Positions 1 to 64,000 of a stretch of 64,000 nt of DNA are shown here, in pieces. Position numbers and translations under genes: made by a program. The stretch spans positions 51,797,740-51,861,739 of the forward strand of contig NC_092647.1 of the NCBI RefSeq assembly GCF_039555335.1, read 5' to 3'. The stretch is from Amphiura filiformis (taxonomy: Eukaryota). How positions within the stretch are numbered: the stretch's first letter is position 1; each line of letters starts with the position of its first letter. Below the pieces are notes generated by a model. It searched no databases. It had not been told where the DNA came from and worked only from the letters and a program-made list of their open reading frames with translations.

Positions 1-11
1 TAAATGACTGC

Positions 12-101
12 TTAGTTTGCCTCCTCAACATTGCTCTCTCTAGATGGCTGGCTCTGTAGTCGAGTCATGGTTGCTACTAAGAGTGACTGCATAGTCTTCA
101 G
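12..101 (-). CDS. TRPM-like copy A terminal exon (LKTMQSLLVATMTRLQSQPSRESNVEEAN*)
   Basis: acceptor attttacag; TAA at 12-14; homolog of the copy B last exon. Confidence 0.55.
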   Translation of the reverse strand: MKTMQSLLVATMTRLQSQPSRESNVEEAN

Positions 102-352
102 CTGTAAAATAGTGAAAATATCGAACGTTTGGTCATGATTTACTAATATTTGTTATTTTCAAACACTAAAACAGCAACAGGTCCAATCACTTCTACAAAT
201 TTTATCATTGTGCAATTGACTTTTTAAAACAATTTTTGTTTATTTGAAAACATTTGTTTGTTTCCTTGGGATAGTTTGTGGAATAACTCATGGCCCAGGC
301 CTACGCTAAGTACACAAGCCTGGATAGCCTAACATGATGGCCTTATGTAATT

Positions 353-2600
353 GTGTTTTCAAAATCTTATCTCAACAATCTTCTAAAGTTTGTTCGGCTT
401 AATATTCTCTTAAAGGAATTGACCTTAGGAACATCCAACGGAAGGTCCCTTCTGAGTGATGATCGATTGTGCGAACTAGACAACATAAAATGGGACATCA
501 TTGAACTCTGCCAAGTAAGACGAAAAGGAGAAGCTTCATATGATCTTCAAAGCGGGACGTATACTACAGAGGCACAGAGAAAGGTGGCGCAGGTGGTGTA
601 GGATTCATCATAAGAAAATACATCACAGCTAATGTCTTAAGCTATAAAAACGGATGATATAAGAGCACATCTGATAGAGTGGCACAGATGATCATCAAGT
701 TATCAAACTCCGGTATCAAACCAACAGAAAATGAGAATTATCCAGATATATATGCCAACCACAAGCCATAAAGATGACACATTTGATGAAGTATATGAAG
801 AAATCAATGGCCTTCTCAACCAAGACAAAGCAGTATTATAGTAGTTGGCAAATTTGGCATTGGCAAAAGGAATGACCGAGGAGACAAACTGCTAGACTTT
901 GCTGTCAACAAAGGATTTAGAATCATGAACACATTCTTTAAGAAGAAACCCTCTCGGAAGTGGACATGGTGAAGTCCAAATGACCACAGATTATTAAGAA
1001 CTAAGATCCGCATTAACATGAAACTGGAAAGAGCTAAGCTAATGCGCAAGAAGACAGCCAATTTGAACCTAGACAAGCTAGGCCTACGTCAACATTTACT
1101 AGAGTTCCAGTTAGCCCTACAGAACATGTTTGATGCACTGGAAGATATGAAAAAGAAGTAACACAAACTCTTAGAAACCACTCTTAAAGCTTCTCAAGAA
1201 AAGTAGGGAAATGAACATACAGAAAATAGAAAACAGAACTAAGAGAAAACAATGTCAAAAATATGCAGCAAACCTTTGAAGCATACAGAAGCTACAAAAA
1301 GACAAAACAAGCATTAACACTTGAGAGATCACAGATGGTTGCCCAGCAAGATGAGGATGGGGGAGGTAATAACAGACCGGGTGGAATTGTATCCAGAGTT
1401 GAATACTTTTACCAGGATCTCTACAGCAGCACGATCCCAGTAGAAGGCCCACGTTTAGTCTCAACCAGCGATCCAAATATACCACCCATCAACGCAGATG
1501 AAGTAAGATCTGCCCTGAAGTAAATAGATGCATTTGTAGGATTGTAGATAAATAATTCAAAAGTCGCCCAGTCTCCCCTACATAAGACATAGAATGTGAG
1601 GGGGCGTCTATACTCGACAAGGACTCAAATGCCTTCAGCAGGAGAATTAGGGAAGCAATCTACATTCGCAAAAAGGGGCCAAAGCAATCAACCGCGACGA
1701 AGGTCTCGTATCTCTCGATCACGTGTACGATCCACTGCTCAAAACAAAACATCTTCACTTCCGGGAAATGTCAACAAGCCGTTTCGCGGGAAAAGCAGTG
1801 GACCTATTCACTTGTGATCAAGCCATCAGCCCTGATGGCGAAAGCTAAAGTCGTGAGTACTCATTTAATGGATTTGTCAAGCTAAAAAGTTTGAATTATC
1901 TGCCCTTAAGGATAGGAAAAAGGAAATGCACCAGGAGATGATGAGATACTGACTGATGTGTTGAAGGAGGGAGGTGAAGTTGCAATTAGTAAGCTAGCTG
2001 ATCTATTCACACAGTGTATCCAAGAAGGCAAAATACCAGACAATTGGAGTAATGCCATTATCATCTTTCATAAGAAAGGCAACATCACAGATCTAGGAAA
2101 CTATCGTCCAATCAGTCTTCTATCCGATGTTTATAAGGTTTTCACCAAAATCATCACCAATAGGCTCACTGCTACCTTGGACTTCAAACAGCCCCGAGAA
2201 CAAACAAATCGGATTCTCTACCACAGATCACCTACATGTAGTTAACCAGATCATAGAGAAAGCAAATGAATATCAGCAACCATTGTGTTTGGTTTTCGTA
2301 GACTATGAGAAGGCTTTTGACAGCATTGAAATTCCAGCTGTACTACAGGGACTGGTTGACCAGGGAATCGAGAGCACATATGTCAACATAATCACGGACA
2401 TAATACAGCAAAGGAATAGCTACCATCCGGCTTGAGAGCAGCAAAATCAACATTCACCGAGGGTTCGACAGGGAGATATCATGCCACCAAAACTTTTCAA
2501 CGCAGCTCTGAAAGCCACCATACAAAGACTTGACTGGGAAAAGAAAGGGATCAACATCAATGGGGGAGAGGATATTAAGCCACCTGAGATTTGCAGATGG
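353..2600 (+). pseudogene. degenerate non-LTR retrotransposon fragment (EN + RT domains 0-4) in the copy A last intron
   Basis: frame-shifted pieces: ..LCQVRRKGE.. (endonuclease), NYRPISLLSDVYKVFTKIITNRL, GFSTTDHLHVVNQIIEKANEYQQPLCLVFVDYEKAFDSIE, GFRQGDIMPPKLFNAAL; multiple stops; truncated before FADD; absent from the copy B homologous intron. Confidence 0.7.
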
Positions 2601-2604
2601 TATC

Positions 2605-2880
2605 ATAATCTTTGCATTAGTGATAGCGAAGCTTAATTAAAATTAGTGATAGCGAACCTTATGTATAGCGAACCTTAATTGCAATTAGTGATAGCGAACC
2701 TGGGAGATAGCGAACCTAGATCTTATTTAAAATTAGAGATAGCGAGCCTTATTTAGAATTAGTGATATCGAACCTTAGAACTAGCGAACCTTATTCTGAA
2801 TTAGTGATATCGAACCTTAGAAGTAGCGGACTTTTTTTAGGCATTGCGAACCCTTTTCTCTGTTAGAGATAGCGGGATTT
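2605..2880. repeat. tandem array (~12 units) of ~20-30 bp 'ttagtgatagcgaacctt' repeats at the 3' edge of the LINE fragment
   Basis: direct inspection. Confidence 0.7.
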
Positions 2881-3517
2881 TCATCTCCATAGACCATGTA
2901 GACCTTACCTTGGAGAGGCCTTCACCCTGCAGTGGGTCGACGATGGCTTAGGAGGATGAGGATGATGATGATGATGATGATAAAAATTGGCGAAACAAAT
3001 GATACTCATGGCACCATGTATTGATATAGAATCTCGAGCACGCAGCTGGGCGCAGCACTTATGCATGTTGCTTGTTGTCTAATGCGTGACTGGTCATGCT
3101 GGTGGGCACTTACGTGATTTACGCGAGTGTATGTTTGGACTTAATTGACTCATGCAGCAACAAAACCAAATAATGTTCACCAATTATAAGCCAAACAAGC
3201 TGAAGAAAATTATTTTATTTCAATACATATAAAAATGTATCATTCACCTAATCAATCTTGTCAATAAATACCCTTCATATCGTCATTTCCTGTAAGGTCC
3301 TATGAACTCTTCACCCTTTGTTGCGTACCCAAATGTCCACATTTTACATCTTACAAGCTTCAATTAAGCAAAGCATTGTAACTAATTACCCTAACCCATA
3401 AAAAGCATACATTTTCTCAAAGGAAATTGCGCGAAGAATCCAAATATGCAATTTCAAAAACTGTAGGGTAATATAATGTAAAGCCACCCAAACTGAAAAT
3501 GTCGGCTAAAAATGTAC

Positions 3518-3593
3518 CTGTTCTTTAACAGCAGTCATTTCTTCCTTAACCTGTTGTTCAATCCTGGTCACATGTGTTGAGATCTCCAGAAGC
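3518..3593 (-). CDS. TRPM-like copy A exon 22, coiled coil (LLEISTHVTRIEQQVKEEMTAVKEQ)
   Basis: heptad-like; acceptor ctaatag, donor GTACAT; conserved in copy B. Confidence 0.55.
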
Positions 3594-4006
3594 CTATTAG
3601 AAAGTTCAAAAACAAAACAAGAGCTTTGTAAGACTTGATAGTTGGTATTCTAAGCTCGTCCCACTGAAAAAAAAAAACCATGAGACCAGCTGTGGTCCTG
3701 CAGAGATTTCAAATCAAAAAGTGACTTTACGAAGTCTCAATGATCGGACTGTAATTGCCCATTTGGAACGACCAGGATCAATTTTACATCTCAGGATTTG
3801 CACCTGGTCAGAAGTTTATGGGTGAAGTGACATATCACAAATATTCTAATCACCAGGCCCTAAACCCAGGTTTCAATAAAAAGTAGGTAAATCCATTTTG
3901 AACCAGCAGTGCGAATTCACATCTTCTTCCCTTTCGCCCTCATATAATCTTTGCCCTCTTGCATATTGATTAAAAACGGCTGTCACTTTCCCCGATATTT
4001 ACCAAC

Positions 4007-4136
4007 CTGTTCTCATTGTTTTGCAATTTTCTGGTGGTATTTTCTTGTTCTTTTTGTCTCTTCTTTGTCAAGTAATCTTCTCCTTTAACCGACTCCCATA
4101 TGGCTAACTCATCGATGCTGGTATCGGATTGAGAAG
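4007..4136 (-). CDS. TRPM-like copy A exon 21 (SQSDTSIDELAIWESVKGEDYLTKKRQKEQENTTRKLQNNEN)
   Basis: acceptor ttccattccatacag, donor AG|GTTGGT; acidic then basic linker before the coiled coil; ORF-anchored. Confidence 0.6.
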
Positions 4137-4179
4137 CTGTATGGAATGGAAATGTCAATTTGATAGAAATCAATACGAT

Positions 4180-4560
4180 CTTGGCTCATAACTACCACCT
4201 TCTATACCACAACCAGCTACGCACTGGCTGACCACCTTCTATACCACAACCAGCTACGCACTGGCTGACCACCTTCTATACCACAACCAGCTACTCACTG
4301 GCTGACCACCTTCTATACCACAACCAGCTACTCACTGGCTTGGCTCATGACTACCACCTTCTATATCACAACCATCCACTCACTGGCCTTGCTCATAACT
4401 ACCACCTTTTATACCACAACCAGCCATTCACTGGCTTGGCTCATAACTACCACTATCTATACCACAACCAGCTACTCACTGGCTTGGCTCATAACTACCA
4501 CCTTCTATACCAAAACCAGCCACTCACTGGCCTGGCTCATAACTTCTTCCCCAGGGGTTG
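4180..4560. repeat. minisatellite (~38-51 bp unit x ~8: accaccttctataccacaaccagctac.cactggct)
   Basis: present once in the homologous copy B intron (~31150-31200); it produces the periodic track ORFs 4340..4573 and 4347..4634. Confidence 0.8.
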
Positions 4561-5311
4561 CCATATTGTTTGAAAATCAAGTTTGTCAACCACTTGCAAC
4601 TCTGTGTCAACTAAGCCCTGACAATTTTGAGTAAAAAGCCGTAACAACGTCTGGTACGATGGAATCCATTACTGGCAGATTGGGAGAATGGGGTTGCTCA
4701 CATCTTCAATTCATGGAGAATGAGATTATTTTTGGTATCAGTGGTGTAGCTAAGATTTTCAGGGGCATGGTAAACTTTTTGGGGGGGAGGGGCAACATGG
4801 GATAAAATAATCATTTAAAAAAATCAGCCTGAATCTTGAATAATATTATGGTTAGCATGGGGCCAAGATGTTTGACAGGGGAAAGCTGCATCCCCCGGGT
4901 GCATCCCTGGCTACTCCACTAGCATGACTACAATCAAGGAAAAAAGTCTTGGAACGCTTGCGTGTAAATAACGGAAAACTGTCACCCTCTCTCCCCGTGC
5001 AATGTTGAGAAATGCCAATGTCTTCAGCGGTTCCCCAATGTGTTCCAACATTGCTTGATGGGGAGAGGGGAAGGGTAAATCATTGTTGTAGATGTCATGT
5101 TTCTTCCCAAACACACTATAGATCATTTCCATGAACATAAGAAATTCTGCACGGAATTTCGGCAGAGTGTGCCAAGCGTTCCAAGGACTTTTTTCCTTGA
5201 TTGTAGGTGTTATCATGGTTATACCTTGTTATTTACAAACTATAGCAATCAAATGGGACAACTATAACTTCAACGACCAATGGACTGGAGTCATGTTCCA
5301 TGAGCACTCAC

Positions 5312-5523
5312 CTTTGCACGACAACTTGTCGCAGCCCGTACAGCCGCACTTCTGACACATTTTTCGTAGCTTTTTAAACAGACGTCTTACAAACAGAATG
5401 ATGTGGCTTATGATGATGAATGGTGGTGCTAAAACAGGCCGCTTGTGGTATTCTGTGATAAGTTTGAATCTTTGCCATTTCCAGTGTATGTCTGTTTTTT
5501 CTTGAACAGCAACAAATGTGAAG
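5312..5523 (-). CDS. TRPM-like copy A exon 20, TRP domain ([40 protein letters not shown]...)
   Basis: matches TRPM '[38 protein letters not shown]' (TRP box WKFQR); acceptor gtttcag, donor G|GTGAGT. Confidence 0.75.
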
Positions 5524-5972
5524 CTGAAACGAATGAAATTGTATATTATATCAATTATATAGGCCCCCTACTATATAGTAATTTGTTTGTACAAGAATAT
5601 CTAATCTTTAGGAGAAACGAAATCCTGCACACCTCACTGTTTATCAAAGTAATGGCTCTCGACAGCGGCCCTGTCTCACGCGACTTGCCGCAACTTGCAA
5701 ACTTGTTTAGGGTTAAGGTTAAGATTTAGGGTTAAGATTTAGTATAATGCAGCCCATTATGATTAAAGGTTGCAATAATAAGGTTGGAGCCGGGCGGTCA
5801 ACTGGAACCGGTGGTCGAGTCTTGAAGCCGCCCTAAGTAAATATGCATGCGGCATTGATGTGCCGAAGTCCACTTTTTCAACAATTCACCCCATATAATT
5901 CCTGGCTATCGGCATTGGTCAAACAATAGTGTTTATACGAGGTTGTTTTGTGTAACTGTGGGGTATACCTAC

Positions 5973-6126
5973 TTGAACATGGCAATAAGAAGATTCAACA
6001 GTAGAACATTGCTGAGGAAGAGGTAGATTGACAAGAGAATAGTTCCAAACCATGCATTTTGTTGACACGTTTCTTCTATCGCTGTATGAGTAGCATTCCC
6101 AACCTCTCTCGTATATGTGTAACATT
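5973..6126 (-). CDS. TRPM-like copy A exon 19, pore helix/S6 (..NAWFGTILLSIYLFLSNVLLLNLLIAMF)
   Basis: matches TRPM '[27 protein letters not shown]'; acceptor ggtacag, donor GTAGGT; the frame differs from track ORF 5919..6125 and was calibrated on it. Confidence 0.7.
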
Positions 6127-7338
6127 CTGTACCATCAAGATAAAATTCAACATTGTGTTTCAGTTAAGGGACCAATAGGAATTTACAATTTTCAGGCTAC
6201 ATGACTCCATCACATTAATCGCTCAAATATTTCTTCCACCCTGATTTTGCAAGTATTGTAGTAAAATGGTTTTTGACCCCCTTATTTTAAACTAAACCCC
6301 TGAAATAAAGAAAGTCCGCAGTCATGTAACCCGTCCTACACCAAAACCTGATCTTGTTATGACAATGTGATTGATAAGGTCGTACAATGTATGCAAAATC
6401 TTGTTAGCTCCAATTTGATACCAAATTTGCTACCAAACACTCTAAATTGACAAAGATTGATACCAATATATGGACGTTGGTGCATTTTCAAAAGTTGCAA
6501 ATCAAAATGATGCACGCAGTCGAAATTGCTAAACGTTGTCAATTGATTATCCCAAGTGGCGATGCAAGCGCGGTTTATTCAATTGTTAATTTGAAATGCA
6601 TATGGATGAATGATGAGAATAAAGGTTTCGCACATCGAAAGGAACAGTGCTGGAAAGCAACTTGTTGTGATAACAGAGAAAACCAGTTAAAAAGTCCAGA
6701 ATAAAGTTTAAACAGCCTTACCCATGCTAACCAAATTAAAACCATAATACCCGCGCTCTAGAACTGTTTTAACTTTTAACTGGGTATTAAGAAGTTGCTT
6801 TTTATCATTTAAGTCAGCATGGTACATACAAAAAACACTTAAAAAGATTCGTGGAAGCATGTTTTCAGATTTTAATAAAACAGTTAAAAACATAAAACCG
6901 ACTCTGCTCATTTAAAAGATTTTTTTAAAGAGAAGCAAAAATGTGTTCTGCTGGTTTGTATCTGTCTGTAAAAATGGTTCAACTCAATATCCTGCATGGC
7001 CACCATTGGTGTTTACCATATCCACACAGCGGCGCCTCATTCTCATTTCTTTTCCATGCGTTTCCAATTAACAATTGAATAAACCGCGCATTGTACAGGC
7101 ACTTGGCTAGCTTGACCACGCTTTTCGACCGCGTGCATCGTTTTGATTTGCACCAACCTTCATTTACATTTGGTAGCAAATTTGTTATCAAATTGGAGCT
7201 AACAAGATTCTGCACACGACATTATCAATAAAATTGTCATAACCAGATCAGGTTTTGGTGTAGGACGGGTTACATAATTGAGGGGTTTACGCCATATAAT
7301 TATACAGGTATTATACAGATTATTGTCCACTGGCCTAC

Positions 7339-7513
7339 CTTCGCCATTGGCTTCCAACAGCTCCCCAAAGATTTGCAAATACGGTCGAAAAAAGATGCTT
7401 TCTAACACGTTGGACACACCAGATCTTCCTGGGTATAATATAGCTTCACTAGCTACACCATAGCACGTTAAGAACACGAGTAAGATACTGACGAACACTA
7501 GCAGATCTGCAAA
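7339..7513 (-). CDS. TRPM-like copy A exon 18, S5 (FADLLVFVSILLVFLTCYGVASEAILYPGRSG...IFGELLEANGE)
   Basis: matches TRPM '[36 protein letters not shown]'; acceptor ttattttag, donor G|GTAGGC; ORF-anchored. Confidence 0.7.
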
Positions 7514-9201
7514 CTAAAATAATGGATATTAATCGATAAAATGAAAAAAGAACCTAGATATCATTAACTTCACCCCCCATTTGCCTTCAGTTCGAAACAC
7601 TAGAAAATCGTGAAATACCTCACCATACACCAAAGCAACAGTATTGTAGGGGACCCTGGGAGAAAGTAGAACGCGGGACAAAACGAAACACCCCACATAC
7701 AAGTTATGTATTATGCTGCCCTTATCACTAGAACTACCACCACCCCTAAGATTTTTTTATCCGTCACAAAAAACGCACGCGTTTACGCCCAAACGACCTA
7801 ACTCACCTAAGCTAATCGTAGATCCATCATTTGCACTCATTTTAGTCATAAAATGTTTACCCCATATCTTACCAGACCAGGGGGTAGAACCGGCCGTCAA
7901 AGATGACCATAGAGGGGAGGTGTGAGGCCCACAATTGGTTTCTTTCTACAATAAAATCAATGATTTTCATTTCCCTCCTGTGAAATTATTCTAAGCGCTA
8001 CTGACTTTTTACTTCCTTTTATTGAGGGAAAAATTCGGTGAAAATCGCATTTTTGTAGAATTTTTAGCCGAAAATCAATGTTTGCTTATACTCTTGTCTT
8101 GTACATAGCCAGAATTTTCCAAATTTGCATGGTCGCCATCACATTATGACCTCATAGCGGTATTATGTAGGGCATATTTGTACTTATTTTGGTTTCAGTG
8201 GATAGAGGAGACCCATGGCTATACATTGATACCAAATATAACGGAATATGACGTTTATAATTGAAAATTATGGGGGTTGCAATAACTCCCTCCCCTTCGT
8301 ATTCCGTGTTACAAAATATGGCTCAGTAGTTCTAGGGTTAATCTCCAAGCTCATGTATTTAGAACACAGCATGGATCCAGCGTTGTTTGTGTAGGGGGCG
8401 TTCGAGTGAATCACATGTGTGCTTTTTACAGGAAACGTCTGTTTTTCATATGACAAAACTATGATTTTTTAGAAATATTGTGCTTTTGCTGAATTACTTC
8501 AATAGCCATATTAATGACAGATATGGGCTTTAAAGCCTACTCTGCATGGTAACAGGGCCATACATTAGCGTAACATGATAGGGACGCATGTCTAGAGAAT
8601 TCTCACGTTGTCGGGTGAAAGTGGATGGGCAATGTGGGCAAATAGTCTAAAGTGGATGGGGCAATATGGAACGCCGAAAACAGATCCCACTAAGAACTAT
8701 GAAATATGTATCCGGCCATAGTATACAGGGCATACCCTAAGTTGTGTTGACAATGAAGACACACTTCAAGGGAATGCCTTTCTAAAATGCTCCTTTGCAC
8801 GTTTCACTTTCCCCCGGCTCGATAACATTTTTGTTTTTTGTTTTTTTGTTTTTGTTTTTTAAGCTTTGTTGATGTCATTTGTTAGTTGCAGTCTATAAGG
8901 TAAGAATATCAACCAAAGCTTTTACCTTCCCGTGTTTTGTAATCCTGTTATGTCGGAACAAAAAAAAGTTTCGGTCCACTTCGCCCCGGGTTCTGATACT
9001 GCTTTTTTTTATGTATAGGCCTACATTTATGAAATCAACATGTTTCAATTATTTTATTTAAAATCCACCCTACTACTACATGGTGAATTCTGGTGCTGTA
9101 TAATTTAGTTTCAAATTAGCAGCTAATCATGAATATTAATTATCATTTACACATATTATATGCCTACACATGGAAGGGTAAAAAGTCTACAATTCACTGA
9201 C

Positions 9202-9347
9202 CATTCCTTCAATCATGACAAGTTTAGGGCCTAGATGTTTGTTGGCGGAAAAGACGTGTAGCAGCCGGATGTAAAAGATAACCAAGCTTAATGCCAACAA
9301 GATACGACCTTCTGACATGGTATCTGGAAAGCACCGTAACACGTAGC
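9202..9347 (-). CDS. TRPM-like copy A exon 17, S4 (..GRILLALSLVIFYIRLLHVFSANKHLGPKLVMIEGM)
   Basis: matches TRPM '[36 protein letters not shown]'; acceptor cactatag, donor GTCAGT. Confidence 0.7.
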
Positions 9348-10682
9348 CTATAGTGAGGATAAAATATGAATGAATTTGAATTTAGTGATCATAAAATATT
9401 TTTGAAAAGAAGAAGTATGTACGTTTTGTCTCAAACCGCTTGCCATGACTGTGGATTTATTACCAAGGTACTATTTGAGAAAAAAATGTCCAAATATTAT
9501 GATTTTCAAATAAAACAAGTTAAATTGCATAACACATTGAATTTTTGAAATTACCCATGCTTATACTCTGACATCTTGGCTACAAAATAAAGGTTATTTG
9601 ATTAAAATGTGATTTTTGGATGTTAAGATGTTTTGATAAAAGCGAACACAGACGACTTAGTACGTCGGAAACGGTCTGAATAGAAAGGCCAATTTTGATT
9701 TAAAAGGTAGGTCACATCTATGTGGAAATCATTACACATTTATTTCTGAAAATGATTAAATTGCTTTATTTTTGTTCAAATAAGTTAATCAATATCTAAT
9801 GCTTGCAGATAGTACAGTTTTACTGGGTACCATGTCTTTTGCAAAACAAAACCGATACATGTTCAGAATAGCCTTCATATTGACCCTTTCCATAGGTTGT
9901 TGACTTCGAGCACTTGTTGGTTCAAGTCGTCCTGATTGGTTCATAATATACTATCAAATAAGTCGTATGGACATTTTGTTGTATTTTGTAAGTATATACT
10001 GGGTTATTAAACAAATCTGATTTCCACGTCAAGATGCATCCATTGTTTAAAATAAGGACGTAATTACAAATTACCCTTAAACATGGTCTAGTTGAAATCC
10101 GGTATATTTCACTAACCCTGTCTGTTGAACCCTTTATGTTAATGTTTTATTCTCATTTAAAACGTGTTTTCTTTTGTATTGAAGTCCCAAGGCATGTCAG
10201 GGAGCTTAAATAGGAACAAAATATTTATCTGAGTAAGCAGTTTGGACAACTGCATCATAAAAACATTTTATGGAGATTATCCAAAGCTACAATATGATGC
10301 TTTAATACTACACTTTTGCTTCAGTTTTTAACCGTTTCCGACGTACCAAACACTAACATATATATACAACCAAACATCACATCTTCATTAAAGAACTTTT
10401 ATTAGAGTAAGATATAAGAGTATAATCATGAGTAATTTCAACTTCCTGGCGCGTAAGGTACAGAGATGTGATGATGGAGGTAGAACTTTTTGAATGACCC
10501 TAGTAATTCCCTTGTAACGCCACTGCTCGAAAGTTTAAGCCAAAATTGATGTTTATATAATTATTAAGTTTTTGTATTTTATTGAGTTTATAATTAACCT
10601 AGACCTAAATAGCGAATGTGTTATATCTTTCATATTATCTTTATTTGTTACTGCATTCTATCGTGAACATTAATGAACGTAC

Positions 10683-10785
10683 CTGTTATAAATACGACGA
10701 TTTTACAAATGTCAACCTTGTTCCAAAAGTAATGAATCCAGATGCTAAGACGATACAAGAATGTAGGACCTACCTCCCACAGTAC
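10683..10785 (-). CDS. TRPM-like copy A exon 16, S3 (VLWEVGPTFLYRLSIWIHYFWNKVDICKIVVFIT)
   Basis: ~ TRPM '[27 protein letters not shown]'; acceptor ccttgcag, donor GTACGT; calibrated on the overlapping plus-strand ORF. Confidence 0.65.
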
Positions 10786-11313
10786 CTGCAAGGAAAACAT
10801 CATCGGATAATTCTACCCATTATCATCAGATTATTGTTCTTATTGTCCTCCTCCTCCTCCTCCTCCTCCCCATCATCATCATCACTATGGTGAAATTTCA
10901 TCATCATCAACACTATGATGGGATATCATCATCATCACTACGGTCACTCGAGTCAGTAAAAATGGTAAAGTAAAATCAAATTTTGAGATTTTCACAAAAA
11001 CTGTTAATTTTTATGGAATCTGTTATAAGCTAGTTAAATCCTTGCATCATTTCAATTCTGAAAATGTATACTTTTATATACTTCTCATTATTACATTTAG
11101 AGATACAATAAAAAAAAAAACCAATATTTAAATTACTAACTCGCAAAAGGTATACAGACTATATGGTGTGATATCATCATTATCATCACCACCAAATTTA
11201 ATGTATTTGAAACAAAGTCTATTTGCCAGTGACACCCTGTAAACGGTAAGACTACGTTAGTACCTATGTAATAAGAAAACGTCCAGCTCATACGCTTACA
11301 CTACATGGCCTAC

Positions 11314-11445
11314 CTGTCGGATCAGTTCTATACACAGTGTAAAAAACCAAGCAAGAAGAACGTATTCTATCTCAGATGGGTACTTGCTCTCAAAGCCTTG
11401 TAGAAGAATATAACTGAAAAGTCCCAGAAATACTAGCTTGGAAAA
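11314..11445 (-). CDS. TRPM-like copy A exon 15, S2 (FSKLVFLGLFSYILLQGFESKYPSEIEYVLLAWFFTLCIELIRQ)
   Basis: ~ TRPM '[32 protein letters not shown]'; acceptor aattgcag, donor GTAGGC. Confidence 0.65.
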
Positions 11446-12028
11446 CTGCAATTTAGGGAAGAGGTCGGTTTTATTAAGCTTTCATAAAATAGTTTTAAAA
11501 TAATCAGAATAGTAATAATAATAAATAGTATTCATGGTGTATCAAAATAAAGTATAGCGTTTGAAAAATGCCACTCCCACCAGATTAAAGAGTATTAGGT
11601 ATTTGGTAAAAAATAATTTTGTTGATAGCTGAATCAACATCTTGCATGTCCTCCCACAACTGTAAAATCACTCTCGTGTGACAATTAATAGGGACTCAGT
11701 GGCTTTTTTTGTGAGCCGTGTAAAAATGCAGTTGCGCGAAGTTAATTAGAATAACATGAAAATCACAGTTTCACCATTTCCTTTTCAGTAATTGAAAACA
11801 CCTTGCATAATTGTTTGGCAATCATGTGATTGCTCTAAAGCACCAAGTGGAAGAAGTCTTTTAACTTTCCGATGGGTGATCACTGCTACGCGACGCATGT
11901 ATTCTTGGGAGAAATCGTCATAGGTAGTACGCGCATATCAATTAGCTCAGATACTAGAATCAGCCCATCAGATCGCCAAAATTATTATAGCTATATAAGA
12001 ATGTAATAAGCTGAAATAGAAAACCTAC

Positions 12029-12167
12029 CACATTGTAGAGAAAAATGACATTTGGGACAAAGAAAAACGAAGAGACACGACGTCGTAGCGATGCTCGTGG
12101 CTTTTCATTATCATGCTCGGCAAACCAGATCCGCTTTTGGCGATTCATTTCACTAAGTGGCAACCCT
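12029..12167 (-). CDS. TRPM-like copy A exon 14, S1 (..NRQKRIWFAEHDNEKPRASLRRRVSSFFFVPNVIFLYNV)
   Basis: ~ TRPM '[24 protein letters not shown]'; donor GTAGGT; acceptor ctatgtatag gives phase 2 but exon 13 ends in phase 0, so the 5' boundary is unresolved (alternative phase-0 start near 12133). Confidence 0.55.
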
Positions 12168-13710
12168 CTATACATAGGTCAACATAAAGTACACAATAAT
12201 TAGTAATCTTGGTACTTTAATTGGGAATGATGCAACGGAAAATTCTGTGAAAGTAGAGAACCAAAACGATCTCCATCCCTCTTTCACAGAATCTTGATTT
12301 TATATCGATTTCGAATTGCGCTATCCTTGCACTGGAACAGTATATATTTGATCAAACTAAATTTATTACGTAGAGATGACTCTTGCAAGGTATTACACAA
12401 AACATCTCACAGATACACTGTCAATGATGAGACGAAATGCTCTTCCAATGATAAATCACAACAAGTTATGATATCAATATTATGATGTTTGCAGTTAGAG
12501 CTATAGCTTTGTGATGAACTTGATGAAGTGAAATTAAACTATTACTCAAAGCGGAAAATGAGCTCACCTGAGAGCTTTCGAACTTGTGATGAACTTGTTA
12601 ATTTAGATTCTTGTATAAGTTGATATTTACATAAACTTGATTTCGTTTTACATGTATTCACATCTTTGATTCGGGACTTTCGGTACATTTATCGTGATTA
12701 CTGTAAAGGACCACTACAAACCGAGGAACAAGCAATTAGAGCAAACAACCTACGTGAAGTTTGGACTACTGGTTTCGCCATCCGTTTCATCACTTCGATG
12801 TGGTAGTCCAGGGAGGAGCGATAGTACACTACGACGTATGGAGAAAGTAGGCCTACGCATCAATTGAGGTCTGCGGAGCTTAATATCGCCCCTATGTCGC
12901 CCACGAGGTAGCCTCTATCGTTGAGAATAAAGAACAATCAAACCATGAGCCTTATAGGTTAAATACCACTAATAGGCCTGGGCGATACATTGAAATTGAT
13001 CAAGTTATATAGCCAAAAAGTACTTTTTAGAGTTTGATGCTTCAAAATGGTACATTTTCTCTCATTATATGACATTTTTGTTGTAATAGTACCAAAATTC
13101 ATACGCACGGCTTCGGTTTTTAGTAAATATTATCATATTGTAACTTTCAGCTTCGAGGGCGCACTGTCATTTTAAGGTGTTTACGGTTCAGTGCGTTAAA
13201 ACAAGAAAAGTCGTTGAATTGTGATCATTTGGCATCTGAATCATATAGTTTCACCTGATATTAGTGGCATTGAACTGTGAGAGTTCTGAATATGAGAAAA
13301 TTCCATCCGAAATTAGGCATTTTCCCATTGAAACCCGTGTAATACATAATTAGTGGTATTTAACCTATAAGTAGATTATACCAGGAGCATAGCGAAATTA
13401 AGATTGCATTCAACAGTTTCTATTTTCATTTCCCGAAAGTGGAATCTGTTCAAACTGTTGACTTGATTTTAGAAGGACTGGCCCAGGACTGTTATAGATT
13501 TCTGGGCACCTGCAACTCAAAGACGATTATTTGACTTGTTGTTGTTCCAGCTGCATAATAAGCCCATATAATAATCGTTATTAAATTATAAATTATTTCG
13601 GAATAAGGATTTTGGGAAATCAACATTTACCTATTAATAGCTAGTACTAGTTTAACGACAGTGAAAGTGGAAATCTTTTAAATCTTGAAAAGAAATTTAT
13701 TTGCATTTAC

Positions 13711-13797
13711 CTTAACGACAAGGGGATCGACTTCTTCTTCCTTCATCTTCAAACGTATGCAAAGCAGTGCAGGCGGGAATACCAGACATATCCATAT
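13711..13797 (-). CDS. TRPM-like copy A exon 13, pre-S1 (IWICLVFPPALLCIRLKMKEEEVDPLVVK)
   Basis: aligns gap-free to TRPM '[28 protein letters not shown]' after ..RWK; acceptor ttcaaag, donor GTAAAT; 98% nt identity to copy B versus ~87% intron background; the plus-strand ORF here is its antisense. Confidence 0.6.
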
Positions 13798-14015
13798 CTT
13801 TGAATGAATATAATTAATAAAAATGAGAAATAGGAATTAGCTCTTTTATATAGACTGTGATAGTGTAGGAGCCTACTGCAACAAGAATTGAGAAGACAGG
13901 TTTCAAAGTATAACACTTTAAATCTCAATTTGATTCTACGTTATCCAAAACAGGAATGCGAGTCAACGTTTTCTTTATTCGATTTATCGAGATGCTTTTT
14001 TTTAAATCTGCGAAC

Positions 14016-14241
14016 CTTCCACCTCGGGTTTGATACAGACAAGTTCCCCATCCAGAACTCCTTCAGCATATTCTGTACGGCAGGATGAGCAACGAATTCC
14101 ATGTTGTGAGCAGTGTTTGCCAGATCCAGACAGATAGCCGAGCCCCAAGTATGTAAAACTCGAACTAATGTCAGTGTTGTCAGTTTTCTGTCACTTGTGT
14201 AGTATTCTGATAACACCTCTACGGCAAGCTTGTCAAATAAC
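14016..14241 (-). CDS. TRPM-like copy A exon 12 (LAVEVLSEYYTSDRKL...FVAHPAVQNMLKEFWMGNLSVSNPRWK)
   Basis: matches TRPM '[37 protein letters not shown]'; acceptor atcaacag; weak donor AAG|GTTCGC conserved in copy B. Confidence 0.6.
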
Positions 14242-14634
14242 CTGTTGATAAGCCGAAATATGTTTGATGAAGTCAAGCATATGTAGGAGCATGGTGTTAT
14301 AGGTAAGAAATGTTCCAGGCTAAAATCACCTTTTTAAAGTTCACGCAATTCCGCAATTATCCATTTAGTTCTTTGTTCATATCAATTATGGATTATTAAA
14401 CTTTTTCATCAGGGTTGAAGGTATATGTTTTTGAAGGTAGTGGGGTAGTGGGCACAGGTTGTGATCACGTATTGATACAACCTTGATATCAATTCACAAA
14501 TGCAACGTGATTTCAACACCGAAATTAAAACATTGTTTCAATGTTGACACAACATCAATGTGGCCGCTGGGTATGTGACGTTATTTATTTTAGATCCAGG
14601 GTGTCTACCTTAGAGTGTAGACTGTTTTTCATAC

Positions 14635-14890
14635 CTTCCTCCTTCTTCGTATCTTGTCAACCTTCTAGTTTCATGCAAATCAGTCTCTCTTGCAGCCATC
14701 TCCTTGAGTAGCTTACTAGCAACTAGAGCACCTCCAATAGGTGCCTTGCTCTTCTGCCAGAATAAGATCGCCATCTCTAGACGTCCTTGAAGTACTGCCC
14801 AGATGAAGAGTTCACGAGACGGATTGGAGAATCTATCCACGTCATCTGCCGAAGAGATCATAATGAAAAATATTTGTGAGTTTAGTTCAC
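14635..14890 (-). CDS. TRPM-like copy A exon 11 (..SRELFIWAVLQGRLEMAILFW...ALVASKLLKEMA..)
   Basis: matches TRPM '[33 protein letters not shown]'; acceptor cacag, donor AG|GTATGA; ORF-anchored. Confidence 0.7.
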
Positions 14891-15827
14891 CTGTGCTTGA
14901 AATTCGTGTAAAGATGCGAGAAAGTATTCGGTTGACTTATTGATGTTGATAGTCTCGATTATATATATTTACGATACTCACAGGAATATGTCGCATCATT
15001 CTGTGGATGTGCATTTATAAAGATCATGGTGATTATAACTCGGAACGAGCGAAGATTCAGGAGCTCGTACTCTTGTACCGTGAGCCTTTTTATTTTTCCT
15101 GCACTGATGCACATTTGTTCTGGTTGACATGCTTGGAGAGGTTAAAGTTAGGCAAACCAATTTGCGGAAACATTCGATCCGAGATTCTATCCTGCGACTA
15201 CCAGCCACCCATTCAACCCTAACCTTCCCTAATCCAACAAAATCAAACAGGACAAAGCCACTGCGCATGTATGCATCCCGGGTGATGCGATGACGAAATC
15301 ACCCTACATCTATTACACGTACGGTTGTTGGTCAGCGAAAGACCCGTGGCAACCGACTCATGACTAACGTGCTTGGCGCGCAGTGTGTCCGGGGTTCAAA
15401 TCCCGAAGGAAACAAGCAACTTCTTTGTTGATCTTCTCTCTTTTTCCTTCCTTCTTACTTTTCCGTTGGCCAAAAAGCACGGGCGTTAGAGATAACAATA
15501 CTTTGGGCAGTCAGTTGTGCCCTATATGAGCGCTATGATTGAAGGTGTGCGTCCAACACGTTGTCATTCCATGACGTTGTGTTTTCTACCTCACATTAAT
15601 AATTGAGGACCAACAGTTTACACTAACATTAAAAATTTTTTTGATCAAACATATTCCAGCCTTAAAATTGTACAGGGGTTATGATCAAAATATGAGCTTT
15701 CACAGTGGATATCCAAAATCTGCATCCAAAAATGGGGAATGAGATTGTCTATCTAGATAAGCATCTTTAATTTACTTAGGGAGCAATATCACCCCATTTA
15801 CTCCCAAAGCATACAGTAGATTTATAC

Positions 15828-15924
15828 CTGTGAATGTCTCTTGTAGGTAGAGAGGCTTAAAACTCCACACTGTCAAATCATTGATCACGTTGCCAACGTC
15901 CTTCAAAACCACACTAGTTTGGAC
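15828..15924 (-). CDS. TRPM-like copy A exon 10 (VQTSVVLKDVGNVINDLTVWSFKPLYLQETFT)
   Basis: acceptor cattgcag, donor GTATAA; ~ TRPM 'NDALLTFVWKLVANFRRG'; ORF-anchored. Confidence 0.6.
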
Positions 15925-16181
15925 CTGCAATGGGATACGGGACAAAATAGAATAATGCGAGACAAAATAAAGTGCATCAATCAAATTTCAAATATATATG
16001 TTTACATGAGCTCGAAGTTCAGGATTTAATGTAAGGCCTTGAGAATGGCTTTTTTGAAAATAGTTTGAAAAATCCAAAACGGGCTGAAAATTAAAATACT
16101 TAAATTTGGACAATAAAACAGCCTGAAATCGGTCTACAGCCTTAAAATTCTCATGTCTGAATTGTATCATAATTTACTAAC

Positions 16182-16250
16182 CGAATTGCGATCGGGGTAT
16201 CTTTCCAACTCTTCTGAAAGTAACTCGTATAACATGGAATCAGATTTCAC
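16182..16250 (-). CDS. TRPM-like copy A exon 9 (VKSDSMLYELLSEELERYPDRNS)
   Basis: acceptor ttttgcag, donor GTTAGT; ~ TRPM 'VLTELFSNHFSTLVYRNLQ'; conserved in copy B. Confidence 0.55.
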
Positions 16251-16623
16251 CTGCAAAATAATAGTAAAACAGTTACCAATGACATGGTTTTACAAGTCGA
16301 TTTAACTTCTGCCTTACACTTAGAACGTCGTCGGTATGACATACAATGGCCTACAATGAACCGTCACCCTTCAAGACGGCCGCACATGGCTTTTCATATC
16401 ATGTTGCAAGTACATACGTATGCAATGACGGAAAAGAAAAAGTATGATGAGAATGTTATGTCAGGGACAACTTCGTTTGAATCTGAAAGTTGCGAAGAGA
16501 GCTCATAGTACTCGGTCACTTAATGACGGCTTATACGTTTGTTTACTTACAATACAATACTTAAGAACTTAATTTGTTTTACTATCTTGTGGTTAATTTC
16601 AATGTATGAGTGAAGTACCTTAC

Positions 16624-16759
16624 CGTTCTGTACAAGCAAATAAGTTCCTGTTCTGTCAAGTACTCATAAAAGACTGATTCCTTTGTTGAGAAACAGTTTA
16701 ACAAACTCTACCTGGTCTTTAACGAGGGCTAATCGTAATGATTGGCGGACTTCTGTTAC
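16624..16759 (-). CDS. TRPM-like copy A exon 8 - FRAMESHIFTED (VTEVRQSLRLALVKDQVEFVRLFLNKGIS|...)
   Basis: copy B homolog is 135 nt and reads ..LFLNKGISLYEYLTEQELICLYRT (TRPM 'KFVRLFLENGLNL'); copy A has T4 instead of T3 near 16668-16671, giving an immediate in-frame TGA; boundaries +/-1. Confidence 0.6.
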
Positions 16760-17312
16760 CTAATAAAACACGTAAAGAGGCTATATTCAAAATGTGTTCA
16801 AGGAACAGGTGCGTTAGGGGTTTGCAATAAATATATACTTATATGAGCCCTGGTGGGAGGGTAACATGGAGGCGAGCCGGAAGGAGGGCCAGCAATTTTT
16901 GGCACACATTCATGGGGCGCTTTTAAATAAAACGCTCTAAAAGGTCTTAGCAGAACAGTACTGAAACGCTTATATATGCATATTGTGCTGCTTGTTGCGC
17001 TCGCAATGTGTATCTAGACCATGAAAGGTTTGCAAAATGGGATGTGCAAAGGGGAGGGGGCAAAGATTTTTTTGTTTTGGCAGGCCAAGGGAGACAAGCG
17101 ATTTTTGGCAGGCCGAGAGGGGGCAAGCATTATATGGCACACCATATGGAAATTGTACCCCCGGCTCATAATTATTGCACAGCCCCTTTTACATGCAATG
17201 AATTAGATCCTATAATCATAAATATTTAACAAGTTTTAACCGATCATTATAACGGCTTTCAAACGTCTGAAACATGCCGGGAAACTAACAATATACTAGT
17301 ATATGACCATAC

Positions 17313-17431
17313 CTTGAGAGTCTTCTCCTTCTGCAGCAATCGTTGAGCTAGATCAATTCGGTTCAGTACGGTTGCAAGATGGAGCTGATCTGAATTCTGA
17401 CCGGAGGTATGTAATTTGCCATGATTCTTAG
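17313..17431 (-). CDS. TRPM-like copy A exon 7 (AKNHGKLHTSGQNSDQLHLATVLNRIDLAQRLLQKEKTLK)
   Basis: ~ TRPM '[26 protein letters not shown]'; acceptor aaaag|CT, donor GTATGG; ORF-anchored. Confidence 0.65.
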
Positions 17432-17520
17432 CTTTTATTTGAAACGAAACAAAATAATAACCGTTCATCATCGAATTTTCATAGTATAGGTTACTAGAAC
17501 AAACAGGAAACGGCAAAATT

Positions 17521-17555
17521 ATTCATCATCCAACATCATCATCATCACCATCATT

Positions 17556-17623
<68 letters not shown>

Positions 17624-17635
17624 TGTCATCATTTT
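17521..17635. repeat. (CAT/ATG)n microsatellite in copy A intron 6, starting ~25 nt after the exon 6 donor
   Basis: track ORF 17519..17734 (poly-Met) is this repeat. Confidence 0.9.
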
Positions 17636-17661
17636 CAGCACTATCATCTTTATAACCATAC

Positions 17662-17879
17662 CTTTCAATAATGCTGTCAAAATATTCTCCTCAAGGTTAG
17701 TGCCACTGTCCGTATTGTCATCATCCTCGTTCAATGATAAGACTGTAACCAGAGATTTCCTTTTTGCTATCTCGCGGCACCATTTGGTAAGCTCTATGTG
17801 ACTGGATTTGATTTTCTCGGTATCAAATGCGGAACTCAGTTGAGCTTTAAACTCATTGGCTATTTCTATGGAAAGGCTT
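17662..17879 (-). CDS. TRPM-like copy A exon 6
   Basis: ...KIKSSHIELTKWCREIA..NLEENILTALLK ~ TRPM 'ESWIKWLKEIL..EIVSNAISYALYK'; acceptor atttag, donor GTATGG; ORF-anchored. Confidence 0.65.
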
Positions 17880-18848
17880 CTAAATAATAGACATTGAAAT
17901 AGAGGTATAGTGAAATATTAGTTTAAATCTCATTAGATTGAACATCATAGTATATAATATAATTTTTGGTGTTATTCCAGAAAAAATATATAACAGTTAC
18001 TGTCCTCTACCCTGAGCTACCCCATTGCGTATACTTCGTGAACATTATCCTCATAATATACTAGGTCGATGCAAGGTTTAACATTGTATATAAGTTATAT
18101 ACTTAACTCTACCAGTTTGCCGTCATGTTTGAGACAAGGGAGGGCACTTCAATATGAAATGGATATAGGTGTAGGGCTGGCACTTTCACAGTAAGGTATT
18201 CGGTGAGAGCAACATATAAAATATATAGGGTCATTGGGTAAGAGTATGATTTTTGGCATTCGATGAGAGCAAAATGTAAGACCTGAAAGTAAAGCGTTGA
18301 TGGTTATGGATAGGCTAGTATTTAGGTTTAGATTTCCATCCATGGACGAAATGTTTGAATGTGTACGTGAGCCGTCAATCGTCATTTAATTAAGTATGCG
18401 GATTGGTCACACGCAGGAAAGTAACGCCATGCGTAAATAGACCAAAATGCAGGGCAGTCATCTCTCTCTTACATCGCTCTTACGCCAAGGTAGCTCAAGG
18501 TTAATTCTCACGCGAAGGAAGCAAATCTCACGCCATGAGCTGCCAAAGTATTAAAATCTCACGCATCGTCAAAACATTACGTGAAAATAGCCAATAATAG
18601 TGTAAAAATGGAGCACCAAATGGCTTCATTTGCACTTTCATTTGGGAAAATTTTCACGGCTACTGTAAAGCTGGGGCACATCCTTCAGATACCCCCTCGT
18701 CGCGCAAGCGCAATGGCTGCATGGTGATGACGCGCCGAATGCAAATTTTTAATAAATCATTTTAGGCAATATCTCACGCCAAGCAATCCCTAAAAGTTGA
18801 CATCCCTGGAAAATGTTATCTTGTCGATAGTTTAAGCCGTGTGCTTAC

Positions 18849-19026
18849 CCGCTCTTGTTTACGTCTTTCATACCGAGTTTACGACAAGCAAATGCTAAAA
18901 CATTAGCGGCACCTCCCGAACCGTCTAGAATAATCACTGGGATCTTATTCACTACCACAGTCTCATGAATGGATTTGATTCGCCTATGACCACCTCCAAC
19001 TACAATGCAGACTACAGGTACTCCAC
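18849..19026 (-). CDS. TRPM-like copy A exon 5 (GVPVVCIVVGGG...IPVIILDGSGGAANVLAFA)
   Basis: matches TRPM 'IPIVCFAQGGG..IPCVVVEGSGQIADVIASL'; acceptor tttcaag, donor GTAAGC; ORF-anchored. Confidence 0.7.
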
Positions 19027-19656
19027 CTTGAAATATGGCATAAGAAACAGACGTAGCCTTTGTGAGTACTTGACAGAACAGGAACTTAATTGCTGAATGT
19101 ACAGTGGACAATAATATAATGCAAGAGCACCAACAGCATGATAGCGACTACTGTGTGACCTCTGGTGTTCCTCTTTGAAATTTGACATGTTTCCCTCATA
19201 TATTGAGGATTCTTTCTACCAGGTGTAAGCCCCATTGGGTAAACATTTAACGTTTGACCTCCATAACCCATGTTAAGTTCATTGCTTAAACCAAGTTTAA
19301 ACCCAATCGGACATAGAGCAAAATTTGAACCCGCCATGATCTTAGAGCAGACAAAATTGTTCAAAATACATTATCATAACATTTAACCTCGTTTAGCCCA
19401 ACATGTCAAAAAGTGATTTTTGTGTAAGTTGGTGATCTCTAGGGCTGTTCACTCTCGCTGACAATAGCTAAAAGAATTTTGGTCGCAACATATCGGGATG
19501 AGTAACAAATTTTGGCATATTATTTAAGGAGATTTGTACACTCAAGGTTAAAAGTGAATTGATTATTAATCTAGGTTGAATGGAGAAACTAAGGCTAAAG
19601 TTAAATGATATTGGGTACAGGAGAAGAAAGAATGACTTACTGAGTGACCAACTTAC

Positions 19657-19828
19657 TTCTGGTATAACTTTCCATTCTTTTGACAGCGATCGTTTTTAGG
19701 AACTTGTTCTCTGCTTCAATCTTCACTCTCGTATGATCTGATCCGTCGTCATTGATTAACAAATAATGAGTATGATTCGGATCTAAATGTTGGCTCCCCA
19801 GCTCGTTTGGATCAATCGTAATCGATAT
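19657..19828 (-). CDS. TRPM-like copy A exon 4 (DPNHTHYLLINDDG...)
   Basis: matches TRPM 'LDNNHTHLLLVDNG...EKYISERT'; acceptor ttttatag, donor GTAAGT; boundaries +/-1. Confidence 0.6.
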
Positions 19829-20834
19829 CTATAAAAACAACCATTCATTTTGTTTTGACTTTCTTTTTGTCACCTTTGAAACCAATTATTTTGCTTGTTT
19901 GGTATCATAAACCAAGGAAATATAATAGATTGTATTTGTAACGCATTGTTTCTTTGTGCCGATTTGATTTGCCGACAAGCTATTCATCAAGTGGTACCTT
20001 TTGTTCATGACGTAAGCAAAACGCCCAGCCAGACACAAGTTACCCAATTTTAAAAATTGTATGTTGAATGTTGAATATGTCAGCGCTCAAACCAGACACA
20101 ATAGATGAACAGATGCTGCTGCAGTCCGTTGTCATACACTGACACAAATGATGGCAAGACTCTTATGAGCAACATTTTGTCACAACATTATGATCATGTA
20201 TAAGTTGATTTAAAATCACTTTGTTTTATCATTCCGTTATTGAAAGTGTCTGGTTTATTATGTTGGGGAAGGAATGTTGCAAAAGGGTATAGGGACAAAA
20301 TTGATAGAATTGTGAATGAAGCTGGACGGATTATAGGTGTGTCACGGCGGGATTTCGAAGCTGTTTATCATGTTTATGCTGATCTGGTGAGTAAGACTGG
20401 TGTGATAGATGACTCTGGTCATGCACTTCACGATCGTTTCTCATGTCAGTTGATTCCCAAATCTGGTCGGTTGCACTTGACCAACCGGTATCTTTCCTCC
20501 TTCCTTCGTTCCACAAGCTATTAGATTCTAACTACACATGGGGCGCCGTTCTTTAATAGTAACATGTAATTGACAGAGCTTCCTCTTTTATACTGTGTTT
20601 TGATATTTTGTGGTAATTATTATGTGTATTGTATACATATTTAACTTATTCTGTATGAGCACTCATGAGGGAAATTTCCCTTGTGGATCTAATAAAGTAT
20701 GACTTGAATATTAAAATAATCAAATAAATGACACCATTACGCTGTGCTCCTGTCTTCATGTCCTGTCCTGTTGACATGTTTGATATACTATACCGATCTA
20801 CCATTACATCGTGATATTGAAAAAAGAAACTTAC

Positions 20835-21010
20835 CTCATTCGTTGCCTTTTTGAGTTCCTCTTTCTCTTTTAAGACTGATATTGGCATAATACCAATAGC
20901 AACCACCTTTCTGTTCTGGGCCATTGCTCTTCCAATGGCGTAGTCTCGTAAAGATTCGCCAACATCTTTAGTCATACCAGAGTAAAGCCCTCCTGTAGTA
21001 AGCCATGCTC
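20835..21010 (-). CDS. TRPM-like copy A exon 3 (AWLTTGGLYSGMTKDVGESLRD...VVAIGI)
   Basis: matches TRPM '[29 protein letters not shown]'; acceptor caatag, donor GTAAGT; ORF-anchored. Confidence 0.7.
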
Positions 21011-21304
21011 CTATTGTAATGCATGATCGATATTGTTTGTAAAAATGTAAGGCCCAGATATCATGGTTTTTATGATCTTCCCGATGAACAAATCACTGAA
21101 TGGGCCTTAGGCCAAGATACATGGGAAGTACATAGGCAATGTTAAGAAAGCCCGTTCATGTAGTAGCAAGAATTCTAGGAGGGAAGACTCAAAAGACCAG
21201 TACATATTACAGCAGTTTTGCTTGCCAGAGCTGGAGATAAAACAATAATTATTGGAAAATACCATTTGCAAAAGAAGATGCAAAAAAAAAATTCATCATC
21301 ATAC

Positions 21305-21488
21305 CTGTACTCAATACCGCATTTGCTAAGTCCCGTAAGAATGTCTTTTTGACAGCCGATGATACGTGTTTGATCCCTCGATATCCACCGACAAGAGATA
21401 TTACAAGTTTCGGTTCGCCCAGTTGCCATTGTTTAGTCAGATATTGAGCTGTTTGAAATATGTCGTTGTCTTCGTCAACAATCACAAA
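21305..21488 (-). CDS. TRPM-like copy A exon 2 (MHR: FVIVDEDND...KLVISLVGG)
   Basis: acceptor tgtggcag; matches TRPM '[32 protein letters not shown]'; donor cag|GTATGA; phase 0->1. Confidence 0.7.
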
Positions 21489-21540
21489 CTGCCACAAAAG
21501 TTCAATGTTTTGATCAGTGCAAAATAAAATTAAACACTAA

Positions 21541-21702
<162 letters not shown>

Positions 21703-22418
21703 GGAGCGATATAGGAGGAGACCAGGCCGGAGGAGGAGAGGAAGACGATGAGACGAGGAAGAATGCAGCCGGGCAAAAGGAAGGTCATCTAGGGAAGATT
21801 TAAACATGTGCAAGGTATGACTAGTTGAGATATATTGCGATTTCTTACGTGCTTGTTTACGGCTGCTAGAATGACAGTGGGTTCAATTGAAAATCAGTTA
21901 TTGTTGAGCTATTTTAATTACCGTTCGTTTTGAAGTAATCGTAGACGCAATCATAATCGGCAAGTGCCGGTATAGATTTGCTTAAAGCCATATTGTAACA
22001 TTTCCATAAAAAAGTAGATTAATATTTCTTTTCAATAAAACGTTAGCTTTTACTGTCAGATATGTCCCCCATTAATTTTGAGCCGAACAACTGAGCTAAA
22101 GCAAAGACAATTGGAACTTACTACCAGCGCCGATGGTGCCAGTGCATGTCACGCAATCGGTTGTGTTACGGCACGATCCTTTGATGCGTACCCCCCACAA
22201 TATGTACGTACTGTGACTCTGTGTTATGAATATCGTGTACGCGCGCGTTCCACTAATGTTTCCATCGTAATAATTAAACGACGGTTACTGCGTTTTATTC
22301 AAAATCTCGGATTTTGACAAAACTACGGAGTTTTGATTTTGGGAGGGTATGTTAGTTTAATAAATCCTCCTCAACAAATATTAAAATATGGCTTTATTGT
22401 AAATGTGTAGATACTTAC

Positions 22419-22604
22419 TTCTCTTCTTCTATAATAGTTCGATAACCGATTATTTTTTGATATCTGGTTTTTGAATATGATGGTACCATGGAGAAGCCCA
22501 TTGGCAATTACAGATTGTTCAGGGTTACCGTCCTGTTCATCAGACGCCATTGCGGATGCCATCGTGTTCTGTTCCTCTGTAGATGCTGTCTGTTCTTCCG
22601 CCAT
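22419..22604 (-). CDS. TRPM-like channel copy A, exon 1 (ATG; MAEEQ... N-terminus)
   Basis: ATG at 22604 and the following 62 codons are conserved with copy B; donor GTAAGT; joins in phase 0 to exon 2. Confidence 0.6.
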
Positions 22605-22664
22605 ATCAGCAGATTACGTCATTGGCAGAGTCAGATCTTCCAATAGTATCGGCCTCTGTTGCTC

Positions 22665-22670
22665 TATATA
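22665..22670 (-). promoter_or_regulatory. candidate TATA element ~60 nt upstream of copy A ATG
   Basis: ctcTATATATgacatggg is conserved at the same spacing upstream of the copy B ATG (53153-53159). Confidence 0.3.
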
Positions 22671-24275
22671 TGACATGGGTACTGTATGTTTGTCCACATG
22701 GGACCGTTTGTTCTTTAGAGGGTTCAAGACAAATGACACTTTTTAAAGAAAGTCCAACTTATAATATTTTGTCCCGTATTTGAAAGCATTCCATAAAATA
22801 TTGCCTGAAAAACAAACAAACAAACATAAAAAGATACAATATTCTATTGAAATGGCAGACTATGCATATGCCAGCCATAGCCGATTCTTGATGAATAAAA
22901 AAAAATGTGTTAGTACATGTATGATGAAAGCATTAACTTGAACTCGAAATTATTGAAGTCAATAAAAGAATATATTCCTTTCTCGGAAGAGGTACGCACT
23001 TTGACGTATTCTTGATCTTCTCCTTATGTTGACTACATAAGGTTATGTCTGGTTCGCAAATTCCTTTTTTGAAGGAATGTGGACTGTAAGTAAATTGACT
23101 AGCCCATAATAACACTGTAATCATCTCTCCTCAAAAATAATGTTTACATTTTGTTACGAGACTCAAGGCCAAAATCATCTATTAAAAGGTATATAGTTAA
23201 AACATCGGTCAAAGTTGATCTGTTCAAGAAGTTCAACATTGACGCTCCACAGAAGTTTCTTCAAAATTATTTTAACTCAAATCAATATTAATATAATAAT
23301 ATTTGAAATAATATTACTGTAGATAAACTGTTTTGTATTGAAATTTGGCTTACTTTAACTGAAACAGCACATAAGCATTGAAAGAAATGTATTTAAACAA
23401 AAGTAAAAATGTTGACGAATTCTGAAGTGCATGGTCAAAAATAATTCAAACTTATATTAAAACCATGATGTACGATCTTTTTGATCTAATTTTATTGCAT
23501 GTTTGTAATGTTTACACAAAGCAAATTTGAATTATTATTAGAACACCGCAGTTAATCGGCTGAGATAGTAACTAAGCTATCTTTCATTTTATCTCATTAG
23601 TTTGGCTTAAAATTACCAGCAAACGTTCCTGACAGTCGTTACCAATAATAGTTTTAAAACTTTTGACAAAGAATGATCAAATTAAAATTTGACTGAAATC
23701 GTATAAGGCTTGAATAAAGAACACTACTATCAAAACGCAAAAGTGCATGGTAACAGGAGCCCTGTACAAGTATATGTTACATATTCAAAGTCACATATTT
23801 TGTATACAAAATTAAACGGACTATGGTCAAAAACAGGCAAATATCTGAATTTCACTGTAATCCATTGACTACTGTAATAATATGTCAATTGTTGACAGGG
23901 AATGATTCATATCCCAGGCATATATGTATACATTATTTTTCTAAGGTTTCCATGGGTACTATATACATGAAAAGAAACTTGAATAATTTCCTTTGTTTAC
24001 GATCCAATGATCCGTGAATCCTATATAGCTATATAAGTTCATTACAGGCAGACATATGGGACTATTATCTAGTTACGATGATAGAAATATGGAATAACTT
24101 CCTCTTCAATTTTTTTCCAGTCATCAAAATGCATTACCATATATTTGACCCAAGGATTATTATAGACCTAAGAAAGCATATAAACATATAATTTACATCA
24201 ATTCAAATCAAAACAAATAACTGCATCTTTTAAATTCGGTGGATTTTCTTTGAAATACCACTGTGTTGTTAATAT

Positions 24276-25089
24276 ACTCCTCAACAAACGTTTGGAAAGT
24301 TTTTTCAAGCATCTGTATCTCCAATTATTTGTGACATATTCATATCGTGTTGCATATCACTGGATAGCTACAATACTCCCTTTACAATGACACCCCATTT
24401 GAAACAATAACATTTTTCACGGCTGAGTACGGGCCTTGTGAATGTAGTGGGGTCTCAAACAGAATTTGCCAAATTGACCATTATTCTGTGCTCAAACAAC
24501 GCTAGCCACTAACCTCAATAGCGGATGGAATAACCACAGGCAGTCACAATAGTCAGGCATCTTCTCCTCATGCTGCTCGCCGACCTGGTTACACGTTACT
24601 GTGGGATGGAATTCTATCCTTCTTCAACAAGGATTCGTCGCAGGTCATTCAATGTGCTTCTCTTGCACGCACAGCACGATCAATCTGGTCTGACAAGTGT
24701 TCAATCGGGTTCAGGTCTGGCCCCCGGGTCTGGCCTGATGGCAGGCCATTTTGACTCAACTCCCATATTCTGTAGGTAGTCGTTGACTACCGTGGCTATG
24801 TGGGGCGAGCGGTGTCATCTTGGAGGATTGCATTAGGTCCCAGATTGTGAAGTTATGGGATTGCAGCTTGCTGCACAGAATAATGACCAATTTGGCAAAA
24901 TCTTTTGAGACCCCCACTACATTCACAAGGCGTGTACTCAGCCGTGAAAAACGTCATTGTTTCAAATGGGGTGTCATTGTAAAGAGGAGTATTGTAGCTA
25001 TCCAGTGATATGCAACACGATATGAATATGTTACAAATAATTGGAGATACAGATGCTTGAAAAACTTTCCAAACTTTTTGTTGAGGAGT
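24276..25089. mobile_element. Tc1/mariner-derived non-autonomous element with ~220-bp terminal inverted repeats
   Basis: 24276-24500 is the reverse complement of 24860-25089; the internal minus-strand translation QDDTARPHIATVVNDYLQNMGVESKWPA.SPDLNPIEHLWDQIDRAVRA...LNDLRRILVEEW.NIPQ is the Tc1 transposase C-terminus (third D of the DDE motif), frame-shifted. Confidence 0.75.
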
Positions 25090-27472
25090 TTATTTGAACG
25101 ACGTTTTATCAAAATGCGCGTAAATAAACCACCCTTCTTTTTATGTTAAAATATTGTGAATACGATAAAAGGCGTACTTATAACAGCTGCGTTACTTTTT
25201 GTGAAGTCTAAATATCAATCCACGATGTTATGAGTCCCGCCTATTCCGAGCTGATCAGAGTATATAGGATGCAATAGTCCCATGGTGACGGGCCTAGAAA
25301 ATACCAGAATGTTCGATATTTCAGACCTAAGTTAGAGCCGGAAAGGTGAAAAAGGTCTTTCTCAATTGTCAATTTTCCTGGTTAGAGGGAGGGGAAAGGG
25401 GTTCATCCTCCTAACGAAAGGACTTTCGTTTAGAATATAGGACTTCTTCGAACTTTTCGGTTGTTCACGTAGGGATAGGGTTAATAAAGGAGATGTTAAA
25501 AGTCTCCGTATACTGCTATTTGTCTATGGGCCCCGAGGGCTCTTACTACGCTCCCGCGCCTGCCCCCCCCCCCCAAAAAAAAAAAACCTTGACCTTTGAC
25601 CTTTTTGCCTATATATATCTCAAAAACTGTATTGCGGAGACAGGTCAAACTATACTTTTCCTGAATCCGTATGATGAGAGAAATACATTGGTATTGTTTT
25701 AAACAAGATTTAAAATTTTGAAATAAACTGCTCCGCGTTTTTTACGCAATTAGCTCGTATGTGGCCTAAGCTCTTTGGATGAGACACAATAGGCCTACGC
25801 ATAGCAATATTTAGCTATAAACATTAGAGGGCCTATGTTCCAATGGCACATTTCATTGAACATATTTAAACGCATAGCTTCAAATTGACATCAATAATTA
25901 TGAAAAATATATACCCAAACATGCCAAAGGTAAAACTAATGCCGTATTTTAGACATAGGCCTCCTTGTTCAATCAACAAGAAAACATTTTAAAAAAAAAA
26001 AATACAAATACAATAATGCAATACTAAGTAAGTTTCTCTGGATGAATAAATATTATGGATAACAAGAAACTGTATGCACTAGCTACAGACCATAACTGAG
26101 AAATACAGTATAATAGAGAAACTGTTTATGCACTGGCAAACACTTAATAAATACATATTTATGAGTGTCAATGGATCATATCCAAGTTCAACATGTAGTT
26201 ACGTCTGTTTCATTGAAGGGACACCATGCACCATGGCGGCAAGAAATGAAGTGTATAATATTATGAAAACACAGCCACACAAAATGCGAGGAAAAAGCAG
26301 AAAGGTATCAATTTAATTGCGAGTTTGCGCAATTTGCCAAGTGTAGCATAGTACCTAAAAAAAAACCCGCAGTGATTTATAGTGCGCTACGCACAGGCAC
26401 AACGCCTAGACGTTGATCCACAAGCCTCAGCACACATTACCTACTATATCATACCAATACATCTTACCCCCGGAACTTACTTTGATCGGGAAACCTGCGA
26501 CCCTCGCCCCGCACTCTCAACCTGAACCAGTTTTTGGCTCCGTTCTTTAGATCTTCATGACAAAATAACCAACATTCAAATTATGACAAATCTCCTGTAT
26601 CTTGTATGATTTAATATTGTAGGGTCCGCGGTGTATCATTTGTTACAAAGTTCCAGATGTTATCCACAGATAGACACACGTCGCTCTCGTCATACTTATG
26701 GCTCTGTCGTACAGTGAACTAAATCAAACCACACAAACCGGAAGCTACCAGAAAGCAATGGATAATGCTCATAATTCCTTTTATTGCGAAAATTAAAGTC
26801 GTGTATTCGTGTAGACACAGATACATGTAATATGTTATTTATAGTTAGTTATAGCAAAGATACTATTTTAGTATCTTTGGTTATATTGTGTGGTGGTGTG
26901 AGGCAGACCTCTCAAAAGGGGAGGGGTGCGCGGCCGAGGTTACTTTCTTTCTTTCTTTAAAATGTTTTAGTTATAACCGTGTTATATATAATGCGATTCG
27001 GTTTGGGTCAAAAAGTTTTGATAACATTTAAACAATTTTATAATAACATGCGGATTTCTCTTTCTTTATATTTTACTCTCCTCCCAGCAAACAAACAAAT
27101 ATTTTTAAAACGTTATAAACGTGTTTAAATGTGTTTTGCTTTTGTCCAAAACGTTTTAACAACATTTAAATCCGGGTATACTGTATAAAAGTCACGGAAA
27201 CGTGTTTAAAACGTTACATAATTTAACATTTCAACCATCCTTTTTGGCAAACATTTTTGCATAATATTCGGTGCCACCCCCCCCCCTCAATCATGGTCGG
27301 TGCCCCCCCCCAATGTGATGACCCACGCTACGCCACTGCCCCTCGTCCCCCACTAATTTAACAATTTTTCAAATCCTGGATCCGCTCCTGCATATCCTTA
27401 TCAACTAAATAATGTATTCATTATGATGTCATAATTTATTATATTATATTATATTATAAACATCTCAAAATA

Positions 27473-27882
27473 GTAACTAACCCCCCTTAAATAATGGCCA
27501 TTATTCAAAAACGGGCGATTGTATTACAAATCTGTAAAATGCGTTGGAAGTAGAATTTATTTCTGCGCATTTTGTAGCAATTGTCTAAATATTGACAGCG
27601 TACATTTAAATCAATCTAACCCAAGATTTGAAAGTTGCAGTAAATTATATTGATTTGTATTCAGTATAATGGAAGGAAATCTGATTGTTTTTGTATTGTT
27701 GTAAGTGCAACTTTCAAATCTGGACCTCACTACATTAAATTAACTGGTGTTTAATTGTTTTATTAGCTATCGTATCAAATGAGGTGTCAAAATGCGCAAA
27801 TCCTGTTTCCAACGCATTTTATAGATTTGTAATACAATAGCTCGTTTTTGAATAATGACCATTATTTAAGGGGGGTTAGTTA
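27473..27882. mobile_element. MITE with ~75-bp TIRs (GTAACTAACCCCCCTTAAATAATGGCCATTATTCAAAAACG...) embedded in an (ATATT)n microsatellite
   Basis: inverted repeats 27473-27550 and 27805-27882; (ATATT)n on both flanks. Confidence 0.6.
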
Positions 27883-29383
27883 CTTTTTTTGCGATGTATA
27901 TTATATTATATTATATTATATTATATTGTATTATATTATATTATATTATATTATATTATATTATATTATATTATATTATATTATTTGGTTGAAGAAAGAC
28001 ATTCAAAACAACAATTGAAAATAATTCGGTTCTTGAGTTTGTGTTTTCTCTGATTTTTTTCCCCTTCCAAACAGTATGCGATAAAGCAATTTTAAGATTT
28101 GCTCAAGTGGATACGCTCAATTTTTCCTCAAAATTCTGATTTTTATTGCAATATATTGTAATGTACACTTTGATGAAATACAATATACTGTAAACTGATT
28201 TTAGATTTTTTTAATCTTATTTAATCACTGGGCCATTCAGATTCGCTGTTACAAATACGTGTATGAAAAAGGTCAAGTTTGAATAAACCTAACCATTATG
28301 GCTTTAAATGTGGAACAATAACAATTCCTATATCCGTATGCACAAAAGAGTTAGACCAGGTCTAAAGTTAGACATGGTCTAAGTGGAATTTAGGAGAAAG
28401 GACATTTTCCTTTACATTTTCTTAAGTTATTTTGTATTATTTTGGAACTTTGCATTGTAATCTTTCAAATTTGCTAGCTACTCTAGGAAGGAAATAAGAG
28501 TAAAAGACCAATCCTGATGGAACTAAATTCCTCTTAGACCAGGTTTTGTCAATATTATATTCATTATTATCCCTGCCATACAAAGTTTGGAAGGAGACTA
28601 TATAATGATCTCTCTCCGATATATGTGCAAAAAATGTTAATCCATGTGAAGAAAAAGTTAACCCTTGGCTCTGCTGGGCTTATACTGTCATTACCGTATT
28701 GCTATCTTGTCGTAATCGGTAAATTACATGTCGATGACAAACTAACTAAAATCTAATTTTCATAAATAACAAAAAACTTGATCAGAGAAGGAGTTCTCCA
28801 ACCGATGTGTTCCGACCCTATTTGGGGTAGTGAGCTCAAATTTTTGGATCATAACTCTATTCAGGAATATTTTATCTTCAGGAACTGGGGTCACATTCCA
28901 TCAATGGTTTGGAACCGCTGTTTCAAAGGCTTCCCAATGTGGCAATGCCAAAATTTTCTGTGGTGGTTGCACAAAGTGAATTTGAGGGGGGCAGGGCAAA
29001 CATCCTAAGATTTGCCTATGCAATAAACATTTCAGCAAAAAAAAAAATATTTCTCGGGGAAATCTCACATATATCTTAGTTTAATACTTTCCAATAGGCT
29101 TCAACATAAAAAGTCCAAGTTCTGAGATTTTGTTTTTTAAAATATCAAGAGCCTCCCACGAAACACTGAACTAATATTATGCTAGTTTATATTAATTTTA
29201 ATGCATTTTTCAAGCTGATTCCAAAAATAATAATGAAAATATACCCCCAGGTAGGTAGAGACCCGGGGTACAGAAGGTTAAGCAGGGGGGAAAGTTAAAG
29301 ATTGTGGGCATTTTCCACAATGCCCACTCTGGTGTAGCAACTGTCCTTTCATACAATATGGTTTCATTAACCCACAGGAGTCC

Positions 29384-29530
29384 TCATTGCAAATCTTCCT
29401 CCTCAACATTGCTCTCTGTAGATAGCTGGCTCTGTCGAGTCATGTTCGCTACATTGCTCTCTCTAGATGGCTGGCTTTGTTGATGTAGTTGACTCATGGT
29501 TGCTACTAAGAGTGACTGCATAGTCTTCAG
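29384..29530 (-). CDS. TRPM-like copy B terminal exon (48 aa + stop; internal ~57-nt duplication relative to copy A)
   Basis: acceptor ttttgcag; LKTMQSLLVATMSQLHQQSQPSRESNVANMTRQSQLSTESNVEEEDLQ*. Confidence 0.55.
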   Translation of the reverse strand: MKTMQSLLVATMSQLHQQSQPSRESNVANMTRQSQLSTESNVEEEDLQ

Positions 29531-30416
29531 CTGCAAAACAATGAAATATTTGGTCTTACTATTTGTTATTGTCAAGACAGCAACATATCCAACAATTATT
29601 ATTTTAACCAGTTCTACATTTTTATTTTATAATTGGGCAATTAACTTTTTTTGTTCAAAAACATTTTTTTCTTAGTAGATTCCATGGATAAATCCATAGT
29701 CCAGACATACACAAAATACACAAGCCTGCCCGGTAAACACCAAAATGTTCTTTAAACTTTTAACATTCAATGTCATGTTATATAAAGATCATGAATACAT
29801 TTTTTAAATGTTATTGTAAAAATTTTGGGCAAACATTTTTGCAAAATATTTTGTCAACAGTTAATAACATTCTGTTAGAATGTTTTGCATCACAGTTTCA
29901 AAAAGTTTCAAATATTCACAGCAGTGTAAAGAAAAAGACAATTTTTAACACTTGAAATAATGAGTCTAAGATATATGTGATGCGATCAAGCAAAATCAGT
30001 CGGAACTCGGAAATATTGATTTTGAGATATAGCCAATTAATAAAGGAATTATTTCCTTTTGTTTCCTGTTGTTTTGGAAACTCTTTAATTACTCATATCT
30101 TTGGAACTGGTTGTTCAATTTGAATAGGGTTTTCTGCAAAATGCAGCTTTGTAAACGTTTTTTACTTTCATAATAAGAAACTGAAAATTTATTATTTCCG
30201 AGTTCCGACTGATTTTGCTTGATCGCATCACATATGAATCGGAAGGCATTATTTCCTATGAACTCTCCATCCTTTGTGTTGCGTGCCCAAATTGTCACAT
30301 TTTAAGCCTTTGCGAGCTTAACTCATACTAAGTATACATTTTCTGCACGGAAATTGCATAAGAATCTTCCAATTGTTTCTCTCAAGTCATAACAGTCACA
30401 TCATCATTTCCTGTAC

Positions 30417-30492
30417 CTGTTCTTTAACAGCAGTCATTTCTTCCTTAACCTGTTGTTCAATTCTAGTCACATGTGTTGAGATCTCCAGAAGC
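30417..30492 (-). CDS. TRPM-like copy B exon 22, coiled coil
   Basis: LLEISTHVTRIEQQVKEEMTAVKEQ; calibrated on the antisense plus-strand ORF. Confidence 0.55.
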
Positions 30493-30979
30493 CTATTAGA
30501 AAGTTCAAAAACAAAACAAGAACTTTGTAAGACTTGGGAGTGCTGGATAGTTGGTATTCTAAGCTCGTCCAAACAAAAACATGAGACCAGCTGCGGTCCT
30601 GCAGGGATTTCAAATCAAAAAGTGACTTTACGAAGCCTCAAAGATCGGATTGTAATTGCCCATTTTGAACGACCAAGCACCCAGGATTTGCACCTAGGCA
30701 GAGGTTTATGGGTGAAGTGACATATCACACACATTTTGAGCACCAGGCCCTAAACCTAGGTTTCAATAAACATTAGGTACATCCATGTTTGACCAGCAGG
30801 GTGAATTCACATTTTGTTCCCTTTACTTTGCTGGAAAAACCAAAGGGTGAAACTTGGTTCAATGCATTATCATATGCGGTGAATCCAAACAAATATTTGC
30901 AAAGGCGAATCTATGACTAATCTTTGCTCTCTTGTAAATTGATTAAAACCGACTGTCACTTTCCTCCACATTTACCTAC

Positions 30980-31109
30980 CTGTTCTCATTGTTTTGCAGT
31001 TTTCTGCTGGTGTTTTCTTGTTCTTTTTGTCTCTTCTTTGCCAAGTAATCTTCTCCTTTAACCGACTCCCATATGGCTAACTCATCGATGCTGGTATCGG
31101 ATTGAGAAG
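30980..31109 (-). CDS. TRPM-like copy B exon 21
   Basis: ORF-anchored; donor AG|GTAGGT. Confidence 0.6.
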
Positions 31110-31443
31110 CTGTATGAAATGGAAATGTCCATTTCATAGAAATCAATAAATAATGTCCTCCATTAATACTGCTTTCTGCACTACTTCTGTACCACAACCA
31201 GCCACTTTTTTGAAAGTCAAGTTTGTCAACCACTTGCATCTCCGTGCCAAGAAAGACCTGACATACATTACCAAGCCGTGACAACGTCTGGAACGCACGA
31301 ATACATTACTGGCAGATTGGCGGACGGGGTTGCTCATGGAGCTTAAATCTTCAAATTCATTCAGAATCAGATTACTTTTGGTATCAGTGGTGTAGCTAGG
31401 ATCGTTTCAAGGGGGCATGGTGATCTTGGGAGGGGGCACTCAC

Positions 31444-31655
31444 CTTTGCACGAGAACTTGTCGCAGCCCGTACAGCCGCACTTCTGACACATTTTTCGTA
31501 GCTTGTTAAACAGACCTATTACAAGCAGAATGATGTGGCTTATGATGATGAATGGTGGTGCTAAAACAGGTCTCTTGTGGTATTCTGTGATCAGTTTGAA
31601 TCTTTGCCATTTCCAGTGTATGTCTGTTTTTTCTTGAACAGCAACAAATGTGAAG
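31444..31655 (-). CDS. TRPM-like copy B exon 20, TRP domain
   Basis: [70 protein letters not shown]; donor GTGAGT. Confidence 0.75.
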
Positions 31656-32177
31656 CTGAAACAACAGCAGAAAGAAATTGGATATTTGTATCAAATATAC
31701 ACTATATAGTAATTTGTTTGTACAATAATATCTAATCTGCAGAAGAACCAAATTCCTGCACACGTCTCTGTTTAACACAGTGATATCTTGGAGCTCCCCG
31801 GTCAGTAATGGCTCTTGACAGCCCTGCCTCACGCAAGAGCGCTGAGCGGCACATAATCTCTTTTGCAACCAACTTGCAAACTTGTTAGGGTTAAGATTTA
31901 GTATTATGCAACACATTATGATTAAAGGTTGTAATAATAAGGCTGGAGCCGGTTTCTATTGTCCTAAAAAGGCAATGGAACACGGTTTAACCAGCGCTTA
32001 ACCGGAACCGGTGGTCGAGTCTTGAAGCCGCCCTAAGTTAATATTCGTGCGGCATTGATGTGCCGAAGTCCACTTTTTCAACAATTCACCCCAAATAATT
32101 CCTGGTTACAGGCACTGGCCAAACAATAATGTTTATATGATTTAAGATTTTTTTGTGTATCTGAGGGATATACATAC

Positions 32178-32331
32178 TTGAACATGGCAATAAGAAGATT
32201 CAACAGTAGAACATTGCTGAGGAAGAGGTAGATTGACAAGAGAATGGTTCCAAACCATGCATTTTGTTGACACGTCTCTTCTATCCCTGTATGAGTAGCA
32301 TTCCCAACCTCTCTCGTATATGTGTAACATT
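32178..32331 (-). CDS. TRPM-like copy B exon 19, pore/S6
   Basis: ..NAWFGTILLSIYLFLSNVLLLNLLIAMF; donor GTATGT. Confidence 0.7.
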
Positions 32332-32566
32332 CTGTACCATCAAGATAAAATTCAACATTGTATTTCAGTTAAGGGACCAATAGGAAGTCACAATTTCCAG
32401 GCTTCCCAGAGTAGATCTTATGTTAAATGTTGGTTTGTATGGGGGTTGGAATGGTATGTGTAAAACCTTTCGTGCAAAATCCTGGGAAAATTGAAAAAAA
32501 TTAATCAGGATTAATTCAGGATCATGTATACAGGTATTATACAGGGCATATTGTCCACTAGCTTAC

Positions 32567-32741
32567 CATCGTCATTGGTTTCCAAAAGCTCCCCAAAGAT
32601 TTGCAGGTACGGTCGATAAAAGATGCTTTCTAACACATTGGACACACCGGATCTTCCTGGGTATAATATAGCTTCTCTAGCTACACCATAGGACGTTAAG
32701 AACACAAGTAAAATACTGACGAACACCAGCAGATCTGCAAA
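32567..32741 (-). CDS. TRPM-like copy B exon 18, S5
   Basis: ORF-anchored; the acceptor abuts an (AAT)n microsatellite that forms the polypyrimidine tract on the coding strand. Confidence 0.7.
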
Positions 32742-32745
32742 CTAA

Positions 32746-32792
<47 letters not shown>

Positions 32793-34652
32793 ACTTATAG
32801 AGCGCGTTACTAAAAAAACAAAAACAGTTTCTCAATGCACTTTACAAACAGAAAAATCTTAACTACAAGATACAGGGTGCACAACTTCTAAGTTCCCCCC
32901 TAAATACTTTTTAAAATAAGTCGAACAATATTTTACGAAATTTAAAAATGTAAAAAGATAAAATAAGACCCTGGTCGAACCTCTAGTCCTCTTAAAAGAG
33001 CATATCTTCAAAAGTCAATAAAATATTTCTTTCGGTTTATTAAAGCTAACGAATAAATGTTTCTTTAAAATTATATCAAAATATATTTAATCAACTATTC
33101 AGAAATAGGAGAAAAAGAGGGCGCAATGAGGGTTCTGTTTTTATTGGAACACCCTATATTTTGTTTAAAGTCTACCCCTACAACCTAAACCAATTAATTT
33201 CAAAATTAAAAGTGCATGGTGACTTATGGTGCTGTATAATTTAGTTTCAAATTACCACCTAATCATGAATATCATAATCATTTACATATATTATATGCCT
33301 ACACATGGAAAGGGTAAACAAGTCTATACCACACAGCGTCATCATCCCTATATCTTCGTGTCAAAAATTGCCGCGATAGTACGGCGAATCCTCTCGTTTT
33401 TCAATAGCTACGCATGGCGATTTTGTTCGAGATAGGCCGAGCGACTCAGGCTAAGCATAGTACGACTATCATATGAGATACCACCAAGTTCTTTTTGGAT
33501 TCGATTTGTTTTCAGGTACAGCTCAACTTACCGTACTTTGCCTAACCAGACAGTCCATGCCAAAATTGTTACTACACCTTTACATTTCATCGAATCTCTT
33601 TTGATGTCTGTCATTTTGAACATCACACTTGAAAGATGTATGCTATGTAGAAACTTTATTTTGAAATTTCATAATTTGCATATTATTAGCATATTTGCAA
33701 GAAAAAACATGAAAATCAATAAATACCTATATTTTTCACAATTTCAATATTTTATTAGAAATTAAGCATGTAGGCCGTTTGTTATGACTTGATGAATGAA
33801 GCTGTTAAAACAGATTTTGATATTTTTGCTTATTTTTCCTTTTTTGCCCCCAAAATGTGTAAAAATCAACATTTTTGTTTTTCTTATATTTTCTTTGAAT
33901 ATTTATCAAATTTCTTAATTTAGGTATAATACAGTGCAGAAAAGATGTCAAAAAATCTGTTAAAACAGATTTCAATAAATTGTTCCATTTTCCATTTTGG
34001 GTTAAATACTCAATTTTCATGCGCGGGATATTTGAAACATAAAATGAAAACATGTCCATTGCACTTTTTCCTCGAGATGTACTATAATTTCAAGGTTACG
34101 GATATATTATAATCCCTTCTTATCTTCACTGATCCATCAGATACCTATTGTTATGAATGATCAATGAAAAGGTTCAGAATTGGGCTACTAATGGTCTGCC
34201 AAGTATCTATAGTTATTTTCATGACTGTGTCAACTCAAAAATCATGCAAGGTCGAATGTAGGAAAAGTATGATCAGTTGAGCTGTAGAACCCAGGTTTTG
34301 TTTTTAATTACACTAACTTGAAATTAAATACACTAATTAGCGGCCATTGCTGTTTGCTCTGGATACATTTTTACTGCATTTTTGGCGTAACGATTTTTAA
34401 ATCGTAAGTTAAAATTATGATATATTTAATTTTGAGAATTACAATTATATAAAGGAACACATTTAGCCCATTCACCTAAAATCCAGGTGCTTGTATTATA
34501 ATATTCGATCACACGTGTATATAACAATGCATATGTAAACTTTCTTTATATATGTCAATAATAGAATTGATTTCACCAACGGAGTATTGAGCTGTATGAA
34601 CTGAAAAAATATTTATAATATAGGGTGTTGACACTGTGTACCATTCACTTAC

Positions 34653-34798
34653 CATCCCTTCAATCATGACAAGTTTAGGGCCTAGATGTTTGTTGGCGGA
34701 AAAGATGTGTAGCAGCCGGATGTAAAAGATAACCAAGCTTAATGCTAACAAGATACGACCTTCTGGCATGGTATGTGGAAAGCACCGTAACACGTAGC
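34653..34798 (-). CDS. TRPM-like copy B exon 17, S4
   Basis: ORF-anchored; donor GTAAGT. Confidence 0.7.
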
Positions 34799-35554
34799 CT
34801 ATAGCGAGGATAAAATTTTTTTTTTTTTTTGTACGTTTTGTCTCAAACCACTTGCCATAGGGCTGTGGATTTATTACCTATAGGCAATATTTAAGTACAA
34901 ATAAAACAACTTAAATTGAATATCACATTGAATGTTTCCCATTTTCCCTCTCACGAGTGACCCCCCCCCCAAGAAAAAAAGAGTTTTGCTCTCTTTGAAA
35001 TTCCCCATTATCCTCCCTCCCGAAAACGGTAACGTTCACTCGAAAGTTTAAGCCAAAATTGATGTTTATCTTTGAATTTTACTACTTAATAATTATAATG
35101 TTTTTGTATTTTTTTATTAGGACAGAAAACATTAGAATTAGCCGAGACCTAAGAGGGCTATCATTTTCTTCGGAAGGGGGGCAAATATACGGGGGTTCAC
35201 AAATTTTTGGGAAGTAAAAAAAGAGGCGGTTATCAAATATGTGAGGACAAAAATGCAGGGAGTCACAAGATGACCACAGATAGTGTGTTTATTTTATATA
35301 TATATTCAAAAAGACTGATTTCAATACAATTTAAAAGCCTGTTCAGGGTGTAAGGTGTATCGGTGGTGGAGGGTCATAGAAACTTTTGTTGCCGAAATAG
35401 GGGGGTGTCGCAATTCTATTGACGCTGACTTTTGTAAATTTGGGACCCCTTCTGAAGAAAATGATAGCCCTAAATGCTAAATAGCGAATGTGTTGTATCT
35501 TTCATATTATCTTTATTGGTTATTGCATGCTATCGTGAACATTCATGAATGTAC

Positions 35555-35657
35555 CTGTTATAAATACGACGATTTTACAAATGTCAACCTTGTTCCAAAA
35601 GTAATGAGTCCAGATGCTCAGACGATACAAGAATGTAGGACCTACTTCCCACAGTAC
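35555..35657 (-). CDS. TRPM-like copy B exon 16, S3
   Basis: ORF-anchored (VLWEVGPTFLYRLSIWTHYFWNKVDICKIVVFIT). Confidence 0.65.
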
Positions 35658-35841
35658 CTGCAAGGAAAACATCATCGGATTAGGTATTCTAATCTTCATC
35701 GTCATACATTATCATCATCATCATCATCATGTGATATCGTCATCATTATTACTAAATTTAATATATTTGAAATAATTTATTTGCCAGTGACCTTGTAAGA
35801 CAACGCTTATCTCATTAATATGCTTAAACTACATGGCATAC

Positions 35842-35973
35842 CTGTCGGATCAGTTCTATACACAGTGTAAAGAACCACGCAAGAAGAACGTATTCTATCA
35901 CAGATGGGTACTTGCTCTCAAAGCCTAGTAGAAGAATATAACTGAAAAGTCCCAGAAATACTATCCTGGAAAA
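35842..35973 (-). CDS. TRPM-like copy B exon 15, S2
   Basis: ORF-anchored (FSRIVFLGLFSYILLLGFESKYPSVIEYVLLAWFFTLCIELIRQ). Confidence 0.65.
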
Positions 35974-37001
35974 CTGCAATTTGGGGAAGAGGTTAGTTTT
36001 ATTAAGCATTCATAAAATACTATAATGTATACAATATAATATGAAAATTTGTTACCGGTCGGACTGTGTAATACATCGAGTGCTCAGTGCCATAAGTGGG
36101 TAAGTGCAATAGCTGCCCTGCGAACAATTGAATATATGAATACAAAACCCACCCAAGTCCATACTTTGGCCAAATTGAGTTAAGCATGGGATACTGTGCT
36201 ATACATAGGCCTATTATTTGTATGAAAGAACAACTCAAATTCATCCTCTGTGTCTATTGAGCATGTGAAAAATAGCATGTATGAAAGAAACACCCAAGTC
36301 CAGGATTTGAGTCTTGTAACACATTGATTGAAATCCAGTATGTATAAAAGAACAACTTGTGACACATTCATTGCTGGAGAGTGACTTTTGAAAGGGCTTA
36401 ATCAAGGAAAATGTCTGGTTTATATTACATGGCAGTATGCTTATCAACATACATACCTGTGTGCTTTATTTTGTATTGTCTTGCTAGTCGTAATCTCATT
36501 CCAACATTGTTGTCTTTGTATATGATTCAAAAAAACACCCAAGTCCAGCATTTAAAACGAACCCCACGAAGTCCCTGAAATGCTAATCGTCATACCTAAT
36601 ACAGTTTAAGCCACTCATTTCCATGTAAAACTTATTATATCGACCAGGTAAATACACAGGTTTTTTTTCTCAAAATCACTTCCCATGGACTTGGGTGGGG
36701 TTTGTATTCATGTATTCAATTGGCAAATTACACACAATATATTGTATTCATCTACATATGGCAGCTACATCACTTACCCACTTCTAGCAATGAGCAGTCA
36801 ATGGACAGTCATGGACATTAGATTGCACTTACAAAAAAACATGCAACAATAGTATTGATAAAGAAAACTGGTAGTTTTCGAAACGTCTGCATGTAAGTGG
36901 AATCTAATTGGACTAGTTGTATCAATTTACAAATAATAATCTACTATGAACAGTCCTGATGAATATCTTCAAGAATGCATAAGAATATAATAGGAACCTA
37001 C

Positions 37002-37140
37002 CACATTGTAGAGAAAAATGACAAGCGGGACATAGAAAAACGTAGAGACACGACGTCGTAGCGATGCTCGTGGCTTTTCATTCTCATGCTCGGCAAACCA
37101 GATCCGCTTTCGGCGATTCAATTCACGAAGTGGCAACCCG
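37002..37140 (-). CDS. TRPM-like copy B exon 14, S1
   Basis: ORF-anchored; same unresolved 5' phase as copy A. Confidence 0.55.
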
Positions 37141-38036
37141 CTACATAGGAGTTCAACACAAAGCACACACTAATCAATCTTGGGACAATTCTGTGAAAAT
37201 AGAGAACCAAAACGATCTCTCTATCCCCTTCTTTCACAGAAACTGTTAATCTTGATTTCATATCGATTTCCAATTGCGCTATCCTTACACTGTGACTAGG
37301 AATAGTATTTGATCCAACCATTATGCAGAGATGACTGCTGTTGCAAGGCATTACACAAAACATTCCACAAATAAACGAGGAGACGAAATGCTCTTCTAAT
37401 GATAAATCACATCAAGTCACACTATGCAAATAATATGTTTGTGCAGTTGACGCTAATAGCTCTATGATCAACTTGTTAACTTTAATCTTGTAAGTTAATA
37501 TTACTTAAATTTGATTTCGTTTTACGTGTATTTACAACTTTGATTCGAGACGTTCGTTACGTTTACCGTGATTACTTTAAAAGACCACTACAAACCGATG
37601 AACAAGCAATTAGTAGCAAACAACTTACGTGAAGTTGGGACTACTGGTTTCGCCATCCGTTTCATCATTTCGATGTGGTAGTCCAGGAAGGAGCGATAGT
37701 ACACTACGACGTATGGAGAAAGTACGCATCAACTGAGGTCTGCGGAGCTTAATATCGCCCGTATTTCGCCCTCGAGGTAGCCTCTATCGTTGCGAATAAA
37801 GAATAATCAAAGCACGCGCCTTAGGTAGATTAAACCAGGAACATAGCGAAATTAAGATGGAATTCAGTAGTTTATATTTTTATTTCCCGAAAGTGCAAAT
37901 TGTTTTAGAAGGCCGGGTCCAGAACTGTTATAGGTTTCTGGGCACCTGCAACTCATAATTTGGGGAAATCAACAATTTGATCGTACTGGTTTAACGACAG
38001 TGAAAGGGGGAAAACTTTTAAATCTTGAAAAGAAAT

Positions 38037-38771
38037 AGGTATTTGAAGGTTTCTTTGTACAAATCCAAACATTTGGGTTGATGTTACGTACCTCAATGAC
38101 CGTTTCGTGCTAAGACTTTCTCCAATTGACTGACCAATTCCTGCACATCGTCGGCTGCTTTTGGATGGAGCTGGCGTAGATGGCGCTGTTAGGACTTGGT
38201 CGTAAATATGCGGAATAAAGTAGTTTCCCTCGTCTCCGTTGAGTGTCTTGCCCCTCCCCCCCCCCCTCTGTCTTTGATTTAAAGACTTAAAGAACACAAA
38301 ACAGAAGCTGACAACGCGTCTAAGAAAGCTTACACCAGAGCGCAAAGACAGGCCTCCATTACGGGTGAGGAGAATAAATCTGCTATCACAGATCACGTGG
38401 CCGAGCAAAATCATGTAATCGGTTGAGAGAAGTCACAAATCAAAGACAGAGAACAGAACAGGAAGAGGAGACACATACAAGAAGCCATCTGGAGGGGGGC
38501 CAAACCGCCCAAGACACTCAACAGAGACGAGAGGAACTACTTTCTTCCGCATATTTACGACCAAGTCCGAACAGCGTCATCTACGCCAGCTCCATCCGAA
38601 AACAGCCAACGATATGCGGGAATTGGTCAGTCAATTTGAAAAAGTGCTAAGGCTTAGCACGAAAGTCAAAACTGTCATTGAGGTACGTAACATCTACCCA
38701 AATTTTTGGATTTGTACAAAGAAACCTTCAAACATCTATTTTACCGACAATCCTGATGAACTCATTTGCGG
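38037..38771. mobile_element. foldback-type element (near-palindromic, ~85-bp outer TIRs plus nested inner inverted repeats) in the copy B intron 12-13
   Basis: absent from copy A at the homologous site (A ~13690); flanked by a direct duplication atcttgaaaagaaat (38022-38036 and 38772-38786). Confidence 0.7.
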
Positions 38772-38800
38772 ATCTTGAAAAGAAATGTATTTGTATTTAC

Positions 38801-38887
38801 CTTAACGACAAGGGGATCGACTTCTTCTTCCTTCATCTTCAAACGTATGCAAAGCAGTGCAGGCGGGAATACGAGACATATCCATAT
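38801..38887 (-). CDS. TRPM-like copy B exon 13, pre-S1
   Basis: encodes the identical peptide IWICLVFPPALLCIRLKMKEEEVDPLVVK; calibrated on the antisense plus-strand ORF. Confidence 0.6.
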
Positions 38888-39093
38888 CTATGAATGAACA
38901 TAATTAATAAAAATAAAAAGTAACTATTAGTTAATTCATATAAACACGTGACAGTGTACTGCACTAAGAATTAAAAAGATTCATCGGTATAACAATTTTA
39001 AATTCAATTAGAGTCGACATTATCCAAAAGAGGAATGCGTATCATGTTTTCTTTATTCAATTTTTCGAGGTACTTTTTCACAAATCTACGAAC

Positions 39094-39319
39094 CTTCCAT
39101 CTCGGGTTTGATATAGACAAGTTCCCCATCCAGAACTCCTTTAGCATATTCTGTACGGCAGGATGAGCAACAAATTCCATGTTGTGAGCAGTGTGTGCAA
39201 GAGCCAGACAGATAGCCGAACCCCAAGTATGTAAAACTCGAACTAATGTCAATGTTGTCAGTTTTCTGTCACTTGTGTAGTATTCTGATAACACTTCTAC
39301 GGCCAACTTGTCAAACAAC
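39094..39319 (-). CDS. TRPM-like copy B exon 12
   Basis: ORF-anchored (LAVEVLSEYY...FWMGNLSISNPRWK). Confidence 0.6.
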
Positions 39320-40228
39320 CTGTTAAAAAGCCAAAATATGATGAAGCCTCTATTTACCATGTTTGCGTGATGAATTCAAATATATGTAAGAGCATGGTGT
39401 TATTTTTTTATTGAAATATTAGTCGTCGAACGCATACGCGATGTTCATAACACTGTACGTACAAGGGATGGTCATACCACATCAAGAGGACCGACGTCGG
39501 TCACAACTGACGGAAACGGAGTGACACGCATTCGCGACATAGGGAATTACATATTCTTGTTTCTACCCCAGGAAAGAAGAAGAAGCAAGGTTGCCAGTCT
39601 GATGAAGTGTTGCGTAGAAGCATGAAACTATCGCACATCAAATACACAGATCTAAAGATTGGAATCCCCAAATGGCTCTCACGTCTTTTCCATCTTTCAG
39701 GCAAGGCATGAAAAAGGGTGGAATGTCAATATCCTCAGATAGCCTATCAGGGTAGCATGCCTGTCGCCTGTTGCTATATATACTTTCCATGTGTTTTATT
39801 TTACGTGTTTGTAATAATTGTGCATTTTGCTCACACCATGCCTGGTGGTTAGTAAAGGCCAAAGTTGTCTTTGATGTTTAATGATTTCTTTATTCCTTTA
39901 TTCCTGATTTTTCTCAAGAAGTACATTTTTGAGATAGCCAGTTCTTGTTCTATGTCCTGGAGTTGCTGTTGTTTTGTTTTTTTCATATCAATTGTCCGTT
40001 TCGCTCTATATATGTTTTTGAAAGTAGTGGGCACAGGTTGTGATTTTAACGTTGTATTGAAACAACGTTGATGTCACTTTACAAATACAACGTTATTTCA
40101 ACCTAATTTCAACGTCGACATTTCAACATTGCTTCAATGTTGACACAACGTCAATGAGCCCGCTATATGCGACGGTATGCGACATATTTATTTTAGATCC
40201 TGGAATTCTGGTGGACTGCTTTTCATAC

Positions 40229-40484
40229 CTTCCTCCTTCTTCGTATCTTGTCAACCTTCTAGTCTCATGCAAATTACTCTCTCTTGCAGCCATCTCCTTG
40301 AGTAGCTTACTAGCAACAAGAGCACCTCCAATAGGTGCTTTGCTTTCATGCCAGAATAAGATCGCCATCTCTAGACGTCCTTGAAGTACTGCCCAGATGA
40401 AGAGTTCACGAGACGGATTGGAGAATCTATCCACGTCATCTGCCCAAGAGATCATAATGGAAAATATTTGTGAGTTCAATTCAC
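40229..40484 (-). CDS. TRPM-like copy B exon 11
   Basis: ORF-anchored (..SRELFIWAVLQGRLEMAILFWHESKAPIGGALVASKLLKEMA..). Confidence 0.7.
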
Positions 40485-41011
40485 CTGTGCTTAAACTTTG
40501 AGAAAAGATGCGAGAAAGTATTCGGTTGACTTATTGGTAGGCTCGATAATATTCCTGATACTCGGAGCAATATGGTACATGCCATTATCCTGGGGATCTG
40601 CATGATGTGCAACTTTAAAGATCATGGTGATTATAACTCGGAACGAGCGAAGATTTGGAACGCACTCTTGTACAGTGAGCCTTTTTTATATTCTTTGCAC
40701 GGATATACATTTATTCTGGTGGCATGGTTGGAGAGGTTTAAAGTGAGACCAAACACGATTCGGAAACATTAAATCCGAGATTCTATTGTGCGCCTACCAG
40801 CCACTAACTACCAGCCACTCTAACCTTCCCTAATCCAACAAAACCCAACAGCACAAGCCACTGCAAATGCATATATTTATCCCGAGTGGTGTGATGACGC
40901 AATGACCCTACATCTATACACCTACGGTTGTTGGTCGGGCTAGCGAATGACCCGTGGCTACCGGTCACCGACTCGAGTGCTTGACGCGCAGAGTGTCTGG
41001 GGTTCATACCG

Positions 41012-41851
41012 GGTGTCCCAAAAAAGGTTACATGTAGTTTTTGGAAAATAATCTGAGTTAACGTCAACCAATTTAAATGTCCTTTTCATGACATAATCTA
41101 TATACCCTTTACTAGTACTCCTGTGAATGTCAAGTTCACAACATGCATATTTATCCCGCATTCCACACATTCATGAGCACGCTGTTTACCATGTGTACGT
41201 GACGTGACATAAAGCAACACGAGGTTCGCAATTCATTTGGCGGGTCATTTGAATAGGGCTAGCAGTCACATGGAAGAAGATGCAGTATTTTATTCTGTTG
41301 AACAGAGAATTAAACTTGTTCAATTTTATTTCGAGAGTATATGCTAAGATCGTTATTAATTTTATCATGATGATGACGGGAGATACAGCATGCAGAATTT
41401 GCCTTCACAAAAATGTGCTCCTCTTTAACATGTTTAATGACCATTTTCCTTTGTTGTTCAGTTATTTGTTGTTACCACTAAAAGTCATGAAGCTCTTGAA
41501 CTGATTTAATTTTAGATTTGCAATATTTAATTTGTCAATGTGTTTCTTTAGTGCAATAAGTTTATCAGCCATTAAGAAAACAGGAGAAAAATTAAATGTA
41601 ATAAAGAAAACATGTGAAAACAAAAGTATGCTTGTGTTCAACTCTCGTTTGATCATGTTGATGGTTAGCCACTCTTGACACCCCTGTCATCTTGCGCTCA
41701 TAAGTTAAGTTTCTTTTAAGATACGGAGTTGAAACTTCGCAAACACTTACAAGAAGGATCAATTAATAATACCTGAGAAAAAAATCATCTTTTCGTTGTA
41801 CCATCGCAAAATACGGTCCATTTTCTACATGTAACCTTTTTATGGGACACC
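41012..41851. mobile_element. MITE with 27-bp TIRs (GGTGTCCCAAAAAAGGTTACATGTAG) in the copy B intron 10-11
   Basis: interrupts sequence that is contiguous in copy A (~15395). Confidence 0.65.
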
Positions 41852-42070
41852 TTGTATATCAAAGGAAACACGCAACTTCTTTGTTGATCTTATCTCATCT
41901 CTTTATTTCTTCCTTCTTTCCTTTCAGTTGACTAAAAAGTACGGGATGTTATGGATAACCTTACTCTGGGCCATCGGTTGCTCCCTACATGAGAACTAGA
42001 GTGTTATTGAAGGTGGGTGACGAACACGTTGTGTTTTCTATCTCACATGAGGGCCATCACACTAACACTC

Positions 42071-44844
42071 TTATTCTCAGCTCCAGCGATTTGCTTACAA
42101 AAATATGTATCATAGTGGCTCACAAACAGGGAAACATTGTGGGATTATGCGAGATGAGATGGAAGAACTTCGGAGAACATCAAACAGAGGAAGGCCACGT
42201 GTTGTACTATAGTGGAGAGCTTGACAAACAAGCCAATGGAGTGGGCTTTCTTGTCAACAAGAGCATCAAGAATGCTGTTTTGGGATGCTGCCCAGTTTCT
42301 AGCAGGATCATTACCATGCAGCTGCAAGCAGCCCCATTTAACATCACAATAATCCAGGTTTATGTGCCAACGTCAGACTACGATGATGAATATGTGGAAA
42401 CCTTCTACACCCAACTGCAGGAAGTCATCGACAAAGTAAAAAAGAAGGACATCTTGATCATCCAGGGTGACTGGAATGCAAAAGTCGGTGAGGATGCACT
42501 GAAAGACTGGGATGAAGTCTGCGGCCCTTCTTGCAATACTGTAACCAATGAAAGAGGGCTAAGGCTGTTGGAATTTACAAGACTCAACAACATGGTACTT
42601 GCCAACACTCTTGGAAAACACAAGCCATCTCGCCGCTGGACCTGGCACTCACCAAATGGACGATACCATAATCAGATTGGTTATATACTGGTGCAGAAGC
42701 GGTTTCAGTCAGGAATCAACAAAGAGACAACAAGGACCTACCCAGGTGCAGACATTGGGAGCGACCATGACATGGTGATAATGAACTTCCGAGTCCGCTT
42801 AAAGAATACCAAAAAGACCAAGAGCACCAGGATCAAGTTCAACTTGGACAGACTGAAGGACCCCAACATCTCTGCTTCCTTCAAAGCCACGGTTGGTGGG
42901 AAGTTTGCTCCCTTGTTGATGCTCAACGACAATGACAGTGCCGAAATGCTGACATCAAAATTCAATGAAATCATGATTGAGGCAGCAACAGAGACACTTG
43001 GGAAACACCGCAGGAAAACACAACCATGGGTTACCGAGGATATACTGGACATGTGTGACAAAAGGAGAAAGCTAAAGAAGGACAAGAATACACCAGCAGG
43101 TGCCAAAGGGTACAAGGAAGTCAGCAAGCAGATCAGGAAAAGCATGAATAAAGCCAAGGATCATTGGATTCAGAAACAATGTACTGAGCTGGAAGAAAGC
43201 CTGGAGAAAAACAACAGCAGAAGAGCGTTCCAGATTGTCAAGGACCTCACAAAACCTAGACAGCCACGAGTCAACACCATCCAAGACAAAGAGGGGAACT
43301 GTCTCACAGAAGAGGAAGGCATACTAAAGAGGTGGACAGAGTATTGCTCAGACCTTTACAACCATCAGACAAATGGCGATCCTGATGTAACCATAAGCCA
43401 GGAATCATCAAACACTGATGACTTTCCCGTCTTAAGGGAAGAGGTGGAGAAAGCCATTAAATCACTTAAGATTGGAAAGGCTCCGGGGGTAGACAATGTT
43501 ACAGCTGAGCTAATCAGGCATGGAGGCGAAATGACAATTGACATCCTCACAGTCATTTGCAATAAGATATGGCAATCTGGTGATTGGCCAACACCATGGA
43601 CTCAGTCGCTCATCATCACACTCCCCAAGAAAGGCAATCTGCAACAATGCCAGAACTACATAACTATCAGTCTAATTAGTCATGCCAGTAAGGTCATGCT
43701 AAAAGTATTACTGAACAGGCTGAAACCACAGGCAGAAGAAATTATCTCTGAAGAGCAAGCTGGTTTCAGGAGTGGAAGAAGCACAACCGAGCAAATATTT
43801 AATCTGCGTGTCCTGGGTGAGAAATACAACCAACACCAGCAGGACATCTTCCATGTGTTCATTGACTTTAAGAAGGCCTTTGACCGTGTATGGCACAACG
43901 CATTGTGGGCCACAATGAAGAGCTACAACATGGGCCAGAAGCTAATCAAAACAATCCAACAACTGCACAGTAAAGCCAGCAGCGCAGTACTTACACAAAG
44001 CAAAATCGGAGAATGGTTTCACACATCAGTTGGGGTACGTCAAGGTTGTCTGCTATCTCCTACCTTGTTCAACATCTTCTTGGAAAGAATCATGACTGAA
44101 GCACTAGAAGACCACTGTGGAACAGTCAGCATAGGAGGCCGAACAATCACAAACCTAATGTTTGCTGACGACATTGGCGGGCTAGCAGGAAACGAAGAAG
44201 AGCTGGCAGACCTCGTAAAGCGGCTGGACATAACATCAACCAGATATGGCATGGAGATAAGTGGAGAGAAGACAAAGCTGATGAAAAATAATGATGGAGA
44301 AATAAAAACACCAATCTCAGTCAGTGGCCAGCAACTTGACACAGTGAAGAAGTTCAAATATCTAGGGGCCATAATCAGCCAAGAAGGTTCCAAACCAGAA
44401 ATCCTCTCAAGAACTGCACAGACAATAGCTGCCCTGGCAAAACTGCAACCAATTTGGAGAGATAAAAACATCACTCTGAACTCCAAACTAAGGCTACTTC
44501 ATGCCCTAGTCCTCTCAATCTTTTTGTATGCATGTGAGTCGTGGACCCTGACGGCAGAACTACAGAAAAAGATCCAAACTGTAGAAATGAGAGGCTTACG
44601 AAGGCTCCTCGGCATATCATATACTGACCGCATCACCAACGAGGAAGTGCGCAGAAGAGTATTACAACACATGAGTAATTATGAGGACCTGCTGTCCACT
44701 GTTAAGAAAAGGAAGTTGAAGTGGTATGGCCATGTAACAAGATCCAGTGGCCTATCCAAGACGATCCTACAGTGCAGGGAAAGAGAAGAAGAGGCCGACA
44801 GAGAAAGAGATGGATGGACAACATCGCAGAATGGACTGGGATGA
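42071..44844 (+). CDS. LINE ORF: partial endonuclease + reverse transcriptase
   Basis: part of the 951-aa track ORF 41989..44844; its first ~27 codons (41989-42070) are host intron sequence conserved in copy A, not part of the element. Confidence 0.75.
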
Positions 44845-44986
44845 ATTTCTCACAGACCCAAACCCTAGCACACAACCGAGACAGATGGAGGATGGTGGTG
44901 GAGCGGTCTATCATGCAGTGCCCCTACGACCCAGGAGGGTTATGGGAGCAGTAAGCAGTAAGTAAGGCTCATAGTGGTAATTACAC
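42071..44986 (+). mobile_element. RTE-like non-LTR retrotransposon (LINE), 5'-truncated, inserted in the copy B intron 10-11
   Basis: copy A/copy B intron homology breaks at ~42070 and resumes at ~44987; uninterrupted ORF to 44844 with APE endonuclease (LCEMRW, from mid-domain) and RT motifs (QAGFRSGRSTTEQIF, FIDFKKAFDRVWH, FADDIGG); short 3' UTR ending in (GTAAG)-like repeats. Confidence 0.8.
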
Positions 44987-46286
44987 CAAACATATTCCAG
45001 CCTAAAATAGGGGTTATGGGCAAAATAAGAGCTTTCACTGGGATATCCAAAATCTGCATCCTTAAATGGGGGATGAGGTTGTCAATCTGGACAAGCATCT
45101 TTAAGGTAGTACTAAATGTGTAGCTGGTATCAGTGACTCAAGACAAGCGGTACGTAGCTCTTGATCAGAGCCCTCGCAGTACCTTAGAAGACCCAGTGAT
45201 CCCTGTAAAATAAACCCAAACAAGTGACTAGTAAAGAAAATGTAAGTCCAATCCCTGCCTGGTTAGACCATTTTGTAAAAAGAATAATACCACTCCTATA
45301 ATTAAAGACAGAGATAAATGCAATTTATCGCGTCTGATGTCACTGTCAATTACGATCCTTGATTGGTTCACGCAGGTTAATCAGCGCGTAAAAGGAAGGC
45401 CGATCTATCTGGTGCTGATCGGAGAAAAGGAATAGCAGCAAATGGCGAAAAATTTCGTACTTTTACAAGGCAAAAAGCAGCTTTTCTAGGCATTGTGGAC
45501 ATGGTGCATTCACCAAAGAAAGTTTCCTACTATAAAGACCTAACTTTTGAGATGGTTTGCATGTCGAAAGGTGCAAAATTAACAATACGGCGCCCGGTTA
45601 TAAATCCGCGTTCAGCAAGTCATCATCACGACACTTTGTAAACAAACCGTGCTCGAGTTTGATTGACAGGTGACGTCAGACGCGATAAATTGTCTTTATC
45701 TTTGTCTTTAATTATAGTACAGAGCTTGACGAAGGCAAGCTACACTATCACTAGGCAAGCTGCATAAGTCACCAACCTGCACTTTCCTGTTACCAACAAG
45801 TAGGACCACTATGCAGCATTACTGTCTACCAACAGATATTGGTCTACCCCACCCACCAACCAGTCAAGTCCACTCACCGAGGCGCAGCCGAGACCTACGG
45901 CCGGTCTTTACTATAGTTTCAGAGGGCATATGTCATTTTTTTCTTTCAATTGCATGGGAAATAGGTCGGCTTTGGAGCAAAGCTAGCGGTACGTTATTTA
46001 TGATAAGAAAAGAGGCACCGCTAGAATGTACCTCATTTCTTAACATATATAATGAACCACTTGTCTTGAATCACTGAAATTTCATTGAAGTAATTCGATT
46101 CCTTGCCCCTATAATATACGTAACTTTTGTTACGAATGTGTAGTTATTTTTTGAGAAAAATGCAAAATTAGTCACAATATTTATCAGGGGTGTGTAGTAC
46201 CGACTTAATTTACTTGGTTGCAATATCACCCCATATTTGGAAGCTTCTCAAGGCATACAGTAAATTCATACCTGTCCATACCATAC

Positions 46287-46383
46287 CTGTGAATGTCTCT
46301 TGCAGGTAGAGAGGTTTAAAACTCCACTCTGTCAAATCATTGATCACGTTGCCAACGTCCTTCAAATTCACATTAGTTTGGAC
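46287..46383 (-). CDS. TRPM-like copy B exon 10
   Basis: ORF-anchored (VQTNVNLKDVGNVINDLTEWSFKPLYLQETFT). Confidence 0.6.
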
Positions 46384-46659
46384 CTGCAATAGGATACGGG
46401 ACAAAATAGAATAATGCGAGACAAAATGAAGTACATCAATCAAATTTCTAATATATATATTTACATGAGCTCGATAACGAAATTCAGGATTTAATGTAAA
46501 GGCTTGATGGCCTTTTTGAAATTAGTCTGAAAAGCGGGTGAATCGGACATAGAATGTTCAAACGGGCTGACAAAATAAAATAATTAAATTTGGATAACAA
46601 AATAGTCTGAAATCAGTTTACAGCCTTAAAATTCTCTGAATATATCATAATTTACTTAC

Positions 46660-46728
46660 CGAATTGCGATCAGGGTATCTTTCCAACTCTTCTGAAAGTA
46701 ACTCGTATAACATGGAGTCAGATTTGAC
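46660..46728 (-). CDS. TRPM-like copy B exon 9
   Basis: VKSDSMLYELLSEELERYPDRNS; donor GTAAGT; calibrated on the plus-strand ORF. Confidence 0.6.
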
Positions 46729-47032
46729 CTGCAAAATAATAGTAAAAACAGTTACCAATGACATGGTTTTTACAAGTCAGACCGTTGTCGGAATAACATA
46801 CTATGAGCATTCACCCTTCAAGACGGCCGTACATGCCTTTTCATACCATGATAAGAAATTTATGTCATCCGAGCGACTTCGTATGAATCTGGCCAAAGGT
46901 ACGAAGAGAACTATAGTATTAGATTTGGTTACTTTGCGACGGCGTATACATGTATATTAATTTTTACAGTACAATACTTAATTTTTCTTGCTATTTTGTG
47001 GTTAATTATAATGCATGAGCGAAGTATCTTAC

Positions 47033-47167
47033 CGTTCTGTACAAGCAAATAAGTTCCTGTTCTGTCAAGTACTCATAAAGGCTGATTCCTTTGTTGAGAA
47101 ACAGTCTAACAAACTCCACCTGGTCTTTAACGAGGGCTAATCGTAATGATTGGCGGACTTCTGTAAC
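47033..47167 (-). CDS. TRPM-like copy B exon 8 (intact, 135 nt)
   Basis: VTEVRQSLRLALVKDQVEFVRLFLNKGISLYEYLTEQELICLYRT; ORF-anchored. Confidence 0.65.
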
Positions 47168-47777
47168 CTGATGAAGAACGCAAACTGTCACCGATTTATA
47201 TGGTTATTTCGAGAATTCCCCGACTTTATAAAAATATTATGTTCATAATAAAAGTGAATGACGACCTGTAATTGTTGTGTAAAATGGGAGGAAGTAAAAC
47301 GTAACAGACACTGTGCGTTTGATATGCTCTTTCAGCAATGTAACGTTACTATTTATGCCTATTTCTTAGGCACCACATCGAATTTGGTCCTATAGAACTA
47401 TCGATGCCCGGTTAGGTACCGATGACTCTTAACGTCGCTCCCTGGAGATTGTATCAAGCAAAATAGTTAACAGTTGCATAGTGTTATTGTTTTTCATTTA
47501 AATAAAAAACGAATGCACTGTACAAAATAATGTTCAGGGTACGATAATAAGTGTCATCGGTACTTCTTCGGACACCGATAGCGCTATAGGACCAAAAAAG
47601 ATGTTGTGCCTTAATGATCCTTGCTAAACACCCAGTTCCCACGAGATGAAAATAGTCTTCCCATCATTCCAGACTCTGCAGTTACTATTACCCTAAGTAT
47701 ATTTTTAACAATAGACCAGCTGGTGGAGGCCATCAAGACCTTGAAAAACGTCAAAGCATATATATATATGACCATAC

Positions 47778-47896
47778 CTTGAGAGTCTTCTCCTTCTGCA
47801 GCAATCGTTGGGCCAGATCAATTCGGTTCAGTACGGTTGCAAGATGGAGCTGATCTGAATTTTGACCGGAGGCATGCAATTTTCCTTGATTCTTAG
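47778..47896 (-). CDS. TRPM-like copy B exon 7
   Basis: ORF-anchored (AKNQGKLHASGQNSDQLHLATVLNRIDLAQRLLQKEKTLK). Confidence 0.65.
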
Positions 47897-48060
47897 CTTT
47901 CATTGATAACAAAACAAAATAATAGCCGTTCATCATCAGATGTTATAGTAAGGAAGGAGCAAATGCTGTATAATTATATTTATACTAGTACTACTAGGAC
48001 AGATAGGAAGCGGCAAGAATACTCTACAGTACAATGTACACAATGTGTATAGAAATCACA

Positions 48061-48073
48061 TCCTCATCATCAC

Positions 48074-48125
<52 letters not shown>

Positions 48126-48150
48126 GTCGTCGTCGTCGTCGTAGGGGCTG
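48061..48150. repeat. (CAT)n(CGT)n microsatellite in copy B intron 6
   Basis: homologous in position to the copy A (CAT)n. Confidence 0.85.
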
Positions 48151-48330
48151 TTCAATAATGATGTGCTTAGAAGGTAACATTTTCAAATGGCTTACCAAAA
48201 CTGCTTGCCCCCCTTTCGACCTGCCAAAAATTGCCTGCCCCGCCCCCTCGAACTGCCAACACCCCCCCCCCCCCGCCCAATTTTACCATTCCCAGGGCTC
48301 ATAATTATTCATAGCCCCTTATATTCATAC

Positions 48331-48548
48331 CTTTCAATAGCGCTGTTAAAATGTTCTCCTCAAGGTTAGTGCTACTGTCCGCCTTGTCATCATCCCCGTT
48401 CAAGGGTAAAACTGTAACCAGAGATTTTCTTTCTGCTATCTCGCGGCACAATTTGGTAAGCTCTATGTGACTGGATTTGATTTTCTCGCTATCAAATGCG
48501 GAACTCAGTTGAGCTTTAAACTCATTGGCTGTTTCTACGGAAAGGTGT
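48331..48548 (-). CDS. TRPM-like copy B exon 6
   Basis: homolog of A exon 6; acceptor atttag, donor GTATGA. Confidence 0.6.
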
Positions 48549-49277
48549 CTAAATAAGAGACATTGAAATAAAGGTATAGTTAAATTTCAGTTTGAGTCTT
48601 GTTAGATTGAACATCATATTTTACGTACACTTCTGTACTTTGTCAACATTATCCTCATACTGTACTAGCCCAATGCCAGTTTTAACATTCAATTATGACA
48701 TCATCACAGGATATACTTAACTCTGTCACTTTGCCGTCATATTCGAGACGAGAAGACCTGAAAGTAAAGCGTGTCTGGCCCGGGGTGTCTGGTTGTGGTT
48801 AGGCTAGATTCTAGATTATAGGGTTAGATTTCCATTCATGGACGAATTCTTGAACATGTATGTGTGTTGTCAATCGTCATTTAAATGTGCGGATTGGTCA
48901 CACGCATGAAAGTGCGTAATGAATGCCGCGTATATAATAAATGTAATAAATCTTACGCCAAGAGCTGCCAAAGTGGTAAAATATCACGCATCTTCAAAAT
49001 AATACGTGAAAATAACCAATAATAGTGTAAAAATGGTGCAACAAAGGGCATCATTGGCACTTTCATTTTGGACGTTTTTACGGCAAAAGCTGGGGCACAT
49101 CCCTCAGATACCCCTTGATGGGTGGCAATGTCGTGCCGAATACAAATTTTTACTAAATTTTTACTACACTAAACTTTATAATTTTAGGCAATATCTCACT
49201 CCAAGCAATTCTTAAAAGTTGACAGCCTTGCATAATGTGATCTTATCGACTAAAAATAGTTTTAGCTGTAAGCTTAC

Positions 49278-49455
49278 CCGTTTTTGTTTGCGTCTTTCAT
49301 ACCGAGTTTACAACAAGCAAATGCTAAAACATTAGCGGCACCCCCGGAACCGTCTAGAATAATCACTGGGATCTTATTCTCTACCACAGTCTCGTGAACG
49401 GATTTGATTCGCCTATGACCACCTCCAACTACAATACAGACTACGGGTACTCCAC
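49278..49455 (-). CDS. TRPM-like copy B exon 5
   Basis: GVPVVCIVVGGGHRRIKSVHETVVENKIPVIILDGSGGAANVLAFACCKLGMKDANKNG; an in-frame TAA lies 1 codon upstream of the acceptor. Confidence 0.6.
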
Positions 49456-50308
49456 CTTAAAAATGGAAACAGTCGTAGTTAAAGACAAGTATCCCATCAG
49501 GTCCATGATCTCATTCCAGAAAACAAAATATAGTGAGTGGACAATAGCAATGGAAGAGCACTAGTTTGACTTCTGACGATATAGCCCAATCGGACAAAGA
49601 TTAGCTGTGGGATGAGATGGAAATATGTTGAAGACCTGACGTTTGGTGAAGTTGTAAATATTAAGACAGGTGGTTCTTCACAAATGCAAAAAGATCTTGA
49701 TGGTTTAGGTGACTGGTGCAACAAAAATGATATGCTACCAAAACCTTCAAAATGTCATATTATGCACATCAGTGTTTTTTTAAAAGAGAGCATTCTTTCA
49801 ATCATGTATATTCGGCCTATCATGGAATATGCCAGCCCTTTATGGCATACTAGTATCTCCAGGGCACAGTCTGATCAGATGGGGCTCGTCCAGAAGAGGA
49901 CGTGTCATATCATCCTGAGCCAGAGCTACACATCTTATCGGGCTGCTTTGGAGAAACTAGGTTTGGTTTCCTTTATGAGAGGAGAGATCAGCTGTTGGTG
50001 CGATTTGGCCAGGGTTTGCAAGCGTCTGCTAAACATTCTCAAATGCTGCCTAAAGGTGATTGGCACGGTAGGAATCTTAGGTATGCCCAACGGAATGATC
50101 CCCTCGCTGTAAGCGAACCAGGTACATGCAATCTACCATTCCTCAAGTTGTTCAGCGTCTTAATAATCTATGAATTCTTTTTTGCCTTTGAATGTTATGC
50201 TATTGTATGCATTTTATTGTTGCTTTGTCTTTTGATTTTATGCATATTTTTAATTGTTACCCAGGCGTATCAGGTCTGTAACCTGCTTTCTGGATTGTTT
50301 TATAAATA

Positions 50309-50527
50309 AATTAATTAATTAATTAATTAATTAATTAATTAATTAATTAATTAATTAATTAATTAATTAATTAATTAATTAATTAATTAATTATTTATTT
50401 TAATTAATTAATTAATTAATTAATGAATTAATGAATGAATAAATGAATGAATGAATGAATGAATGAATGAATGAATGAATGAATGAATGAATGAATGAAT
50501 TAATTAATTAATTAATTAATTAATTAA
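50309..50527. repeat. (TTAA)n/(AATG)n compound microsatellite in copy B intron 4
   Basis: direct inspection. Confidence 0.9.
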
Positions 50528-50912
50528 TTAATTAAACGTTTGGCTTCCATAACTCATGTCGAGGATTCTTCATACCAAATTTAAAAGCCCAATCGGACAG
50601 AGTATATTTGAACCTGCCATGATCTTAGATCATAAACAATTTATTCAAACACATTATCATTTTTTTCAAAACACATTATCATAACTTAACCTTGTTTAAC
50701 CCTACTTTAATACCAAAAAGTGTCTTTTGTCTAAGTTAGTGATCTCTAGGGCTGTTTTGGTCGCAGCATATCGGGATGCGTAACACATTTTGGCATATTC
50801 TTGTACACTCATGGTTAATATTGTAATAAAGATCTACAGTTTACATGAAGAAAGGTTACGTTGAATGATATTGGGTGCAGGAGAAGAAAGAATGATTTAT
50901 TGACCAACTTAC

Positions 50913-51084
50913 TTCTGGTATAACTTTCCATTCTTTTGATAGCAATCGTTTTTAGGAACTTGCTCTGTGCTGCAATCTTCACTCTCGTATGATCTGAACC
51001 GTCGTCATTGATTAACAAATAATGAGTATGATTCGGATCTAAATGTTGGCTCCCCAACTCGTTTGGATCAATCGTAATCGATAT
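50913..51084 (-). CDS. TRPM-like copy B exon 4
   Basis: ISITIDPNELGSQHLDPNHTHYLLINDDGSDHTRVKIAAQ...; ORF-anchored. Confidence 0.65.
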
Positions 51085-51631
51085 CTATAAAAAAAAACCA
51101 TGCATTTTGGTTTGACCTTTTCTTTGTAGACTTTGTCACCATTGAAAGCAATTATTATTTTGCTTGTATGTTTTTGTATCATCGTGATATTGCTTAGACT
51201 ACCCCCGTCCACTTGCCCATTGTGCATACTCTGGATAATGTATTTAAGCTTAAAACTTTGATTTAATTAATTTATGCACAATTGATAGATTTTCACATCT
51301 GATCTTTTCAGTCACCCTACTCCCTCTGTTTGTTAGCTTCCCCAGATTTTTAACCTGGAATTTCGCGATTAATAAACTGGCAGATTCTAAAATCAGAATT
51401 GTTCAGTATTGAAGTGCCAATACAATTATGACATTATGATATGTTGCATTCAATAATATAAGCCTACGTACACTTTACTTTTACTGTCACTAATATAATT
51501 ATATAAACTTTTTCATAACAATTTTATACTAGTATTTTGATGTAATAAATATCAGTATAATTTCGAGTTCAACTGAATGCTTTCATCATGATTAACATTA
51601 ATATGCTCAGATATTGCTCTGAAAAACTTAC

Positions 51632-51807
51632 CTCACTCGTTGCATTCGAGATTTTCTCTTTCTCTTTCAAGACTGATATTGGTGTGATACCAATTGCAAC
51701 CACCTTCCTGCGCTGGGCCATTGCTCTTCCAATGGCGTAGTCTCGTAAAGATTCGCCAACATCTTTAGTCATGCCAGAGTAAAGCCCTCCTGTAGTAAGC
51801 CATGCTC
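51632..51807 (-). CDS. TRPM-like copy B exon 3
   Basis: AWLTTGGLYSGMTKDVGESLRD...KEKEKISNATSE; acceptor caacag, donor GTAAGT. Confidence 0.7.
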
Positions 51808-52409
51808 CTGTTGTAATGCATGATCGACATTGTTTGTAGAAATAAAAGTAAATTTAGGACCAGATAACTTGTGGTGTGATTTGTGTTTGGTTACTCGGTT
51901 GACCCATATAAAGGCCCTGTTAGTGTTCCCACTCCCAGCATAAGTGTAAAAAAATAAAATTGTTTATGAATTGCACTCTTGGAGGATAAGTCATTCTAAT
52001 TGTCATTAGGTATTTCTGAAATGAAAAACATTTATTCATATGAATATCATGCATGTAACTAATTTCTGTACTTTACTGAAATTACAGATTCGTGCAAAAT
52101 GTCTTCTATTGTCTTTAATTTACGGCTTTCAGTTTAACCACTACCAGACAATGCTAGCACATCTATGACGCTATTAAACAAAGGTGCCAAAATCTGAATT
52201 TTGATGATTTTTACGATCCTCTCGATGAGCAAATCACTGAATGGGCTTTAACTCCAGGGTGCATGGGAATTACAGATGTCGAGGCAATGACAAGTAAGCC
52301 CATAGTAGCAAGAATCCTAGGAGGAAAGACTCAAAAGATCAGTATTACAACAGTTTTATTTTCCAGAGCTAGAGGTAAAAAGAAGACGCGAAAAAAATCG
52401 TCAACATAC

Positions 52410-52593
52410 CTGTACTCAATGCCGCATTTGCTAATTCCCGTAAGAATGTCTTTTTGACAGTCGATGATACATGTTTGATCCCTCGATATCCACCAACAAG
52501 AGATATTACAAGTTTCGGTTCGCCCAGTTGCCATTGTTTAGTCAGATATTGAGCTGTTTGAAATATGTCGTTGTCTTCGTCAACAATCACAAA
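52410..52593 (-). CDS. TRPM-like copy B exon 2
   Basis: ORF-anchored homolog (FVIVDEDND...LVISLVGG...STG). Confidence 0.7.
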
Positions 52594-52906
52594 CTGCCAC
52601 AAATGTTAAATATTTGTTGATGAGCTCAAAGAAAAATTTAACACTAAATATATTTTTCACAAGGCATCGATTGAGAAGGAGTAGCCATATAGGAGGGAGA
52701 ACAGGCCGGAGGAGGAGTGGGAGGAGACGAAGACGATGAGACAAGGAAGAATGGGGCCCGGGAAAAGGAATGGCTGTGATCTAAGATATGGCTATCCACG
52801 AGCAGTGGATTCAATTGAAAATCAGTCATTGTTGAGCAATTTTAATTACCTTTCGTTATGAAGTAATCTTGCCGGCATAGATTAATATAAATGTGTTGAA
52901 ACTTAC

Positions 52907-53092
52907 TTCTCTTCTTCTATAATAGCTCGATACCCGATTATTTTGTGATATCTGGTTTTTGAATCTGATGGTACCATGGCGAAGACCATTAGCAATTCCA
53001 GATTGTTCACGGTTCCCGTCCTGTTCATCAGACGCCATTGCAGATGCCATCCTATTCTGTTCCTCTGTAGATGCTGTCTGTTCTTCCGCCAT
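52907..53092 (-). CDS. TRPM-like channel copy B, exon 1 (ATG MAEEQ...)
   Basis: homolog of copy A exon 1; donor GTAAGT; a further 31 in-frame codons upstream are not conserved in copy A. Confidence 0.6.
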
Positions 53093-53152
53093 ATCAGCAG
53101 ATGACGTCAATGTCAGAGACAGATCCGCCAATGATATCCGCCTTTGTTGCTC

Positions 53153-53159
53153 TATATAT
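53153..53159 (-). promoter_or_regulatory. candidate TATA element ~60 nt upstream of copy B ATG
   Basis: same motif and spacing as in copy A. Confidence 0.3.
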
Positions 53160-54235
53160 GACATGGGTACTGTATGTTGGTCCATTTTGGACTGTTGTTC
53201 TATAGATGTTTTTGTTAAAGAAAGTTCAACTTAGAATATTTTGTCCCGTATCTGAAAGCCTTCCATAAAATATTGCCTGAAAAACAAACAAACAAATAAA
53301 CATAAAACTTACAATTTCTAACGAAATGGTAGAGTATGCCATAGTCGAGTTCTGAGAAATAAAAAATAAATATCTTGGTAATCATGATAAACGCTTTAAC
53401 AGTTTAACTTGAACTCGAATTTATACAGATGTGTATCACGAGTATTCACTAAATAAGCGTAAGGTTAAGATTATTGTACAATGTATTTCTCTCCATACTC
53501 TTTTTAGTACCTCAATGGTCGGACTGAGCTTTTTTTACGGAAAATCGTTATTTTCTGTACAAAACGATATAAAACTTCAGGGCTTAGAATATTGTATATC
53601 GCGTTAGATCTCGGATGCAGTAGCCGATTGTTAAAAGGTATCAGCAAGTCAACAATTGGTCCCCATGCTCTCTTGGCTTTAGGGCACCAACTTTTTTCAG
53701 TTTTAATATAAACGTCAATACCAAAGCGAAAGAAGATAAAATTGACATTCTGTTGCTGTTGTACACGCAGTAGGATATTCATAATGGTCCATTTTTCCCA
53801 GAATACCCAAAATGCGGATAACAATTATATATTGAGGCCAAAAGGCAAATGGTTGGTAGACGCGCATCTTAGACATGCTCACAGTTGCATGGGCGTGGCC
53901 AGTAATTTATTATGGAGGGAAAAGTCCCTTTTGTCAATAATTATTATTTGTCCCATTTTCAGTCATCTTAATGACACCTTACTCTTTGCCGTCCCCATTT
54001 TATCCCTGAAAAATTTCGGGGATGGGGCAATTTGCGGTTTCGGCATTCCGCTCGCAGGATCACCGCTTGCCAATCGGTACGGTATAATATGGTTCTCGCT
54101 GGTTGAAGACAGACTACCTAAGTGTTTATTTTGCCAAAAGCGGCGAATGTATTAAAATTATTATACTTAGTAATCTGGGTTAAATAGATGAACAAATTTT
54201 AATCTTTCCCCAGAGTTGCTAGTGCTCATAAACGT

Positions 54236-54244
54236 TGAAAAAAA
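54236..54244 (-). terminator. Pol III T9 terminator downstream of the tRNA-like unit
   Basis: nine consecutive T on the minus strand, 6 nt beyond the tRNA-like 3' end. Confidence 0.5.
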
Positions 54245-54250
54245 CACCAG

Positions 54251-54324
54251 TGCATCCGGCCGGATTCGAACAGGCGACCTTCCTAATACTAGCACGACGC
54301 TCTAGCCAATTGAGCTAAAGAGGC
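54251..54324 (-). tRNA. tRNA-like Pol III unit (Ile/Thr-like cloverleaf with mismatched stems); probable tRNA pseudogene or SINE head
   Basis: D-arm GCTCAATTGGCTAGAGC (box A) and T-arm GGTCGCCTGTTCGAATCCGGC (box B); anticodon-loop triplet AGT; 2 of 7 acceptor-stem and 1 of 5 T-stem pairs mismatched; followed after 6 nt by T9. Confidence 0.45.
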
Positions 54325-55267
54325 ACGTTGGACATGTTGGAGAAGAGCGGAAGATATAAATCTATATAGGTATTAGGTTCGAGTGATGTTCGTCGCATTC
54401 CTAGCATACCTAGTATATAATTAATTAAACTGGTAATTCCAATCTAATGATAATATACATTACCATTTTTAAAACAAGGAAATTTCCCTGAGATTTACCG
54501 TATGACATGGTATCATGCTGCAAATTGTTTTCATATATTCGTAAAGAACATCTTCTTTAGAGTATTTGGTAAAAAAACTATCCAAAAATGTATTAAATTA
54601 AAAACGTGACGCTAGTTTTATCTCAAAGAGTCAAAATTAACTTTGTCCACGCGAAGGCCTACAAGCTGTCACGTCGCATCACTTGCAGTGGCGAGTTCGA
54701 TAAAGAATGAGATTGAGAACCACTCAGTATACGCAAAAAATTGTTCACCAATTTTATATACGGTAACACAATCAAATAAATCAAACATTTAATTTAAATG
54801 TCAAGCTTATGATATTTCGTCATGATATGCAGCTTTCACGCTGCAAAGATAAACACAATTCTCTTCAAATATGGGCAAAGCAATTGTAACCTCAGACCTG
54901 TTTTTTTGTCATGAAATGTTATCTACAAGAAAGTTTGAAGTTTGAAGTTATTAAAGTTATTGCGTTCGTGGTATGTTCGGCAAATTGTTGCGTCGACAAA
55001 TGACTGGGGTTAGCCTCAAGTTCCCTTTGAACCACTGCAATATTTGCAGCTGAACGACCAGTTATTGGACGTCCACTCCGTGCTTTGCATTTATTCATCA
55101 CACTTCCGAGGTTGTGAAAGTTGTTCGTATGTAGAATTATGGTAGGTTAGGGTGGGATCTTACGTTCGGGAAACGAATCCGAAATTGACGCTGCACTACC
55201 AAAAGCTTTCTGTTCTTAATTAAGTATACCTCTGCCATAAAAGTCATCTCTTGTGTTGTGAATTGCC

Positions 55268-55840
55268 CAGTGGCGTAACTCCTATGGGCTCTGGGGGCCG
55301 CGCCCCCGGGCACCCGGGCTAAGGGGCACCCAAGCCTGGATAGCCTTTGACACGATAATACTTTGTTATAGTAAAGAAGTGGAAACCTTTACCCACCATG
55401 CATAGAATAACTCTTCATTTGGGTGCCCTTCAACACAAAATTTTTCAGGCGCTTCGCGCGCATTAAAGACCTAAATTCAACTTGATTTAATACCAAATTA
55501 GTGGTATTTTTGCACGCCTGCACGCAATTGTTTTAGGAAGAGGGGGTATTTTGTATTCTTGCCCCTGATCGCCACAATCACTAGCTACGTCACTGCAGCT
55601 AGTGATGAGTCTTCAAAAGTAAAGACATTGGAGAATATGAAAACATTTTGTTTTATTGACATGCACTGCATTAGCTTGTATTGAAACATGAAATAAATTT
55701 AATCTGAAACACTAGTTATTCGGTAGGTCTATATGCCTTTCAATACCAAAATTGATTAGCTCTGCACCATGCACACCCTTGGTTAGGGGCACCCGAACTA
55801 CTTTCGCCCCCGGGCACCCTGTCCCAAAGTTACGCCACTG
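55268..55840. mobile_element. hAT-like MITE (TIR CAGTGGCGTAAC) with 8-bp TSD GAATTGCC
   Basis: perfect 12-bp TIRs; identical 8-mer directly flanking both ends. Confidence 0.7.
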
Positions 55841-58800
55841 GAATTGCCTTATCTTGACACCTTGCAAACCTATTTAGAAATAAGCCACGCAGTCACAAAA
55901 TGCACGAAGGCCTGTTTAAAATTCAAAAATTGCGCCAGATAAAACCTTTGTAAGTGTGTAATTTTTATGCTAATTGTTGGTCAATGACAGGAGTGAAGTT
56001 CGAGTACATGACAAGTAAATGGGGGTTAAAATCGATTGTATTTCTTTCATGCATGTAAAACAATCATCACTTTTCAAAGACAAGCCAAACGCGTTTACCA
56101 ATTACATGTATGCCTAACGCATATGTATGCCGTACTCTTAGCAATCAGACACATACCATTGAATTACGTGTGGACAAAGTGATTTTTGACCCTCGTACGT
56201 AAAACTAGCACCATTTTGTTAATTTAGCTTCTTTTGATTTCATTTCTTCATCACATACTTTTAGAAATATATCCATTTAGAATATGTAACAATATTATGA
56301 ATAGCTCTTCTACAATTCCAGCAACCACCCTCTGAAATTGGGTAAAGTTGTTTTTGGCCCACACTGTACATGATATCAATAGGATTTTTCTCTTTTGCCT
56401 AATTGTGGATTTTCTCATTTTGCATGATTTTATGGGTGCACATCACAAACTGACCAAGGCCAGACTATGTATCACCGTTATGTTGATCACTTCCAAACCC
56501 TGGATCTGCCTCACTGGCACGGTTGTTTGATGTGATTATTTATCACTTATTCTGACAAAACATTACTCAATTTTCAATTCTAGATCTGGACAATAGCAAC
56601 AGCTATCATAATTATATAAACATATATTTTTAACATAGGTTTTCCTTTCTTTATACATTTTTTCATCTTTTTCTGCCTTTTGCGTATCTTTTATTTTATG
56701 AATTGTATATTTGTGTTCAAATTGAGGGCGCTATTTACATTTTAAGTTAAATGTAGCCCAGTAATATGAGATATTCCTTTCATTTCATGATAATTTTTTT
56801 TTTATTTCCTTGCGTTTTGCTACTCATTTTCCTGATATTGCAATGACATTATGCAAGTGTCTACCCCTTGTAAATATGCAAACAAGATTTAAGATACATA
56901 GCGCCATCGATGTTCAACTTTGCTTAAAAATGAATACGTTCTATGCCTTCAAACAACCAACTTTGCAGTCGGGCCCTTTTTTTCCTAAATCTGCCTTTGT
57001 CTGGACGCATGCGTTTTAATGTGATCTCCTTTTGCGCGCAGACGGCATCGCGTCATGAGCGCCCTGCATCACGCACTGTAACGCATTTACAAGAAAAGCG
57101 GTCACTGCGCGTCATTTTCCAGATGCCGTTTAGACACTTTAAAGCCATTATAACATTATTAGAACGCCCTCAAAAAAAATTTTAATTCTGGTTTTTACAC
57201 GATTGTAATGTACTTTAGTCAATAAAGATACGCTGCAAAAATCAAGACTGTAGTTTTGTCAAAATCCGAGAGTTTGAATAAAACGATGGAACCGGCGTTT
57301 TATTATTACGATGTAAATATTAGTCGAACACGTATGCACAGTACGTACACGGCGTTCGGGATAACATGCATGGGCGCTAGTAGTAAATTCCATTTTCTAC
57401 GCTTTACCTCACTTGTTCGACTCAAAATTAAAAAGAGAAATAACTGAAAATAAAAGCTAACATTTTATGGAAAATAAATACTAATCTATTTAATGTTATA
57501 ATATGGCTTTAAATTCTTTTATTGATATGCATCTCAGGAGATCGCTTTTAACGTTTTACTGCGGATCCCACTCCGAGTTATTATACATACATCACCTTCG
57601 AAATATCTTGTAAGCTATTATGTTGAAGATCCCAACTAACAACCGCATTTCGTTGGTAAAACAAACGTAAACAGGCTATACTGCGAGCCGCGTGTCAGCG
57701 GAAGGATAATTATGATAAGTGAGTTAGCGTGGAAAACGGTGTATGCGCGGTATACGCAAAATTTGACGCTCATCATGCGAGTATTTTGGGGGTGGCTTTT
57801 GGGGCGCCAGCGGCAAAAACGAAGGGGCGGCGGAAGAAGAAGAAACGGCAAAAACAGGGGCGGCAAAAACAAAGGGGCGGCAAAACGAATTAACAAAGAA
57901 AAAGGGCGGAAAAATTGAAAAAGTAAAAAAAATTGTGAAAAAAATGTGTTGCTTTTAGGACGCTAGCGCCTAAAATCCTTTTTTTTTTTTTTTTTTTTGC
58001 TCTTCACTTTTTCAAACGACCGTGAAAAAATTGGGTCAACCTTTTCGGGCTGTTAAGGAAGGGGCGGCAAAATTGTTTCTTCTTCAGCCCCCCGGGGTTG
58101 GGCGGCCACGGTACGCCACTGCTCATCGCGTGATGCCGTCGCGTTGTACAGCGTGTCCCAAAAGTAACTTAACATTGTGAATTGGCCATATCTCAAATAT
58201 TTCCTACTTCATACCAAAATGGAGAATATATTCACATAGATTGATCTTTTAGAATTATTCTGATACCAAAAACAGCATTATTGATGACCCGTTGACCTTA
58301 CTGTGCGACTGTACATATGTGTGTATCAAACCCACAAAAGCAAGCTCATGTGTTCTTTGTTCAAGAACATGAATGATGTGCTTCCCTGAACAATAGAGTT
58401 GGTTCACTCACTGCACATGCTACATTTGGGTATGAACATGGCTTAGCGTGAGCGTGAGCGTGAGCGTAACTGCTGTTTTAGATTATAATTAGGATATATT
58501 GACAATATTAAGAGACCTTGTGTATAAAAAGATGTGGTGGCAGACTTCAAAAAATCGATTTTCTTTATACATTGCACATGGTTAGACATTGAGTCAACAT
58601 GTATAAATTTGGTTACAATTTTACCTCTTCATCTATGGTTACCATGGTAACGGCCAAAATATGAATTGACCCAATTTTCACTATTTTTACCCTTTTCACA
58701 ACTGGAAAAATGCTTAAATATTAGGTCATATTTCTGAATGAAGAACGTGAATTAAAATAATCTTCTCCCATACAATGAAGTATCCATCCTTGTCCTTTCC

Positions 58801-59389
58801 AAAAATGAAGTAAACATAACAATAATTATTTCAATATGGTAGATACCATTTTGTAAAATAGGGGTGTTTTTCATTAATTTAATTATGAAAAAAATGATCT
58901 TTTTAAAAATGACGTAACCTCCAAAGTGGTGCTTTTTTTAAACTATTTTTTGCAGGGTAGGTAGATAAGGTATTGGCCTACCTATCTCTAGAAAAAAAAG
59001 TTCTGGTAATTGTTTTACTGGAGAGCAGTGTTGCCAGAAACTTTGAACTTTTTAGGATTGTTGACATTATAAGGTAGTGTGGAAAAATAGGGATTTTGAG
59101 CATTTACTTTCACTGAAAATCCTGATTAGGGTTGATAATGTACCAAAAAAAATTGGCATCAATACACCGTAAAGTGAGACACGATTTGATAATATTTTAA
59201 TGACAGTGTTGCCAGAAAAAACGTCTCTCAGTGAAGCTGTTGCTCATCTTGTCATTACCTATCATACAGCTATGCTGAAAAACGGCCAAATAGACCAGGT
59301 TAAAAATGAGCTAGGTCCCACACATGAAAGGAGAAACTGAGGAACAAGAATGTATAAGGTAAAAATCCTGTATCCTGAAAACTTTCCTG

Positions 59390-59800
59390 CGAGGGCACTT
59401 TTTTTTTCAAAATGGCTGCCAGAATCCAATGAAAAGCAATTATGCTCTTAAAATAGACGGATAAAAGATAGAATTGGTTAGATTATGGATTTGTATTTAT
59501 GAAAGTAATGTATAAATAAGTCGGTATATTAATAAGAAGGTACCAGGAGGTCACAGTTGGGGACGCTTTTCAAAATGGCCGCCAAAATTCAAAGAAAAGC
59601 ATTATACGGTTACCATAGTCAATAATTATTATGAGGTATAATTGACCAGATATTGGTTTAAGTATTGATGACAGTAATGTAACGCTAAATTAAGATTTCA
59701 ATATGTAGCTACCAGGAGGTCACAGTTGAGGGCGCTTTTAAAATGGCTGCCAAATCCAATGAAAAGCTTATATATATGGTACACCGTCACTAAAGAGGCA
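59390..59800 (+). repeat. satellite-like ~170-190 bp tandem repeat (..ACCAGGAGGTCACAGTTGGGGACGCTTTTCAAAATGGCCGCCAAA..)
   Basis: about 3 units; the same family occurs in inverse orientation at 61740-62440. Confidence 0.7.
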
Positions 59801-60074
59801 TAATTGATCTGAATTTGGATTAATATTTATCAAAGTACAGTATAATCAGCCACAAAGCCTCAGATAATGTTATTGAAAAAATATTTGAAACATTGAAATA
59901 GTTGTCTTTGATGTAATCGTAGTCTTCAATCATTGTCACCTCTAAGTTATCGTTTTGAGGGTGCAAAAGAACGAGTCACCAAGTCAAGATGACCACTAAA
60001 ATGTCCACAGGAATAATTTATGTTCACGAAGGGCAACATATTAACTAAATATACTGCGCCAAGAAAGTATCCTT

Positions 60075-60535
60075 ACCCCAGGGGGTTACTCAACTTTGGA
60101 AGCGACGGTATGTGCCTGTCAACCCTCTTTTGAAGTCGACTAATACCCGATGACCCCCTTTTTAAAAGTCATACCCGATGACCCCCCCTTTTTTTTAAAG
60201 TCATACCCGATGACCCGATGACCCCCCCTTTTTGGTTGCGGCTACCCAATGCCCCCTTTTTCTAGAAGAACATCATCAAAATGCAACAAAATAATGTCAA
60301 AACGTTCAAATTTTGCTCCATTTTTTTCAAAAATTTCTACCCGATGACCCATTTTTGAAATCTTATACTCAATGACCCCTTTTTCAAAAATATTATGCCC
60401 AATGACCCCTTTTTTTATTTTGTTTGTACCCAATGACCCCTTTTTAAAATAACGCTTTGTTACCGATAGGCCCCTACTCCGCGACACCGATAGGCGCATA
60501 CCCGTCACTTCTAAAGTTGAGTGCCCCCCGGATCC
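60075..60535. mobile_element. small foldback/MITE with ~45-bp TIRs and internal ~30-bp (TACCCGATGACCCCTTTTT..)n tandem repeats
   Basis: 60078-60125 is the reverse complement of 60480-60530. Confidence 0.55.
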
Positions 60536-61739
60536 ATGTTACACTTGGAAAAATAAGCACAATTATTTCAAAACTTAAACATATTAGGGTAAATTGGTTT
60601 TTGTAATAGATGCGCTATCTAATTCTGCACATTATGACACCACATTGAATCCAATGTGACCTCAAGAAGAAAAGTTACAAGCAATTGAATAGACGAAGGT
60701 CCAGTTTTAAAAGTGACAAATTGGCCTATACGATGTGCAAAAAGATTCCAACAAGCGCAACAAAGAGACTACACAGTTTCTTCAATGAAGCTTTATTTTA
60801 AAGCAATATTTATTTCAGTTTTTACTGTACTTTTCATAACTTGTATTTTTTCAGCTCTTTTGTTGCAGTTTCCTTTTGTTCCTTTTCTTTTAAATCAAAG
60901 GCACACACAAATTAGCCATTTACCACTCTCAAACCAGATGTCTAGTCCGTGTTGTTTTGAATAGGCCAGTGTGTCACTTTTTAACTTTGCTTCTTGAAGT
61001 TACAGCAGAGGCAACTGGCATTGCATGTGCCGTTGACCCGATGGCTTTAGTCAGGACATTTACACCTACCAGTCATGTATGAGGATTTCGCTTTTGCCAG
61101 TAGGCCTATATGCAAGACAATTAATCATTGTTGCATTTTTCCTTGACATAAAGCATCAAGTATGTTGAGAGAAAAACAAGAGGTATTGACAATAATAACA
61201 TCCAAAGTTATCGCCAGGTAATCACAGTTGTCTTGTGATTTCAACAGTTTCTTTACCAACATCGAGAACAAAGCAGTCTATTGGTGTCAAAGAAGGAAAA
61301 GGTTTTTACAGACTCGAAGTGCAGCTATCTTCTTTTCAGAGAATGCAACGTTTTCACAAAAGAAGATATATATGACCTATATGCCGCTTTGATTTCAGAT
61401 AGGCTAGATAATGAAGAATAATTTTCTTAATGTAGTGATATCGATGTGAGTGATCTCGAAGATAAACATACAATAAAAGAATTCAGTGAAACCAAGAAGA
61501 GTATGAAGTAAATATCCTGCCCTTTGTCAATACATAGGGACAATTCTCTGGTGGTCATTTTGGAGATTTGGTGATCATATTATCCATCTTGACTCGCTAT
61601 ATCATGATATAGCACTTTGTAGCTCGCTATATAGCACTCTGAAACACTTGCTTAGAGGTGACAATGATCAAAGACAACTATTGCATGATTCATCAAAGAC
61701 AACTATTACATTCTCTTATCAAAGACAACTTTCTTTCTT

Positions 61740-62440
61740 AACACTTTTATCTGTGGCTTTGTGGCTGATATCATGCCGCTCTTTTTGGTGGCCATTTTGA
61801 AAGGCAACCTCAAATGTGACCCCCGGTATCTTCCTATTATTACATTGACTTAGTTTTACTGTACTGGGTTCAATATTAATTCAAGATCTGGTCAATTATA
61901 CCTCTTTTTATGTGACTATTTTAAGTTTAACGGTGTACTATGTTGGTCCGACATTTTGAAAAGTGCCCTCAGCTGTGACCTCCTGGCACCTTCCTATTAA
62001 TATCTTGACGTACTTAACCAAAATCTGGTCAATCATACAGTGGCGTGGCACCAGTTATCATATGGGAGGGGGCACCAACCAATATGGGTGGCAGTCCGTT
62101 TTTTTGGATTCTTAAAATTCAGATCGATTGGGGGCCATATGTAACCCCGTGCCCCTATGATGTTACGCCACTGCAATCATACCTCATACGTGACTATTTT
62201 AACCATATATATGCTTTTCATTGGATTTTGGCGGCCATTTTGAAAAGCGTTCCCAACTGTGACATGTTGGTACCATTCTATTAATACCTTGACATAGTTA
62301 TACATTACTTTCATCAATACAAATCCGAAATCTAGTCACTTTTATCTTTTACGCGACCTTTTTAAACGTATAGTATAGCTTTTCATTGGATTTTGGCAGC
62401 CATTTTGAATAAAGCGCCCTCACAGGAAGTTCTCAGGATA
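61740..62440 (-). repeat. same satellite family, inverted array
   Basis: reverse complement of the 59390-59800 units; interrupted by the hAT MITE at 62038. Confidence 0.65.
62038..62173. mobile_element. hAT-like MITE, same family (TIR CAGTGGCGT...ACGCCACTG), 8-bp TSD CAATCATA
   Basis: TIRs plus identical flanking 8-mers. Confidence 0.7.
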
Positions 62441-64000
62441 CATGGTTTTTATTTCTACCTCATAAATTCTTGTTGCTCATGAAAAACTGGTCCAGAAAAA
62501 CTATGTGAGATTGTTTCCTTTCATGTGTGGTAACATTTTTAACCTGGTCTAGCTCTTATTTTATGGAAAAATACCTATCTTTATGGCAACACTGTTTGTC
62601 TATATTAAAATTACCAAAACTTTTTTTTATTTATTTGGGTACAGTACTATCTAGTCCAGCCACACTGAAAAATATAACATATAAAAAGCACCACTTTGGG
62701 GGTTACAGCTCATTGAATATTGCTATATTTCAGAAAGTCAAAATTTACGAAAAACACCCCTATTTGAAACAATGGAATATCCCAAGTAGGACAGACTGTT
62801 TGTTAAAACAACTGTATTTTTAGAAAGCTTAGATGTTGCCAATTATGTCGTGGAACTTTCAAGGTTTACCTCTATTTTTCCTTTATATGGTGAATCCTGA
62901 AACTTGTTATTTTTTTAGCCTTGTAAAAGTGCCAAAATAGTCTAAAACCGGTCATTTTGATGTTTTGGTCGTTGCTATGGTAACGAAGGTGCAGTGATGA
63001 AATAATTTTGATTTTTGTAGACTTTGACCAAAGTTGCATCCTGAAGCAATGTTTAATGAACATTTTAATGTAAATTATGCACTACCCAGCCGAAATACAA
63101 TCCAGCAACTAGTGCTGAAATTCCAATTAACTGGATCTGTTCATGATCTACTTAGGGCAGGACGTGGAAGAACAGGATGATCGGCTACAAACATTGATGT
63201 CATACGAAGAGCGGTGGCGAAAAGCCCAAGGCGATCAGTATGTCGAATTTCTATGGAGAATAACGTATACCGCGTACAACTGTTCATCGAATCCTCAGAA
63301 AAGATCTTAAGCAGTTTCCATATAAAACCCAGATAAAACAGAAAATGAAGATTACGCATTGAAAACAAACAAACAAACAATCAAACAAACACAGCTAAAT
63401 TAAACAAAACATATTTTAAAATGATAACACGTTATATCGTGTTCACGTCTCAAATGACGAGACTTATTTTGCGCTTATAAAAGTGGGTTTTACGGTACGG
63501 TAGATATCCATTAATTTCATGCCAAAGGGTCATGACCACATAGGCATGTTTGGTATCATAACATTTCTAAAAGAATTATCTACATACTGTGCAAATTTTG
63601 TAACAACACTATTAACCCAACGCAAGTTATGGCAAATTCACAACGTTAAGGGACTTTTGGGACACCCGGTATTTTGATTTACGTCTTCGCAATTAAGGTT
63701 ATTAATTATTTTAAACTGTTGTGATTTGGTAGTTCACAGCATCTTACGAATGGTAGTGCGCTTTGGCAAAAACTGCATTGCTCAATTCATAGCGGGCGTG
63801 TAGAAGAATTAAAATATCACAGATATACTTTTATAGGTGCTGCGGTTCTTGAGTTACGTTGTAAAGAAGGCTGAAACAACAACACTTTTGTAAAACGTAC
63901 ATATCTCATCAACAACAACAAATTAAGCAAGTTTGCAAAATATACGATTTGTAGAATGAACTTTTGCAAAACATCAAGGTGTTAATTTTCAATAATATAT

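What the first reader, a model, noticed from the sequence alone, without database searches (positions are those of the whole stretch)
12..53092. Tandem pair of TRPM-like channel paralogs with fully alignable exon-intron structure
Two 23-exon genes lie head-to-tail in the same orientation. Exon sizes and phases are identical except exon 8 and the last exon. Introns are still ~85-90% alignable, so the duplication is recent. Every exon maps onto the vertebrate TRPM architecture (MHR region, pre-S1, S1-S6, pore LLNLLIAMF, TRP box WKWQRF, coiled coil), with no C-terminal enzyme domain. The copies differ mainly in TE content, which makes this a clean natural experiment on paralog divergence.
Basis: partly seen in the sequence, partly recalled or inferred. 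Interest (0 to 1): 0.6.

Follow-up and report, generated by a model that had tools for sequence, protein, structure and literature searches.

The report
Tandem TRPM channel genes, brittle star
The window holds two neighbouring, already annotated copies of a TRPM-type ion-channel gene from the brittle star Amphiura filiformis, one of which carries a single-base frameshift; this is an ordinary local gene duplication.

Summary
Two collinear TRPM genes lie head-to-tail on the minus strand. Copy B runs 53185..29384 and copy A runs 22604..12.

My 24-exon model of B translates exactly to RefSeq XP_072019956.1 (1239 aa, Amphiura filiformis). Exons 9-24 of A contain XP_072019957.1 (730 aa) exactly. Pfam finds a SLOG domain, a TRPM2-like MHR domain and an ion-transport domain, with no NUDIX or kinase domain.

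- There are 24 coding exons, not 23.
- The exon 8 difference is a +1 base in a T-run of copy A. It shifts the frame and gives a stop two codons later, which is why RefSeq's product for A is truncated.
- Exon 14 also differs, by 6 nt in frame.
- Only about 25% of intron sequence aligns, at about 83% identity.

Apart from that one base, A is intact. dN/dS between the copies is 0.29-0.31, dS is about 0.12, and the two copies have changed at equal rates. The frameshift is therefore either very young or an uncorrected nanopore error (assembly QV 31.6).

Both genes fall in an echinoderm TRPM-beta subclade that lacks NUDT9H. In the Amphiura proteins the S2 calcium-coordinating Glu is replaced by Leu.

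Ordinary and already annotated; low interest.

The parts
29384..53185 (-). Copy B. An intact TRPM-beta-clade channel gene with 24 coding exons, equal to RefSeq XP_072019956.1 (1239 aa).
   Evidence: The spliced translation is identical to P0079. Pfam finds SLOG, TRPM2-like and Ion_trans domains.
12..22604 (-). Copy A. A paralogue with the same 24 exons and a +1 frameshift in exon 8. RefSeq XP_072019957.1 (730 aa) starts at the Met in exon 9. The 3' UTR lies outside the window.
   Evidence: Exons 9-24 contain P0038 exactly. For the frameshift. Removing one T gives an intact 1191-aa ORF.
16668..16671 (-). TTTT run in exon 8 of copy A (TTT in B). This is the site of the +1 insertion that shifts the frame.
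16664..16666 (-). Premature TGA stop in A, created by the frameshift.
22614..22616 (-). In-frame TAA in A upstream of the conserved MAEEQ start. B's first ATG (53185) is GTG in A (22697..22695). A can therefore only start at 22604.
52907..53185 (-). B exon 1. The RefSeq ATG is at 53185 and the conserved Met at 53092. Encodes the N-terminal tail and the GTIRF motif.
52410..52593 (-). B exon 2 (start of the SLOG/MHR1 domain).
51632..51807 (-). B exon 3 (SLOG).
50913..51084 (-). B exon 4 (SLOG).
49278..49455 (-). B exon 5 (SLOG).
48331..48548 (-). B exon 6 (MHR).
47778..47896 (-). B exon 7 (MHR).
47033..47167 (-). B exon 8 (MHR), 135 nt.
46660..46728 (-). B exon 9.
46287..46383 (-). B exon 10.
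40229..40439 (-). B exon 11 (MHR4/TRPM2-like domain).
39094..39319 (-). B exon 12 (MHR4).
38801..38887 (-). B exon 13 (pre-S1).
37629..37783 (-). B exon 14 (linker), 155 nt.
37002..37140 (-). B exon 15 (pre-S1 and start of S1).
35842..35973 (-). B exon 16 (S1-S2). Contains CIELIRQ, where Leu replaces the Ca2+-ligand Glu.
35555..35657 (-). B exon 17 (S2-S3; the WNKVD motif).
34653..34798 (-). B exon 18 (S3-S4).
32567..32741 (-). B exon 19 (S5, pore helix and FGE filter).
32178..32331 (-). B exon 20 (pore loop and S6; LLNLLIAMF).
31444..31655 (-). B exon 21 (TRP box WKWQRF).
30980..31109 (-). B exon 22 (post-TRP).
30417..30492 (-). B exon 23 (heptad/coiled-coil segment).
29384..29530 (-). B exon 24 (end of the coiled coil, tail and TGA stop), 147 nt. 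It carries an internal repeat that is absent from A.
22419..22604 (-). A exon 1 (counted from the conserved ATG).
21305..21488 (-). A exon 2.
20835..21010 (-). A exon 3.
19657..19828 (-). A exon 4.
18849..19026 (-). A exon 5.
17662..17879 (-). A exon 6.
17313..17431 (-). A exon 7.
16624..16759 (-). A exon 8, 136 nt (+1 relative to B).
16182..16250 (-). A exon 9. Contains the start Met of RefSeq XP_072019957.1.
15828..15924 (-). A exon 10.
14635..14845 (-). A exon 11.
14016..14241 (-). A exon 12.
13711..13797 (-). A exon 13.
12754..12914 (-). A exon 14, 161 nt (+6, in frame, adding Arg-Pro).
12029..12167 (-). A exon 15.
11314..11445 (-). A exon 16.
10683..10785 (-). A exon 17.
9202..9347 (-). 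A exon 18.
7339..7513 (-). A exon 19.
5973..6126 (-). A exon 20.
5312..5523 (-). A exon 21.
4007..4136 (-). A exon 22.
3518..3593 (-). A exon 23.
12..101 (-). A exon 24, 90 nt, with TAA stop at 14..12.
22605..29383 (.). Spacer between B's stop and A's start. It has no TRPM-like or other recognisable coding sequence. Only about 260 bp upstream of A's start resembles the region upstream of B. It contains two TIR-flanked elements.
42033..44986 (+). B-specific LINE insertion in intron 10, antisense to the gene. It has an open 951-aa ORF (41989..44844) encoding endonuclease and reverse transcriptase.
1916..2432 (+). Decayed LINE reverse-transcriptase fragments inside the A-specific 3.4 kb of intron 23.

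Best explanation
The window is a piece of an Amphiura filiformis (brittle star) chromosome. It carries two real, tandemly duplicated genes for TRPM-family cation-channel subunits. Both are transcribed on the minus strand, with B upstream of A.

Each gene has 24 coding exons. The encoded protein has an N-terminal SLOG/MHR region, six transmembrane helices with an FGE pore filter, a TRP box (WKWQRF) and a short heptad-repeat C-terminus. There is no NUDT9H or kinase domain.

By homology to solved TRPM2/3/4/5 structures, the products should assemble as tetrameric non-selective cation channels. This step is inferred.

Phylogenetically they sit in an echinoderm-specific, NUDT9H-less subclade of the TRPM-beta group.

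The duplication is moderately old (dS about 0.12). Since then both coding sequences have stayed under purifying selection, while introns were largely rebuilt by TE insertions and deletions.

Copy B is intact. Copy A is intact except for one extra T in exon 8. I judge this slightly more likely to be an uncorrected nanopore homopolymer error or a segregating allele (about 55%) than a fixed, very recent inactivating mutation (about 45%).
For: Collinear duplication.

Gene models:
- The B model is identical to XP_072019956.1, and A exons 9-24 are identical to XP_072019957.1.
- All splice sites are GT-AG.

Family assignment:
- Pfam gives LSDAT_euk at 3.6e-48, the TRPM2-like domain at 1.9e-52 and Ion_trans at 3.1e-08, with no other domain.
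- Solved structures: human TRPM2 scores 474 bits, TRPM3 468, TRPM5 462 and TRPM4 434.
- tblastn finds no NUDIX sequence in the window.

Selection:
- dN/dS is 0.29-0.31 and dS is 0.116-0.118.
- dN/dS is 0.34 upstream of the frameshift and 0.25 downstream.
- With an outgroup, 16 changes are A-derived and 16 B-derived.
- Removing one T restores a 1191-aa ORF.

Assembly quality: nanopore R9.4.1 reads, flye and racon, QV 31.6, heterozygosity 3.22% (PMC11310086).

Phylogeny:
- In an NJ tree, the Amphiura trio falls with 100% bootstrap in a clade with Diadema, Holothuria, Patiria, Acanthaster and Asterias rubens XP_033625289.
- That Asterias protein is listed as TRPM-beta in Table S1 of PMC13143021.
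- The nearest echinoderm homologues also lack NUDIX.

TE differences between the copies.
Against: - No transcript or read data were available. Expression, the exact 5' exons and UTRs, and the reality of the exon 8 insertion are therefore untested.
- RefSeq did not flag A as a 'LOW QUALITY PROTEIN'. It simply gave a 730-aa product, which is what one expects if the frameshift is taken at face value.
- The channel function is inferred from homology only.
- The S2 Ca2+-ligand Glu is replaced by Leu, so gating may differ from characterised TRPM2/4/5/8.
- The tree is a distance tree on 29 sequences, not an ML analysis.
Confidence: 0.9

Rival explanations
1. Copy A is a newly dead pseudogene, or encodes only an N-terminally truncated 730-aa protein without the SLOG domain. 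On this reading the extra T in exon 8 is real and fixed.
For: - The sequence as given has the +1 and a TGA two codons later.
- RefSeq models only a 730-aa product starting in exon 9.
- A has also lost B's first ATG and has a TAA in that 5' extension.
- Pseudogenisation is the common fate of young duplicates (general knowledge).
Against: - Every other feature of A is intact: 46 of 46 splice sites and no other stop or frameshift.
- Exons upstream of the lesion still show dN/dS of 0.34.
- A and B have accumulated equal numbers of derived changes, 9 against 8 upstream and 7 against 8 downstream. Any inactivation must therefore be very recent.
- The lesion is a homopolymer indel in a nanopore assembly with QV 31.6.
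Confidence: 0.4
2. The two copies are not paralogues but uncollapsed haplotypes, that is, a false duplication in a very heterozygous genome.
For: The genome has 3.22% heterozygosity and was assembled as a diploid and then purged. False duplications are therefore a known risk in this assembly.
Against: - Divergence is far above the allelic level. Coding nucleotides differ by about 5% (dS 0.12), aligned intron by 17%, and 60% of each locus is unalignable, with different TE insertions.
- The last exon and exon 14 differ by indels.
- The copies are separated by a unique 6.8 kb spacer.
Confidence: 0.02
3. The two loci are parts of one longer gene or read-through transcript.
For: They share an orientation and lie only 6.8 kb apart. 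No transcript data were available here.
Against: - B ends in an in-frame TGA after a complete TRPM C-terminus.
- A has its own start region, homologous to B's exon 1 plus about 260 bp upstream.
- RefSeq has two separate proteins with consecutive accessions.
Confidence: 0.03
4. The high exon similarity is maintained by gene conversion between the tandem copies, not only by purifying selection. On this reading the duplication is older than dS suggests.
For: - Synonymous divergence (0.12) is lower than the divergence of aligned intron (83% identity, about 0.19).
- Similarity drops sharply outside exons.
- Introns are mostly unalignable.
Against: - The longest identical run is only 108 bp, which is not unusual at 5% divergence.
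- Per-exon identity is fairly even, 91-99%.
- No long homogenised tract includes intron sequence.
- Constraint at synonymous sites and alignment noise in the introns could explain the gap.
Confidence: 0.2

Closest known systems
RefSeq XP_072019956.1 ('TRPM5-like', 1239 aa) and XP_072019957.1 ('TRPM2-like', 730 aa), Amphiura filiformis
   Same: These are the same genes. The B model is identical over all 1239 residues, and A exons 9-24 contain the 730-aa protein exactly.
   Different: Nothing differs in sequence. The names 'M5-like' and 'M2-like' are arbitrary, since the two proteins are about 91% identical paralogues. RefSeq's A product hides the fact that eight intact upstream exons exist.
Echinoderm NUDT9H-less TRPM-beta proteins: Asterias rubens XP_033625289 (TRPM-beta in Morini et al. 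2026, PMC13143021), Patiria miniata XP_038076679, Diadema antillarum XP_071494819, Holothuria KAJ8036605
   Same: They share the domain set (SLOG, TRPM2-like, Ion_trans, no NUDIX) and a similar length of 1150-1260 aa. They form a 100%-bootstrap clade with the Amphiura proteins.
   Different: Identity is only 36-38%. The sea-star and sea-cucumber members keep the S2 acidic pair (EE or DE), whereas the Amphiura proteins have E-L or E-I and Diadema has E-T.
Human TRPM2 (e.g. PDB 6MIX)
   Same: It is the best-scoring solved structure, at 474 bits and E 1e-140. It aligns over the MHR region, S1-S6, the TRP helix and the C-terminal helix. It shares LLNLLIAMFN(Y/F)TF in S6, and the Ca2+ ligands Q846, N869, D872 and E1073 are conserved.
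   Different: The Amphiura proteins have no NUDT9H domain. The E843 equivalent is Leu. The filter is FGE rather than FGQ. The N-terminus is short and lacks the Cys-rich segment. TRPM3, TRPM5 and TRPM4 score almost as well, so this is not a TRPM2 orthologue.
Vertebrate TRPM4/TRPM5
   Same: They belong to the beta clade, lack an enzyme domain and have a similar length. The lamprey and fish representatives group in the same large clade.
   Different: TRPM4/5 keep the EE(I/L)RQ Ca2+ site and an FGQ filter. The Amphiura genes do not. No orthology is implied.
Lineage-specific tandem TRPM duplicates reported elsewhere (Xenopus TRPM7 and TRPM8, pike TRPM2 and TRPM7a; PMC13143021)
   Same: They arose by the same process, local duplication giving adjacent same-family genes.
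   Different: The species and clade differ. The brittle star was not in that study's sample, which used Asterias rubens and Strongylocentrotus purpuratus for echinoderms.

Membership tests
TRPM (melastatin) channel family | N-terminal SLOG / melastatin homology region 1-2 | tested here: met
   PF18139 LSDAT_euk, E 3.6e-48, residues 63-327 of the MAEEQ-start protein.
TRPM (melastatin) channel family | MHR3/4 (TRPM2-like) domain before the membrane region | tested here: met
   PF25508, E 1.9e-52, covering profile positions 3-257 of 257.
TRPM (melastatin) channel family | Six-helix ion-transport domain with a pore loop | tested here: met
   PF00520, E 3.1e-08, residues 799-1046. S1-S6 align to human TRPM2.
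TRPM (melastatin) channel family | TRP box (WKxQR) directly after S6 | tested here: met
   WKWQRF is present in both copies.
TRPM (melastatin) channel family | C-terminal coiled coil for tetramer assembly | tested here: inconclusive
   A 3-4 hydrophobic spacing runs over about 34 residues (ISTHVTRIEQQVKEEMTAVKEQLKTMQSLLVATM, read). The alignment to TRPM2 runs to chain residue 1222. However, Pfam TRPM_tetra (PF16519) was not hit, and no structure was predicted.
TRPM-beta clade (Himmel 2020; Morini 2026) | Groups with TRPM2/4/5/8 and invertebrate TRPM2-like proteins rather than with TRPM1/3/6/7 | tested here: met
   In the NJ tree rooted on TRPM1/3/6/7, the proteins sit in a 100%-supported echinoderm clade containing Asterias rubens XP_033625289. 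That protein is listed as TRPM-beta in Table S1. This is a distance method only.
TRPM2-type chanzyme | C-terminal NUDT9-homology (NUDIX) domain | tested here: not met
   There is no PF00293 hit in the protein. tblastn with three NUDIX-bearing C-termini finds nothing in the window. The NUDIX domain was detected by the same method in P0084 and P0089.
TRPM6/7-type channel-kinase | C-terminal alpha-kinase domain | tested here: not met
   There is no PF02816 hit. The protein ends about 150 residues after the TRP box.
Ca2+-activated TRPMs (TRPM2/4/5/8) | Five Ca2+ ligands: S2 Glu and Gln, S3 Asn and Asp, and a TRP-helix Glu (E843, Q846, N869, D872, E1073 in human TRPM2; PMC6759353) | tested here: not met
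   Gln, Asn, Asp and the TRP-helix Glu are present. The S2 Glu is Leu in A and B, and Ile in paralogue XP_072019735.
Tandem segmental gene duplicate | Adjacent, same orientation, collinear homologous exons with conserved intron positions and phases | tested here: met
Processed or unitary pseudogene (copy A) | Disabling lesions together with relaxed constraint | tested here: inconclusive
   There is one frameshift but no sign of relaxed constraint. The lesion type matches the assembly's error profile.

The most novel reading that the evidence does not exclude
The Amphiura-specific TRPM-beta subclade (A, B and XP_072019735) has lost NUDT9H and has replaced the universally conserved S2 Ca2+-coordinating Glu with Leu or Ile. 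These channels may therefore be gated by neither ADP-ribose at a NUDT9H domain nor Ca2+ at the canonical site, which would be a new gating mode within TRPM-beta. If the exon 8 frameshift is real, copy A would additionally yield a SLOG-less short subunit that could modulate B.
Probability: 0.15. Interest if true: 0.4.

Novelty: already known. Interest (0 to 1): 0.15.

Why it matters
It matters little beyond annotation hygiene.

The pair illustrates the lineage-specific local duplications that expanded TRPM channels in non-vertebrates. That process has already been described (PMC13143021).

Two practical points follow:
1. RefSeq's 730-aa 'TRPM2-like' product for copy A is probably an artefact of a single-base indel. 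It should be checked against reads before anyone treats it as a natural short isoform or a pseudogene.
2. The Glu-to-Leu change at the S2 calcium site in this brittle-star subclade is a cheap, testable hint. It suggests that some echinoderm TRPM-beta channels may not use the canonical calcium activation site.

Tried and rejected
It was fixed.
- My first choices for three splice sites were replaced after comparing the two copies and the RefSeq protein. These were the exon 7 acceptor (47854), the exon 10 donor (46272) and the exon 11 acceptor (40484). The corrected positions are 47896, 46287 and 40439.
- I looked for an alternative splice site that would rescue the exon 8 frameshift in A. A shifted acceptor runs into TAG, and there is no usable GT donor before the TGA (reasoned).
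- A conserved island in intron 18 (A 9079-9189, B 33215-33326) was considered as a hidden exon or RNA. It is just intron sequence next to exon 18, displaced in B by a 1.3 kb insertion.
- I searched the spacer and the 10.7 kb upstream of B for extra TRPM exons or relics, NUDIX exons or other genes. Nothing was found.
- An Rfam scan for intronic miRNA or snoRNA, prompted by mir-204/211 in vertebrate TRPM1/3, found only one marginal tRNA-like hit outside the genes.
- The look-up of encoding contigs for P0038 returned no record.
- The first tree script timed out. I redid it with a fast distance routine.
- The haplotig and single-gene readings are rejected, as set out under the rival explanations.

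Full report
**What is in the sequence**

BLASTN of the first 27 kb against the rest of the window gives one collinear, same-strand series of 30 blocks. Window 28..22868 (copy A) matches 29451..53343 (copy B) at 78-96% identity.

Both genes therefore run right to left, with B upstream of A.

No other long ORFs or TRPM-like fragments exist in the 6.8 kb spacer or in the 10.7 kb to the right of B.

**Gene models**

I chained stop-free minus-strand stretches through frame-compatible GT-AG sites. I then refined three junctions by comparing the copies.

The final 24-exon model of B (53185..29384) translates to a 1239-aa protein. It is identical, residue for residue, to RefSeq XP_072019956.1 of Amphiura filiformis.

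Exons 9-24 of A contain RefSeq XP_072019957.1 (730 aa) exactly. The two accessions are consecutive and lie on the same 64.3 Mb scaffold.

The window is therefore brittle-star chromosome, and both genes are already annotated. Position 12 is the end of A's TAA stop and 53092 is the conserved MAEEQ start codon of B.

**Comparison of the two copies**

All 46 splice sites are GT-AG in both copies. Exon lengths are identical in 21 of 24 exons. The three exceptions are:
- Exon 8 is 136 nt in A against 135 nt in B.
- Exon 14 is 161 against 155 nt. The difference is in frame and adds Arg-Pro in A.
- The last exon is 90 against 147 nt. B has a second copy of an SQxSxESNV motif.

The exon 8 difference is one extra T in a T-run (A 16668..16671 reads TTTT where B has TTT). 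It shifts the frame and produces TGA at 16666..16664. This explains why RefSeq gives A only a 730-aa product starting at a Met in exon 9.

A also has GTG where B has its first ATG, and a TAA in that 31-codon extension. The shared start is therefore the MAEEQ Met.

Removing one T restores an uninterrupted 1191-aa ORF.

**Selection and age**

Between the copies, dS is 0.116-0.118, dN is 0.034-0.036 and dN/dS is 0.29-0.31.

dN/dS is 0.34 for exons 1-8, upstream of the lesion, and 0.25 for exons 9-23.

With paralogue XP_072019735 (51% identical) as outgroup, 16 amino-acid changes are A-derived and 16 B-derived. The counts are similarly balanced upstream and downstream of the frameshift. A shows no trace of relaxed constraint.

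The assembly was made from nanopore R9.4.1 reads with flye and racon. Its QV is 31.6, or 6.8e-4 errors per base, in a genome with 3.22% heterozygosity (PMC11310086). A homopolymer indel in a 3.6 kb coding sequence is well within that error budget.

I therefore cannot tell an assembly error from a very recent real lesion. I lean slightly to error or polymorphism.

The divergence is far above allelic level: about 5% in exons, 17% in aligned intron, and 60% of each locus unalignable. This excludes uncollapsed haplotypes.

**Introns and TEs**

Only 4.9 kb of the 19.0 kb (A) and 20.1 kb (B) of intron aligns, which is about 25%. The mean identity of the aligned part is 83%, with a range of 75-91%. 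Intron 7 does not align at all. Overall, 38-39% of each locus is alignable.

Many differences are clean presence/absence insertions:
- A 2.95 kb LINE sits in B intron 10. It has an open 951-aa ORF encoding endonuclease and reverse transcriptase, and is antisense to the gene.
- Decayed reverse-transcriptase fragments lie in the A-specific 3.4 kb of intron 23.
- Elements bounded by 110-230 bp inverted repeats lie in A intron 19 and B intron 13.
- There are also minisatellites and microsatellites.

The claim that the copies differ mainly in TE content is supported. Most of the elements could not be classified.

**What the protein is**

Pfam finds the TRPM SLOG domain (E 3.6e-48), the TRPM2-like MHR domain (E 1.9e-52) and Ion_trans (E 3.1e-08), and nothing else.

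The best solved structures are human TRPM2 (474 bits), TRPM3 (468), TRPM5 (462) and TRPM4 (434). These scores are practically a tie.

No NUDIX or kinase sequence is encoded anywhere in the window.

An exhaustive HMMER search gives echinoderm proteins of 1150-1260 aa as the nearest relatives, at 36-38% identity. They come from Diadema, Patiria and Holothuria, and they also lack NUDIX.

In a bootstrapped NJ tree, A, B and XP_072019735 form a 100% clade. That clade sits inside a 100% eleutherozoan-echinoderm clade that includes Asterias rubens XP_033625289. Table S1 of Morini et al. 2026 lists that protein as TRPM-beta.

The pair is thus a brittle-star expansion within an echinoderm, NUDT9H-less branch of TRPM-beta. 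The RefSeq labels 'M5-like' and 'M2-like' carry no orthology information. The same paper makes this point for non-vertebrate TRPMs in general.

**How it probably works**

By homology, the products form tetrameric cation channels. This is an inference.

The filter motif is FGE. The invertebrate beta proteins and TRPM1/3/6/7 in my alignment have the same motif, whereas the vertebrate TRPM2/4/5 representatives have FGQ. From earlier mutagenesis work on TRPM pores, recalled from memory and not checked here, a Glu at this position favours divalent permeation.

Five residues coordinate Ca2+ in Ca2+-sensitive TRPMs (E843, Q846, N869, D872 and E1073 in human TRPM2; PMC6759353). Four of them are conserved. 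The S2 Glu is Leu in A and B, Ile in the third Amphiura paralogue and Thr in Diadema. The sea-star, sea-cucumber, hemichordate, mollusc and vertebrate beta proteins in my alignment keep an acidic pair.

Canonical Ca2+ activation may therefore be weakened. This is a hypothesis only.

**Verdict**

The interpretation as tandem TRPM paralogues without an enzyme domain is right. The claims of 23 exons, of harmless exon 8 variation, of 85-90% alignable introns and of a clean recent duplication need correcting.

The genes are already in RefSeq, and local TRPM duplications are a described phenomenon. Interest is low.

Noticed in passing
window 41989-44844 (+), inside B intron 10: An uninterrupted 951-aa ORF with endonuclease (Exo_endo_phos_2) and reverse-transcriptase (RVT_1, E 7.5e-37) domains. 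It looks like a young, possibly still active LINE. It is inserted antisense in B and absent from A, where 81 bp occupy the equivalent site.
   Followed up: partly
window 16668-16671 (A exon 8): The single-base T-run difference that truncates RefSeq's product for copy A is of the type left by nanopore assemblies. XP_072019957.1 (730 aa) may be an annotation artefact of one base.
   Followed up: partly
B exon 16 (35842-35973) and A exon 16 (11314-11445): The S2 motif reads CIELIRQ. The Glu that coordinates Ca2+ in TRPM2/4/5/8 is Leu here, Ile in Amphiura XP_072019735 and Thr in Diadema. Other beta-clade proteins in the alignment keep EE or DE.
   Followed up: partly
window 6324-6437 / 7169-7275; 38033-38250 / 38510-38741; 24271-24491 / 24873-25094; 27437-27558 / 27798-27920; 59338-59621 / 62191-62479: Five pairs of inverted repeats, 110-290 bp long and 81-93% identical, bound 0.5-3.1 kb segments. 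They resemble non-autonomous DNA transposons or foldback elements. Two are copy-specific intron insertions (A intron 19, B intron 13).
   Followed up: no
window 17523-17632 (A intron 6) and 48055-48125 (B intron 6): The same trinucleotide microsatellite (TCA/ATC) sits in the equivalent intron of both copies. It has about 36 units in A and about 24 in B, so it predates the duplication and has changed length since.
   Followed up: no
window 29384-29530 against 12-101 (last exons): B's tail has two copies of an SQ(P/L)S(R/T)ESNV motif where A has one. This accounts for the 57-nt length difference and reflects either a small internal duplication in B or a deletion in A.
   Followed up: no
window 54251-54324 (-): A marginal Rfam tRNA match (31.6 bits against a gathering score of 29) lies about 1 kb upstream of B. 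ARAGORN calls nothing there. It is probably a tRNA-derived SINE head or a chance match.
   Followed up: partly
window 4194-4544 (A intron 21) and 50305-50535 (B intron 4): There are two copy-specific simple arrays. A has a 37/48-bp minisatellite of about 9 units. B has a 230-bp palindromic (AATT)n tract.
   Followed up: no
window 1230-2432 (+), A intron 23: Several adjacent stop-free stretches in different frames carry LINE reverse-transcriptase motifs. Two of them match Pfam RVT_1 at E about 3-6e-05, below the curated cut-off. This is a decayed LINE and accounts for much of the 3.4 kb that A's last intron has and B's lacks.
   Followed up: partly

Follow-up and report, generated by a model that had tools for sequence, protein, structure and literature searches.

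A one-base frameshift in a tandem TRPM-like channel gene of the brittle star Amphiura filiformis and its possible origin as an assembly error

Two tandem TRPM-like channel genes were found on the minus strand of contig NC_092647.1 of the brittle star Amphiura filiformis, and one of them has an extra T in coding exon 8 that breaks the reading frame. We infer that this base is an assembly error rather than a biological change, with a probability of about 0.55. Counted as support for this reading are that the lesion is the only one in the gene, that constraint on the coding sequence is not relaxed, and the method and quality value (QV) of the assembly. On this view, the consensus built from Nanopore R9.4.1 reads would have kept an inserted base that polishing with Racon failed to remove. 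The true gene would encode a channel of 1,191 aa, and the truncated RefSeq models of 244 and 730 aa would be consequences of the error.

Organization and identity of the tandem locus

The window (i.e., the whole stretch of 64,000 nucleotides analyzed) contains a tandem duplication. In a self-comparison, positions 12-22,600 (copy A) match positions 29,400-53,200 (copy B) through short blocks of 88-96% identity, separated by sequence that, where it can be aligned, is 70-80% identical. These conserved blocks are minus-strand exons and form two genes with 24 coding exons each, namely, copy A (12..22604), which has an open reading frame (ORF) of 1,191 aa once one T is removed, and copy B (29384..53092), which has an intact ORF of 1,208 aa. 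The boundaries of exons 1-8 were set from alignments between the two copies, and all boundaries were then carried to copy B by local alignment. GT-AG splice sites are kept in both copies (48/48 exons). After correction by one T, copy A is 92.6% identical to copy B over the 1,191-aa ORF.

Several smaller differences between the copies were observed. In exon 14 (12754-12914 in copy A and 37629-37783 in copy B), the linker that precedes the transmembrane domain is two residues (Arg-Pro) longer in copy A. In exon 24 (29384-29530 in copy B and 12-101 in copy A), copy B has 19 more codons for its C-terminal tail than copy A, and this addition looks as if a QSQ(P/L)S(R/T)ESNV motif had been duplicated internally. 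At the donor site of copy B exon 10 (approximately 46265-46295), a 15-nt tandem duplication doubles the ACAG|GTATG sequence and creates two candidate donors; copy A has one. Intron 6 of both copies (17529-17690 and 48027-48182) contains a long trinucleotide repeat of the GAT/ATC type, which translates as poly-Asp or poly-Met runs and has not changed its position since the duplication.

For the family assignment, the Pfam search identified an LSDAT_euk domain (SLOG/melastatin homology region) at residues 94-358 of copy B (E = 3.7e-48), and exons 2-5 of copy A encode the same region with approximately 91% amino acid identity to copy B. A TRPM2-like domain (PF25508; MHR3/4) was found in copy B (E = 1.4e-46) and in the 730-aa model of copy A (E = 1.4e-31), and the Ion_trans domain is present in both of these proteins. 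The TRP-helix motif WKWQRF can be read in both copies. Copy B can be aligned along almost its whole length with all solved structures of TRPM channels (such as human TRPM2, PDB 6mix; TRPM3, TRPM5, TRPM4, and TRPM8), with similar E values from 1e-141 to 1e-113, and none of the vertebrate subtypes is markedly closer to it than the others. For the channel part, the alignment to the TRPM2 structure spans residues 798-1237, and the protein ends approximately 50 aa beyond the region aligned to the TRPM2 coiled coil. A Pfam search for the ADP-ribose-binding NUDT9-H/NUDIX domain found none in the proteins of this locus, so they are not TRPM2 orthologs in the strict sense. By these domains and alignments, copy B is a genuine TRPM-family channel that has no clear vertebrate ortholog. 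An exhaustive HMMER search of 1.84 billion representative proteins found its nearest relatives, apart from a fragment of copy A itself, at just 34-39% identity. A word-index search for a closer outgroup returned only the three RefSeq models of the same locus as close relatives.

These three RefSeq models have differing names, namely, TRPM5-like, TRPM2-like, and TRPM1-like. Copy B is represented by a single protein of 1,239 aa (XP_072019956.1), which equals the 1,208-aa ORF plus 31 aa upstream and reaches position 53185. Copy A is split into XP_072019958.1 (244 aa) and XP_072019957.1 (730 aa). The former (20649..22604, minus strand) covers exons 1-3 and then reads through into intron 3. The latter, which carries the name TRPM2-like and was returned by a protein search with a rough translation of copy A, starts at an ATG in exon 9 (16233..16235, minus strand), the exon immediately downstream of the frameshift, and maps with 100% identity onto exons 9-24 (12-16235; 16 exons with GT-AG introns). 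Exons 4-8 of copy A are absent from every RefSeq coding sequence (CDS).

The N-terminal extension in the RefSeq model of copy B is probably 5′ UTR. In the corresponding 93 nt (53093-53185 in copy B and 22605-22697 in copy A, minus strand), 12.9% of the bases differ between the copies, compared with 13.4% in introns and 5.0% in exons. Also, 9 of the 31 codons differ, and the first ATG is GTG in copy A. The ATG common to both copies (MAEEQ...) is likely the true start, as judged from this comparison. An in-frame TAA (22614-22616) upstream of the copy A ATG was considered as a possible second lesion and rejected, because the extension behaves as 5′ UTR.

The exon 8 lesion and constraint on copy A

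Coding exon 8 has 136 nt in copy A (16624..16759, minus strand) and 135 nt in copy B (47033..47167, minus strand; within XP_072019956.1), with AG/GT flanks in both. The exon belongs to the TRPM MHR3 region, and its residues in copy B align with human TRPM2 residues of approximately 471-516. The difference in length is due to a run of four T in copy A (16668..16671, minus strand; A4 on the plus strand) where copy B has three (47077-47079). As a result, copy A reads GGA ATC AGT CTT TTA TGA and copy B reads GGA ATC AGC CTT TAT GAG, such that translation of copy A passes through Ser-Leu-Leu to a premature TGA (16664..16666, minus strand) at codon 442 of approximately 1,191. The original prediction of a 1-nt insertion, a frameshift, and an immediate stop was thus borne out in coordinates, sequence, and translation. 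The rest of the exon was said to match copy B in frame and length, and apart from the insertion we found four substitutions only, namely, GTA/GTT, GTA/GTG, AAA/AGA (K/R), and AGT/AGC, one of which alters an amino acid. Bases specific to one paralog flank the T run at positions 16757, 16709, 16698, and 16673. The reported contrast in ORFs also holds, in that no ORF of at least 60 aa covers exon 8 in copy A and the ORF at 47006..47191 is present in copy B.

The further claim that this is the sole frame-breaking difference between the copies agrees with our gene models. The other 23 exons are equal in length, with the exceptions of exon 14 (a 6-nt indel) and exon 24 (57 nt), both of which are in frame. 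Likewise, the downstream exons of copy A had been described as open, and exons 9-24 translate exactly to the RefSeq protein.

Coding constraint was assessed by comparing corrected copy A with copy B (dS 0.122; dN/dS 0.29). This comparison had been named as a check in the original prediction, and dN/dS was found to be well below 1 on both sides, with 0.32 for exons 1-8, which lie upstream of and include the lesion exon (bootstrap 95% interval 0.20-0.53), and 0.27 for the downstream exons 9-24 (0.18-0.41). The two values are alike (Fisher p = 0.66), and neutrality of exons 1-8 is rejected (p = 2e-6). Changes polarized with six outgroups of approximately 35% identity include eight on the A lineage and five on the B lineage upstream, and seven on each lineage downstream; 28 of the 41 upstream differences were left unpolarized, which gives this relative-rate test low power.

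Indels provide a further measure. The aligned introns have 13.4% differences (divergence 0.148) and 25.4 gap openings per kb, and 78% of these gaps have a length that is not divisible by three; exonic indels occur at 0.57 per kb. If the CDS of copy A had been neutral since the duplication, approximately 35 frame-breaking indels would be expected, and one was seen. Moreover, all splice dinucleotides of copy A are kept (46/46), and every exonic indel other than the extra T is in frame. From these patterns in the sequence, copy A is judged to be free of decay and kept under selection as a complete TRPM-like gene.

The lack of a second lesion also limits the age of the frameshift. If the CDS is assumed to have been neutral from the moment the frame broke, the frameshift can have existed for no more than approximately 8.5% of the A lineage since the duplication, or approximately 22% if neutrality is assumed for exons 1-8 only. 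The 8.5% limit corresponds to approximately 0.006 substitutions per site and is less than half of the haplotype divergence of 3.22%, the heterozygosity reported for this genome (PMC11310086). Accordingly, a real lesion would sit within standing variation, and would probably still be segregating as an allele, not fixed as a pseudogene.

Origin of the extra T

The original prediction had offered two readings, a very recent pseudogenization or a homopolymer assembly error, and these are exactly the two that the tests leave. An established pseudogene that has long been decaying is effectively excluded. The stop at codon 442 and the lack of a full-length RefSeq model for copy A would fit such a history, but a single lesion where some 35 frame-breaking indels are expected, dN/dS near 0.3 on both sides of it, intact splice dinucleotides, and in-frame indels elsewhere in the exons all argue against it. 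It is also very improbable that the frameshift is real and bypassed, whether by skipping of exon 8, by a start at the exon 9 ATG that gives a 730-aa channel without SLOG/MHR1-2, or by +1 ribosomal frameshifting at UUA UGA G. Each route has something in its favor. Because both boundaries of exon 8 are in phase 0, its skipping would cost 45 aa without disturbing the frame and leave a product of 1,146 aa; the 730-aa ORF retains the TRPM2-like and ion-transport domains; and the site is akin to +1 shift sites that have a stop codon in the ribosomal A site. Programmed sites of this kind include antizyme (UCC UGA U) and bacterial RF2 (CUU UGA C). Like them, copy A has a stop after a slippery context (CUU UUA UGA G), at which a +1 shift would restore the frame of copy B. 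However, the resemblance is only formal, since the paralog has no conserved site and a stimulatory structure is lacking. In a search for such a structure in the mRNA downstream of the site, the fold z scores were +0.3 to +0.6 against mononucleotide shuffles, which is nothing unusual, and programmed +1 frameshifting was rejected on these two grounds. Bypass in general is opposed by the conservation of the exon 8 segment with human TRPM2 and by the equal constraint on exons 1-8 and exons 9-24, given which neither a truncated product nor another bypass can be a long-standing state. A variant in which the T4 run is real and copy A has only just switched its product, either to the truncated 730-aa protein or to a full-length one made by a +1 shift or exon 8 skipping, seems just as remote; if true, it would represent early functional divergence between tandem channel paralogs.

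A distinctly stronger alternative, which we regard as possible though not our preferred reading, is that the extra T is real and marks a very young copy A allele, with loss of function or N-terminal truncation, on the haplotype kept in the assembly. Such an allele would probably still be polymorphic, and the intact copy B would make the loss tolerable. In highly polymorphic marine invertebrates, tandem duplicates often carry genuine loss-of-function alleles, and the redundancy of tandem duplicates, the narrow age limit given above, and the fact that the lesion stands in the assembly and was left unrepaired by RefSeq all favor this explanation. Copy A resembles known young or segregating alleles of this type in having a single disabling lesion, an intact second copy, and no secondary decay; it differs from them in that the allele is known from the assembly sequence alone. 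On the other side, nothing in the sequence points to lost constraint, an assembly error fits the same data equally well, and, given the measured error rate of the assembly, a stray indel somewhere in a 3.6-kb CDS is no less likely a priori than a real allele. By rough priors that draw partly on background knowledge, such an indel in the CDS of a tandem paralog has a chance of 5-15%, and a sampled haplotype with a real loss-of-function allele 2-8%, which gives a mild preference for the artifact. The history of the assembly is relevant to that preference. Nanopore R9.4.1 reads called with Guppy 2.3.5 were assembled with Flye into a 2.86-Gb diploid assembly, which went through Racon polishing, two rounds with Nanopore reads and two with 10x Illumina reads, before the haplotypes were purged (PMC11310086). 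The Merqury QV is 31.6, or 6.8e-4 errors per base (approximately one per 1,460 bases; PMC11310086). In long-read assemblies, homopolymer length is the commonest residual error, and such errors survive short-read polishing where short-read alignment is unreliable, i.e., in repeated sequence (PMC8812927). Exon 8 was present in four similar versions during polishing (two paralogs in two haplotypes). An error at this site would resemble known Nanopore homopolymer errors that fragment genes, given the 1-nt homopolymer change, the R9.4.1 chemistry and QV of 31.6, the paralogous and heterozygous region, and gene models split at the site. Unlike those cases, the run has only three to four bases and was polished with Illumina reads, and the error here is deduced from sequence. 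Nanopore errors concentrate in longer runs, and two Illumina rounds should mend most isolated 1-nt errors in exons. Furthermore, the rest of the ORF-like sequence in the window, approximately 10 kb made up of the 47 other TRPM exons and a 951-aa ORF of a retrotransposon, is free of frameshifts, which indicates that the local accuracy in exons is above the genome average. These points temper the assembly-error reading, which we nonetheless prefer.

Records outside the assembly were also searched. An exact look-up of ten ORFs in a collection of 15 billion proteins, including the T4-specific 40-aa ORF, the hypothetical T3 version, and intact-exon controls from both copies, returned no match for any of them. 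Because the controls were also unmatched, this collection contains no independent short-contig data for A. filiformis. A look-up of other contigs that encode XP_072019957.1 found nothing on record.

Implications for annotation and other features of the window

The main value of these results concerns annotation quality, in that they draw attention to the fragmentation of copy A in RefSeq. Should the extra T be an error, a full-length TRPM paralog of 1,191 aa is missing from the brittle-star reference, which has two inconsistently named fragments in its place, and tallies of TRPM genes and of pseudogenes in echinoderms would be distorted. Should it be real, one more young loss-of-function allele is added to those known from redundant tandem duplicates. 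Both outcomes are ordinary, and the understanding of TRPM channels or of gene duplication is unchanged either way.

Among the other features of the window, a 951-aa ORF that belongs to a non-LTR retrotransposon and encodes endonuclease and RVT_1 domains was found intact on the plus strand at 41989-44844, antisense within intron 10 of copy B. This insertion accounts for the 5.8-kb length of the intron there, compared with 1.0 kb in copy A. Outside both genes, there are inverted repeats at 58837-62784 (69-79% identical) and 24271-25094 (93% identical), which are probably transposon remnants.
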